Both the position numbers and the translations under genes were made by a program. This document shows, piece by piece, positions 1-64,000 of a stretch of DNA of 64,000 nt. How positions within the stretch are numbered: the stretch's first letter is position 1; each line of letters starts with the position of its first letter. Origin of the DNA: Octopus vulgaris (lineage: Eukaryota); assembly GCA_951406725.2 (NCBI GenBank), contig OX597840.1:6386001-6450000 (forward strand), in the 5' to 3' direction. The notes beneath the pieces were generated by a model. That model saw only the letters and a list, made by a program, of their open reading frames with translations, was not told the DNA's origin and did not search any database.

Positions 1-537
1 TGGAGGATAATTTACAGGAATTTCATAATTAGATGATGGAAAGTTGTATCTAAAATGAAAGAGCATTTGTTCTCCACATCATGGATTACTGGTTTGTAAA
101 ACTGATTTTGAAATTTCTCTTTCATTTCATGTGTTATTTTTTCCAGCCACACTAATTCATATGTTCTCGTTCTATTTCTCATTGTCTTCCTCTATCTCAT
201 TCTCTCTCACTTAAATTTTCATTTGGAAAAAGGAATATTCAATTTTTAGTGAGTAAAATAAATGAAGCTACTCTGTAAATTTGTGAGACATCAATTTAAG
301 TACTAAATAACAAATGGATGTCTACTGCTTAAGTCTACTTTACAATGAACAGCCCTAAAAGTCTTAGTTTAAAAATCTGAGAAAACATTCATATCATGTG
401 GAAATAAGCATGCTAAAACATGTAAGTAACCGTCTTATTTATTTAATCAAATCTCCAATATCATTTAAAAGTGAACAAATTTCTATTAGTAAGAGTCAAA
501 GAAATTATAATACAAATATATTGGTACCTTTTTGCAG

Positions 538-573
538 TTCCCAGAATACATGACCCATCTGTTACTGTAACAG
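538..573 (+). pseudogene. Decayed paralog of the 36-nt microexon (xPRIHDPSVTVT); donor position reads AT instead of GT
   Basis: ctttttgcag|36 nt|atatat; flanks resemble those of 16399-16434. Confidence 0.55.
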
Positions 574-1469
574 ATATATTAAGCTCAGCTCCGTTGTATG
601 TTTAATTATTATAATGAAAAAGTACTACAAATGAAATTAGTTATTCTCTCAATAAATTTTAGTGTTTCATCCAATGGTTTATTCATAGTTTGTACTAGTT
701 CACACATCCCACTTAGTATTATATACTCTTTTTAGTCTTTTACTTGTTTCAGTCATTTGACTGCAGCCATGCTGGAGCACCGCCTTTAGTCGAGCAAATA
801 GACCCCAGGACTTATTCTTTGTAAGCCTAGTACTTATTCTATCGGTCTCTTTTGTCGAACCGCTAAGTTACTCACAACCTCACGATCGTAAGCTCGACGT
901 TCTAACCACTGAGCCACGCGTCAACAATACAACCACATCTAATGGGCTTGAGCCACCTCCATGCATAGTTATGACTGTGCTTCCAGCTCTTTAACCCTGG
1001 ACATTCCCCTCTACTCACTGACCATTGGACTTGAAGAGTTATCTGTACACTGATAAAAATGCTAAATGCTTGAATGACAATTATAATACCATCTCCTCTC
1101 ACAAAATCTTATGTCCATTGAAAAGCTAAAATAAGGTAACTGAATGATTATGAAAGCCACATATGTTATTGGCTGATTGAACTCTTTAGTCTTATTAAGA
1201 TGTGTGTGTGTGTGTGTGTGTGTGTGATCATCATCATCATCATCATTGTTTAACGTCCACTTCCATGCTGGCATGGGTTGGACGGTTTGACTGAGGGCTG
1301 GCAAGCCAGAAGTCTGCACCAGGCTCCAATTTGATGATCTGGCAAAGTTTCTACAGCCAGATGCCCTTCCTAATGCCAACCACTCCGAGAGTGTAGTGGG
1401 TAGCACTGGCAACGACCATGTTCAAGTGGTGCTTTTTATGTGCTACAGACATGGGACCAGTCAGGCAGA

Positions 1470-1507
<38 letters not shown>

Positions 1508-2109
1508 TCATGTATGTATATATGTATATGTATGTATATATGTGTGTATAGATATATATATGTATGTATGTATATATGTGTGTGTGTATATATATATATA
1601 TATGTATGTATGTATATATGTGTGTGTGTGTATATATATATATGTATATATGTGTGTGTGTGTATATATATATATGTATGTATGTATATATATGTGTGTA
1701 TATATATATATACATACATATAAATACATACATATATATGCATGTCACTTAGCGGATCGGCAAAAGAGACCAATAGAATAAGTACTGGGCTTGCTCGACT
1801 AAAGGCGGTGCTCCAGCATGGCCACAGTCAAATGACTGAAACAAGTAAAAGAGTAAAGAGTATATATGTGTGTGTATGTATGTATATATGTATATGTATA
1901 TATGTGTGTATATATGCATGTATATGTATGTATGTATATAATCAACATGAAATTTAATATACATGTACTCACTCCATAGAAAGCTAATCTATCGCAATTC
2001 AATCATTCAGGATGAGAAACAAATACAATATATATAACAAAATGAGAGTACTTCCATTATAAAAACGTAACATATATTAAGACTTATTTAGTGTTAAATA
2101 TAAATGTTT

Positions 2110-2230
2110 CCCTGTAGACGGAATCGAGGAATAAATTGGAGCAGTAAAAGAGTGACATTATATTTGTATTATAAACTGGTTTACATTTAACTTTAATACC
2201 TCAAATGTACATTTATATTCTATAGAATGT
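2110..2230 (-). pseudogene. Inverted decayed copy of the 7356-7385 microexon and its upstream intron
   Basis: Reverse complement aligns to ~7270-7390 (ataaatgtacatttgaggtatt...tttataatacaaatataatgtcactctt); both splice sites mutated. Confidence 0.7.
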
Positions 2231-2526
2231 ATAAATATCATATGAAGTTATTTCTGATCAAAAACTATAAATTGTATAAATATCATATGGAGTATTTCTA
2301 ATAAAAAAAAATGTAGAATATATAAATATTATATGAAGTTATTTCTAATAAAAAAAAACTATATAATGTATAAATATCATATGGAGTATTTCTAATGACA
2401 AACTGTAGAATATATAAATATCATATGGAGTTATTTCTAATAAAAAAAAACTATATAATGTATAAATATCATATGAAGTTATTTCTAATCAAAGAAACTA
2501 TACAATGTATAAATATCATATATAAC
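2222..2526. repeat. AT-rich minisatellite, ~45-bp unit (ataaatatcatatgaagttatttctaat...), about 7 copies
   Basis: Visible tandem units. Confidence 0.85.
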
Positions 2527-2874
2527 TATAGACTGTAACAGGTAAACTGGGACCATTTAAGTATGTTTAATATAATTATCGTTCGTCGTTTAACGTCCGC
2601 TTTCCATGCTAGCATGGGTTGGACGGTTTGACTGTGGGCTGGTGAACCAGATGACTGTACCAGGCTCCAGTCTTTATCTGGCAGAATTTCTACAGCTGGA
2701 TGCCCTTCCTAATGCCAACCACTCCAGGAGTGTAGTGGGTGCTTTTATGTGCCACCAGCACGGGGGCCAGTCAGGCGGTACTGTCAACAACCTTGCTCGA
2801 ATTTTTTTATACATGCCAACGGCACAGGTGCCAGTAAGGTGATGCTTGTAATGATCCCATTCGGTGAGCTGGTT

Positions 2875-3105
2875 AAGGCGGAGAGCTGGCATAATCGTTA
2901 GCACGCCGGGCGAAATGCTGAGCGGTATTTTGTCTGCCGTTACGTTCTGAGTTCAAATTCCGCCGAGGTCGACTTTGCCTTTCATCCTTTTGGGGTTGAT
3001 AAATTAAGTACCAGTTACTCACTGGGGTCGATGTAATCGACTTAATCCCTTTGTCTGTCCTTGTTTGTCCCCTCTGTGTTTAGCCCCTTGTGGGTAGTAA
3101 AGAAA
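2875..3105 (+). mobile_element. tRNA-derived SINE, family C (ggcggagagctggc...gagttcaaattcc...gcctttcatcc); related copies on - at ~7700-8360 and ~47107-47335
   Basis: A-box and B-box-like motifs; multiple copies in the window. Confidence 0.8.
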
Positions 3106-4418
3106 TATGTAATGGTGCCTCCTACATGCCACCGGCACGGAAGCCGGTCAGCCGCTCTGGCAACGATCATGCTCAGATGTGGAAAAATCAAACAGTGCAA
3201 GTTTTATGTTTATGCCAATTTATTGTGGAGTGTTTAGCACTTATTTCAGTTCAGTGTAACTGCCATTATCTTTCTTTGCCAGTTCAATCCGTTTCCGAAA
3301 TGACGTGAATGCCTTAACTATTTCTTCCTTTTTCATTTTACCGAATGCTCGCTCGGTTGAAGCCTTCAGTGAAGACACACAGTTGTGATAAGTTGCATTG
3401 GATATTGCTTCAGCTGCACCCCGCTGAGCCAAAAATCACACAAATTCAAAATCTTGTAAGCTAGAGGGCCAGATATCTTTAGGGACAGACATGGGCAGTT
3501 CCTTCTACAAGCATTTTTACACTCTTTTCAAAGAATGAGTGGGTGTGGAGTCCTGTACAAACATGTCTTGACTTTCATTCTAATGCTTCCTAATCCAAGG
3601 CAACAAAACTTAAAAGATTTTGAGATACTCTGCTCCATTGATTTTAAGACCCACTTCAATAAGATGAGGAAGTATCAATTTCCCATCTCTTGCAACAGCT
3701 CCACAGACCATAATGGAAGCTGGATTCTTGCTATGCATAGCAGAGGGTACTTGGGAAGGGTTGTACACTATCACTCAGGAGTTTTGATGGTTTGCAACTT
3801 CGTTCTACCACGAACTACTTTTCATTCACAAAGATGTTTCAGATGACTAACTTCAAATATCAACTTTAACAAAATAAAAACAACCACCACACTGTTTTAG
3901 ATGACTAAGAAGTTTTGGACTTCTTTCAACCAACCCGAATGGCTTTGGAGTGCATAGTTAGGATGTTACAGTGTCTATTCACGTATGATTCCATATGGAA
4001 GTCTTTGTTTCACAGCCCTAGAAATGGTCATTTTACTGATTCCTCAATCTTGAGCCAACTTCACCATCAATTTCGATGGATTCGACTCAGTTGATCTTAT
4101 AAGTCCTGCTAAGAAGCGAGGTGTGCAGTTTCAGTCCCTACAAGGATTTTAGGCTTTCTCTAAACTTCCTGACTTTTCTTCAAATTGACTACAACTCTAA
4201 AAACAGTAGATTTGGCATACTTTATGGCTCTAGCAATCTTCCCAGCACTTTTACTGGTGCACAATAATTCAGAAATTACACTTCTACAATTTAATTCTTT
4301 ATTAATATTTATAACTTGTTCAAGCAGAAATTAAAAAAAATAGCTCAAGTGATTATTGAAGTTTGTAATATTTAAAATTTAGACTCCAACAAAATCTATA
4401 CAATTAGAAATCTACCCA

Positions 4419-5195
4419 TTTGAAACTTGTCCCAGTTTACCTGTTACACCCTGTATTTGAAACTTGTCCCAGTTTACCTGTTACACCCTGTATTTGAAAC
4501 CTGTCCCAGTTTACCTGTTACACCCTGTATTTGAAACTTGTCCCAGTTTACCTGTTACACCCTGTATTTGAAACTTGTCCCAGTTTACCTGTTACACCCT
4601 GTATTTGAAACTTGTCCCAGTTTACCTGTTACACCTTGTATTTGAAACTTGTCCCAGTTTACCTGTTACACCTTGTATTTGAAACTTGTCCCAGTTTACC
4701 TGTGACACCCTGTATTTGAAACTTGTCCCAGTTTACCTGTTACACCCTGTATTTGAAACTTGTCCCAGTTTACCTGTTACACCCTGTATTTGAAACTTGT
4801 CCCAGTTTACCTGTTACACCCTGTATTTGAAACTTGTCCCAGTTTACCTGTTACACCCTGTATTTGAAACTTGTCCCAGTTTACCTGTTACACCCTGTGT
4901 TTGAAACTTGTCCCAGTTTACCTGTTACACCCTGTATTTGAAACTTGTCCCAGTTTACCTGTTACACCTTGTATTTGAAACTTGTCCCAGTTTACCTGTG
5001 ACACCCTGTATTTGAAACTTGTCCCATTTTACCTGTTACACCCTGTATTTGAAACTTGTCCCAGTTTACCTGTTACACCCTGTATTTGAAACTTGTCCCA
5101 GTTTACCTGTTACACCCTGTATATGAAACTTGTCCCAGTTTACCTGTTACACCCTGTATTTGAAACTTGTCCCAGTTTACCTGTTACACTCTGTA
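4419..5195. repeat. 37-bp minisatellite x21 (tttgaaacttgtcccagtttacctgttacaccctgta), derived from the transposon TIR
   Basis: Exact 37-bp period with no spacers. Confidence 0.97.
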
Positions 5196-5410
5196 TTTCT
5201 AATCAAAAACATTAAGCCCAGCTGCGGTTCATCTATGTCTAATGCTTATATGGATTTGTTACTATACTGTCACACTTAGTGACTGATTTATTGTGTAGAA
5301 ATGATAATTGCTCATTAAATATATTTTTATATAGAATAACAGATATATAAATAATTTGAGAGAGAGAGAGGAATTGGAAGTTGTGCGATGCCATGGATTG
5401 CAGCAAGAAA

Positions 5411-5793
5411 TCTCTCTCTATATAAACGGCAGTTTGTCTGTCTGCGTGTCTGTGTGTCTGTTAGGTTGTACCCTCACCCTGACCACGGCTTTCAACTGAT
5501 TCTGATGAAACTTGACACACACATAGCCCAATGTCATAATTCAAAACTAACGCAGCGAAAATTTTGAAAAGTTCCCCCAGTTCTGAAAAAAATCGATAAA
5601 TTCGACATGGGGTCGAGAATCAGAAACACAAACCACAGACTGTCTAGGGGACGCAACTCGACCTTTTTAACTCTCAAAAAAATTTACCATCATTTTTTTC
5701 CCATTTTTTTGCTATTTTTTGGCTATAACTCTCTAAAAATGCTTTATAGTTATTTCCCTTACAAACCCGAGCAACGCCGGGCGATACTGCTTG
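5411..5793 (+). mobile_element. Non-autonomous Helitron-like element
   Basis: 5' TC, subterminal hairpin cccgagcaacgccggg, CTAG-like end (cttg), inserted between A and T. Confidence 0.75.
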
Positions 5794-6054
5794 TATATTT
5801 ATAACTCATAAGCTATCTGTACGTCTGTTTGTCTTTTCTCACTCAGCATGTTAATATCATTTGAACTTTCACTATGTCAACAGTTTATTCATTCACAATA
5901 TATTTACTGTTACATTTAAATGAAGAGGTCTTGATTGTAATTTTCTACATTTACTGAGATATTTATGCTATATAGTACTTTGTTTTTTTTTAACACATAT
6001 CAGCTTAAATATTGTATGACAGGTAGTAAATGGATATTCACTCTTTGATTACAG

Positions 6055-6084
6055 GGAAAACTGGCCCAAACTGTACTCACACTG
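6055..6084 (+). CDS. Microexon (30 nt, phase 1-1) of mucin-like gene, encoding xKTGPNCTHT
   Basis: ctctttgattacag|GG AAA ACT GGC CCA AAC TGT ACT CAC ACT G|gtatgg; multiple of 3, no stop, phase matches the other exons. Confidence 0.6.
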
Positions 6085-6231
6085 GTATGGATATTTTAAT
6101 ATCAATATATGAAATGTCTTTATATTTTATCATTGTTTGATTTCACTTTTTCAATATCAGCGACAGTGGACGCTGGAAAAAGTATAAGTATTTGTGAAGG
6201 AAATCTAATTCTCGCCGACAACTATGATTGT

Positions 6232-6276
6232 CACACGCTGACGAGAGGTCAATACCTCGAAATTCGAGTCCGTGTG
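6232..6276 (+). ncRNA. Type I hammerhead ribozyme (minimal stem III)
   Basis: Stem I cacacg/cgtgtg; CTGACGA core; stem II gagg-tcaata-cctc; GAAA; stem III AT-TCGA-GT with palindromic loop; GTC cleavage triplet ending at 6270. Confidence 0.88.
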
Positions 6277-6604
6277 TATCATAAGTTGAAAGACGGGAAG
6301 GATGACTTCCTTTGCAAATACTGACAAGACACAGAAAGTGTGTCTATGGCCAGCTGGAGGAGTGTGTCCTCCTGGGGCTAAAAACTACAGTAGCATCCAC
6401 CCTTAGGGGTTAGCCATATTGAAATGGCAAATATACGTCACTTTATATTTTAATTATATATACTTATTATAAGTACAAATTACCAGTTCTATAACATGGA
6501 AGCAGTGAAAATACCTTGGTCTATAGTTGGTTGTTTTTATTTTGTTAAAGTTAATGTTTATTGTGAAGCCAAAAAGATCATCTTAATCTCAGGATACTTG
6601 TCTC

Positions 6605-6925
6605 ACATTTGAATACTCCTTTGCTAAGTTTTGTATGAAGAATGTATCTATATTCTGTTGTGTCTAGGGAGAGTCATTTTCTTTTTATACCTTATAATGT
6701 AACACACTCACCAGTAAAATTTCCACTTATTTCTTCTTTTTTTAAAATTTTCTTAAAATTTTCGTTGTGTCTTGCAACCTTTTCAATAGTCTTGACTAAG
6801 AAATAAGTGAAATTTTACCAGTGAGTGTGTTACATTATAAGGCACAAAAAGAAAATGACTCTCCCCAGACACAACAGAATATGCTTCAACACATGAACTC
6901 ATATAAAGAATCTTGCAAACCAAAT
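6605..6925. repeat. Inverted repeat (~130-bp arms) of a dispersed element
   Basis: gagagtcattttcttttt...ttataatgtaacacactcac is the inverse of gtgagtgtgttacattataa...aaaagaaaatgactctc. Confidence 0.8.
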
Positions 6926-7355
6926 CCAAAAACGAAATGTATCTATAGACAATTGAAAAAACATTGCAGATTAAAATGGAAGAATCACAACATATTTATG
7001 GAATATGCAGAATGATAGGTTCTTAAAATGTTGAAAGAATGGTGGATGAGAGTTGTATTCTTCAGGAGATGATACATAGATTGCTACTTCAATTAAGGAA
7101 GATCTGTTACAGTTCAGGTACAAAGGACAGCGTGACACTGAGAGTTTTAATCAAAGATACACAATGATCTATTGTAGATGTGTTATAGAGAGACAATTTG
7201 AAAAATATATAGATCGTAATATGGGAATTTGTATCCAAGATTATCATTTACATTTTATTTAATACTATATTCTATATTATATAAATGTACATTTGAGGTA
7301 TTGAAGTTTTGTGTAAACCTGTTTATAATACAAATATAATGTCACTCTTTGACAG

Positions 7356-7385
7356 CTCCACCTGGTTCTCCTATTTCATCCACAG
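7356..7385 (+). CDS. Microexon (30 nt, phase 1-1), encoding APPGSPISST
   Basis: ctctttgacag|CT CCA CCT GGT TCT CCT ATT TCA TCC ACA G|gtatgt; canonical splice sites, P/S/T-rich, GC-richer than flanks. Confidence 0.75.
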
Positions 7386-8393
7386 GTATGTATATTTTAC
7401 GCTAAAAAATTCTTTCTGTATGTTACAACTTTATAATGGAAGTTCTCAGACTCTCTCTCTTCATATTTTCTTAAATGTGTTGCATTTTTTTTCATCCTGG
7501 ATGATTGAATTGAAGTGGTAACCTTTATATGATGGTAATACACATCTACTTTCATGTTCATTATACATATGTGTATATATATATATTCTCTTTATTGCCC
7601 ACAAGGGGGGGACGTAAACACACCAGCATCGGTTGTCAAGCAATGCTAGACAAACACAGGACACAAACACACATACATATATATATATACCCAGTATGAA
7701 ACTGGCTACTTTAGTTTCCGTCGACCCCGAAGGATGAAAGGCAAAGTCGACCCCGGGGCGGAATTTGAACTTGCAGAATGCCAACGACAGACGAAATACA
7801 GCTAAGCATTTCGCCTGCGCACGTTACAACGTTTAATGCCAGTTCTCAGCCTCTCTCTGCATATGTATATATATGTGTGTGTGTTTTCATCCTGGATGTA
7901 TGGTAACCTTTATATGATGGTAATACACATCCACCTTCATGTTCAATATGCATATGTGTATATATATTTCTTTATTGCCCACAAGGGGCTAAACATAGAG
8001 GGGGACAAACAATGACAGACAAACGGATTAAGTCGATTATATTGACCCAGTGCGAAACTGGTCTCACCACCTGCATATGTGTATATATGATTGATTGATT
8101 GATTCTAGTTTCAGCTTATGAGCTGTGGCCATGCTGGGGCACCGCCATTTGTATATGTATTCTTTATTGCCCACAAGGGGCTAAACATAGTACAATGACA
8201 GACAAACGGATTAAGTCGATTATATCGACTCAGTACGAAACTGGTACTTTATTTATCGACCCCGAGAGGATGAAAGGCAAAGTCGACCTCGGTGGAATTT
8301 GAACTCAGAACTGTACAGCTAATTTCGCCCGGCGCGCTACGTTTCTGCCAGCTCGCCGCCTGTATATGTGTATATATGTGTGTGTGTATATGT

Positions 8394-8434
<41 letters not shown>

Positions 8435-8438
<4 letters not shown>

Positions 8439-8955
8439 TCACGGAGGTTGGCGTTAGGAAGGGCATCCAGCTGTAGAAACACTGCAGATCAGACTGGAGC
8501 CTGGTGCAGCCTCCTGGCCCAGACCCCGGTCGAAACCGTTCAACCCGTGCTAGCACGGAAAACGGACGTTAAACGATGATGATGATGATATATGAGCACC
8601 ATCTGAGTATGATCATTGCCAGAGCAGCCAAGTGGCTTCCATGCCGGTGGCACGTAAAAGGGTACCATTCGAGCGTGATCATTACCAACGTTGCCTTACT
8701 GGCACCTGTGCTGGTGGCATGTGTAAAAAGATTCAAGTGAGGTCATTGCCTGTACCACCTGACTGGCCCCCATTCGAGTGGCACGTAAAAAGCACCCACT
8801 ACACACTTGGAGTGGTTGGCATTAGGAAAGGCATCCAGCTGTAGAAACTCTGCCAGATCAAGATTGGAGGCTGGTGCACCCATCTGGTTCACCAGCGCTC
8901 AGTCAAAATCGTCCAACCCATGTTAGCATGGAAAGCGGACATTAAACGATGATGA

Positions 8956-8960
<5 letters not shown>
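8435..8960 (+). mobile_element. Two tandem family B retroposon copies (ggcgttaggaagggcatccagctgtagaaa...(GAT)n tail); others at ~1228-1465(-), 2580-2860(-), 14630-15040(-), 17870-18200(-), 18700-19280(+), 29975-30120(+)
   Basis: Shared core and (GAT)n tail in many copies. Confidence 0.85.
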
Positions 8961-8986
<26 letters not shown>

Positions 8987-9801
8987 CTCTTTTCTTGTTT
9001 CAGTCATTTGACTGCAGCCATGCTGGAGCACCGCCTTTAGTTGAGCAAATCAACTCCAGGACTTATTCTTTGTAAGCCTAGTACTTATTCTATTGGTCTC
9101 TTTTGCTGAACCGCTAAGTTATGGGGATGTAAACACTCCAGCATCAGTTGTCAAGCAATGTAAGGGGGACAAACATATGCACACACATACATATATATGT
9201 ATACATATATACGACAGGCATCTTTCAGTTTCCATCTACCAAATCCACTCACAAGGCTTTGTTCGGCCCTAGGTACCATGCAGTGGGACTGAACCCAGAA
9301 CCATGTGGTTGGTAAGCAAGCTACTTACCACACAGCCACTCCTGCGCCTATATATATATACACACACACATATATATATATATTTATATAAATATATGCA
9401 TGGACAATGGACATTAAACAATGATGTATATACAGGTACTAAAGTATATCTGTATGTATGTGTATATATACATATATATAATACTCACAGACACACATAT
9501 CCATGCCTATGTATGACACATGCATGTGTGTCTTAGACTGGCTGCCTTAACAAGGTTAAGGACTTCAATCAACCAATAAAATGAGTGGCTTCCATAATCA
9601 TTCAGTTATCTTACTTTGGCTCTTCAAGAGATATGAGTTATTGAGGGGAGGAGATGGGGATATGCATGTGGTACAAGCATGTAACTTTTCTGTCGAAGTG
9701 TACAGATATCTCTTCAAGTCTCTAAGCAATGGATTCGTGGTGGAATGTCCGGGCTTAAAGAGCTGGAAGCACAATCATAAATCAGCATGAAGGTAGCTTA
9801 A

Positions 9802-10022
9802 CCCTTTCGTTACTGTATTTATTTTGAGATGCTCTATGTTTTTTCAATTACTTCAAATACAACAAAAGAATTTAGTAAAATAACTTGGTTATCATTCAGC
9901 TAGTGTTAGGAATATAAATTATGACTAAGGTTTGGTGGAAGATTCTAATTCAAAACTTATGACAACAAGACATTTGTACTACAGAGCCAGAGCCAGTTCC
10001 AGGCGGGTTGGTAACAAAAGGG
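9802..10022. mobile_element. piggyBac-like MITE
   Basis: TTAA|ccctttcgttac ... gtaacaaaaggg|TTAA. Confidence 0.8.
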
Positions 10023-11000
10023 TTAAGGCCATTGAATGTGGCTGCATTGTTGACAGAACAGCAATAAGTTTCAGCAAGGCCACAATCTATGTTGGTGTGT
10101 TTGCATCAGCTAAGTGACCGGGCTTAAGAAAAGATAATTATTGGGGTTGACTTGTCCAGCTAAAATTCTGCATAGCTGCAGTTTAATGATTGAAATAAAT
10201 GAAAGAAAATTGAAGAACAAAACAATGGCTAATTATTATTTCACTCTTATAAAGCACTAAAATCGTAATTTCTTTTTTCTTTAAAACAATTTGGAAAATG
10301 TGTGGAGGAATTACAACCGTGTTTCGTGGTCTGCTACCACAACAGCTCTTTTATAGGATCCAGTTAGCTCAAGACATCATCAGGAGGAACCACATCCGGT
10401 TTCGGCCCCTATTCTTCTACCGTTTTGATGTGGTGGTGCCCCCCCTTTCGGAGGTGTCTTCAGCTTCTGGTGTTGGGTGCATGTCTTCTTTCTTCTTTCT
10501 TCTGTTCCCTGGCCTCTTCGATGTATCGTCAGCGAGTGTCAGCCGGTGACTGACTGTCTTGTCAAATTTTTCCCTTTAAATACCTGCCGCATAGGCTCCA
10601 GCAGGCAGCCCCAGCAAGTTGTCACATGACACTGTCTCACCTTAACCGACTAGTGAAGGCGTGTAGTTTTAGACCGCGCTTTTTCTAAACGACCGTCACC
10701 TGACAGGCAGTCCCAGCAAATTGTCACATGACACTGTCTCACCTTAACTGACTAGTGAAGGTGCATAGTTTTAGCCCGCTCTTTTTTCTAAACGACCGTC
10801 ACCTGTCAGTCAGATCTACAAACTGTGAGAAAGCTGTTACAAGATGATGTCTTGAGCTAACAGGGACGTATATGGAATATTCTTTATGTAATCCCTATTA
10901 TTTATGTAAACAAGCCTCTTGTAGCATTTAAAAGTATACATGTGACACATAAAAATTTCTATTAGTTCTTAAGAGTAAAAGAGTTTATAATATAAATTAA

Positions 11001-12178
11001 CTAGCAGTATAGCCCGGCGTTGCTCAGGTTTGTTTTTTAGTTGCACTTAAAACGGCAGACTTTGATGTCGCATTAACAAAGTTTTGACATAGTTTCAATC
11101 TATGAATAAAAGTATAGTGTGGTGATGCTCGAATTTGCTCTGAATGTGCTGCAAATGTGTAATGCTGACTTCAATTGTTGGTTAATATTCCTTCTATTAA
11201 CATCACGGAGAAAAAAATTACCCATAGATTTAAAGCAAAATGAAGCTCAAGTCTCGAACTGCACTGAAAATCTATTAAGAAGTTAACACTGCAACAGAAT
11301 TCATTAAGAAAAAGTAGAGGAAAATCCAAAACGTTAGTAAGAACAGTTTGTGGTTAGAAAAAACCCCCAAAAATGTTATTTTGAAGTGAAACGGGTGGGC
11401 AACATGAATCATGGTTGTACCTGTAAAATGAATAAAATCGACTATTTTACATCATGTATAACTAAAAAAATCTGCAAAATCAAAACACACCCATTGAAGG
11501 TTTGACTTGAACATCGTAGATAGTAACAGCATGCAGATCACACATTTTCTGGTTGAAATACACCAAAAAATGAGGAGACAGCAGTAAAGAAATCATAAAA
11601 ATAGGGGTTTTCATAGAAAAAAATGTACCTTTTTGATGTAAATAATTTTTGGTCTTAACAAGGTCCGATTTGAATTTTTTTCTTCTACGGAATGAAGAGC
11701 AAGCCTTCTTCTATCATATTTTCAATTTTGGCAACTTGCGCTGCAGGGTCTCGGAGGAGATAGTGTTAGTTGAAGGCTACCAAACCTGCCACCACCCGGC
11801 GTTGCTTGGGTTTGTTTCGACCCTTTAGAATTGGAATTTTTGAAAAGTAAACATTTTTCATTATGTAGCTTATTATTCTCCTTAAGTGAACATTTTTCTG
11901 GTTGAAATACACTGAAAAATGACAACACAGCAGTCAAAAAATCGTAAAAAATAGGGATTTTCATAGGAAAAAAGCACCTTTTTGATGTAAATAATTATTG
12001 GTGTTAACATGGTCTGATTTGAATTTTTTCTTCTGCGGAAGGAAGAGCAAGCCTTCTTCTATCATAATCTCAATTTTGGTCAACTTGCGCTGCAGGGTCT
12101 CGGAGGAGATAGTGTTAGTTGAAGGCTACCAAACCTGCCACACATACTTACAGACAACTTCAGCTTTATAGATATAGA
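11001..12178 (-). mobile_element. Helitron-like element with ~260-bp internal duplication
   Basis: ctagcagtatagcccggcgttgctc is the inverse of the 5411-5793 3' end; ends in tataga (5' TC on the - strand). Confidence 0.75.
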
Positions 12179-12195
12179 TTGACACTTTTCTGCAG

Positions 12196-12230
12196 TACCT
12201 GAATCGCTGGTTCATATGTTTCTCCATCAT
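12196..12230 (+). pseudogene. Frameshifted (35 nt) paralog of the 36-nt microexon
   Basis: ttttctgcag|tacctgaatcgctggttcatatgtttctccatcat|gtttgtacagttcta aligns to 16399-16450 with a 1-nt deletion; Helitron-like element inserted just upstream. Confidence 0.55.
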
Positions 12231-12445
12231 GTTTGTACAGTTCTATTGTATGGTTAATAAAAGCATTACTGAATGTAATTAGTTATTCTGAGATTATATT
12301 CTAGTTCAGCATCTGGTAGTTCGTTATAATTATAAATATCATATGAAGCTATTTCACATCAAAAATATTCAGACCAACTGTGTTAAGCTGTGTTTAATAT
12401 TGGTGTATGTGATACATAATGCTTTTATATAATGTTTAATGTATA

Positions 12446-12946
12446 CCGTAAATCCTCGAGTATAGTCCGCCCTTGAGTATAATACACAGGGGATTTTTAG
12501 GGGGATGTACCTCTGAAAAGCTTAAACCTTGTGTATAATACGCACCCTTTCTCTAACCGGCAGCACCTAATCGAACAAATGCTTCTGAGTATGCATAATA
12601 CAATAATAATGATGTTCTTAACTGTTATATGGGAATGTAAATATGTTTGCAAATTGTTTTTGTTACGTGTTATTCTGTGTGTCTGAATACTTTTATTTTA
12701 ATAAATGTTGCTTACTGCAAGTTATGGATGATTCTTTTATGACTTCATTGCTTTCAGGCTTAGCTTAAGGTATTTTCGTGCCCAACATCACAAAATGCGT
12801 CTGAATAAACATTGCCGGACAGCAAATGGAGACTCGGACATTGCTTAGAAAATATTTATCATTTTTAACTTTGTATATAATACACACTAGGGATTTTAAC
12901 CATTAAATTTTGGGAAAAAATGTGGATTATACTTGAGGATTTATGG
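12446..12946 (+). mobile_element. Tc1/pogo-like MITE
   Basis: TA|ccgtaaatcctcgagtata ... tatacttgaggatttatgg|TA. Confidence 0.85.
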
Positions 12947-12948
12947 TA

Positions 12949-15271
12949 CCTGCTTTCAGTTTTGCGTCACTTTTCTCTACACTAAATTTTCCTTTAAAGT
13001 ATTGGAAGCCACAACCATCATGTGCCATGGTTTTTATGAAGTTTTTTATGAGGCCAAGTTTGATGAGAAGGGGTGGAAGGAAGATCTTTTGCAGGTCTAC
13101 CAGTGGCATATGCTGCACATTGTACTGACCAACTATGCATTCATCTCTTTTAGGCCAATCTTTTACAGTGTAATGATTGCTGTCATCACAGCTGTTCCAA
13201 ACACACAAGAAGCACATGTTTTTGGTATAACCCAGCTGCTGTCCTTTAAATCACCACAAATATTTCACTTATGAACTGAGTAATTAACTCCTTGCAGAAT
13301 GAGTTTCATCGATTCATAAGTTTCTTCCATACCACCAACATGACCTACAGGAATGGAAGTTTTTCCATTACCATTATGTAACAACACAGCTTTGAGGCTA
13401 ATCTTACTCAAGTCTATAAACAACAATCTTCATTCATTAGCCACATGCTCATGTCTTAGTTTTTGCATGAGTGCATTAACATCAGTACTGAAACAAGAAT
13501 TATTTTCTTGCTTGTAAAAGTCAGATAAGCCTTCATGGTGAGAATGGAAAATGGAAATTTTCACACCCTGCTGTAGGAGATTCCGTTGTTTTAGTTTGGA
13601 TCCCAGAACTTCTGCCTTCTTCTTTGATAATGCCAGGTCTCATACTAAATTGTTCAAATCTTGATTGATCAAGTGTGGCTCATTTTCCTTAGAATCAGCT
13701 ATGTACTCTTCATCGATAGGAGAATCAGGAGATTCATCATGTGATGTATCAAGGTCTTCAAGGGAATCGTGTGAGAGAGGAACTGAGGGAGGGTTCTCGA
13801 AGTCATGTGGGACTGGCTTTAGAGCCAACTTACAATCTGCATATACAATTTTTGCTTTGGTTTGAGAAACCAAAAATATTAGTCATGCAAAAGTAACAGA
13901 GACATGATTGGCTGTGTGGTAAGTAGTTTGCTTACCAACCACATGGTTCCGGGTTCAGTCCCACTGCGTGGCACCTTGGGCAAGTGTCTTCTACTATTGC
14001 CTCGGGCAGACCAAAGCCTTGTGAGTGGATTTGGTAGACGGAAACTGAAAGAAGCCCGTCGTATATATGTATATATATATATGTGTGTGCGTGTAAGTTT
14101 GTGTGTCTGTGTTTGTCCCCCTAGCATTGCTTGACAACCGATGCTTGTGTGTTTATGTCCCCGTCACTTAGTGGTTCAGCAAAAGACTGATAGAATAAGT
14201 ACTGGGCTTACAAAGAATAAGTCCTGGGGTCGAGTTGCTCGACTAAAGGCAGTGCTCCAGCATGGCCGCAGTCAACTGACTGAAAAGAGTAAAAGAGTAA
14301 AAGAGAGTAAAGAGTATGATTGGTTGGTTCATGCCAAACTATTGGTACAGTAAAAGGCATTCCCTTCCGTTTTCTATTCAGGCAGTTTTTAATTTGGTGG
14401 CAATGTTCTTCCGCTGGTCGTGGGGAGCAAATTTTCCACAGACATAACAAACATTATCTGGGTGATTCACACAGCGTCTCCTATTCAAGATCAAACAAAA
14501 TGAACACAATTAAATCAGTAATGAGCAGAACGAGAGATATGCAAACCATGCGTGATGGCAGTGCAAACGACACAGTGAGTTATCAAGAGCAAACTGACAT
14601 GTTTGGTGCTTGCACACAATACGTCAGCACCATCATCATCATCATCGTCATCATTTAACGTCCGCTTTCCATGCTGGCATGGGTTGGACGATTTGACTGA
14701 GGTCTGGCAAACCAGATGGCTGCACCAGGCTCCAATCTGATCTGGCAGAGTTTCTACAACTGGATGCCCTTCCTAACACCAACCACTCCGAGAGTGTAGT
14801 TGGTGCTTTTACGTGCCCTGGCACGAGGGCCAGTCAGGCAGTACTGGCAACGGCCTCACTCAAATGGTGTTTTTTTACATGCCACCTGCATAGGAGTCAG
14901 TCCAGCGGCACTGGCAATGACCTCGCTTGAATGTTTTTTCACATGCCACCGGCACAAGTGCCAGTAAGGCGGCACTAGTAACGATCACTCTTGAATGGGG
15001 CTTTTTACGTGCCACCAGCACAGAAGCCAGTTAGCTGCTCTACTCTATTGCTAAACTAAATAATGAACTTTCTCATAGTTTGTTTTAATTGCTGTTTTAG
15101 TAAATTTTATAATATGGCTTATATCTAGCCAAAAGTATAGTTATAATCTTGTGCATAACTCAAAATCCTGACGTTCTAGAATAATTCTAAGGGCTGACTC
15201 AGAATCAACATTCTCGATTTAGTCTAAAACACATGCTTTTACTTCAGTAACAAAATCTTTGTTCTTTAGTG
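12949..15271 (-). mobile_element. Degenerate DNA transposon, probably Chapaev3-like; transposase pseudogene interrupted by SINEs
   Basis: Motifs MPFTVPIVWHEPTNH..CYFC and CFLCVWNS..HY..WP.R..LPPLLIKLGLIKNF; CAC terminus at 15271. Family name from recall. Confidence 0.7.
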
Positions 15272-15742
15272 TTATTGTTTGTTCCTTCTCGAGCCATGTC
15301 TGGCTCATAAGGGTCAGTTTCCTTGGTGTATAGGTTCCCCACCTGGACGGGACACTGGTCCATTGCAGGTGAGCTACAAGATGCAGGAGGAAAGAGTGAG
15401 AGAAAGTTGTGGTGAAAGAGTCAGCAGAAGTTCGCCATTACCTTCTGCTGGAGCTGTGTGGAGCTTAGGTGTTTTCGCTCATAAATACGCACATCACCCG
15501 GTCTGAGATTCGAACCCACGATCCCTCAACCACGAGTCCGCTGCTCTAACCACTTGACCATGTTCTTCCACCTTCAGTTTTATAGATGAATGTAAATAGA
15601 AAAAGCTTCTTTTCCCTCCATGATTTTCTGAGACATATATTTAGATAGCGGACAACAAAACAATAATTACTGTTTAGTTTATGTTTACAATGCACACTCC
15701 TAACATTTTGTTTTACAAATTTAGAAAGACTCTAAATATTTA

Positions 15743-16254
15743 CCATAAATCCTCGAGTATAATCCGCATTTTTTCCCCAAAATTTAAAGGTCCAAATCCC
15801 TAGTGCGTACTATATACGAGATTAAAAATGAAAATTATTTTCTAAGCAATGTCCGAGTCTCTATTTGCTGTCCAGCAATGTTTATTCAAACGCATTTTGT
15901 GAGGTCGGGCTCGAAAATACCTTAAGCTAAGCCTGAAAGCAATGAAGTCATAAAAGAATCATCCATAAGTTGCAGTAAGCAACATTTATTAAACGTTATT
16001 ACTGTTATTTCTTTATTTTCTGCAAACAAAATGCACGAAAAAGCTACACGTTTGCATTATGTTATATATACAATAATAATAAAGGACGTTACCATATACA
16101 TCTTTACAAACCAAGGACGTTAAATAGACCTCCTTGACTCAAGTTAGAGAAGGGGTGCGTATTATACACAAGGTTTAGGTTTTTCCTAGGTACATCCCCC
16201 TAAAAATCCCCTGCCTATTATACTCAAGGGCGGACTATACTCGAGGATTTAAGG
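15743..16254 (-). mobile_element. Second copy of the Tc1/pogo-like MITE, opposite orientation
   Basis: Same TIRs and TA flanks as 12446-12946; internal sequence reverse-complementary. Confidence 0.85.
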
Positions 16255-16398
16255 TATAGATTTTTGTTAATCCTTTATTAATTTAATCAAATTGCCTCTA
16301 GGATGAAAAGTATACATATGACACATTGAAGAATTTTATTAATTATTAACAATGAAAAAAACAATATATGATGCAAATAAATTGCCATTTTGTTGCAG

Positions 16399-16434
16399 GA
16401 CCAAGTGTATCTGGTGCAGCTGTTACTCCAGCAG
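16399..16434 (+). CDS. Microexon (36 nt, phase 1-1), encoding GPSVSGAAVTPA
   Basis: ttttgttgcag|GA CCA AGT GTA TCT GGT GCA GCT GTT ACT CCA GCA G|gtaagg; strong splice sites. Confidence 0.8.
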
Positions 16435-16479
16435 GTAAGGACAGTTCTACTGTTTGTTTAGTCTTATTATGAAAGTATT

Positions 16480-16962
16480 TCTTTTTCCTGCCTTTAACCC
16501 TCCAACATGGAGTATAGGCCACTTATAGTTGAATTCTATGTCGCATAATTTTTCGCTTCTGAACTTAAACTCTGCCATGAATGTCCCCCTTTCTCTAGTT
16601 CCTTTTGTATTGATCTACGCCACGGGTTCTTAGGCCTACCTTTCTTTCTATATCCAACCGGTTTCCACTTTAAAGCACTTTCCGCTACATTTGGTGTGTC
16701 TTTTCTAATTGTGCTACCATTCCACTTCCACTTTTTCTTAAATATTTGCTCCCTAATCGAAACTTGATTTGTTCTTTGCCATAGCTCCATATTGCTTATG
16801 TGTTCGGGCCAACTAATTTTAAGTATACTACGCAAGCATCTGTTGATGAATGATTGTATTTACTTATTTGACTTAACTGTTGTTTGTCATGTCTCAGCCC
16901 CATACAATAACACCGCTTTTACATTAGTGTTAAAAATTCTTATTTTGTTCTTTATTGAAATT
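16480..16962 (-). mobile_element. 5'-truncated RTE-like LINE 3' fragment
   Basis: RSILKISWPEHISNMELWQRT...RKKGRPKNPWRR; 15-bp TSD tattatgaaagtatt at 16465-16479 and 17128-17142. Confidence 0.8.
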
Positions 16963-17770
16963 ACACTCATAAACACACACATCACCCGGTCTGAGATTCG
17001 AACCTGTGATCCCTCAACCGTGAGTCCACTGCTCTAACCACTAGGCCATGTGCCTCCATCTTCAGTGTTATAGATGAGTGTAAATAGAAAAAGCTTCTTT
17101 TCCCTCCATAATTTTCTGATATTTAGATATTATGAAAGTATTACAGAATGCAATTTGTTATTCTATGAGAGAACTTTTAGCTTATCATCAAGTGATTTGA
17201 GATTATTTTTAATAACATATGAAGCTATTTCTCTTTGAAAATATTCAGCCCAGCTGGATACACTTGTCCTATAATGCCTATATAGAACGATAAACGATAA
17301 GCGTCGCCCTTTTCAAGCTTAACCAGGCTCATGGGCCCGGTTTCCCAGTTTCTTTGGCGTGTGTGTTCTCCCCCACCCAGCTAGATGGGATGCCAGTCCA
17401 TCGCAGCATTACTCAAGGAACAGGAAGAGAGAGTGAGAGAAAGTTGGGGTGAAAGAGCACAACAGGGGGCGCCACCACCCCCTGCCAGAGCCACGTGGAG
17501 CTTTTTGGTGTTTTCGCTCAATAAACACACACAACGCCTAGTCTGGGAATCGAAACCCCGATCTTCCAACTGCGAGTCCGCTGCCCTAACCACTGGGCCA
17601 TTGCGCCTCCCATAATGCCTATTTATGGAGTTGAAACTATACTGCAGCACAGAACAACTGAATTATTGTGGGAGGATAATGATAGCTGAGTAAATATATT
17701 TTTATATGAAATACCATTTATGAAATTATTTATCAATGGGAGAGGGGAATTGGAAATCTCTCTGTAATAG

Positions 17771-17818
17771 ATAACATGGACACCAACAAGAACTATACAC
17801 ATTGCTCAGAAACCACCA
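17771..17818 (+). CDS. Possible microexon (48 nt, phase 1-1), encoding DNMDTNKNYTHCSETT
   Basis: ctctctgtaatag|...ACC ACC A|gtaagt; strong donor, weaker acceptor, open in phase 1. Confidence 0.25.
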
Positions 17819-19350
17819 GTAAGTGTATTTGTTTTTACTCAATTAAAATGTTGTGTATAATGACTAACATCATCATCAGCATCATCATCATCGTTTAACG
17901 TCTGTTCTCCATGCTTGCATGGGTTGGACGGTTCGACGGTTCGACCGGGGTCTGGGAAGCCAGAAGGCTGCACCAGGCTCCGGTCTTATCTGGCAATGTT
18001 TCTACAGCTGGATGCCCTTCCTAATGCCAACCACTCCGTGAGTGTAGTGGGTGCTTTTTACGTGCCACCTGCACTGGTGCCAGGCGAGGCTGGCATCGGC
18101 CACGGTCGGATTGGTGCATTTTACGTGCCACCTGCATGGAAGCCAGTCGAGGCAGCACTGGCTTCGGCCACGATTCGGATGGTGCTTTTTACATGCCACC
18201 AACACATCATATAAAATATATCAACAATTAATTCATCCATAATAAATGTGTATGACTTTTAACTATATATACTCTTTACTCTTTACTCTTTTACTTGTTT
18301 CAGTCATTTGACTGCAGCCATGCTGGAGCACCGCCTTTAGTCGAGCACATCGGCCCCGGGACTTATTCTATGTAAGCCCAGTACTTATTCTATCGGTCTC
18401 TTTTGCTGAACCGCTAAGTGACGGGGACTTAAACATACCAGCATCGGTTGTCAAGCAATGCTAGGGGGACAAACACACACACGCATATATATATATATGC
18501 ATATATACGATGAGCTTCTTTCAGTTTCCGTCTACCAAATCCACTCACAAGGCATTGGTCGGCCCAAGGCTATAGTAGAAGACACTTGCCCATGGTGCCA
18601 CGCAGTGGGACTGAACCTGGAACCATGTGGTTAGTAAACAAGCTACTTATCACACAGCCACTCCTGCGCCTATATACTGATTATAATAACAATTTTTCAT
18701 GTATTACATGACTAGTGACCGAGACTTGACTAGTGACCGAGACCTGACTAGTGACTGAGACCTTTGGAAATATGCTGTGCGTGAGAAGACTCGGCAGGAC
18801 AAATGAGACCATAACCCATGGCCTTTACCTGGGATGTAGCCAGTCCATTTATGCATACCTTTCCTTCTTGGGACACAAAACTCTGCTTGCAAAGACCTGT
18901 TGAGGCAAGTGAAATCGAAATCGATCAAAAATCAATGGAAATTGCAGCTGTGATACCAGTGCCGGAGGGACATAAAAGAACCATCCGAACATGGCTGTTG
19001 CCAGCGCCACCCCGACTGGCCTCCGTGCCGGTGGCACGTAAAAAGAACCAACCGATCGTGGATGTTGCCAGCCCCGCCTGGCACCTGTGTCGGTGGCAAG
19101 TAAAAAGCACCCACTACACTCACGGAATGGTTGGCGTTAGGATGGGCATCCAGCTGTAGAAACACTGCCAGATCAGACTGGAGCCTGGTGCAGCCTCCTG
19201 GCTTCCCAGACCCCGGTCGAACCGTCGAACTGTCCAACCTATGCTAGCATGGAAAGCAGATGTTAAACGGAGATGATGATAATGATACAACATGGAAATT
19301 ATGAGGAAATCTTGGTTTATAGATGATTGTTTTTATTTTGTTCATGTTAG

Positions 19351-19389
19351 TATTTACTATGAAGACAAAGAGCTCAACATATCCTCAGG
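19351..19389 (+). CDS. Possible microexon (39 nt, phase 1-1), encoding xFTMKTKSSTYPQ
   Basis: ttttattttgttcatgttag|...CCT CAG G|gtactt; open frame, multiple of 3, weak donor. Confidence 0.25.
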
Positions 19390-19720
19390 GTACTTTGAAT
19401 TCTCTCATGAAGTTTTTAGAAACATTACATCTCAGCAACTTGTCTTTGTAACACCAATACCTTCTTCACCCATCTCACTATAGTATCTTTTCCTCAGTTG
19501 TTATTATTGCATGAAAGCAGGGCTACATATGTTCTCTTTTGTGCACATATCCCCTTTTATGCTACTAGTAATGCCTCCCCTTGGAACCATTTCCCTTGTC
19601 ACCCATCTTGAACTCTTCGCATCATTCTTTGCTATTATATGCCAGTGAATGCCACTTCCACCTAAACACACTGTCATTGTCTACCAACAATATCCACCAC
19701 CATTTTTTTTGTAACTCTCT

Positions 19721-20040
19721 ACATCCACCCTTGTATGACTACATCCACCCTTGTATGACTACATCCACCCTTGTATGACTACATCCACCCTTGAATGACT
19801 ACATCCACCCTTGTATGACTACATCCACCCTTGTATGACTACATCCACCCTTGTATGACTACATCCACCCTTGAATGACTACATCCACCCTTGTATGACT
19901 ACATCCACCCTTGTATGACTACATCCACCCTTGTATGACTACATCCACCCTCGTATGACTACATCCACCCTTGAATGACTACATCCACCCTTGTATGACT
20001 ACATCCACCCTTGAATGACTACATCCACCCTTGTATGACT
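19721..20040. repeat. 20-bp minisatellite x16 (acatccacccttgtatgact)
   Basis: Exact period. Confidence 0.97.
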
Positions 20041-20337
20041 TTGATCCCTGTCTCTATCATTGTGCGTCTTCTCTCCCTCACTGCACTCCACAGCATCTCC
20101 CTATTTTCCAACTATACTCTGTTTTACTCTCTTTTACTCTTTTCAGTCATTTGACTGTGGCCATGCTGGAGCACCGCCTTTAGCCAAGCAAATCGACCCC
20201 AGGACTTATTCTTTGGAAGCCTAGTACTTATTCTATCAGTCTCTTTTGCTGAACTGCTATGTTACGGGAACGTAAATACACCACCATCAGTTGTCAAGCG
20301 ATGTTGGAGGGACAAACACAGACACACAAATATATAC

Positions 20338-20398
<61 letters not shown>

Positions 20399-21351
20399 TA
20401 CGACGGGCTTCTTTCAGTTTCCGTCTACCAAATCCACTCACAAGGCTTTGGTCGGCCCGAGGCTATAGTAGAAGACACTTGCCCAAAGTGTCATGCAGTG
20501 GGAATGAACCTGGAACCATGTGGTTGATAAGGAAGCTACTTACCACACAGCCACTCCTACAGTTTTATTACATCATTGTTCTCCACCTCCCTTTTTATGT
20601 ATTACCACTTATCATCTCCTCCTCCCCTTTGACATATTCCCCTTTTCTTTACATTCCTTTAAACAGACACTCCCCATTGTCTATGCCTCCAACCAGATTT
20701 ATCATTCACTGCTTTTACTCTGTTCTCATCTCCACCATCTGCCATTCTCCTTTCACATTAGATGATTTTATTGCACTGAACTGTTACTCATTTTTACCAG
20801 CTGAGTGGACTGGAGCAATGTGAAATGAAGTGTTTTGCACAAGAACACAACATGTCGCCTGGTCCAGGAATCGAAACCACAATCTTATGATCATGGTGCT
20901 GACACCCTAACCACTAAGCCACGTGCCTCCACTAATATGATAGTAATATTACTAGTTTATTGAATGGCTTTCCTTTATGGTATTTGTTCTAACTCCAGGA
21001 TGATACTTTTCTTGTCTATGCAACAATTGATGACAACAGATTTTCTGCTGTGAAGAGTTTGAGACCAACACTACAGGAACTGAACTGTAAAAGTTATTTT
21101 CCTAAGGGGCCCTAGTTTTCATTTGTTGTACCTGTCATTTTATTTCTACTACTAATACCTTGCATGTTATTAACTCACTTTCCTCCCCCTACAAATCTTG
21201 TAATTATCAAAAAAATTCATTAATGTCTCTACTAATTACAACAGCGAACTGTACCTTACCATTGAGTCTACAAATTTAGCTGCTATTAAGATTTTACCTC
21301 ATGAATTTCAAATGTGACGTTTTAATAAATCCCTTTTAATTCTTGTTTTAG

Positions 21352-21614
21352 TTGAAAATTGCAGATTTATGGATGGAATGGCAAATGGGAAATTGATCCC
21401 AGATTCTGATATCTTCCTCCCCACTAAGGAATCTCCAGAAGCGCTACGGCCATCTGGAATAGGTTGGAAAATAAAGCCATTTGCTTCATCAAAACTTGAA
21501 GTTAAAATTGATAACAACATTTTGAAATATGGAGCAGTCGTTATTTTACGGGAGCATAAAAATGTAGCTACGTTTTCCATAAGTTTTCAGAAAGATCATT
21601 CAAATGTAATAAGG
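21352..21614 (+). CDS. Exon A1 (263 nt, phase 1-0): N-terminal part of discoidin/F5-8 type C-like domain copy 1 (VENCRFMDGMANGKLIPDSDI...EALRPSGIGW...HSNVIR)
   Basis: ttcttgttttag acceptor, AGG|gtaagt donor, open frame, duplicated at 27903-28165. Domain assignment inferred from the C..GM..G.IPDS.I...LR...GW pattern. Confidence 0.9.
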
Positions 21615-22964
21615 GTAAGTGACATAAATATTTACTTTTATATTAGTTTAACCCTTTAACATTCAGATTTTTTCTGTCAAACGTAATCCTTATTCTTTCA
21701 CATTGTTTAAAATTAATTATGCATTATCTTGTGGCTTTGAGATTTTGATGATGTGATTGTTTATTTTGAGAATGACACTGTAGTAACGGAAGGCATTCAA
21801 TTTGATGCTATACTGTGTTAGATATCTTTGTACTTGTTATGATGGGATATCTGAAATATCATCGTATATTTTAATTGAACACTGAATAATGAAATGAAAT
21901 TGTAGGGTAGGTGTGAGAAGCCAGATCTATTCTGGACAGATACTCTTTTACTTGTTTCAGTCATTTGACTGCGGCCATGCTGGAGCACCGCCTTTAGTCG
22001 AGCAAATCGACCCCGGGACTTATTCTTTGTAAGCCCAGTACTTATTCTATCGGTCTCTTTTACCGAACCGCTAAGTGACGGGGACGTAAACACACCAGCA
22101 TCGGTTGTCAAGCAATGCTAGGGGGACAAACACAGACACACAAACACACACATACATATATATATATATACATATACATATATACGACGGGCTTCTTTCA
22201 GTTTCCGTCTACCAAATCCACTCACAAGGCATTGGTCGGCCCGAGGCTATAAGTAGAAGACACTTGCCCAAGATGCCACGCAGTGGGACTGAATCCGGAA
22301 CCATGTGATTGGTAAGCAAGCTACTTACCACACAGCCACTCCTGCGCCAGTTTAAATGCTAAATTGTTAAATGGGGATAGGGACAAATGATGGTAAAGAG
22401 AAAAACTAAATTATTTTCAACAGCAGGAGTGGCTGTGTGGTAAGTAGCTTGCTAACCAACCACATGGTTCTGGGTTCAGTCCCACTGCGTGGCATCTTGG
22501 GCAAGTGTCTTCTGCTATAGCCCCGGGCCGACCAATGCCTTGTGAGTGGATTTGGTAGACGGAAACTGAAAGAAGCCTGTCGGATATATGTATATATATG
22601 TATGTGTGTGTTTGTATGTTTGTGTTTGTCCCCCTAGCATTGCTTGACAACCGATGCTGATGTGTTTATGTCTCCGTAACTTAGCGGTTCGGCAAAAGAG
22701 ACCGATAGAATAAGTACTGGGCTTACAAAGAATAAGTCCCGGGGTCGATTTGCTCAACTAAAGGCGGTGCTCCAGCATGGCCACAGTCAAATGACTGAAA
22801 CAAGTAAAGAGAGATTATCTCTTTTTTTTTTGTAACTTCTCACAGATTCTTTATATTTTTCTTTAAGAAAAAGTTCTATCAGACACAAGAGAGATTTTAA
22901 AAATGCAAATAACTCTCATATATTTGTTATTTATACTAAAAATTACAATTAGGTAACAATTACA

Positions 22965-23561
22965 ATTGTGTTGTCCAGAAAGTTCGTGCCAATTTACAGT
23001 AGCTTACCTTTCAACTTATTTTAGAACATGGTTGAGTCCATAAAATTGGATTTGACCACACCTGTAAAATTTCCTCAGTCTTGGTTTTACAAGAGGTGAA
23101 CATTTAAAGCCAACACCAACAAGTAAAGTTCAAATGCTATTGGATTGTCCGGAAAGTTTGTGCTGATTTATAGTTGCTTACCTTTCGACTTATTTTAGAA
23201 CATGGTTGAGTCCATAAAATAGGATTTGGCTACACCTCCATTTAGAGAGCACAGTTTAAGCTATCTTTTTGGGGAAGAAGGTTTATGTTCCTATAGCCTG
23301 TGTTAATTCTGTAACCCTTTAAAATGGAAGATAAGAATGTTCATTTTCGGCACTTGATGCTTTGGGAACCAGACAAAAATTGCTGCAGTTCGGCTGGGAT
23401 GTGTTACCCCACCCTCCATATTCACTAGATATTGCTAGATATATTCACTAAATATTACTAGATAATATCACTAGATATTCAGGTCTCTGCAGAATAGTCT
23501 TGATGGTAAAAATTTCAATTCCTTGGATGATGTAAAAAGATACCTTGATGAATTCTTTGCC
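22965..23561 (+). mobile_element. Internally deleted mariner with duplicated left end
   Basis: MEDKNVHFRHLMLW joined close to GWDVLPHPPYSLDIA and RSLQNSLDGKNFNSLDDVKRYLDEFFA; TIR-like ttg.ttgtcc.gaaagtt occurs twice. Confidence 0.8.
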
Positions 23562-23746
23562 ACATCTCAATCATTCTCTCTTCATTCTGTCAACCATTCT
23601 ATCTAGCATTTATTGTTGTAACGATGTCTGGTACCAAAAATATTTTTACAGCTACTTTCATTGTTCACCGTCTTCTGTACTGGCATATTTGTGTACACCA
23701 ATACATAAACAAAATTTTAGAAAGATTGAAGGATCAAACAAAAACA

Positions 23747-25207
23747 CTGTACTGGTGCCTTAGTGTATCAGTAAATAAGCATGTAATGATTTCTGGTACC
23801 AAAAAAAATATTACAGCAATTTTCATTGTTTACAATCTTCTGTACTGGTATATCTGTGTATCAGTAAATAACCATGGGTAAATATTTTGTAAAGGACCTC
23901 TTTGTATCTTGGTGTAGAATAATTGTTTTCCCTAGGTATTTTTTGAGCGTATTCAACGTATCTGACCTCCAAACCCACTGCAAACTACTTTTTTCTGAAA
24001 AAGAAAGGGGGAAGGGGGTCGAAAAATTATTTCACAGTGAAATATTAGTGGGTCCTTTATCAGAAATAGCTGTTACGTAGTAGTAGGGCGTGCAAGAAAT
24101 AGCAGCCAAATCTTCCTTTTCTGGGGAAAGGAGTCATTTGCACATGATTTCAATGTCACATTCATTGAAAGTATGTGAAATAACCTGGAAAAGAAAAACA
24201 AAAACCAATGAAACAAAACTCTGTTGGTGGGAAACTCCGAGATGGAAACCCTTTTCTTTTCCGGAAAAAAGTGGCTTGGAGGTCAGATATGTTGAATGCA
24301 CTCAAAAAAACTAGTGGAAAAATAATTATTTCACACCAAGGTATGAACGGGTCCTTTACGAAATATTTACTCCCGAATGAAACTGGGTCCTTCTGCTTGT
24401 AATCTCTATATGTATAAGTGGCAAAATGTCTGTGTGTGTGTCCTTTATACAAATCCACAATTTTTCAGTTCGAGGGCTCGCACTTTCTATGGTCATTTAA
24501 AACCGTCCAAGGGTGGTCGTGCACATCTTTGCATTTCTCCAGTCACCCCGCAAAGCCATTAAAAAATCAATAGAAGTGATTTTTGGTGAATTTTCTATCC
24601 AAAACCCAATCAAAATGTCCGAAACTTGATATGCCAATTGAATGCCAGCTAGCTGTATGTGATTGGGCGGAGATTTGGACAGTACTCGCATGTATGTGTG
24701 CATGCACGCAGCTGTATATGCATGCACTAGCACTGTGACCTGGCATTTTGTTTCATTGGTTTTTGTTTTTCTTTTCACATACTTTCAATGAATGTGACAT
24801 CGAAATCATGTGCAAATGGCTCCTTTCCCCAGAAAAGGGAAGATTTGGCTGCTATTTCTTGCACGCCCTACTACCACGTAACAGCTATTTCTGATAAAGG
24901 ACCCACTGATATTTCACTGTGAAATAATTTTTCGACCCCCTTCCCCCTTTCTTTTCCAGAAAAAAGTAGTTTGCGGTGGGTTTGGAGGTCAGATACGTTG
25001 AATACGCTCAAAAAGAACCTAGAGAAAACAATTATTCTACACCTAGATACAAAGAGGTCCTTTACAAAATATTTACCCATGGTTATTTACTGATACACAG
25101 ATATACCAGTACAGAAGATTGTAAACAATGAAAGTTGCTGTAATATTTTTTTTGGTACCAGAAATCGTTACATGCTTATTTACTGATAAACTAAGGCACC
25201 AGTACAG
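23747..25207. repeat. Long inverted duplication: arms ~23747-24218 and ~24746-25207, involving a TIR element and a Helitron fragment
   Basis: High reverse-complement identity; near-identical ORFs 23874(+) and 25080(-). Confidence 0.9.
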
Positions 25208-25329
25208 AGCTAGTTAGATATAATTCTTAAAAAGTAGGTTCCATAAAGATCTGCCACAATGTTTCATGCAATCCAAGAAATAGGTATGTGCAGACTTTAT
25301 AATGTATACATTGAAGAATATTGTTCTAT

Positions 25330-25730
25330 AGGCGCAGGAGTGGCTGTATGGTAAGCAGCTTGTTTACCAACCCCATGGTTCCGGGTTCAGTCCCACTGCG
25401 TGGCACCTTGGGCAAGTGTCTTCTACTATAGGCTCGGGCCGACCAAAGCCTTGTGAGTGGATTTGGTAGACGGAAACTGAAAGAAGCCTGTCGTATATAT
25501 GTATATATATATAAGTGTGTGTGAATATGTTTGTGTGTCTGTGTTTGTCCCCCTAGCATTGCTTGACAACCGATGCTGGTGTGTTTATGTCCCCGTCACT
25601 TAGCGGTTCGGCAAAAGAGACCGATAGAATAAGTACTGGGCTTACAAAGAATAAGTTCCGGGGTCGAGTTGCTCGATTAAAGGCGGTGCTCCAGCATGGC
25701 CGCAGTCAAAATGACTGAAACAAGTAAAAA
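25330..25730 (+). mobile_element. Full-length tRNA-derived SINE, family A. Other copies: ~725-870(-), 1742-1860(+), 8985-9350(-), 13905-14315(+), 18265-18675(-), 20115-20560(-), 21940-22350(-), 22422-22812(+), 47335-47660(-), 56733-57115(+), 59125-59295(-), 59357-59775(+), 61538-61682(+), 62061-62205(+)
   Basis: A box tggctgtgtgg, B box ggttcagtccc, internal (TA/TG)n, gagtaaaa tail. Confidence 0.92.
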
Positions 25731-26130
25731 GAAGAAAAAAAAAAGGAAAAAAAAAAAGAAAAGTATTTCTGAATAAAAAATGTCAGAGTCATTGCTAGAT
25801 AGCTTTGACCATGGTCCAATTGGACCTGTGCTGACCAAGGGCTAAACAAGTGAAACAGCTACAGACAAGAACGTTGAACCAATCAAATTGCTGGTGGGGT
25901 GAACCTTGTATTGCTTATACTGAGGTCTCTTCATTAAATGCAAGCTTTTTCTTTGTTTAGGAAAACAAACAGAATGAATTGGTTTGGTTCTAATTTATTT
26001 CTCTGGTGGATATTTTGTTGAACTTGACGAGGTATTCACAAAGTCTGAATACAAGACGAGACACTAAGTGTTTGCTTCACTCTGTAAAATGGTGTTCTCT
26101 TAATATCATGTTTGGTTCTTTTTGAAATAG

Positions 26131-26266
26131 AGTTTCGGAGCAACTGAAAATGGTACCATACCACAAGGAACAAATGCAGACCAGATTCTGATTCACTTTC
26201 TATCGGTAAACTCAGAGGAAGCAATGACTGTCACTCTGTCAATTATTGCCTGTTTCCAAACAATAA
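26131..26266 (+). CDS. Exon B1 (136 nt, phase 0-1): C-terminal part of domain copy 1 (SFGATENGTIPQGTNADQILIHFLSVNSEEAMTVTLSIIACFQTI)
   Basis: ttctttttgaaatag acceptor, A|gtaagt donor; joins A1 in frame; closing beta-strand plus Cys (TLSIIAC) resembles the discoidin LR.EL.GC end. Confidence 0.9.
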
Positions 26267-27607
26267 GTAAGTTAATCATATTTAATTCTATTTGATGTTC
26301 TTTCATGTGTTTCTGCTGTGTTTTGTGTCTGTATGTGTTTGTTTTGTCTGTTTCCTTTTTCTTTTACCTCACATATATATATATGTATTTATATGTGTGT
26401 ATATATTATTACTGTACATGCAGCCTCTTGACTACCATCAACAGGCTCCCACAGGCTGTGTCCAATAGCTCAGAATTCTGTGCAGGAAAGCTCTGCCAAC
26501 CATCTTGCTTAGAGTGGAAGAATCAGTAATCAAAGAGTCAGAAGATTTAAAAATAACGAAAAAAAAATCGTTGAGTTTAACCAAAATAAAAGAAATTTAA
26601 TTTAGAGGCAAATAAATGTTTAGGGAATAAATAGTGAGTTCTTTAGAGAGTTCTTTCATTTATTTCTGAAGAGTGTAGATTCCTTTTGGTGAGCTCTTCT
26701 TTTATTCAGAAGTCTTTTTTACCTTTTTTGCTCCCTTCTTTTTTTTTTTTTGACTTGACCCTGTTTTTACTTCCAAATACACTTTAGTCTCGTACCAACT
26801 TCATACTCTGCATTCTTTATGTTGCCAAGTTCACGCTGCTTTTGCAGCAAGGTGGAAACCTTCCACCTTACAAAGACACCACCTTACACATAAACCAACT
26901 CACATTCACAGTCACATCCAACTGATTTATTACAATTTTCCTTGACACCTAATACTGTGACAACTGTTCCTCATGCCTGGCTCCATGGCACTTGTTGAGA
27001 GCCTCACATCGACCGCATGGCACTGAATACTACATAAACAATTTACATCAGCTTCCAGCACGAACTCCCAACACAATTTAACTTGCCACATATCAATGAG
27101 TAGGCTTTATAGTTCGCCCAAACAGTAGAAAGAGTGCCAAAATCACACTTCCTGTGCTGTAAGCATTAACATACCCACAGTAAATGTTTGTTGTCCTGCC
27201 TTGGAAATCCAGAGATTAGTGTTCTAATATGTGTCGTACAAAGGAGAAATTATCTCAATATCATTTTTTGCTCATAACAATATGTTATTTTTGTATGTCT
27301 GGAATTATATGAATTCAGAAACACATGCATATGTATTTCACACAGAAAATTAAAAAATTTGTTGTATTTGGTCAATATTCTCTTTCATAATCAAAAACTC
27401 CACATAACTTTAATATTTAATTTCTTTGGACTTAAACATGAACATTGAAAGAAATGCAAGACTGAAATTTGAAAAAGGCAATTGTAGAAACATCTCTGCA
27501 ATTTTAATGCCATTTTAGAAATTATACAAAATGAGTAAACATAGTTTCTAGTGCTACATTTTGTATCTGCCTAAATGTAAAATGAGTTATCTACTTTGCA
27601 TTTCCAG

Positions 27608-27649
27608 CACCATCAAGCCCAACACCATATTTAGGATCGAGTCCAACAG
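27608..27649 (+). CDS. Linker microexon (42 nt, phase 1-1), encoding TPSSPTPYLGSSPT
   Basis: ctttgcatttccag|CA CCA TCA AGC CCA ACA CCA TAT TTA GGA TCG AGT CCA ACA G|gttagt; joins B1 and A2 in frame. Confidence 0.8.
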
Positions 27650-27902
27650 GTTAGTAAATATTGCCTCGAATTCAAATCATTTATATGCTAACATTTCAAT
27701 TCATTGTTTATGTTTGTGTATCAGTACAAATGCATGGACAAATCTTGTATTTACCAAAACAATATTTTACTAATGTCTCTACTTAATACAGCAGCAAGCC
27801 ACGCCCTGCCATTAAGTCAACGAATTTAGCTGCTATTGAGATTTTACCTCATGAATTTCAAATGTGACATTTTAATAAATCATTTTTTAATTCTTGTTTT
27901 AG

Positions 27903-28165
27903 TTGAAAATTGCAGATTTATGGATGGAATGGCAAATGGGGAATTGATCCCAGATTCTGATATCTTCATCCCCACTAAGGAATCTCCAGAAGCGCTACGG
28001 CCATCTGGAATAGGTTGGAAAATAAAGCCATTTACTTCATCACAACTTGAAGTTCAAATTGATAACAACATTTTGAAATATGGAGCAGTCATTATTTTAC
28101 GGAAGCATAAAAATGTAGCTACGTTTTTGATAATTTATCAGAAAGATCATTCAAATGTAATAAGG
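27903..28165 (+). CDS. Exon A2 (263 nt): domain copy 2, N-terminal part
   Basis: Same splice sites and length as A1; 11 nt differences. Confidence 0.9.
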
Positions 28166-28947
28166 GTAAGTGACATAAATATTTACTTTTATATTAGTCT
28201 AACCCTTTAACATTCAGATTTTTTCTGTCAAACGTAATCCTTATCCTTTCACATTGTTTTAAATTAATTATGCATTATCTTGTAGCTTTGAGATTTTGAT
28301 GATGTGATTGTTTATTTTGAGAATGACACTGTAGTAACGGAAGGCATTCAATTTGATGCTATACTGTGTTAGATATCTTTGTACTTGTTATGATGGGATA
28401 TCTGAAATATCATCGTATATTTTAATTGAACACTGAATAATGGAAAAGAAGAAATAGCACATTCCATTTGGCAAAACATAATCCAAATTTCATTAAAGAA
28501 TAAAGTCTAAAATATTTAACGTACAGGAACAGATGTGGCCTTGTGGTAAAATCTTGCTTTGAAACCATAAGGTTGCAGGTTAGATCCACTGCAAAAGATG
28601 ATGGAGTCATTGCTGGACAGCTTTGGCAGTGGCTCAATTGGACCACTGAAGACCAATGGTTAAACCAGACTACAGACAAGAATGTTGAGCCAATTAAAGT
28701 GCTCAGAGGGTGGAGTTAACCATGTACTGCTTATACTGAGGTCTTTTAATTAAATGCAAGCTTTTTCTTTGTTTAGGAAAACAAACAGAATGAATTGGTT
28801 TGGTTCTAATTTATTTCTCTGGTGGATATTTTGTTGAACTTGATGAGGTATTCACAAAGTCTGAATACAAGACAAGACACTAAGTGTTTGCTTCTCTCTG
28901 TAAAATGGTGTTCTCTTAATATCATGTTTGGTTCTTTTTTGCAATAG

Positions 28948-29083
28948 AGTTTCAATGCAACTGAAAATGGTACCATACCACAAGGAACGAATGTAGACCA
29001 GATTCTGATTCACTTTCGACCGGTAAACTCAGAGGAAGCAATGACTGTCACTCTGTCAATTATTGCCTGTTTCCAAACAATAA
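28948..29083 (+). CDS. Exon B2 (136 nt): domain copy 2, C-terminal part (SFNATENGTIPQGTNVDQILIHFRPVNSEEAMTVTLSIIACFQTI)
   Basis: ttttttgcaatag acceptor, A|gtaagt donor; paralog of B1. Confidence 0.9.
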
Positions 29084-29459
29084 GTAAGTTAATCACATTT
29101 AATTCTATTTGAGGTGCTTCAATGTGTTACTGCTGTGTTTTGTGTCTCTATGTGTTTGTTTTGTTTGCTTGTTTTTTCTTTTACCTCACATGTAACAAAA
29201 TCGGATTTGAATGAACTGGTTTTCATTCAAGGAGAACACCAGTTGCAAGCATATATATATATCATCATCATCATCATCATCCTCATTATTTAACATCTGT
29301 AGCAGCTGAATATGATGCTGCTACACCAGTCACTGAGGATTAAACCTTCCTGAACAACCTGATTAACTATACAGGTGACTAGACTATACCCTGGTCTAGT
29401 CACCTGTATAGATAATCAGCTTATATCTAGTGACTCAGTTGTAACCCACTCCCTCAGAT

Positions 29460-29835
29460 ATCAAAGAAGCTTGAGAGGCGGTTGGATGGAACCTACACTC
29501 GCCTCCTTATGATAGCTCAAAATCTGTCGTGGAAGCATCATCCAACCAAAATGCAAATATATGGGAAACTACCACCTGTGTCATCTCTTGTGAAAGGTAG
29601 GAGAGTCCAGTTTGCTGGACATTGTTGTAGAGCTGAAAAAGAGGTAATTTCTACTCTTCTCCTCTGGAAGCCATCTACTTGCAATACCAGAGGGCGCACA
29701 CTCTCCTACCCTGATGTAATCTCCAGGGATACAGGCATCCAGCAACAGGACCTCCATAATGCTATGATGGACCGTGAAGTCTGGTGTAGCATGGTAAATT
29801 CCATTGTCTCGACCATGGTCGAACAATGATGATGA
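29460..29835 (+). mobile_element. RTE-like LINE 3' fragment with (TGA)n tail
   Basis: LDGTYTRLL...RRVQFAGHCCR...LLLWKP. Confidence 0.8.
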
Positions 29836-31709
29836 GATATTTTAAGCACCTCAGTACTGATTCCTGATGCACTGGGTGCTTTCCCTTTCTTCATATCCTT
29901 AACTGCCTTATCTATCATACTGCTGTCAACTAGGATAGCTGGTCCCTCAGTTTAGCTCATATAAGAGAACTAAACTGGTGTTAGGAAGGGCATCCAGCTG
30001 TAGAAACTCAGCCAGATCAGATTGGAGCCTGGTGCAGCCATATGGTTCACCAGTCCTCAGTCAAATCGTCCAACCCATGCCAGCATGGAAAGCAGACGTT
30101 AAACAATGATGATGATGATGAAGGGAAACTCCCTTTCACCCATTCATTCTCCACATTTCATAGTAGCACTTTCACACCTCTTTCTTGTCAAAGTCACCAA
30201 GTGCAAGCATATCATTATCCATCCATACACGCGTCTCCCCCACAACATCTTAATTCTCTCTCACATACTGTCTAGCAATCTGGAACACCTCAAGTCTCTG
30301 ACCTTCATGCTGTAAGACACCGGCAAACCTCTTCCTTTTTGCTTCTGCTCTAGCTAGATAAACCTGTCACCTAGCTTCCCTTTTAGCTATATGATATAGT
30401 TCTTAGCTACCCCCACTTTTCTGCTTTTTCCAAACCTCTCTCTACTTTTTTATGGCCCTGTCACCCTTATTGTGCCACTACCATGCCACCCTTTAACTAG
30501 TAGAAGCTTTGGTCCAACCACAGATCTGGCCTGTTGCCCATCGTATATATGTGTGTATATATATATATATGTATTTGTGTGTGTATGTTTGTGTGTCTGT
30601 GTTCCCCCCCCCCAACATCGCTTAACAACCAATGCTGGTGTGTTTATGTCCCCATAACTTAGCGGTTCAGCAAAAGTTTTCCTCTATATCACACATCAGT
30701 ATAATATCTTCTTTCTCATCAAATGCTTCATTTAGAATATCTCTGATTCTCAGCTTATTTGAAGAATCCTTGAGTTTCCTTAATCTCCTTTTCCATATCA
30801 ATTTGTGTCCTTAAGTCTGAAGTAGTGAAGTTATATATATTTATTAGAAATGGAAATCAAAATAATAAATTGAACAATTAAATAATTTAATCATTAAATG
30901 ATAAATTTAATTCAATTTTATTATTTAATACAAACAAATGATACATCCCATAAATTACAACTGTTTCAACACCATTAATAAAAACAAGTTTTTCAAGAAT
31001 AATAAAATATTGTTTTAAATATAATGAGGTTTCATCAGATAGATATATCTTCTTAAATATCTCACGAAAAATAGCAACTGAAAATTTTTACAACTGCTAA
31101 TGCTTTTCAAAATAACGCTTTTTAAGAGCAAGCTTAATCATAAATAATCCAACTGAAATTTCATAAATTCTTAAATTTAAATCTGTTATTATCTAGTGTT
31201 CTATAACTGATTTTGTTGCTTAATACACACATTCATATAGACATATTTATATATATATTTATATACACACACATACATCTATCCATTTTTGTATATATAC
31301 ATACACAAACGTATACATAGATGCATATTCACCTACATACACACCCACACTCACACATAGACTTAGATATCCACAAGCTAGATAACATATACATATATAT
31401 AAACATATGCATCCATATATATATTTACACACATATATAGGTATATATGTATATATATATATACATTATATATAAATGTACATATACATATACACACATA
31501 TATATACATACTAATACACCCACATAGCTAAACATATATACCTACATAAATATATACACACTAATACACCTATACTTGCATATATACCCCCCTATATATA
31601 CATATATACATATATATAGATACATATACATATATACATACATATACACATATATATATATACTTATTTACACATCCTCATATATACAGATGCACACCCA
31701 CCTGCATAC

Positions 31710-31740
<31 letters not shown>

Positions 31741-31799
31741 TACATATACACATACATATACTTATACACATATATATACATACTTATATACACATACAT

Positions 31800-32190
31800 G
31801 TGGAGGCGCAATGGCCCAGTGGTTAGGGCAGCGGACTCGCGGTCATAGGATCGCGGTTTCGATTCCCAGACCGGGCGTTGTGAGTGTTTATTGAGCGAAA
31901 ACACCTAAGAGCTCCACGAGGCTTCGGCAGGGGGTGGTGGTGATCCCTGCTGTACTCTTTCACCACAACTTTCTCTCACTCTTACTTCCTGTTTCTGTTG
32001 TACCTGTATTTCAAAGGGCCGGCCTTGTCACTCTCTGTGTCACGCTGAATATCCCCGAGAACTACGTTAAGGGTACACGTGTCTGTGGAGTGCTCAGCCA
32101 CTTACACATTAATTTCATGAGCAGGCTGTTCCATTGATTCGGATCAACCGGAACCCTCATCGTCGTAACCGACGGAGTGCTTCCAATCCA
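31800..32190 (+). mobile_element. tRNA(Arg-like)-derived SINE, family D; related copies on - at ~15276-15571, 17300-17611, 20790-20931
   Basis: tggcccagtggttagggcagcggactcgcggtc...ggtttcgattccc tRNA-like head followed by a shared body. Confidence 0.85.
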
Positions 32191-32197
32191 ATAATAC

Positions 32198-32252
<55 letters not shown>

Positions 32253-32481
32253 GGAAAATTGAAAATGGAGACAAATGCTCAAGATGTTATTAAAACTTTT
32301 ATATCTTTGTATAATCGACATGTTTCAGTGGATGCATTCAAAATACATCCGACAGGATGAATAATGATCAGAAATGCATTAATTTCATCAAGGAGGATAT
32401 ATACAACAGTGCTCTTCAAATAGACATTTTAACATATATAAGAAGCCATAGAAAATGTGACATATGTATAAACATATATAT

Positions 32482-32851
32482 AATCAAAATAAGCAACAAG
32501 GATATCCAGAAGTAATGCAGTAAGTACGATCGTTTCACGCAACGCCATTTAATTGAATAATGCAATCATTACATCAATTTAAAGTGCATTGCAATCCTCA
32601 GCTGCACAAATACATAGAATTTAATTAAATTAGAACAGATGGACACATTAGTATAATTATACCTAAAATCTCCCAGAAGTTAAGGAGATAGACAAAGATT
32701 ATGTTGCGTTAATTAAATTCTATATCTTTGTGCAGCTGAGGATTGCTCTGCATTTTAAATTGATGTAATGATTGCATTGTTCAATTAAATGGAGTTGCAT
32801 GAAACGATCATACTGCATTACCTCTGGATATCCTTGTTGCTTATTTTGATT
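32482..32851. repeat. Inverted repeat (~145-bp arms), each arm carrying a hammerhead-like motif; probable Penelope-like terminal repeats
   Basis: Arms 32482-32628 and 32709-32851; tgcag CTGAGGA...GAAAC GATC (G/A)TA ..ctgca. Confidence 0.75.
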
Positions 32852-32980
32852 TTAATCACCTTACTTTGAAATTGTATGGATAATGCTGTACTAAATTCTG
32901 GTGCCTTGACTTAAGTACCGTATTCATTTGAATCTAAATTTTTGCTAAACATATATACATATGCATACACACATACATGC

Positions 32981-33016
<36 letters not shown>

Positions 33017-33619
33017 TGTACGTCACATACACATCGACATATATACACATCCACACATAAGTATACATATATATGCACATATATACACACATACATATAC
33101 TCACAACACACACATATGCGTACACATATGTTTATTGAAGTGTGCGACCATGTACTTACACACATAAACACATGTACACATACACGCACAAGAGCATACA
33201 CATGCCCAAAGCATAGATACACCCAAACACATACTTACATACATGGACACACACTTACATAAACACATACACATATACATAGTGTACATACATACATACA
33301 TGTACGAATACAGGTATACATATATGGAAAGCTAATTAGTGAAGGGAACGCTAAAATTTGAAAATGCTGTTATAGAAATATACTTCAGAGGGTGAGAGAA
33401 GAAGAGAAGGTATAGATAAATAAGGAGGGAAGGAGAAAACAAAGTTAAAAGAGAGAGAGGGTAGAGAGGGAAAATTAGATAGATAAAAGATGGAAAGAAA
33501 AGATGAAGGGAGGAATAAAGATTGTGGGAAATAAAAATAAAGAACAAAGAAAAGATAATTTTCAGAAATTATTATTAGGTAAGGGGTAGACACTATTAAA
33601 AAAAGGTGAAAAGGTGCTT

Positions 33620-33912
33620 TTTCCAATGTGAACACCTGTAACTCTGTAAATGTGTTCACCAGTTTATGTTTGGAAAAGAAGATAGAAGATTGCTCTTCTA
33701 TACAGAGAGGACAGAAAGATTTCCCTTTATCATAAAGAAATGATCTAGATAAAATTTTCCGATCTAAAGAAAAAAGTTTGTTAGAGTCTTTAAGGTGCCT
33801 GATTAGTTTACCGAGTCCTGTGGAATTACGCTTACGAATGTATTTGAAGGTAGAAAAGTGGTTTGCTAGTCTGGATTTCAAATCCTTAAAAGATAATCCA
33901 ACATAAATATTG
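33620..33912 (-). mobile_element. Penelope-like retroelement GIY-YIG endonuclease remnant
   Basis: IYVGLSFKDLKSRLANHFSTF...STGLGKLI...KIL...CPLCIEE...LVN. Confidence 0.8.
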
Positions 33913-34196
33913 GATTATCTTCTACGGATTTGAAATCCAGACTGGCGAACCACTTTTCTACCTTCAGATACAATAAATCGGATTATCTTCTACGGATTTG
34001 AAATCCAGACTGGTGAACTGCTTTTCTACCTTCAAATATAAATGTAAGCGTGATTCCATTGGATTATCTTCTACAGAAAAACCAAAATGAGTTAATTTCT
34101 ATTAAATTATTTTTTATGAATTCAAAGAGCCAAGTTTATTAGCATCTTTCTTTTTATCATTATTTTCACCATTAACATCCTTCTTCTTCTTCCTCT

Positions 34197-34228
<32 letters not shown>

Positions 34229-34333
34229 TTCTTCTTCTTCTTCTTCTTCTTCTTCTTCTTCTCGTGATTATTATTATGATTATCATTATTATATGCATGG
34301 CTTTTGCTTTGCATTTGTACAAGTTGAATCCAG

Positions 34334-34363
34334 GTCCCACCCTGAGACCTCAAGAGACAACAG
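34334..34363 (+). CDS. Candidate microexon (30 nt, phase 1-1), encoding SPTLRPQETT
   Basis: gaatccag|GT CCC ACC CTG AGA CCT CAA GAG ACA ACA G|gttaga; ends like the 27608 microexon (ACAG|gttag). Confidence 0.45.
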
Positions 34364-34559
34364 GTTAGAAGTTCAAGTCAGTATTATAAGGGTACCATAT
34401 TTTTGGTTTTGCATAGATAGTGCCTGTCAAAACATAAGAAGATTAAAAGTTTGTTTTAAAAATAATTTCATGGTAAAATTATAGTTACTATTACTATGAA
34501 ATCTCACAGCTTATTTTTCTGGGTATAATGGAAAGTGTCAGCTGTCTGCAGATAACAGA

Positions 34560-35830
34560 CTAAGGTAGCACTTGTTTACTGATCATGCTTGAAGAACCCT
34601 GTGAAGAATTCTTGCAGTTCCAAGCACCGATCTTTTTCAGCCATGTTGATAGTTGAGTGCTGATACTTCCAAGTGCATCAATTACTACTGGCATCATGTC
34701 TACTCTCTTCATTGACCACAACCTTCTTACTTCCCACTTTAAATCATCATAGTTGTTTATTTTTAACTTCCCCCTCCACACTGATCCTGTTGTCACCAGG
34801 GTATGCAATGTCGATTATCATACATGTTCTTACTTTTTTATTCACCACAACAATGTTTGGTTTCCTATATCTGGTCAGCTGATCGCGCTGGATTATTACA
34901 TCTCACAGTATTTTGCAATTCTCATTTTCGGTGACTCCTTCTGGAGTTTTCTCTTACCACATCTTTGCTCTTTGTATGCCATGATTTCCACAGAGCTCCC
35001 AATGGATCATTCTTGCCACATTGTCATGGCGTCGTTTATATTCATGTTGTGCCAATTTCAGGCATTTGCTAATGATGTGCTATACTGTTTCGCCCCTCTC
35101 ACCACACATTCGGCATTTGTCACTATCGGTAGTGTTGTCCATATAATTGATCCTTAATGCTTGTTCCTGAGCTGCGCATATGAGTGCTTCTGTCTCTATC
35201 TTCAGGTCACTCCTCCTCATTCACAGCCACAGGCCCTCTGTATCTGTTTTGGTGTTCACATCTCTTGGAAACTGACCATATATTTTCTTTTCCTTCCATG
35301 TTTTTTCTTTTTTTTTTTTTTGTTTATTTCTTGTTTAAATTTTTCTTTAGTTACACAATTTTCAGTGTTGATGACACATCCATTATTTTTATTTCTCTCT
35401 TTTGCTATTTTATAATTCCCACTCCATACCGAAGTGATGCTATCGCTCACATATTAACTGCTTGGATTTTATTCCATCCAGTCAATCTTGAGTGCAACGC
35501 CAACATCAGTTTTCATAAATACTCCATTCTCAGTTGCTCTTCCATTTCCTTTTCCATTATCTCATTAAACTCTAGTACACCAAGGTATTTGTATCCTTCC
35601 ATTTCAATTTGCTTAATCAAGTCTCTATTCGGTAATTCTATCCCTGCTAAGGACTGCACCTTGCCTATTTTTAGGTAGATTATTCTGTACTTATTGAGTC
35701 CAAATTCCATTCTAATATCAGTGCTAAAACAGTGGAACGTGTTTACTAAGGAATTCACTTGTGTCTCATCTTTGCCATAGTTTCAAATCATCCTTGAAGA
35801 GGAGATGGTTGATTATTTGGAATTTTACCT
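34560..35830 (-). mobile_element. Degenerate REL-endonuclease non-LTR retrotransposon (R4/Dong-like)
   Basis: MEFGLNK, YKYLGVLE, RHDNVA.MIHW, RPDI, PVVIDALGS motifs with stops and frameshifts. Confidence 0.8.
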
Positions 35831-36190
35831 TTTATCTTTAATCGGTACCCCAGGTTATGTAAGGTGCAAATGGTGCATTTTATCAGGTAATATTCTTTGA
35901 TTTAGTCTTTATTTTATTTACAGCTCCATATAAATTATCGACATCCTGCCTGCTTCCGATAAAATGATTTAGCACCTCTTATAATTAGTATATAATCAGA
36001 GTAAGCAAAGGAGAAATTGCAATTAACATAAATTTATATTATTTGTTCTGAGATATTCATTCACATGTAGGAACGAATTATATAAACTTGTGCTTATTGT
36101 AATTTCTCATATATACACATATGGATGTGTGTGTCTATACATATATGTAATATATATATATATATATATATATATGCATATGTATACATA

Positions 36191-37467
36191 CAGGGGTTGG
36201 ACAAAATAATGGAAACACCTTAAAATTTTAAACAAATTTATTTTAATATGGGGGTACGACTGCCTTTGTCTGTAATTACAGCTTGAATTCTATGAGCTGT
36301 GGACTGTTCATAGTTTGAATTGTTTCCAAAGGAATTTTTGTCCATTCTTCAGCTAAAACAGTCTCCAGTTCTTGTAGTGATGATGGTGGAGGATATCAAC
36401 TCCTTACTTGTTTTTATAAAATCCACCATAAATGTTCAGTAGTATTGAGATCTGGGGACTGTGGTGGCCAGATAAGATGTTCAACTTCACTAGAACGTTC
36501 CTCGTGCCATTCAGTAACAACTTTAGCTGTGTGAATTGGTGCATTATCATCCTGAAAGATTGTGTTTGCCTCTGGAAACAGTTCTGTATCCATAGAATGA
36601 ATTTGATCAGATAAAATACTCAAATAGTCTTGACTATTAATTCTGCCATGAAGGGAAACCATTTGGCCAGTAGATTTTCAAGATATACCCACCACCAGAT
36701 CATCACAGATCCTCCTCCATGTTTAATAGTTTGAAGAAGGCAGTCTGGGTCAAATGCTTCTTTTGGCTGTCTCCACACATACACTCAGCGGATGGTTGAA
36801 AATAAGATAAAGAATAACTATATCCAAGAAAATAACATTCTTCCACTGTCTAGGGACCAATTCTGTAGGTTTCTACTCCAGTCTAAATGCTTTGCAACGT
36901 TTGTTTTTGAGAGTAATGGTTTTCTGATTGCAGCCCTCCCATGAAATCTGGCTTTGTGCAGCTCCCACCAAACAGTTTTTGTGGAAGCTGGGTTCTTGGG
37001 GTGGTCATTAAGCTCTGCAGTAATTCTGGGAGATATACTTTTGTGATCCTTTGTAATAATTCGCATAAGAGTCCGACAGTCTTTATCTGAAAGTTTTGGT
37101 TTTCTTCTAGAGTTTTGTTTCAATGAGGAGGTTTTTCCCCTCTTTCTCAAGGGGCTGTCATTACTTTTGAGACAGTACTTCTTGATACAACAAACATTTC
37201 AGCTGTTTTCATTATGCTAGCGCCTGTCATACGAGCGCCAACAATTTGACCTCTTTGAAAGTTCGATAGATCTGTCATTTTAATGAATTTTAATTAGCTT
37301 TTTCTGATGATATCTGAAAAGAAACAGCAGTTTTAGCAAAACATATTAAGCAACACAAATAATAAATCGAAAAGCATAAAAATAAACAAGCTTTTGACGG
37401 TTTTATACATATTCCAAAATTATGATGCTATGATACTAGGTGTTTCCATTATTTTGTACAACCCCTA
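36191..37467 (-). mobile_element. Full-length Tc1 element (~1.28 kb) with inactivated transposase (~37278 to ~36243)
   Basis: TIR caggggttggacaaaataatggaaacacct at both ends, TA flanks; MTDLSNFQRGQIVG, FQDDNAPIH, WPPQSPDLNTTE. Confidence 0.95.
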
Positions 37468-37483
37468 TATATATATGCATATA

Positions 37484-37563
<80 letters not shown>

Positions 37564-37975
37564 CATATATATGTACATGGCTGTGTGTATATATTTATAT
37601 ATATATACATACACACATACATATGTATATGTGTGTGTGTGTATATATATATACATATGTACATATACATATGTGTATGTGTATGTATATATATATAGAG
37701 AGAGAGAGAGGGAGAGAGAGAGATGCATGCCTATGTATATATGTATTTATATATATGTGTGTGTGTGTGTATGTACTTATGTATATATGTATGCATGTCT
37801 TTCTGAAGTTTCTTATATATATCTTAATATCAGTTTTATTTCTTACAATCTGGTGACCCTTGATATTACACTGAACAAATTTAGATCATCGATTAAGGAA
37901 AACTAAGACCCAAAAACTACATACATTGTACATTCAAGAACTATATTAAATATTTTCATGTGTTCCATGTTACAG

Positions 37976-40900
37976 CAACAACAGAACAATATAAGTCAGC
38001 ATCCATTCCTTACACAACCAGTACAGTTACACCAATGACAAATATCATTACCAAGACATCGTCTCCTACTAAGATTATAACCACCATGACCAATATATTA
38101 AACGCAACTACAATCCGTACACAAGCATTTTCTTCCACATCTCTTGGCAAAACACCTTCAATATTACCAAGCACTACAACAACGAGACAACAAACACAGG
38201 TACCATCAGCAACAACCTCAATACCATCAGCAACAACCTCAGTACCATCAGCAACAACATCCATACCATCAGCAACAATATCAATACCATCAGCAACAAC
38301 ATCCATACCATCAGCAACAATATCGATACCATCAGCAACAACATCCATACCATCAGCAACAATATCGACACCATCAGCAATGACAACAACACCAGCAACA
38401 AAGGCATCAATACTGTCAACAACATCAGTAATACCATCTGCAACAATATCAATACCTTCCACAATTACATCAATACCATCGGCAACAATATCAGTGACAG
38501 CAGCAACAACTACAGTACCATCCCAAACAAAATGGATACCATCAGTCATGACATCGATGTCAACAGCAACAACATCAATACCACTCGTAACATCAACACC
38601 ATCAGCAATGACATCAATACCACCAGCAACAACAACAGTACCATCAACAATAACATCAATTCCATCAGCCACAACATCAACACTATCAGCAACAACATCA
38701 ATACCATCAGCGACAACATCAATACCATTAGCGACAACATCAATACCATCAGCAACAACATCAATACCGTCAGCAACAACATCAATACCATCAGCAACAA
38801 CATCAATACCATCAGAAACTACATCAATACCATCAGCAAAAACTTTAATACCATCAGCCACTACATCAATAACATCAGCAACAACATCAATACCGTCAGC
38901 AGCAACATCAATACCATCAGCAACAACATCAATACCGTCAGCAACAACATCAATACCATCAGCAAGAACATCCATAACATCAGCAGCAACATCAATACCG
39001 TCAGCAACAACATCAATACCATCAGCAACGACATCAATACCATCAGCAACGACATCAATACCATCAGCAACGACATCAAAACCATCAGCAACAACATCGA
39101 TACCATCAGCAACAACAACAATACCATCAGCAACAACATCAATACCATCAGCAACAACATCAATACCATCAGCTACGACATCAATACCATCAGCAACAAC
39201 ATCAATACCATCAGCAACAACATCAATACCATCAGCAACAACATCGATACCATCAGCAACAACATCGATACCATCAGCAACAACTTTAATACCATCAGCA
39301 ACAACATCAATACCATCAGAAACTACATCAATACCATCAGCAACAACTTTAATACCATCAGCCACTACATCAATATCATCAGCAGCAACATCAATACCGT
39401 CAGCAACAACATCAACACCATCAGCAACAACATCAATACCATCAGCAACAACAACAATACCATCAGCAACAACATCAATACCATCAGCAACAACATCAAT
39501 ACCATCAGCAATAACATCAATACCATCAGCAGCAACATACATACCATCAGCAACAACATCAATACCACCAGCAACAACATCAATACCATCAGCAACAACA
39601 TCAATACCATCAGCAACAACATCAATACCATCAGCAACAACATCAATACCATCAGTAATGACATCAATACCATCAGGAACGACAATACCATCAGCAACAA
39701 CATCAATACCATCAGCAACAACATCAATACCATCAGCAACAACATCAATACCATCACCAACAACAACAATACCATCACCAACAACATCAATACCATCAGC
39801 AACAACATCGATGCCATCAGCTACGACATCAATACCATCACCAACAACATCAATACCATCACCAACAACATCAATACCATCAGCAACAACATCAATACCA
39901 TCAGCAACAACATCAATACCATCAGCAACAACTTTAATACCATCAGCAACAACATCAATACCATCAGCAACAACATCAATACCGTCAGCAGCAACATCAA
40001 TACCATCAGCAAGAACATCCATAACATCAGCAGCAACATCAATACAGTCAGCAACAACATCAATACCATCAGCAACGACATCAATACCATCAGCAACATC
40101 AATACCATCAGCAACGACATCAAAACCATCAGCAACAACATCAATACCATCAGCAACAACATCAATACCATCAGCAACAACATCAATACCATCAGCAACA
40201 ACATCAATACCATCAGCAACAACATCAATACCATCAGCAACAACATCAATACCATCAGCAACAACATCAATACCATCAGCAACAACATCAATACCATCAG
40301 CAACAACATCAATACCATCAGCAACAACATCAATACCATCAGCAACAACATCAATACCATCAGCAACAACAATACCATCAGCAACAACATCAATACCATC
40401 AGCAACAACATCAATACCATCAGCAACAACAACAATACCATCAGCAACAACATCAATACCATCAGCAACAACATCAATACCATCAGCAATAACATCAATA
40501 CCATCAGCAACAACATACATACCATCAGCAACAACATCAATACCACCAGCAACAACACCAACACTACCAGCAACAACATCAATACCATCAGCAACAACAT
40601 CAATACCATCAGCAACAACATCAATACCATCAGTAATGACATCAATACCATCAGGAACGACAATACCATCAGTAATGACATCAATACCATCAGCAACAAC
40701 ATCAATACCGTCAGCAACAACATCAAAACCATCACCAACAACAACAATACCATCACCAACAACATCAATACCATCAGCAACAACATCGATGCCATCAGCT
40801 ACGACATCAATACCATCAGCAACAACATCAATACCGTCAGCAGCAACATCAATACCATCAGCAAGAACATCCATAACATCAGCAGCAACATCAATACCAT

Positions 40901-43900
40901 CAGCAAGAACATCCATAACATCAGCAACAACAACAATACCATCAGCAACAACATCAATACCATCAGCAACAACATCAATACCATCATCAAGAACATCCAT
41001 AACATCAGCAGCAACATCAATACCGTCAGCGACAACATCAATACCATCATCAGGAACATCAATACCATCAGCAACAACTTTAATACCTTCAGCAACAACA
41101 TCAATACCATCAGCAACAACATCAATACCATCAGCAACAACATCAATACCATCAGCAACAACATCAATAACATCAGCAACAACATCAATACCATCAGCAA
41201 CAACATCAATACCATCAGCAACAACATCAATACCATCAGCAACAACATCAATACCATCAGCAACAACATCAATACCATCAACAACAACATCCATAACATC
41301 AGCAGCAACATCAATACCGTCATCAACAAAATTAATACCGTCAGCAACAACATCAATACCGTCAGCAACAACATCAATACCATCAGCAACAACATCAATA
41401 CCATCAGCAACAACATCAATACCATCAGCAACAACATCAATACCATCAGCAACATCAATACCATCAGCAACAACATCAATACCATCAGCAACAACATCAA
41501 TACCATCAGCAACAACATCAATACCATCAGCAACAACATCAATACCATCAGCAACAACATCAATACCATCAGCAACAACATCAATACCGTCAGCAACAAC
41601 ATCAATACCATCAGCAACAACATCAATACCATCAGCAACAACATCAATACCATCAGCAACAACATCAATACCGTCAGCAACAACATCAATACCATCAGCA
41701 ACAACATCAATACCATCAGCAACAACATCAATACCATCAGCAACAACATCAATACCATCAGCAACAACATCAATACCATCAGCAACAACATCAATACCAT
41801 CAGCAACAACATCAATACCATCAGCAACAACATCAATACCATCAGTAATGACATCAATACCATCAGCAACAACATCAATACCATCAGCAACAACATCAAT
41901 ACCATCAGCAACAACATCAATACCATCAGCAACAACATCAATACCATCAACAACAACATCAATACCATCATCAACAACATCAATACCATCAGCAACAACA
42001 TCAATACCATCAGCAACAACATCAATACCATCAGCAACAACATCAATACCATCAGCAGCAACATCAATACCATCAGCAAGAACATCCATAACATCAGCAA
42101 CAACATCAATACCATCAGCAACAACATCAATACCATCAGCAACAACATCAATACCATCAGCAACAACATCAATACCATCAGCAACAACATCAATACCATC
42201 AGCAACAACATCAATACCATCAGCAGCAACATCAATACCATCAGCAACAACATCAATACCATCATCAACAACATCAATACCATCAGCAACAACATCAATA
42301 CCATCACAACAACATCAATACCATCAGCAACAACATCAATACCATCAGCAACAACATCAATACCATCAGCAACAACATCAATACCATCAGCAGCAACATC
42401 AATACCATCAGCAACAACATCAATACCATCAGCACAACAACAAATACCATCAGCAACAACATCAATACCATCAGCAACAACATCAATACCATCAGCAACA
42501 ACATCAATACCATCAGCAACAACATCAATACCATCAGCAACAACATCAATACCATCAGCAACAACATCAATACCATCAGCAACAACATCAATACCATCAG
42601 CAACAACATCAATACCATCAGCAGCAACATCAATACCTCAAAACAACAGCAACAACATCAATACCATCAGCAACAACATCAATACCATCAATACCAACAG
42701 CAAAACAATACCATCAGCAACAACATCAATACCATCAGCAACAACATCAGCACCATCAAACAACATCAATACCATCAATACCATCAGCAACAACATCAAT
42801 ACCGTCAGCAACAACATCAATACCATCAGCAACACATCAATACCATAGCAACAACATCAATACCATCAGCAACAACATCAATACCATCAGCAACAACATC
42901 AATACCATCAGCAACAACATCAATACCATCAGCAACAACATCAATACCATCAGCAACAACATCAATACCATCAGCACAACATCAATACCATCAGCACAAC
43001 ATCAATACCATCAGCAACAACATCAATACCATCAGCAACAACATCAATACCATCAGCAACAACATCAATACCATCAGCAACAACATCAATACCATCAGCA
43101 ACAACATCAATACCTCAGAACAACATCAATACCATCAGCAACAACATCAATACCATCAGCAACATCAATACCAACAAACACATCAATACCATCAGCAACA
43201 ACATCAATACCATCAGCAAAACATCAATAACATCAATACCACAGCAACAACATCAATACCATCAGCAACAACATCAATACCATCAGCAACAACATCAATA
43301 CCGTCAGCAACAACATCAATACCATCAGCAACAACATCAATACCATCAGCAATCACCATCAGCAACAACATCAATACCGTCAGCAACAACATCAATACCG
43401 TCAGCAACAACATCAATACCATCAGCAACATCAATACCATCAGCAACATCAATACATCAATCAACACAGCAACAACATCAATACCATCAGCAACAACATC
43501 AATACCGTCAGCAACAACATCAATACCATCAGCAACAACATCAATACCATCAGCAACAACATCAATACCATCAGCAACAACATCAATACCATCAGCAACA
43601 ACATCAATACCATCACAACAACATCAATACCATCAGCAACAACATCAATACCATCAGCAACAACATCAATACCATCAGCAACAACATCAATACCATCAGC
43701 AACAACATCAATACCATCAGCAACAACATCAATACCATCAGCAACAACATCAATACCATCAGCAACAACATCAATACCATCAGCAGCAACATCAATACCA
43801 TCAGCAACAACATCAATACCATCAGCAACAACATCAATACCATCAGCAACAACATCAATACCATCAGCAACAACATCAATACCATCAGCACAACATCAAT

Positions 43901-46900
43901 ACCATCAGCAACAACATCAATACCATCAGCAACAACATCAATACATCAGCAACAACATCAATACCATCAGCAACAACATCAATACCATCAGCAACAACAT
44001 CAATACCATCAGCAGCAATACCATCAGCAACAACATCAATACCATCAGCAACAACATCAATACCATCAGCACAACATCATCCTCACAACAACATCAATAC
44101 CATCAGCAACAACATCAATACCATCAGCAACAACATCAATACCATCAGCAACAACATCAATACCATCAGCAACAACATCAATACCATCAGCAACAGCATC
44201 AATACCATTAACAACAACATCAATACCATCAGCAACAACATCAATACCATCAGCAACAACATCAATACCATCAGCAACAACATCAATACCGTCAGCAACA
44301 ACATCAATACCGTCAGCAACAACATCAATACCATCAGCAACAACATCAATACCATCAGCAACAACATCAATACCATCAACAACAACATCAATACCATCAG
44401 CAACAACATCAATACCATCAGCAACAACATCAATACCATCAGCAACAACATCAATACCATCAGCAACAACATCAATACCGTCAGCAGCAACATCAATACC
44501 ATCAGCAAGAACATCCATAACATCAGCAACAACATCAATACCATCAGCAACAACATCAATACCGTCAGCAACAACATCAATACCATCAGCAACAACATCA
44601 ATACCATCAGCAACAACATCAATACCATCAGCAACAACATCAATACCGTCAGCAACAACATCAATACCATCAGCAACAACATCAATACCATCAGCAACAA
44701 CATCAATACCATCAGCAACAACATCAATACCATCAGCAACAACATCAATACCATCAGCAGCAACATCAATACCATCAGCAACAACATCAATACCATCAGC
44801 AACAACATCAATACCATCAGCAACAACATCAATACCATCAGCAACAACATCAATACCGTCAGCAACAACATCAATACCATCAGCAACAACATCAATACCA
44901 TCAGCAACAACATCAATACCATCAGCAACAACATCAATACCATCAGCAGCAACATCAATACCATCAGCAACAACATCAATACCATCAGCAACAACATCAA
45001 TACCATCAGCAGCAACATCAATACCATCAGCAACAACATCAATACCATCAGCAACAACATCAATACCATCAGCAACAACATCAATACCATCAGCAACAAC
45101 ATCAATACCATCAGCAACAACATCAATACCACCAACAACATCAATACCATCACAACAACATCAATACCAGCAACAACATCAATACCGTCAGAAACAACAT
45201 CAATACCAACAACAACATCAATACCCACAACAACATCAATACCAACAACAACATCAATACCAACAACAACATCAATACCGTCAGCAACAACATCAATACC
45301 GTCAGCAACAACATCATTGCCATCAGCAACAACATCAATACCGTCAGCAGCAACATCAATACCATCAGCAGCAACATCAATACCATCAGCAATAACATCA
45401 ATACCGTCAGCAACAACATCAATACCGTCAGCAACAACATCATTGCCATCAGCAACAACATCAATACCGTCAGCAGCAACAACATCAATACCATCAGCAA
45501 CAACATCAATACCATCAGCAACAACATCAATACCATCAGCAACAACATCAATACCATCAGCAACAACATCAATACCGACAGCAACAACATCAATACCATC
45601 AGCAATAACATCAATACCATCAGCGACAACATCAATACCACCAGCAACAACATCAATACCATCAGCAGCAACATCAATACCGTCAGCAACAACATCAATA
45701 CCATCAGCAACAACATCAATGCCATCAGCCACAACATCAATACCATCAGCAACAACATCAATACCATCAGCAACAACATCAATACCATCAGCAACAACAT
45801 CAATACCATCAGCAACAACATCAATACCATCAGCAACAACATCAATACCATCAGAAACAACATCAATACCATCAGAAACAGCATCAATACCATTAACAAC
45901 AACATCAATACCGTCAGCGACAACATCAATACCACCAGCAGCAACATCAATACCATCAGCAGCAACATCAATACCGTCAGCAACAACATCAATACCATCA
46001 GCAACAACATCAATACCATCAGCAACAACATCAATACCATCAGCAACAACATCAATACCATCAGCAACAACATCAATACCCACAACATCAATACCATCAG
46101 CAGCAACATCAATACCATCAGCAACAACATCAATACCATCAGCAATAACATCAATACCATCAGCAACAGCAACAACAACATCAATACCCAGCAACAACAT
46201 CAATACCATCAGCAACAACATCAATACCATCAACAACATCAATACCATCAACAACATCAATACCGCCAGCAACAACATCAGCAACAACATCAATACCATC
46301 AGCAGCAACATCAATACCATCAGCAACAACATCAATACCATCAGCAACAACATCAATACCATCAGCAACAACATCAATACCATCAGCAACAACAACAATA
46401 CCATCAGCAACAACATCAATACCGTCAGCAACAACATCAATACCATCAGCAACAACATACATACCATCAGCAACAACATCAATACCACCAGCAACAACAC
46501 CAACACTACCTGCCACTACATCAATACCATCAGCAACAACATCAATACCATCAGCAACAACATCAATACCATCAGTAATGACATCAATACCATCAGCAAC
46601 AACACGAAAACCATCAGCAATGACATCAATACCATCAGCAATAACATCAATACCATCAGCAACAACAACAATACCATCATCAACAACATCAGTACCGACA
46701 GCAACAACATCAATACCATCAGCAATAACATCAATACCATCAGCAACAACATCAATACCATCAGCAACAACATCAATACCATCATCAACAACATCAATAC
46801 CGACAGCAACAACATCAATACCATCAGCAACTACATCAATACCATCAGCAACAACATCAATACCATCAGCAACAACATCAATACCATTAGCAACAACATC

Positions 46901-47006
46901 AATACCATCATCAACAACATCATTACCGACAGCAACAACATCAATACCATCAGCAACAACATCATTACCGTCAACAACAACATCAATACCATCAGCAACA
47001 ACATCA
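37976..47006 (+). CDS. Giant mucin PTS exon: unique Thr/Ser-rich lead-in, then (IPSATTS)n; frame intact to ~42305, then frameshifts; truncated by the N-gap
   Basis: tgttccatgttacag|CA ACA ACA GAA is a phase-1 acceptor matching upstream donors; ~1440 uninterrupted PTS codons; length variants in the first 4.3 kb preserve frame. Confidence 0.85.
38200..47006 (+). repeat. Coding VNTR, 21-nt unit ATACCATCAGCAACAACATCA, roughly 400 copies with higher-order blocks
   Basis: Directly visible tandem array. Confidence 0.98.
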
Positions 47007-47106
47007 NNNNNNNNNNNNNNNNNNNNNNNNNNNNNNNNNNNNNNNNNNNNNNNNNNNNNNNNNNNNNNNNNNNNNNNNNNNNNNNNNNNNNNNNNNNNNN
47101 NNNNNN
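47007..47106. other. Assembly gap (100 N)
   Basis: N run. Confidence 1.
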
Positions 47107-47659
47107 TTTCTTTATTACCCACAAGGGGCTAAACACAGAGGGGACAAACAAGGACAGACATAGGTATTAAGTCGATTACATCGACCCCAGTGCGTAACTG
47201 GTACTTAATTTATCGACCCCGAAATGATGAAAGGTAAAGTCGACCTCGGCGGAATTTGAACTCACAACGTAACGGCAGACAAAATACCGCAAAGCATTTC
47301 GCCCGACGTGCTAACGTTTCTGCCAGCTCCCCGTCTTTATTTGTAAGCCTAGCACTTATTCTGTCGGTCTCTTTTGCTGAACCGCTAAGTACGGCGACGT
47401 AAACACATCAGCATCGGTTGTCAAGTGATGTTGGTGGGGGGGGGGAAGGAACACAGACACACAAACATACACACATATATATATACACATATACATATAT
47501 ACGACGGGCTTCTTTCAGTTTCCGTCTACCAAATCCACTCACAAGGCTTTGGTCGGCCTGAGACTATAGTAGAAGACACTTGCCCAAGGTGCCACGCAGT
47601 TGGACTGAACCTAGAACCATGTGACTGGTAAGCAAACTACTTACTACACAGCCACTCCC

Positions 47660-47673
47660 ACATACATACATAC

Positions 47674-47704
<31 letters not shown>

Positions 47705-47909
47705 CATACATACATACATACATACATACATACATACATACATACACACATACATACATACATACATACATACATACATACATACATACATACATACATA
47801 CATACATACATACATACATACATACATACATACATACATACATACATACATACGCCCATACATACATACATACATACATACATACATACATACATACATA
47901 CATACATAC

Positions 47910-47940
<31 letters not shown>

Positions 47941-50900
47941 CATACATACATACATACATACATACATACATACATACATACATACATACATACACACATA
48001 CATACATACATACATACATACATACATACATACATACATACATACACACATACATACATACATACATACATACATACATACATACATACATACATACATA
48101 CATACATACAGACATACATACATACATACATACATACACACATACATACATACATACATACATACATACATACATACATACATACATACATACATACATA
48201 CATACATACATACATACATACACACATACATACATACATACATACATACATACATACACACATACATACATACATACATACACACATACATACATACATA
48301 CATACATACATACATACACACATACATACATACATACATACACACATACATACATACATACATACATACATACACACATACATACATACATACATACACA
48401 CATACATACATACATACATACATACATACACACATACATACATACATACATACATACATACATACACACATACATACATACATACATACACACATACATA
48501 CATACATACATACATACATACATACATACATACATACATACATACATACATACATACATACATACATACATACATACATACATACATACATACATACATA
48601 CATACATACATACATACATACATACATACATACATACATACATACATACATACATACATACATACATACATACATACATACATACATACATACATACATA
48701 CATACATACATACATACATACATACATACATACATACATACATACATACATACATACATACATACATACATACATACATACATACATACATACATACATA
48801 CATACATACATACATACATACATACATACATACATACATACATACATACATACATACATACATACATACATACATACATACATACATACATACATACATA
48901 CATACATACATACACACATACATACATACATACAGACATACATACATACATACATACATACATACATACATACAGACATACATACATACATACATACATA
49001 CATACATACATACATACATACATACATACATACATACATACATACATACATACATACATACATACATACATACATACATACATACATACATACATACATA
49101 CATACACACATACATACATACATACATACATACATACATACATACATACATACATACATACATACATACATACATACATACATACATACATACATACATA
49201 CATACATACATACATACATACATACATACATACATACATACATACATACATACATACATACATACATACATACATACATACATACATACATACATACATA
49301 CATACATACATACATACATACATACATACATACATACATACATACATACATACATACATACATACATACATACATACATACATACATACATACATACATA
49401 CATACATACATACATACATACATACATACATACATACATACATACATACATACATACATACATACATACATACATACATACATACATACATACATACATA
49501 CATACATACATACATACATACATACATACATACATACATACATACACACATACATACATACATACATACATACATACATACATACATACATACACACATA
49601 CATACATACATACATACATACATACATACATACATACATACACACATACATACATACATACATACATACATACATACATACATACATACACACATACATA
49701 CATACATACATACATACATACATACATACACACATACATACATACATACATACATACATACATACATACATACATACATACATACATACTTACATACATA
49801 CATACATACATACATACTTACATACATACATACATACATACACACATACATACATACATACATACATACATACATACATACATACATACATACATACATA
49901 CATACATACATACATACATACATACATACATACATACATACATACATACATACATACATACATACATACATACATACATACATACATACATACATACATA
50001 CATACATACATACATACATACATACATACATACATACATACATACACACATACATACATACATACATACATACACACATACATACATACATACATACATA
50101 CATACATACATACATACATACATACATACATACATACATACATACACACATACATACATACATACATACATACATACATACATACATACATACATACATA
50201 CATACACACATACATACATACATACATACATACATACATACATACATACATACATACATACATACATACATACATACATACATACATACATACATACATA
50301 CATACATACATACATACATACATACATACATACATACATACATACATACATACATACATACATACACACATACATACATACATACATACATACATACATA
50401 CATACATACATACAAATATACATACATACATACATACATACATACATACATACATACATACATACATACATACATACATACATACATACATACATACATA
50501 CATACATACATACATACATACATACATACATACATACATACATACATACATACATACATACATACATACATACATACATACATACATACATACATACATA
50601 CATACATACATACATACATACATACATACATACATACATACATACATACATACATACATACATACATACATACATACATACATACATACATACATACATA
50701 CATACATACATACATACATACATACATACATACATACATACATACATACATACATACATACATACATACATACATACATACATACATACATACATACATA
50801 CATACATACATACATACATACACACATACATACATACATACATACATACATACATACATACATACATACATACATACATACATACATACATACATACACA

Positions 50901-51117
50901 CATACATACATACATACATACATACATACATACATACATACATACATACATACATACATACATACATACATACATACATACATACATACATACATACATA
51001 CATACATACATACATACATACATACATACATACATACATACATACATACATACATACATACATACATACATACATACATACATACATACATACATACATA
51101 CATACATACATACACAC

Positions 51118-51148
<31 letters not shown>

Positions 51149-51289
51149 CATACATACATACATACATACATACATACATACATACATACATACATACATA
51201 CATACATACATACATACATACATACATACATACATACATACATACATACATACATACATACATACATACATACATACATACATACATAC

Positions 51290-51320
<31 letters not shown>

Positions 51321-51721
51321 CATACATACATACATACATACATACATACATACATACATACATACATACATACATACATACATACATACATACATACATA
51401 CATACATACATACATACATACATACATACATACATACATACATACATACATACATACATACATACACACTTACATACATACATACATACATACATACACA
51501 TACATACATACATACATACATACATACATACATACATACATACATACACACATACATACATACATACATACATACATACATACATACAATACATACATAC
51601 ATACATACATACATACATACATACATACACACATACATACATACATACATTCATACATACATACATACATACATACATACATACATACATACATACATAC
51701 ACACATACATACATACATACA

Positions 51722-51753
<32 letters not shown>

Positions 51754-52927
51754 CATACATACATACATACATACATACATACATACATACATACATACAT
51801 ACATACATACATACATACATACATACATACATACATACATACATACATACATACATACATACATACATACATACATACATACACATACATACATACATAC
51901 ATACATACATACATACATACATACATACATACATACATACATACATACATACACACATACATACATACATACATACATACATACATACATACATACATAC
52001 ATACATACATACATACATACATACATACATACATACATACATACATACATACATACATACATACATACATACATACATACATACATACATACATACATAC
52101 ATACATACATACACACATACATACATACATACATACATACATACATACATACATACATACATACATACATACATACATACATACATACATACATACATAC
52201 ATACATACATACATACATACATACATACATACATACATACATACATACATACATACATACATACATACATACATACATACATACATACATACATACATAC
52301 ATACACACATACATACATACATACATACATACATACATACATACATACATACATACATACATACATACATACATACATACATACATACATACATACATAC
52401 ATACATACATACATACATACATACATACATACATACATACATACATACATACATACATACATACATACATACATACATACATACATACATACATACATAC
52501 ATACATACATACATACATACATACATACATACATACATACATACATACATACATACATACATACATACATACATACATACATACATACATACATACATAC
52601 ATACATACATACATACATACATACATACATACATACATACATACATACATACATACATACATACATACATACATACATACATACATACATACATACATAC
52701 ACACATACATACATACATACATACATACATACATACATACATACATACATACATACATACATACATACATACATACATACATACACACATACACACACAC
52801 ATACATACATACATACATACATACATACATACATACATACATACATACATACATACACATACATACATACATACATACATACATACATACATACATACAT
52901 ACATACATACATACATACATACATACA

Positions 52928-52959
<32 letters not shown>

Positions 52960-53440
52960 CACACATACATACATACATACATACATACATACATACATAC
53001 ATACATGTCTGTCTGTCTGTCATACATACATACATACATACATACATACATACATACATACATACATACACACACATACATACATACATACATACATACA
53101 TACATACATACATACACACATACATACATACATACATACATACATACATACATACATACATACATACATACATACATACATACATACATACATACATACA
53201 TACACACATACACACACACATACATACATACATACATACATACATACATACATACATACATACATACATACATACATACATACATACATACATACATACA
53301 TACATACATACATACATACATACATACATACATACATACATACATACATACATACATACATACATACATACATACATACATACATACATACATACATACA
53401 TACATACATACATACATACATACATACATACATACATACA

Positions 53441-53474
<34 letters not shown>

Positions 53475-54135
53475 CATATATACACACATACATACATACA
53501 TACATACATACATACATACATACATACACACATACATACATACATACATACATACATACATACATACATACATACATACATACATACATACATACATACA
53601 TACATACATACATACATACACATACATACATACATACATACATACATACATACACACATACATACATACATACATACATACATACATACATACATACATA
53701 CATACATACATACATACATACATACATACATACATACATACATACATACATACATACATACATACATACATACATACATACATACATACATACATACATA
53801 CATACATACATACATACATACATACATACATACATACATACATACATACATACATACATACATACATACATACATACATACATACATACATACATACATA
53901 CATACATACATACATACATACATACATACATACATACATACATACATACATACATACATACATACATACATACATACATACATACATACATACATACATA
54001 CATACATACATACATACATACATACATACATACATACATACATACATACATACATACATACATACATACATACATACATACATACAGACATACATACATA
54101 CATACAATACATACATACATACATACATACATACA

Positions 54136-54166
<31 letters not shown>

Positions 54167-55923
54167 CATACATACATACATACATACATACATACATACA
54201 TACATACATACATACATACATACATACATACATACATACATACATACATACATACATACATACATACATACATACATACATACATACATACATACATACA
54301 TACATACATACATACATACATACATACATACATACATACATACATACATACATACATACATACATACATACATACATACATACATACATACATACATACA
54401 TACATACATACATACATACATACATACATACATACATACATACATACATACATACATACATACATACATACATACATACATACATACAGACATACATACA
54501 TACATACATACATACATACATACATACATACATACATACATACATACATACATACATACATACATACAGACATACATACATACATACATACATACATACA
54601 TACATACATACATACATACATACATACATACAGACATACATACATACATACATACATACATACATACATACATACATACATACATACATACATACATACA
54701 TACAGACATACATACATACATACATACATACATACATACATACATACATACATACATACATACAGACATACATACATACAGACATACATACATACATACA
54801 TACATACATACATACATACATACATACATACATACATACATACATACATACATACATACATACATACATACATACATACATACATACATACATACATACA
54901 TACATACATACATACATACATACATACATACATACATACATACATACATACATACATACATACATACATACATACATACATACATACATACATACATACA
55001 TACATACATACATACATACATACATACATACATACATACATACATACATACATACATACATACATACATACATACATACATACATACATACATACATACA
55101 TACATACATACATACATACATACATACATACATACATACATACATACATACATACATACATACATACATACATACATACATACATACATACATACATACA
55201 TACATACATACATACATACATACATACATACATACATACATACATACATACATACATACATACATACATACATACATACATACATACATACATACATACA
55301 TACATACATACATACATACATACATACATACATACATACATACATACATACATACATACATACATACATACATACATACATACATACATACATACATACA
55401 TACATACATACATACATACATACATACATACATACATACAGACATACATACATACAGACATACATACATACATACATACATACATACATACATACATACA
55501 TACATACATACATACATACATACATACATACATACATACATACATACATACATACATACATACATACATACATACATACATACATACATACATACATACA
55601 TACATACATACATACATACATACATACATACATACATACATACATACATACATACATACATACATACATACATACATACATACATACATACATACATACA
55701 TACATACATACATACATACATACATACATACATACATACAGACATACATACATACATACATACATACATACATACAAACATATACGTACATATATACATA
55801 CATACATACATACACACATACATACATACATACATACATACATACATACAGACATACATACATACATACATACATACATACATACATACATACATACATA
55901 CATACATACATACATACATACAT

Positions 55924-55954
<31 letters not shown>

Positions 55955-56497
55955 TACATACATACATACATACATACATACATACATACATACATACATA
56001 CATACATACATACATACATACATACACACACATACATACATACATACATACATACATACATACATACATACATACATACATACATACATACATACATACA
56101 TACATACATACATACATACATACATACATACATACATACATACATACATACATACATACATACATACATACATACATACATACATACACACACATACATA
56201 CATACATACATACATACACACACATACATACATACATACATACATACATACATACATACATACATACATACATACATACATACATACATACATACATACA
56301 TACATACATACATACATACATACATACATACATACATACACACATACATACATACATACATACATACACACACATACATACATACATACATACATACATA
56401 CATACATACATACATACATACATACATACATACATACATACACACACATACATACATACATACATACATACATACATACATACATACATACATACAT

Positions 56498-56534
<37 letters not shown>

Positions 56535-56617
56535 TACATACATACATACATACATACATACATACATACATACATACATACATACATACATACATACATA
56601 CATACATACATACACAC

Positions 56618-56649
<32 letters not shown>

Positions 56650-56684
56650 ACATACATACATACATGCATACATACATACATACA

Positions 56685-56713
<29 letters not shown>
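47660..56713. repeat. ~9-kb (ATAC)n tetranucleotide array
   Basis: Direct; sparse ACAC/AGAC variants. Confidence 0.99.
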
Positions 56714-56715
<2 letters not shown>

Positions 56716-56872
56716 TACAGAAGTAGACATTGGCGTGGGAGTGGCTGTGTGGTAAGTAGCTTGGCACCTTGAGCAAGTGTCTTCTACTATAGCCTCGGGC
56801 CGACCAAAGCCTTTTGAGTGGATTTAGTAGACCGAAACTGAAAGAAGCCCGTCGTATATATGTATGTATATC

Positions 56873-56905
<33 letters not shown>

Positions 56906-57219
56906 TTATGTGTTTGTGTTTGTCCCCCCAACATCGTTTGACAACTGATGCTGGTGTGTTTAGGTCCTCGTAACTTAGTGGTTCTGCAAAAGAGACCGAT
57001 AGAATAAGTACTATGCTTACAGGAATAAGTCCTAGGGTCAATTTGCTCGACTAAAGGCGGTGCTCCAGCATGGCCACAGTCAAATGACTGAAACAAGTAA
57101 AAGCGTAAAAGAGTATCCCATAAGACATTGTTTTATCTTTATTTTAATTTATAAAGGTTTATATTTTTTATTAATTGACATTTATATGTTTCAGGTTCTG
57201 AAACATATATGTGACTTTT

Positions 57220-58660
57220 CATCATGTCCTATACAAAAGAAGCCTTGGAAATGTCTGAATTTCAAAGAGGTCGTTTTGTGGGTTAGTCTGAAGGTGGACT
57301 TAGCGTAAAATCGCAGAAAACATTGGGAGCCTGTTTTCTACAGTTAATAGAGTGATGGTGCAATTCGCCAGAAAGAGGAAGGAGTCCACATCATCTCACT
57401 CAGGTCGAGCAGGACCCTTCGCTTTGTTAAGAGAAGTGTGGGGGATAATCCTCGATGCAAGGCCTCTGGCATAGCAGAACAAGTTGATGTCAGTCCCAGA
57501 ACAGCTGTCAGGTATCTCCACAAACATGGCTGTTATGGCAGAGCAGCAAGAAGAGAGCCACTTCGACCAGCCAATATCATGCGGAGAAAAGATTGGGTCA
57601 GTGGGATGGTAGAGAGGCCACTAGCTTTTTGGGGGCACTGTCGTATTCGCTGATGAGTCCAGATTTGCTGTATATTCTGACAGCTGTCGAGTGTGAGTCT
57701 GGAGACTCTGTGATCAAGAATTTGACGTGAAAAGATTGCAGCCAATAATGAAACATGGCGGCTATCCTGCGATGGTCTGGGGTGCAACTTGGAGCAATGG
57801 CTGATCAGAGCTGGTAGAGTGTGAGGGAAATATAAACGCAGTAAATAAGTATCCATATTTCAGAAAGGACATCGGATCTTTTTGGTTTGAACGGCAGTTT
57901 TTAACATAATTTCTAGGTAACTAAAAAATTTTAAACTTTGTATACTGGTAGAATGTGTTTATAAAACATCATTTTCTCTTGGCTTTCTTGAGAAAATTCT
58001 ATGGTTTGTAAGATATTTCGTCTTTAATTTCTTGCATTTCGGCAATTTTAACCAATCAATGACCGTCTATTGAGGTGAAAGCATTCTGTGCCGTATGAAT
58101 ATGTCCCTCCTTTAAGAAACAGATTGGGTTTATTTACATTTGTGAAGAAAAAAATATGGATCTTTTCGGTTTGAACGGCAGTTTTTAACATAATTTCTAG
58201 GTAACTAAAAAATTTTAAACTTCGTATACTGGTAGAATGTGTTTATAAAACATCTTTTTCTCTTGGCTTTCTTAAGAAAATTCTATGGTTTGTAAGATTA
58301 TGTTAAAAACTACCGTTCAAACCGAAAAGATCCAGGACATCTTCCAATATTCTCCAGTGGTGAAATAATTAAAGAAGACTCTATATTTATGGAAGATGGG
58401 GCTCCTTGTCACACGGCTAAAACTAACTAAGATTAGTTAGAAGAGAATGGCATTTAAAAGGTTCCATAGCCAAGCCAGTCACCAGATATAAACCCTTTTG
58501 AACAACTCTGGGGCATAATGGACAAGACAATTTATAAAAAGAAAGAGAAAGTATCCCCAAAGCCAGATTAGTTAAGATTACTGCATTGCATGACTCTTCA
58601 CAAGAAATTCCTCAAGAGAATATTCGTCATCTGATCAGTAACATGCCTAATAGGGTCCTT
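57220..58660 (+). mobile_element. Degenerate Tc1 transposase interrupted by MITEs
   Basis: MSEFQRG, GRAARREPL, ADESRF, FMEDGAPCHTAK, PSQSPDINPFEQLW. Confidence 0.85.
57874..58333. mobile_element. Merlin-like MITE (GG...CC TIRs, 8-bp TSD aggacatc); second family member at ~58661-59071
   Basis: ggatctttttggtttgaacgg ... ccgttcaaaccgaaaagatcc; TSD at 57866-57873 and 58334-58341. Confidence 0.8.
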
Positions 58661-59312
58661 GGATCTTTTAGGTTTGAACGGCAGTTTTTAACATAATTTC
58701 TAGGTAACTAAACACTTTTAAACTTCGTATACTGGTAGAATGTGTTTATAAAACATCTTTTTCTCTTGGCTTTATTGAGAAAATTCTATGGTTTGTAAGA
58801 TATTTGTTGTTTTTTTTTCTTCAATTTCTGTAATTTCAACCAATCACTGACGTCTATTGAGGTAAAAAACATCCTGTGCCGTATGAATATGTCCCTCGTT
58901 TAAGAAACAGATTGGGTTTATTTACATTTGTGAAGAAAAAAGATACCCTTCCCCCCATCCCTAACCCTAAAACAGATTGAAATGCAATAGTTCGATACTA
59001 GGGTCGTAATTATGGGTGACAATTTCATATGACACCGCTAGAAAAAACTGCCGTTCAAACAGAAGAGATTTGCTTTCAAAAATGCAAATATTAGATATTC
59101 ACATTATAATAAGTCAATATCTGTCTACCAGATCTACTCACAAGGCTTTGGTCGGCCCGATGCTATAGCAGAAGACACTTGCTCAAGGTGCCACGTAGTG
59201 GGACTGAACCCGGAACCATGTGGCTGGTAAGCAAGTTACTTACCACACAGTCACTCCTGCGCCTATATTTACCACAGAGCCATTCCTGCGCCTATATACA
59301 TACATACATACA

Positions 59313-59345
<33 letters not shown>

Positions 59346-60103
59346 GCATACATATATGCAGGAGTGGCTGTGTGGTAAGTTGCTTGCTAACCAACCACAT
59401 GGTTCCGGGTTCAGTCCCACTGCGTGGAATCTTGGGCAAGTGTCTTCTGCTGTAGCCCCGGGCCGACCAATGCCTTGTGAGTGGATTTGGTAGACGGAAA
59501 CTGAAAGAAGCCTGTCGTATATATGTATATATATATATATATATAAGTGTGTGTGTATATGTTTGTGTGTCTGTGTTTGTCCCATAGCATTGCTTGACAA
59601 CCGATGCTGGTGTGCTTACGTCCCCGTCACTTAGCGGTTCGGCAAAAGATACCGATAGAATAAGTACTGGGCTTACAAAAGAATAAGTCCCGGGGTCGAT
59701 TTGCTCGACTAAAGGCGGTGCTCCAGCATGGCCGCAGTCAAATGACTGAAACAAGTAAAAGAGAGAAAAGAGTATACATGTATGTGTGTATATGTATTAC
59801 ATACACACGCACATTATACACACCCCACACACATACATACATATTTGTATGCCTATGTGTAAAGAATGCAATTATAATTTGAATATATATGATTAGAGCT
59901 TGAATATGCCTCAAAGCAACTCTCGTGCACACATAAATATACACATCTATACCTCCATCTATTTATATATATATACACGTATATGTATATATACATATAT
60001 ATATACCAAACATGCTAGCTACTTACTTACATACCTACTTGCCTACCTACCTACATACCTACCTACCTACCTACCTTCGTACATACATATATATACATAT
60101 ACC

Positions 60104-60291
<188 letters not shown>

Positions 60292-60328
60292 AATATATAT
60301 ATACATACATACATACATATATACATAT

Positions 60329-60393
<65 letters not shown>

Positions 60394-60479
60394 CGAATGT
60401 GCGTATATGACATAATGTTGACACAACGCCATTGTTCCTTCTGTCGGCAAATATAAAAGCAAAAATTCAAAGAATGAGA

Positions 60480-60509
60480 TTAAATGAGAGAAGCAGAAGA
60501 AAGACAACA

Positions 60510-60541
<32 letters not shown>

Positions 60542-61150
60542 AAAGAAAAGAAGATAATGTAAGAGTAGAGGTGAGAGAAAGCGTAAAAGAGAGGGTAGCC
60601 AATGTGAGAGAAAAGAGGATGAGAGAAAGAGGAAAAGAAGTGGGGCAGCGGTGTGAGGAAACCTAAAAGAGAAGGTAGACAGTGTGAGAGAAAAGAGGAT
60701 GAGAGAAAGAGCAAAGGAACGGGAGGAGAGGTGACATCAAATATTAAAGAGAAGGTAGCAATGTGAGAAAAAAGAGGATGAGAGAAAGAGGCAAATAAGT
60801 GGGGTAGAGGTGGGAGCAAACGTAAAAGAGAAGGTAGCCAATGTGAGATAAAAGTGGATGGGGGGGTAAAGCAAAGCAACGGGAGGAGAGGTGACAGCAA
60901 ATATAAAAGAGAAGGTAGCAAATGTGATATAAAAGAGGACGAGGGGAAAAGCAAAGTAACGGGAGGAGAGGTGACAGCAAATATAAAAGAGAAGGTAGCC
61001 AATGTGAGAGAAAGGAGGATGAGGGTAAAGCAAAGTAACGGGAGGAGAGGTGACAGCAAATATAAAAGAGAAAGTAGCAATGTGAGAAAAAAAGATTAGA
61101 GAAAGAGTAAAACAACTTGGGTGACAGTGACAGCAAACTTTAGAGAGAGG
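60480..61150. repeat. Purine-rich degenerate ~80-bp tandem repeat
   Basis: Recurring aaagagaaggtagc(c)aatgtgaga...gggaggagaggtgacagcaaat. Confidence 0.8.
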
Positions 61151-62499
61151 GTAGCATGGTAGGACTTTTTTTTGTTTTTTGTTTTTGCACCACCTCCTGA
61201 GTTCTTGAAAAAAACAAAAACGGAATAATGGACAAATAATATATTGAAGAAGAAACAATGGAACACTCGTGATTCGTCTCTCTGCCAGGAGTAATAAAAC
61301 TGACATTCTTTTGTGCCATTTCTAAAGAGTACTTGATTAAAATATAAATAAAACGAAAAATTATGTGGTAGATAAAAAAGACGAAAAGAAGAAAGGTGTT
61401 TCGGTGTTTGTATACTTATTATTCTTACTTACCGAAATTATGAATTATAATTTGCGCGTGCAAATCGGGAAATTCGAACGACATACATACATACATACAT
61501 ACATACATACATACATACATACATACATACATACATACTTAGCGGTCCGGCAAAGGAGACCGATAGAATAAGTATTGGGCTTACAAAAGAATAAGTCCCA
61601 GGGTCGAGTTGCTCGATTAAAGGCGGTGCTCCAGCATGGCCGCAGTCAAAAGACTGAGACAAGTAAAAGAGTAAAAGAGTATACATACATAATACATACA
61701 TACATACATACATACAGACATACATACATACATACATATATACATACATACATACATACATACATACATACATAATACATACATACATACATACATACAG
61801 ACATACATACATACATATATACATACATACATACATACAGACATACATACATACATACATACATACATACATACATGCATACATACATAGTACATACATA
61901 CATACATACATACATACATACATACATGTATGCATACATACATACACACATACACACATACATACATACATACATACATACATACATACATACATACATA
62001 CAAACATACAAACATACATACATACATACATACATACATACATACATACATACATACATACTTAGCGGTTCGGCAAAGGAGACTGATTGAATAAGTACTG
62101 GGCTTACAAAAGAATAAGTCCCAGGGTCGAGTTGCTCGATTAAAGGCGGTGCTCCAGCATGGCCGCAGTCAAAAGACTGAAACAAGTAAAAGAGTAAAAG
62201 AGTATACATACATACATACATACATACATACATACATACAGACATACATGATGGCTGCCCCCTCGTTATCGAGTATGGCCATTGCAAAAATCGGTTCGTC
62301 ACAGTCGTGACGACTCAACGGAGTTAGTCACCTCGGTGACAAACTCGTGAGTTGAGAGAGAGCTAACATCTGTTAGTGAACCGACCACTAGAATCATGGA
62401 AGCAGCTGAGACAAAACGGCTAGAGGGAAGAAGAAAGACAACGTCCTACACTCTCTCACTCTCACTAGCTCTAATTCTGTTCTCTTACAACATCATTCT

Positions 62500-62820
62500 A
62501 TCTTTCTCACAAGAACCTGATGCACAAAAGGGATAGAGATGTAAGCACAAGAGACCTGATATTATGATTTCGGATAGAGAAAATGAGAATACCTACGCTG
62601 AACTATTGAGAAATCTGCAGTTACTCTATCCAGACTACAAGTTTAGGTTTATACCTGTAATTATTGGAAGCCCTGGGATGTGTAATACTTTGCCTAAATA
62701 TCAGTCTTGAGACATTAGACTTCTCAAAACCAGAAAGAAGAAAGTTAATTCGAAGACTATAGATCCAATCCATCAGTGGAACTGTAAAAATCTGTAAAAC
62801 TTTCCAGAAGTTTATTTTTT
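62500..62820 (+). mobile_element. 3' fragment of an REL-type non-LTR retrotransposon
   Basis: RPDIMI...YAELLRNLQLLYPDYKFRFIPVIIG. Confidence 0.6.
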
Positions 62821-63729
62821 AAATATGTATACACGTTGCATACGTATACACGTTACGTAAAAGGTATCACATTGGTATATGCAATTATACAAAAGGGTAG
62901 ACAAGACTTTTTAGAGAAGTAGAATAAATTTTATTCAAGGTTTGGATTTTTTTACAAGTCGCTACCGAAGTTTCATTATTCCACTGTTCGGGCGACTGTT
63001 TATAAAAAATGCTGAAGCTGTTTATATACATAAAATTGTTGAAGCTGTTTATATACACTGGCTAAAAACGCTCATTTCCAGCTGAAAAATAAATAGGTGA
63101 GAAAGGAGAAAACTGGTTTCACATATTAGCATTTTGGTAAACATATTAGGATATTGGAAACCTTCCAGGGCCTCATCGATTATAAAGAACAGTGGGTTTT
63201 GGGGATGGTATATGAGGGGCATGAGAATTGGTTTGAGTGGAGTCAAATATAGCGAGGATGAGAAAAACCTGCATGTTGAGGTTTTCTTTACTTTGTTGCT
63301 TTTTATTGTTGGCCTTCGGTGTGGTTGATCAACCAGTCCCCAGTCGAGAATCACAGCCACTGGTTATACCATTCACTGTTTCGCGCGCCGAATACAAAAC
63401 GTGGTGCATATATGAGTATAGGACACCACAAATAAACGCAGAACACAACGAGAGACGAAAACATAAAACCAAACAAGGAAACGGACTTTTTTTAACAACG
63501 AAAAAACAGAGTACAAGACAAACAATACAAGGAATATTCCCCTTCATCAGCTGTCCCTGGTTCGACTCAATGCGTGTTTCGAATGTATATGTATTTATTT
63601 GTGGTGTCCTGTACTCATATACGCATGTATATATACATATAGATGTAGGTATGTACATATATGTATGTATGCATATGTTTTATTTATTAAATTGTTAGTA
63701 TATATATATATATACATATATATATACAT

Positions 63730-63786
<57 letters not shown>

Positions 63787-64000
63787 TTGAAGTTAGCCTC
63801 ATCGCTTGGCAAGGGAATCAGTAATTCAATGTTGGAAATAGAACATACAAAATTTACAGCATGCAGACCGTTTCGGCTATTAAAAGCTCTCCTCAGAGAA
63901 AGGCACATTGCATATCTATGTATGTACGTGTGTATGTCTGTATCTGGTGTTGTTTTGTTTTTTATTTTTACCGTTATTGTTTTTACGTTTTTGTATTCTT

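Follow-up and report, generated by a model that had tools for sequence, protein, structure and literature searches.

A series of exons at positions 6055 to 47006 of the window, a 64,000-nt stretch of Octopus vulgaris DNA, probably encodes the central part of one large mucin-type glycoprotein, likely secreted, whose gene grew by duplication of phase 1-1 modules. [quoted passage not shown]

All features described here lie on the + strand. Four small exons were accepted: two of 30 nt (positions 6055 to 6084, KTGPNCTHT with one Cys, and 7356 to 7385, the S/T/P linker PPGSPISST), a linker exon of 36 nt (16399 to 16434, PSVSGAAVTPA), and a linker exon of 42 nt (27608 to 27649, PSSPTPYLGSSPT). AG..GT borders flank these four exons as well as two pairs of 263- and 136-nt exons, and the coordinates agree with the claim that all of them have GT-AG sites and can be joined in frame. 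The four small exons, all multiples of three in length (3n), and each 263+136-nt pair are phase 1-1, which makes every module frame-neutral as claimed; 0 junction codons in the skip patterns tested are stops. A possible further exon of 48 nt, phase 1-1, at 17771 to 17818 (NMDTNKNYTHCSETT; rank 21 of 1,333 in the scoring below, weak acceptor) adds an uncertain module to those given earlier. The additional 30-nt exon that the sequence-only reading had placed in brackets is doubtful and could not be upheld, as the candidate at 34334 to 34363 has an acceptor score of -4.0 and ranks 49th.

Splice sites were ranked with a generic, self-made score, whose frequencies come from general knowledge and are not octopus-trained. 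Among all stop-free 3n candidates of 12 to 75 nt in positions 1 to 38000 (n = 1,333), the four small exons occupy ranks 1 to 4 (the 36-nt exon, the 30-nt exon at 7356, the 42-nt exon, and the 30-nt exon at 6055, with scores of 14.2, 10.2, 9.7, and 8.9), while the top score among 1,427 candidates on the opposite strand is 7.0. Twenty block-shuffles yielded 5 candidates in total with a score of at least 8.8 (0 to 2 per shuffle, versus 4 in the real sequence), one of which is equally rich in P/S/T. When any length was allowed, some non-3n candidates equaled the small exons, and scores above 11 were reached by three candidates on the + strand and one on the - strand; the splice-site score by itself is therefore no proof of an exon. 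Together with the chance-like appearance of the candidate at 34334, and with splice sites and content as the evidence for the two 30-nt exons, this gives some room to the view that the small exons are chance AG..GT matches chosen for their P/S/T content. We nevertheless regard that view as very improbable, given ranks 1 to 4 against at most two comparable candidates per shuffle, the fact that two of the exons (36 and 42 nt) also appear in an independent gene model, and a frame-keeping 36-nt sister of the 42-nt exon, which carries a GTAAGT donor at its end in one contig of run X1. A contig of run X3 has the same splice sites for the 42-nt exon itself. With 1 of 11 changes (p = 0.40), this exon is not significantly better conserved than the sequence flanking it. 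Comparison of the small-exon flanks with one another revealed no homology above shuffles.

The independent model is the O. vulgaris predicted protein CAI9741633.1 (P0006), which matches the window. Of the four small exons it includes those of 36 and 42 nt but neither of the two of 30 nt; its domain 1 is truncated, and it ends before the PTS region. The expectation that automated annotation would miss the microexons thus holds for the 30-nt exons and fails for the other two.

Each of the two domains is encoded by a pair of exons with a phase 0 intron between them. In copy 1, exon a (21352 to 21614, 263 nt, phase 1-0) encodes the N-terminal two thirds of the predicted discoidin-fold domain, and exon b (26131 to 26266, 136 nt, phase 0-1) supplies the C-terminal strands and the closing Cys. 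In copy 2, exon a (27903 to 28165, 263 nt) matches CAI9741633.1 at 100% and is recognized by the family profile described below; exon b (28948 to 29083, 136 nt) is identical to its counterpart in copy 1 at 129 of 136 nt and is 38% identical to the C terminus of O. sinensis XP_036370448. A Cys stands at both ends of the domain in both copies. The similarity extends into the flanking DNA, with blocks 21191-21898/27738-28450 at 93.8% and 25775-26377/28593-29194 at 89.3%; judged by these alignments, the two 263+136-nt modules are products of a recent duplication in which introns were copied along with exons.

Intron divergence between the copies is 7.9% overall, versus 4 to 5% in exons. Within the domains the copies differ by 1 synonymous versus 17 nonsynonymous nucleotides (p = 0.06), and two variants from other animals show 4 synonymous changes among 19 codon changes, against 21% expected. 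The substitutions are not skewed to synonymous ones, and neutral drift fits them as well as adaptive change does; positive selection on the domain is suggestive and not significant at this p value. Runs X1 to X3 cover introns, behave as DNA, and differ from the window by about 2 to 3% in unique intron. Two of the DNA-like runs keep the frame in exons (with a 3-nt insertion in exon a) and carry 1-nt indels in the intron. Exon a occurs in three versions in run X1 and in two in run X3, which could be alleles or extra copies.

A profile built from chiton and JGI repeats only, with no octopus rows, scored exon a with 26 bits and exon b with 10.5 bits, and 0 of 500 shuffles reached either value; since this octopus-free profile places both exons above all shuffles, they belong to one domain. 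The chiton protein XP_064614628, named "mucin-2-like," contains seven domains of this family, separated by linkers with 41 to 61% P/S/T. Profile comparison thus shows that the octopus domain is related to repeats of PTS-rich proteins from other lophotrochozoans.

For the window domain, a discoidin (F5/8 type C) fold is predicted from the relative P0022, to which it is tied via the independent profile. F5/8 type C domains bind glycan, phospholipid, or collagen through spike loops. P0022 is about 29% identical to P0006, and its AlphaFold model (pLDDT 77) gave structural matches to neuropilin b1b2 and to the C domains of factor VIII/V with a best E value of 8e-12, at low TM-scores of about 0.3 for the two-domain model. 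In this model, the N- and C-terminal Cys of a beta-sandwich are brought together. A language-model search with the chiton domain led to F5/8 type C clusters (0.81 to 0.83), which we take as a lead only; the model of a closer octopus paralog was poor (pLDDT 45) and gave no fold match. No Pfam family, PF00754 included, was matched by the peptides of the four exons or by P0006, P0021, or P0022. Searches of the PDB by sequence gave nothing in one case and a weak match to the TXNL1 C-terminal domain (E = 0.007) in another, an Atlas search with P0006 gave no named match, and a search of P0006 residues 74 to 187 against longer proteins found none. Three of 10 matches (P0009, P0011, and P0015, an insect flavin monooxygenase and two clostridial proteins) were rejected as repeat-summed chance matches.

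Two other matches, P0007 and P0017, correspond to the RP-2 repeats of Macrostomum lignano Mlig-ap2 (period of 221 amino acids, 25 to 26 copies, with the antibody peptide found 25 to 26 times). These resemble the octopus arrangement in that a Cys-bounded unit is combined with a T-rich linker, within a VWD/C8/TIL glycoprotein (Wunderer et al. 2019, PMC6410801). The E value of 5e-81 for ap2 is a sum over 24 near-identical repeats, and the likeness per repeat is weak (3.7 to 8.8 bits, reached by 0 to 3 of 500 shuffles). Kinship of the octopus domain with the ap2 repeats is plausible on these scores.

The PTS region (37976 to 47006) starts at a phase 1 acceptor with about 75 unique T/S-rich codons and continues into a 21-nt tandem array of TSIPSAT units. 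From 37976 to about 42280 it comprises 1,433 stop-free codons with 68% P/S/T, no Cys, and a unit of seven residues, and thus has the long P/T/S-rich tandem repeat by which mucins are recognized. The frame set by the acceptor contains 0 stops over this interval, versus 37 and 2 in the other two + frames. After about 42.3 kb, 17 non-3n repeat steps occur (15 of them in 42279 to 44062), the first in-frame stop appears at 43228, and the region ends at a gap of 100 N at 47007. A single PTS exon of more than 9,000 nt, as originally described, is therefore not what the sequence as assembled contains, although the frame breaks may reflect assembly error in the repeat. From its composition, the PTS region would be O-glycosylated.

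Strand, order, and phase, together with the same domain-linker-domain-PTS layout in the chiton protein, suggest that all parts belong to one transcript. Several observations could instead mean that they do not form one working gene, with the domain exons part of a small discoidin-like gene or of a duplicate in decay, and the array another gene's exon or a minisatellite: the public model P0006 ends before the PTS region, the O. sinensis paralog models comprise just 136 to 147 amino acids, the PTS acceptor lies 8.9 kb from exon b and has a modest score of 2.0, dN/dS among the domain copies is about 1, the pure 21-nt unit is open in all three + frames, and the array contains frameshifts. We consider this unlikely, because every domain-exon version seen is free of stops and frameshifts, exon b reaches its donor without a stop codon, the phase of the acceptor gives exactly the PTS frame through a nonrepetitive lead-in, and the relatives alternate domain and PTS in a single chain.

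If the parts form one gene, as we favor, its 5' and 3' ends are beyond the window or hidden by the gap: within the window we found no signal peptide, VWD/C8/TIL, or C-terminal exons, and no Cys-rich exons among the top candidates of 76 to 400 nt in positions 1 to 38000 or 47107 to 64000. Gel-forming mucins carry VWD-C8-TIL units at the N terminus and, as a rule, a cystine knot. Mucins in general are secreted or membrane-bound, having a signal peptide and in some cases a TM segment, and the octopus product would probably be secreted. Among 21 sequencing runs listed for positions 27560 to 29120, 3 share words with this interval and none of these is recorded as RNA, which says nothing for or against expression. 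Three runs that we guessed to be RNA gave no cover of the exons (X4 on 20420 to 31200, in an alignment flooded by SINE matches; X7 and X8 on 27480 to 28195). No peptide or accession of the gene or its O. sinensis paralog was found in the skin mucus proteome supplement (PMC10138644) or in the part searched of the ink proteome supplement (PMC10142993), a result that depends on the databases used in those studies; of three partial-accession matches in the ink supplement, the two displayed are another protein. Among the literature matches listed on octopus mucins there is no description of this gene or of cephalopod micro-exon mucins, and no paper naming the four accessions was found.

According to the available part of Lang et al. 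2016 (PMC4948705), mucin-like proteins of lophotrochozoans are characterized by the F5_F8 domain. As far as that part goes, these proteins, like the chiton XP_064614628, share with the octopus gene an alternation of discoidin-fold domains bounded by two Cys with P/T/S-rich linkers. In contrast to them, the octopus domain is shorter (133 amino acids) and below Pfam detection, its linkers are of only 10 to 14 residues and on separate exons, and the window showed no VWD-C8-TIL units.

Mucin-type sequence spread over small exons is also described, in the accessible excerpts, for chicken Muc13, for which alternative splicing of the multi-exon PTS was proposed (Lang et al. 2006, PMC1552070), and for Schistosoma SmPoMuc, with 27-nt exon repeats and reported alternative splicing (PMC4015677). 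In these excerpts the small exons are near-identical PTS repeat units, whereas those of the octopus are mutually unrelated and the bulk of its PTS forms one large exon-like block. The sequence-only reading had likened the gene to schistosome micro-exon genes (MEGs). The sections available on these (PMC4671649, PMC4015677) bear this out for symmetric exons of at most 36 nt that code for T/S/P-rich disordered pieces. They define MEGs by a coding region made mainly of micro-exons (<36 bp; up to 75%) and describe products of about 10 kDa, a signal-peptide exon, and demonstrated skipping. The octopus small exons, by contrast, total 138 nt, which is 1.4% of the visible coding sequence, or 14.7% if the PTS is left out. 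They belong to a very large product with more than 1,700 codons in view and two predicted folded domains, whereas MEG products have no large known domains; the octopus gene is thus not a schistosome-type micro-exon gene.

The 1-1 modules might still be left out in many different combinations, so that linker lengths and domain numbers would vary as in MEGs or SmPoMuc, and the absence of stops after any skip, the mainly amino acid-changing differences between the domain copies, and the Muc13 precedent would all suit this. A paralog that shares the domain, O. sinensis LOC118768321, has two database isoforms, X1 and X2, with a difference of 11 residues right after the domain, which would fit one skipped 33-nt exon, as judged from the isoform proteins alone. 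The splice sites of the octopus small exons are strong, not weak, and strong sites suit constitutive exons. Dropping 10 to 14 residues beside a PTS region of more than 1,400 residues would alter little but domain spacing. Symmetric exons are, moreover, over-represented and disorder-enriched in general, as stated in the part of PMC3632108 at hand, so symmetry is no evidence of regulated skipping; as it permits skipping but also results from exon duplication, combinatorial splicing stays a possibility, and a quite improbable one in our estimate.

The reading we prefer is that two recently duplicated domains with a predicted discoidin fold, set apart by short S/T/P linkers that are each encoded by a separate phase 1-1 exon, would be followed by a long, putatively O-glycosylated PTS repeat, and that in mucus or a secreted coat the product may serve as beads for both spacing and binding. 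Growth of the gene by duplication and exchange of linker-plus-domain modules most likely explains the 1-1 symmetry; most small exons would be constitutive, with occasional skipping possible.

F5/8 domains in lophotrochozoan mucin-like proteins and a multi-exon PTS, as in chicken Muc13, are already published, and as read here the locus is a badly annotated octopus mucin-type gene assembled from known parts. It may be of use in repairing the gene model and in studies of mucus, egg coats, or adhesion in cephalopods. The divergent discoidin-fold repeat family that Pfam misses may outweigh the original claim about the gene, and it may offer a testable fold for the repeats in ap2, the flatworm glue protein. 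A far-reaching and improbable extension is that this repeat is the binding bead common to the gels and glues that lophotrochozoans secrete, from the repeat core of ap2 to chiton and octopus mucins, and that the octopus beads diversify in amino acids within 1-1 cassettes with tiny linker exons, where duplication between animals and skipping within an animal would tune the number, spacing, and specificity of binding sites on a mucus protein. Should the modules prove to be skipped and diversified, the gene would exemplify a variable lectin array in cephalopod mucus.

The window is AT-rich animal DNA full of SINEs and microsatellites, with a single 100-N gap at 47007-47106, and it holds a probable mucin-type gene fragment composed of known kinds of parts. 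The anatomy described in the sequence-only reading is real, if partly overstated. The proposed exons lie on the forward strand with AG and GT ends, namely small exons of 30 nt (6055-6084 and 7356-7385), 36 nt (16399-16434) and 42 nt (27608-27649) and two copies of a domain module consisting of a 263-nt exon a and a 136-nt exon b (copy 1, 21352-21614 and 26131-26266; copy 2, 27903-28165 and 28948-29083), with introns of 253 to 9013 nt. Scoring of all AG..GT pairs with a generic splice matrix of our own making placed the four small exons at ranks 1 to 4 among 1333 stop-free candidates of 12 to 75 nt with lengths divisible by three. The best of 1427 candidates on the opposite strand scored below all four, and 20 shuffles yielded five candidates in total at their level. 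Since a few other candidates reach these scores once divisibility by three is dropped, the ranking supports the small exons rather than proving them. An additional, optional 30-nt exon fared poorly, as 34334-34363 ranked only 49th and has a poor acceptor. Furthermore, the earlier list omits a candidate 48-nt phase 1-1 exon (17771-17818, forward strand, rank 21 of 1333) located after the 36-nt exon and ahead of domain 1; it encodes a single Cys and is followed by a GTAAGT donor. Annotation had been expected to miss the microexons, but the 36- and 42-nt exons are already present in the public gene model CAI9741633.1 (a 194-aa "hypothetical predicted protein" of Octopus vulgaris), part of which is the exact translation of the 263-nt exon at 27903.

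Exons a and b encode 133 residues with a Cys at either boundary, and Pfam gave no match to this domain when exon peptides, gene model and relatives were queried. A search over 1.84 billion representatives returned 10 matches, including the gene model itself, a Macrostomum repeat protein, a chiton "mucin-2-like" protein (XP_064614628), O. sinensis LOC118768321, a Logan protein and two JGI proteins; the remaining three were discarded as chance. A profile search added two further matches. To avoid circularity, a test profile was trained solely on chiton and JGI repeats; exon a scored 26 bits and exon b 10.5 bits, and 0 of 500 shuffles reached either value. Exon b is also 38% identical to the C-terminal end of the O. 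sinensis domain. The chiton protein has seven such domains, alternating with linkers that are 41-61% P/S/T. The JGI proteins P0012, P0014 and P0022 have two to four copies and short linkers that are His- or acid-rich instead of P/S/T-rich (PTS), and P0012 has a Cys-rich, VWC-like start, with a weak VWC match N-terminal to its four domains. In the AlphaFold model of P0022 (mean pLDDT 77, pTM 0.46), each domain is all-beta. Foldseek ranked structures with tandem F5/8 type C domains highest, namely neuropilin b1b2 and factor VIII/V C1C2, with a best E of 8e-12; the whole-model TM is about 0.3, as the comparison spans both domains simultaneously. A language-model search queried with the chiton domain points the same way, as a lead only. 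The model of the closer octopus paralog was poor (pLDDT 45) and matched no known fold. A discoidin fold is predicted for the family from the model of this relative and extended to the window's domain through profile homology.

From the phase-1 AG acceptor at 37976 (forward strand), the PTS frame is clean for 1433 codons (68% P/S/T, no Cys), and the other two forward frames contain 37 and 2 stops over the same stretch. This much of the supposed PTS exon of ">9000 nt" stands; past 42.28 kb the frame shifts, with repeat spacing departing from multiples of three 17 times (15 of them inside 1.8 kb), and the array terminates at the N gap. Since the single-base slips cluster in a long repeat beside the gap, we suggest that they are assembly errors. 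Shortly behind the gap lies a 9-kb (ACAT)n array (47660-56714, 97% matches), which may be an assembly expansion. The intron ahead of the PTS exon contains a Tc1/Tc3-type transposase remnant (36821-37198, reverse strand, PF01498, E 7.5e-11), and the domain 1 intron a 383-nt, 96% complementary inverted repeat (23747-24129 and 24825-25207, spaced 695 nt) that resembles a foldback or MITE-type element. Minisatellites occur at 4418-5198 (37-mer, 21 copies), 19719-20040 (20-mer, 16 copies) and 60563-61111 (80-mer, 7 copies).

The two domain modules have flanking intron in common (93.8% and 89.3% identity), and their coding sequences differ by 17 non-synonymous and 1 synonymous nucleotide (p 0.06). 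Distinct versions of the exon a end were found in DNA-like public sequencing runs (three in X1, two in X3), with changes clustering in codons 62-87 among the 40 of 51 differences listed. In both runs, differences between versions are concentrated in a stretch of roughly 45 nt within exon a (28119-28163, codons 72-87), and the adjoining intron is nearly unchanged. Diversifying selection or gene conversion is a possible cause of the clustering. Among the 40 of 51 differences listed, 19 codons are altered in two of the versions; 4 of these changes are synonymous, the share expected in the absence of constraint, and no stop codon arises. More telling for a kept frame than these substitutions are the indels, of which a 3-nt insertion falls within exon a and single-base indels are confined to the intron. 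In a single contig, the 42-nt exon is represented by a frame-keeping 36-nt sister form whose donor is strong (15 letters matched and 21 loose). The frame is thus kept with amino acids free to change, which would fit surface positions under relaxed constraint or diversifying selection.

The suggested likeness to schistosome micro-exon genes does not extend to membership, because the octopus small exons make up only 1.4% of coding length, whereas those genes are small and consist mostly of micro-exons (PMC4015677, PMC4671649). In chicken Muc13, a PTS region is divided among numerous small exons, and alternative splicing has been proposed (Lang et al. 2006, PMC1552070). F5_F8 domains are reported to characterize the mucin-like proteins of lophotrochozoans (Lang et al. 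2016, PMC4948705), and enrichment of symmetric exons for disorder is a general feature (PMC3632108). The matches P0007/P0017 are the 221-aa RP-2 repeats of the Macrostomum lignano glue protein Mlig-ap2 (PMC6410801, PMC8621496); the link is a lead, because the per-repeat score against the domain profile is marginal. Each RP-2 repeat contains a Cys-bounded unit, which may be a divergent discoidin fold. Our literature search found no paper describing this octopus gene; PMC11431876 establishes only the presence of mucin-like proteins in octopus skin mucus.

The product would be a secreted mucin-type chain of short linkers and folded discoidin-type beads, followed by a bottle-brush PTS region of >1400 residues. 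By analogy with F5/8 type C domains, the beads would be expected to attach to glycans, lipids or one another and to cross-link or anchor the gel. As phase 1-1 cassettes, linker-plus-domain units could duplicate without breaking the frame, and such a duplication has visibly occurred at the locus. The same property would permit exon skipping, and may allow the combinatorial splicing proposed earlier. Database isoforms X1 and X2 of O. sinensis LOC118768321 (P0013/P0021) differ by 11 residues directly after the domain, the sole hint of skipping, and in a paralog. Among the parts of the fragment are an unregistered, divergent repeat with a predicted discoidin fold and the small linker exons. It is a rather improbable extension that this repeat would be a shared binding bead of lophotrochozoan gels and glues, with the octopus 1-1 cassettes tuning the number, spacing and specificity of binding sites.

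Follow-up and report, generated by a model that had tools for sequence, protein, structure and literature searches.

Eight tandem discoidin-like modules of a likely giant mucin-like gene in Octopus vulgaris: gene conversion and clustered replacement changes

RESULTS

Two module copies and a mucin exon in the window. The window, a stretch of 64,000 nt of the O. vulgaris contig OX597840.1, contains two copies (w1 and w2) of a two-exon module, together with Ser/Thr/Pro-coding exons, in the following order:

16399 to 16434, + strand: Ser/Thr/Pro micro-exon of 36 nt, phase 1, the last of ~30 upstream copies on the contig; NCBI model P0003 connects it to exon A1
21352 to 21614, + strand: exon A1 of copy w1, coding for the first two-thirds of the discoidin-like module; phase 1 to 0
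21567 to 21614, + strand: hot-patch portion of exon A1 (codons 72 to 87 of 72 to 91); the w1 form is the closest to Octopus bimaculoides
21898 to 25775, no strand: extra ~3.7 kb in the A1-B1 intron, containing a 383-nt inverted repeat (23747 to 24129 and 24825 to 25207) as well as interspersed repeats
26131 to 26266, + strand: exon B1, coding for the remaining third of the module, which includes the C-terminal Cys; phase 0 to 1
27608 to 27649, + strand: Pro/Ser/Thr linker micro-exon of 42 nt, phase 1, between the two modules
27903 to 28165, + strand: exon A2 (copy w2)
28118 to 28165, + strand: hot-patch portion of exon A2; with w1 set aside, the seven remaining copies diverge most strongly here within the aligned unit (60-nt window starting at 28115)
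28948 to 29083, + strand: exon B2, whose first four codons complete the hot patch (N-A-T sequon)
37976 to 47006, + strand: giant phase-1 mucin exon with ATTSIPS repeats, one open frame to ~42300

The splice sites of the A and B exons are canonical and the reading frames join, and the same A-to-B joining is found in the NCBI O. bimaculoides model P0026. The A1-B1 intron is 4516 nt, compared with 773 to 782 nt in the other seven copies, and its extra sequence probably represents SINE/MITE insertions.

Eight copies in what is likely one gene. Six more close copies of the module (u1 to u6), which the preliminary description had missed, lie ~200 kb upstream, for a total of eight. It is likely that all eight belong to one giant gene of >350 kb, here called the C27 gene, which comprises a TIL/VWD/C8/LDLa head, phase-1 Ser/Thr/Pro micro-exons, and the giant mucin exon. 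The head exons are upstream of the modules on the same strand (C27:6074175-6120442), and the exon phases are compatible with a single transcript, which would join head, modules, and stalk. The micro-exon arrays and the ATTSIPS exon make up a long Pro/Thr/Ser region of the kind found in gel-forming mucins. Together with the VWD-C8-TIL exons, they bear out the earlier proposal that the module sits on a mucin stalk. Nine modules, and no more, were detected in this gene. A motif scan for C-terminal exons up to C27:6650000 (~215 kb past the N gap) gave no convincing one; a candidate, unlinked in the assembly, is a TSP1/TIL/cystine-knot-like block that lies beyond a further N gap (C27:12.005-12.042 Mb).

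All eight copies are open, with both cysteines (C3 and C128, invariant in 8/8) and the splice sites kept. They contain no stop codons, against 3.2 expected (P = 0.039), and one in-frame indel; the aligned intron has 11 indel events.

It was conceivable that the differences between copies are errors in uncollapsed haplotypes or polishing chimeras, particularly as the ATTSIPS exon has 17 frame switches between ~42300 and the 100-N gap at 47007 to 47106, which indicates that repeats here are imperfectly assembled. However, 28 of the 30 bins of the w2 unit are covered by contigs assembled from two public runs, each from a different study, and among the 40 variant letters listed, all 25 that were checked in the aligned unit match alleles of other copies. 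Both states of the L/R difference between the B exons are present in run X1, and the 3-nt in-frame insertion is present in run X2. Moreover, errors would not leave eight frames open, and the copies differ by 5 to 10% plus insertions. Based on the public-run contigs and the allele matches, mis-assembly, which the preliminary description had named as grounds for refutation, looks unlikely, and we regard it as a very improbable source of the differences as a whole.

Two further observations concern the public runs. Over 28060 to 28238, their contigs differ from w2 at 15 to 17 letters, while u4 to u6 differ from w2 at 14 to 16, u1 to u3 at 21, and w1 at 7, a hint that the runs carry a type like u4 to u6. 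In two presumed-RNA runs, the interspersed repeat is the only part of the w2 unit that is covered (4/30 and 6/30 bins), which has no bearing on expression.

The module is predicted to be a discoidin domain. The discoidin-like fold proposed earlier gained support from structural comparison of a homolog. The modeled domain of homolog P0023 (pLDDT 92.4) matches neuropilin-2 b1 by Foldseek (E = 5.4e-8) and aligns with neuropilin-1 over 130 residues (Z 14.8, rmsd 2.9) and with discoidin I (Z 14.2). The homology of this domain to the octopus module was detected by hhalign (97.4%, E = 1.4e-11), and profile scores linking the two are 16 to 25 bits, compared with ≤7.1 for 500 shuffles each. An octopus copy modeled as a 112-aa piece without the last strand gave pLDDT 74, a best Z of 5.9, and no Foldseek match at E ≤ 0.001. 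By way of its homolog, a discoidin (F5/8 type C) fold is predicted for the two-exon module. The module shares the terminal Cys pair with the discoidin domains of neuropilin b1, factor V/VIII C2, DDR, and discoidin I, but unlike them it is only 132 to 133 aa long and has no Pfam match; Pfam gave no family match for the exons, P0003, or the homolog domains. Searches with the module gave no match at E < 0.01 in PDB sequences and no usable lead in the ESM Atlas. Four other homolog matches (P0005, P0008, P0011, and P0013) were discarded as chance, as none scored against the domain profile. When the module is aligned with neuropilin b1 and factor V C2, the variable patch described below would lie on a beta-hairpin after the third ligand loop, off the classical ligand loops, which are presumably short in the octopus module.

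The w1-w2 pair does not by itself show selection. The preliminary description argued for diversifying selection from the preponderance of replacement differences between w1 and w2 and from exons diverging faster than introns. The underlying counts are exact to the letter. Between A1 and A2 there are 11 differences in 263 nt, spread over 10 codons that all change the residue; between B1 and B2 there are 7 in 136 nt, spread over 5 codons, of which 4 are replacements (including the G/N change that creates the N-A-T sequon) and 1 is silent, which gives 14 replacement codons to 1 silent codon. The 4 differences in 275 nt of intron after exon A are likewise correct. However, ~74 to 77% of neutral changes would be replacements here, and the probability of ≤1 silent codon in 15 is 0.068 (P = 0.10 to 0.19 at the nucleotide level, for a whole range of 0.07 to 0.19), so the 14:1 excess is compatible with chance. 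The omega of the pair is 2.8, with a 95% confidence interval (CI) of 0.66 to 25.

The exon-intron contrast was dropped as evidence for selection because, of the five intron pieces that can be aligned, it uses the one with the lowest divergence (the other four differ at 23/161, 26/148, 5/200, and 12/110 positions); even with that 275-nt piece, the contrast has P = 0.068. When all alignable intron is counted, w1 and w2 differ at 70 of 894 positions (7.8%), compared with 18 of 399 (4.5%) in exons. In the multiple alignment version, the introns differ at 68/869 positions and the exons at 18/399 (Fisher P = 0.03), which is opposite to the earlier claim. Across all eight copies, 58 of 396 exon positions and 138 of 868 intron positions are variable, and exons are again not more diverged than introns. 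The earlier argument therefore fails, since the 14:1 ratio is at chance level and the whole introns are more diverged than the exons.

Replacement changes across eight copies. The eight copies carry 49 replacement and 10 silent changes, an omega of 1.72 (1.37 to 1.72, depending on counting choice); maximum likelihood gives 1.7 to 1.8. With these additional copies, the point estimate is above 1, but not significantly: the 95% CI of 0.86 to 3.8 includes 1, and omega = 1 is not rejected by likelihood-ratio tests (P = 0.058 and 0.089; GY 2dL 1.76). P values throughout are uncorrected, and several tests were run. The introns predict 49.0 replacement and 17.2 silent changes. Since replacements match this expectation, the omega excess is a shortfall of silent changes.

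These values are what would be expected if redundant young modules were under relaxed constraint plus conversion, with only the frame and the fold core kept and with surface omega near 1, and we give this explanation somewhat less than even odds. It is also favored by the gene's own families of Ser/Thr/Pro micro-exons, which have omegas of 0.55 to 1.26 and pooled counts that do not differ significantly from those of the module (P = 0.23). On the other hand, core positions, defined from distant homologs, have 0.10 changes per site compared with 0.20 elsewhere (P = 0.031), and this core constraint and the lack of stop codons indicate that the domain is still selected. A constrained core should give an omega of ~0.8 under relaxed constraint. 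When the core was constrained and silent sites were neutral, omega reached ≥1.72 in 0 to 3 of 400 null runs; fully neutral nulls gave 1.72 in 17/400 runs, rising to 26 or 95/400 with silent sites 30% constrained. The non-core omega is 2.1 (P = 0.021 against silent changes and 0.12 to 0.13 against the intron). In the C10 paralog, 40 copies of the same module counted in the same way have omegas of 0.26, 0.31, and 0.24, and 49:10 in the C27 gene compared with 179:218 in C10 has P = 4e-8, although the C10 copies are older, which favors a lower omega there.

Replacements cluster in codons 72 to 91. Forty-nine percent of the replacements fall in 20 codons, a clustering reached in 0/400 runs of each of six conversion nulls (2,400 runs in total), which argues against relaxed constraint. 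The variable residues of this hot patch alternate with invariant F74, I76, I86, and F89, and the patch, which is probably surface exposed, spans a 780-nt intron that is itself little diverged. Three copy lineages altered the patch separately: they differ from O. bimaculoides at 6, 9, and 12 of the 20 residues, compared with 4 for w1.

Relaxed constraint could also account for the patch as an older block that was not overwritten, as diverged blocks resist conversion unaided. Consistent with this, silent sites in the patch are raised as much as replacement sites (pS 0.34 and pN 0.35 for u2 versus u5, and also equal for u1 versus u4), omega inside the patch is a nonsignificant 1.1 to 1.7, and the pairwise nucleotide peak has P = 0.005 to 0.18 in five neutral conversion settings, i.e., it arises neutrally in up to 18% of runs. 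Homology-dependent conversion simulations (3 of the 8 settings) are uncalibrated, with no run within the observed diversity range. In one C10 group, too, this region varies more than any other part (35% share), so the patch region is naturally tolerant. The blocks themselves point both ways: that of u4 to u6 continues into the intron at similar density, as relaxed constraint would have it, but that of u1 to u3 ends where exon A ends and picks up again in exon B.

Gene conversion has made the copies mosaic. Four-gamete incompatibility increases from 8% at <30 nt to 41% at >700 nt, and a value as low was seen in 0/2000 permutations, which shows that the eight copies are mosaics of gene conversion. 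Site tests are untrustworthy here because conversion inflates them. The comparison of M2a with M1a gives 2dL 18.2 for the eight copies, but 8 of 12 sets of intron pseudo-codons and 2 of 5 wrong frames also pass, and of 51 null simulations, 19 pass and 3 reach 18.2. The M1a/M2a result was therefore rejected as evidence.

DISCUSSION

Of the diversifying selection proposed in the preliminary description, the evidence from the w1-w2 pair has fallen away, but selection is suggested by the eight-copy omega of ~1.7, compared with 0.24 to 0.31 in C10, and by the 20-codon hot patch, which is likely being diversified by selection across the eight copies. Our preferred reading, to which we assign a probability of roughly 0.55, is that selection drives and preserves residue differences on one probably exposed beta-hairpin (codons 72 to 91) while conversion mixes the eight copies within what is likely one mucin-like gene. 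The gene would carry eight young tandem two-exon modules, with w1 and w2 as the last two, and its giant product would be a secreted, disulfide-linked, O-glycosylated mucus or adhesive polymer in which the modules are putative binding beads on a stalk. Selection would favor unlike binding surfaces on adjacent beads, whose putative partner may be a glycan, a gel protein, a surface, or a microbe.

PMC3924837 describes a peak of divergence between converting copies as a mark of selection. The red/green opsin exon 5 discussed there has, like the octopus copies, an exonic divergence peak flanked by homogenized intron. Unlike the opsin paralogs, the octopus copies are probably internal repeats of a single gene, and their peak is within the range of some neutral settings. 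Literature searches combining octopus mucin, positive selection, and conversion found nothing, with most subscription papers outside the search. The eight modules provide a case in which conversion among internal repeats can fake or hide positive selection, given that introns read as codons passed 8/12 times.

The architecture resembles that of the adhesive (glue) protein Mlig-ap2 of the flatworm Macrostomum lignano (PMC6410801; PMC8621496). Both have an N-terminal TIL/VWD/C8/LDLa block, and the core of Mlig-ap2 consists of tandem repeats of a Cys-bounded domain with a Thr/Pro-rich linker, similar to the octopus arrangement; the C10 paralog also has a C-terminal TIL/TSP1 block, as does Mlig-ap2. 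P0004, the 221-aa repeat protein matched by exon A, is letter-identical to a repeat in the PMC6410801 supplement. The phmmer match of exon A to P0004 rests on 24 summed stretches. The octopus profile scores a weak pooled 14.1 bits against the 221-aa repeat, above 500 shuffles; sub-profiles score 5 to 6 bits, equaled by 1 to 2 of 500 shuffles, and hhalign gives 3.3%. In its database record, ap2 has repeats that are almost the same as one another, whereas the C27 copies differ, and unlike Mlig-ap2, the C27 gene has only nine detected modules and stalks of micro-exons and ATTSIPS repeats. PMC8621496 calls the Mlig-ap2 repeats important but unresolved. A search for Mlig-ap2 with discoidin, with most subscription papers outside it, returned only sea-urchin papers. 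It is a rather doubtful proposition, offered tentatively, that octopus has Mlig-ap2 relatives with cryptic discoidin repeats missed by Pfam, and that in one paralog selection gives neighboring repeats different binding faces on a non-canonical beta-hairpin, with conversion homogenizing the rest, such that one giant mucus or adhesive polymer would show several specificities. The predicted fold and putative binding surface would apply to an unannotated repeat family that includes octopus, chiton, and metagenome proteins and probably ap2. The two octopus paralogs constitute a natural pair, the same module having an omega of ~0.25 in one and ~1.7 in the other.

The skin mucus of O. vulgaris is reported to contain mucins and SCO-spondin-like proteins (PMC11431876), although the C27 gene was not identified among them. 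Searches for octopus or cephalopod mucins with discoidin found nothing, most subscription papers lying outside the search, so that an earlier fold assignment may exist. The octopus gene has VWD-C8-TIL assemblies and very long Pro/Thr/Ser tracts in common with gel-forming mucins and SCO-spondin-like VWD glycoproteins. Unlike in gel-forming mucins, part of its stalk is encoded by dozens of phase-1 micro-exons of 21 to 45 nt, and its beads are discoidin-like; vertebrate mucins carry CysD domains in their place. A chiton "mucin-2-like" protein contains seven copies of the module.

Organization of the C27 gene

Exons A and B, which together form a discoidin-like module with phase 1 at both ends, are included in the O. 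vulgaris protein model P0003. Each has eight matches on C27, the contig of which the window spans 6386001-6450000: two in the window (w1, exons A1 and B1; w2, exons A2 and B2) and six in tandem at C27:6192979-6211512 (u1 to u6). A ninth copy (C27:6247161-6251910), single and unamplified, has 34% identity to A1, and O. bimaculoides protein model P0012 closely resembles it. The flanking exons are as follows.

C27:6074175-6120442, same strand, upstream of the modules: TIL, VWD, TIL, TIL, VWD, C8, TIL and LDLa exons (Pfam; 9 of 11 candidate frames matched, one of these under its cut-off)
Window 37976 up to the N gap that starts at 47007, downstream of the modules: phase-1 ATTSIPS exon

Arrays of phase-1 micro-exons, 21 to 45 nt long and coding for Ser/Thr/Pro, are interspersed between the upstream domain exons and the modules; one family has 37 matches, and two families have 30 and 10 under strict matching. 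Because the module, like the micro-exons and the ATTSIPS exon, starts and ends in phase 1, a single C27 gene of >350 kb, assembled by exon duplication, is likely, as predicted from genomic exons.

Dozens of 21- to 51-nt phase-1 micro-exons of several families, encoding a Ser/Thr/Pro stalk, span C27:6133000-6402434 (including window 16399-16434), and two 36-nt copies have GC donors. The stalk is a candidate for length variation via alternative splicing. A degraded 36-nt copy lacking a GT donor (window 12196-12231) is probably dead. Seventeen frame switches in the ATTSIPS exon (window 42312-47106), immediately 5' of the 100-N gap, are probably assembly errors in the repeat; a ~9-kb (TACA)n microsatellite (window ~47600-56800) lies immediately 3' of it. 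The A1-B1 intron contains a 383-nt inverted repeat (window 23747-25207; 96% complementary, arms 695 nt apart) that looks like a non-autonomous DNA transposon.

TSP1, TIL, VWC-like and cystine-knot-like exons, with names partly assigned by eye and no VWD match nearby among the matches listed, lie on the + strand at C27:12005730-12041700, ~32 kb past a 100-N gap at 11973973, and are a candidate for a displaced 3' end of the C27 gene. C2:183.1-183.7 Mb and C27:33.84-33.93 Mb also match VWD, TIL and TSP1, similarly ordered, and are possibly additional family members.

Module family and fold

A Pfam search with the module gave no family match. phmmer against 1.84 billion representatives gave 11 matches, four of which were discarded as chance. 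Among those retained are a mucin-2-like protein from a chiton, in which the module occurs seven times, one protein from O. bimaculoides, unnamed proteins and a Macrostomum protein whose period is 221 aa. An hhalign value of 97.4% argues firmly for homology between the module and the unnamed-protein family. The predicted fold of one domain of that family (pLDDT 92.4) resembles those of neuropilin b1, factor V/VIII C2 and discoidin I, with E 5.4e-8 and Z 14.8 (rmsd 2.9, 130 residues) reached against neuropilins. The discoidin-like fold proposed in the preliminary description is therefore supported through a family homolog, but the predicted fold of the octopus piece, which lacks the last strand, gave no clear structural match. 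The octopus model has strands at 73-80 and 84-91. By comparison with factor V C2 and neuropilin b1, the module's counterparts of the classical ligand loops are presumably short, and codons 72 to 91 presumably follow the third loop and are directed away from the classical pocket.

The supplement to the paper on Mlig-ap2, a Macrostomum lignano adhesive protein, prints the 221-aa repeat (PMC6410801). The head-repeats-tail layout of ap2 recurs in octopus, where the C27 gene has the head, the repeated modules and a candidate tail, although the sequence link between the octopus module and a single ap2 repeat is weak. A report on O. vulgaris skin mucus describes mucins and SCO-spondin-like proteins and does not identify the C27 gene (PMC11431876). 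The predicted C27 protein belongs with the known VWD mucins or ap2-like proteins as a variant whose repeat, of predicted discoidin fold, is unannotated. We found no earlier description of this repeat in the octopus and cephalopod mucin and Mlig-ap2 literature searched, which covered few subscription papers. The architecture suggests a role in mucus or adhesion; recognition of microbes or gametes, given as an example in the preliminary description, is conjectural.

The copies are conversion mosaics

Contigs from two runs, which belong to two studies, reach 28 of the w2 unit's 30 bins, and all 25 read-contig variants checked in the aligned unit (among 40 rows listed, with 119 further) equal alleles of other assembled copies, which argues against mis-assembly. 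The reading frame is open in all eight copies. Incompatibility among 103 informative sites is 8% between neighbors and climbs to 41% between distant sites, and the value for neighbors was matched by 0 of 2,000 permutations. The copies are conversion mosaics, and divergence is therefore strongly uneven along the unit.

This bears on the window pair. As first described, w1 and w2 differ at 11 of 263 nt in exon A (10 codons, replacements only), at 7 of 136 nt in exon B (4 replacement codons and 1 silent) and at 4 positions in the 275 nt of intron directly 3' of exon A. The feature is real; the statistic drawn from it is unsound. About three-quarters of neutral changes in the module exons are replacements, so the 14:1 ratio is unremarkable (P = 0.068 at the codon level, 0.10 to 0.19 at the nucleotide level). 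Nor do exons diverge faster than introns: the pair totals are 70/894 (7.8%) for introns and 18/399 (4.5%) for exons, the opposite direction. Of the five alignable intron pieces, the 275-nt one has diverged least (the others differ at 23/161, 26/148, 5/200 and 12/110), owing to the conversion mosaicism.

Possible selection on the eight copies

Tree-free counting over the eight copies gave 49 replacement and 10 silent changes, an omega of 1.72 with the intron mutation spectrum (1.37 to 1.72 by other counting or without w1; 1.7 to 1.8 by maximum likelihood). Tests against 1 gave P values of 0.06 to 0.09; all selection P values here are nominal, from several uncorrected tests. Core positions, set from nine distant homolog rows, evolve at half the rate of the remaining positions (P = 0.031), the non-core rate is above the silent rate (P = 0.021), and there are no stops where 3.2 are expected. 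The observed omega was reached in 17/400 runs of a fully neutral model and in 26/400 or 95/400 with constrained silent sites; with the core constrained and silent sites neutral, 0, 1 and 3 runs (of 400 each) reached ≥1.72.

The alternative is that constraint has been relaxed, which we consider possible and rank below selection. The 95% confidence interval of omega (0.86 to 3.8) spans 1, and the 49 replacements equal the 49.0 predicted from intron rates. Silent changes number 10 against 17.2 predicted, and this combination fits either exon-biased homogenization with protected replacements or silent-site constraint. The site test was rejected as evidence of selection, since it also passes 8/12 overlapping intron pseudo-codon sets, 2/5 wrong frames and 19/51 null simulations.

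As a control, we used a paralog at C10:80.90-81.10 Mb (C8/TIL/VWD/LDLa head, TIL/TSP1 tail; a complete ap2-like layout). It repeats the two-exon module at least 40 times in tandem, in three groups, with exons 6 to 11% apart and introns far diverged. The same counting gave omega values of 0.26, 0.31 and 0.24 (groups of 4, 19 and 17), and maximum likelihood gave 0.25, 0.24 and 0.23 for 4, 10 and 9 copies of these groups, on which the site test gave no signal. The contrast with C27 has P = 4e-8. The C10 copies are older, which favors a lower omega there and counts against a reading as selection.

The clustering of replacements speaks against relaxation. Codons 72 to 91, which cross the A-B junction and interleave variable with invariant hydrophobic residues, hold 24 of the 49, a share reached by no run in any of six conversion nulls (400 runs retained out of 509 to 984 each, filtered on total variation). 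This patch is altered in three lineages, with 6, 9 and 12 of its 20 residues unlike the O. bimaculoides model (4 in w1). On the side of relaxation, its silent divergence is raised too, and the same region is the most variable part in one C10 group. The nucleotide divergence peak has P values of 0.005 to 0.18 across five neutral settings that could be calibrated; homology-dependent conversion could not be.

The C27 copies have been duplicated, have retained their frame, have undergone conversion, have lost the family's usual constraint and show a local divergence peak. Diversifying selection, for which the pair statistic was an unsound argument, is somewhat favored by the eight-copy and paralog evidence (probability roughly 0.55). 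The product would be a secreted, cross-linked, O-glycosylated polymer bearing discoidin beads, on which selection may maintain differing hairpin faces on different beads, in the way described for differences kept by selection between converted duplicates (PMC3924837).
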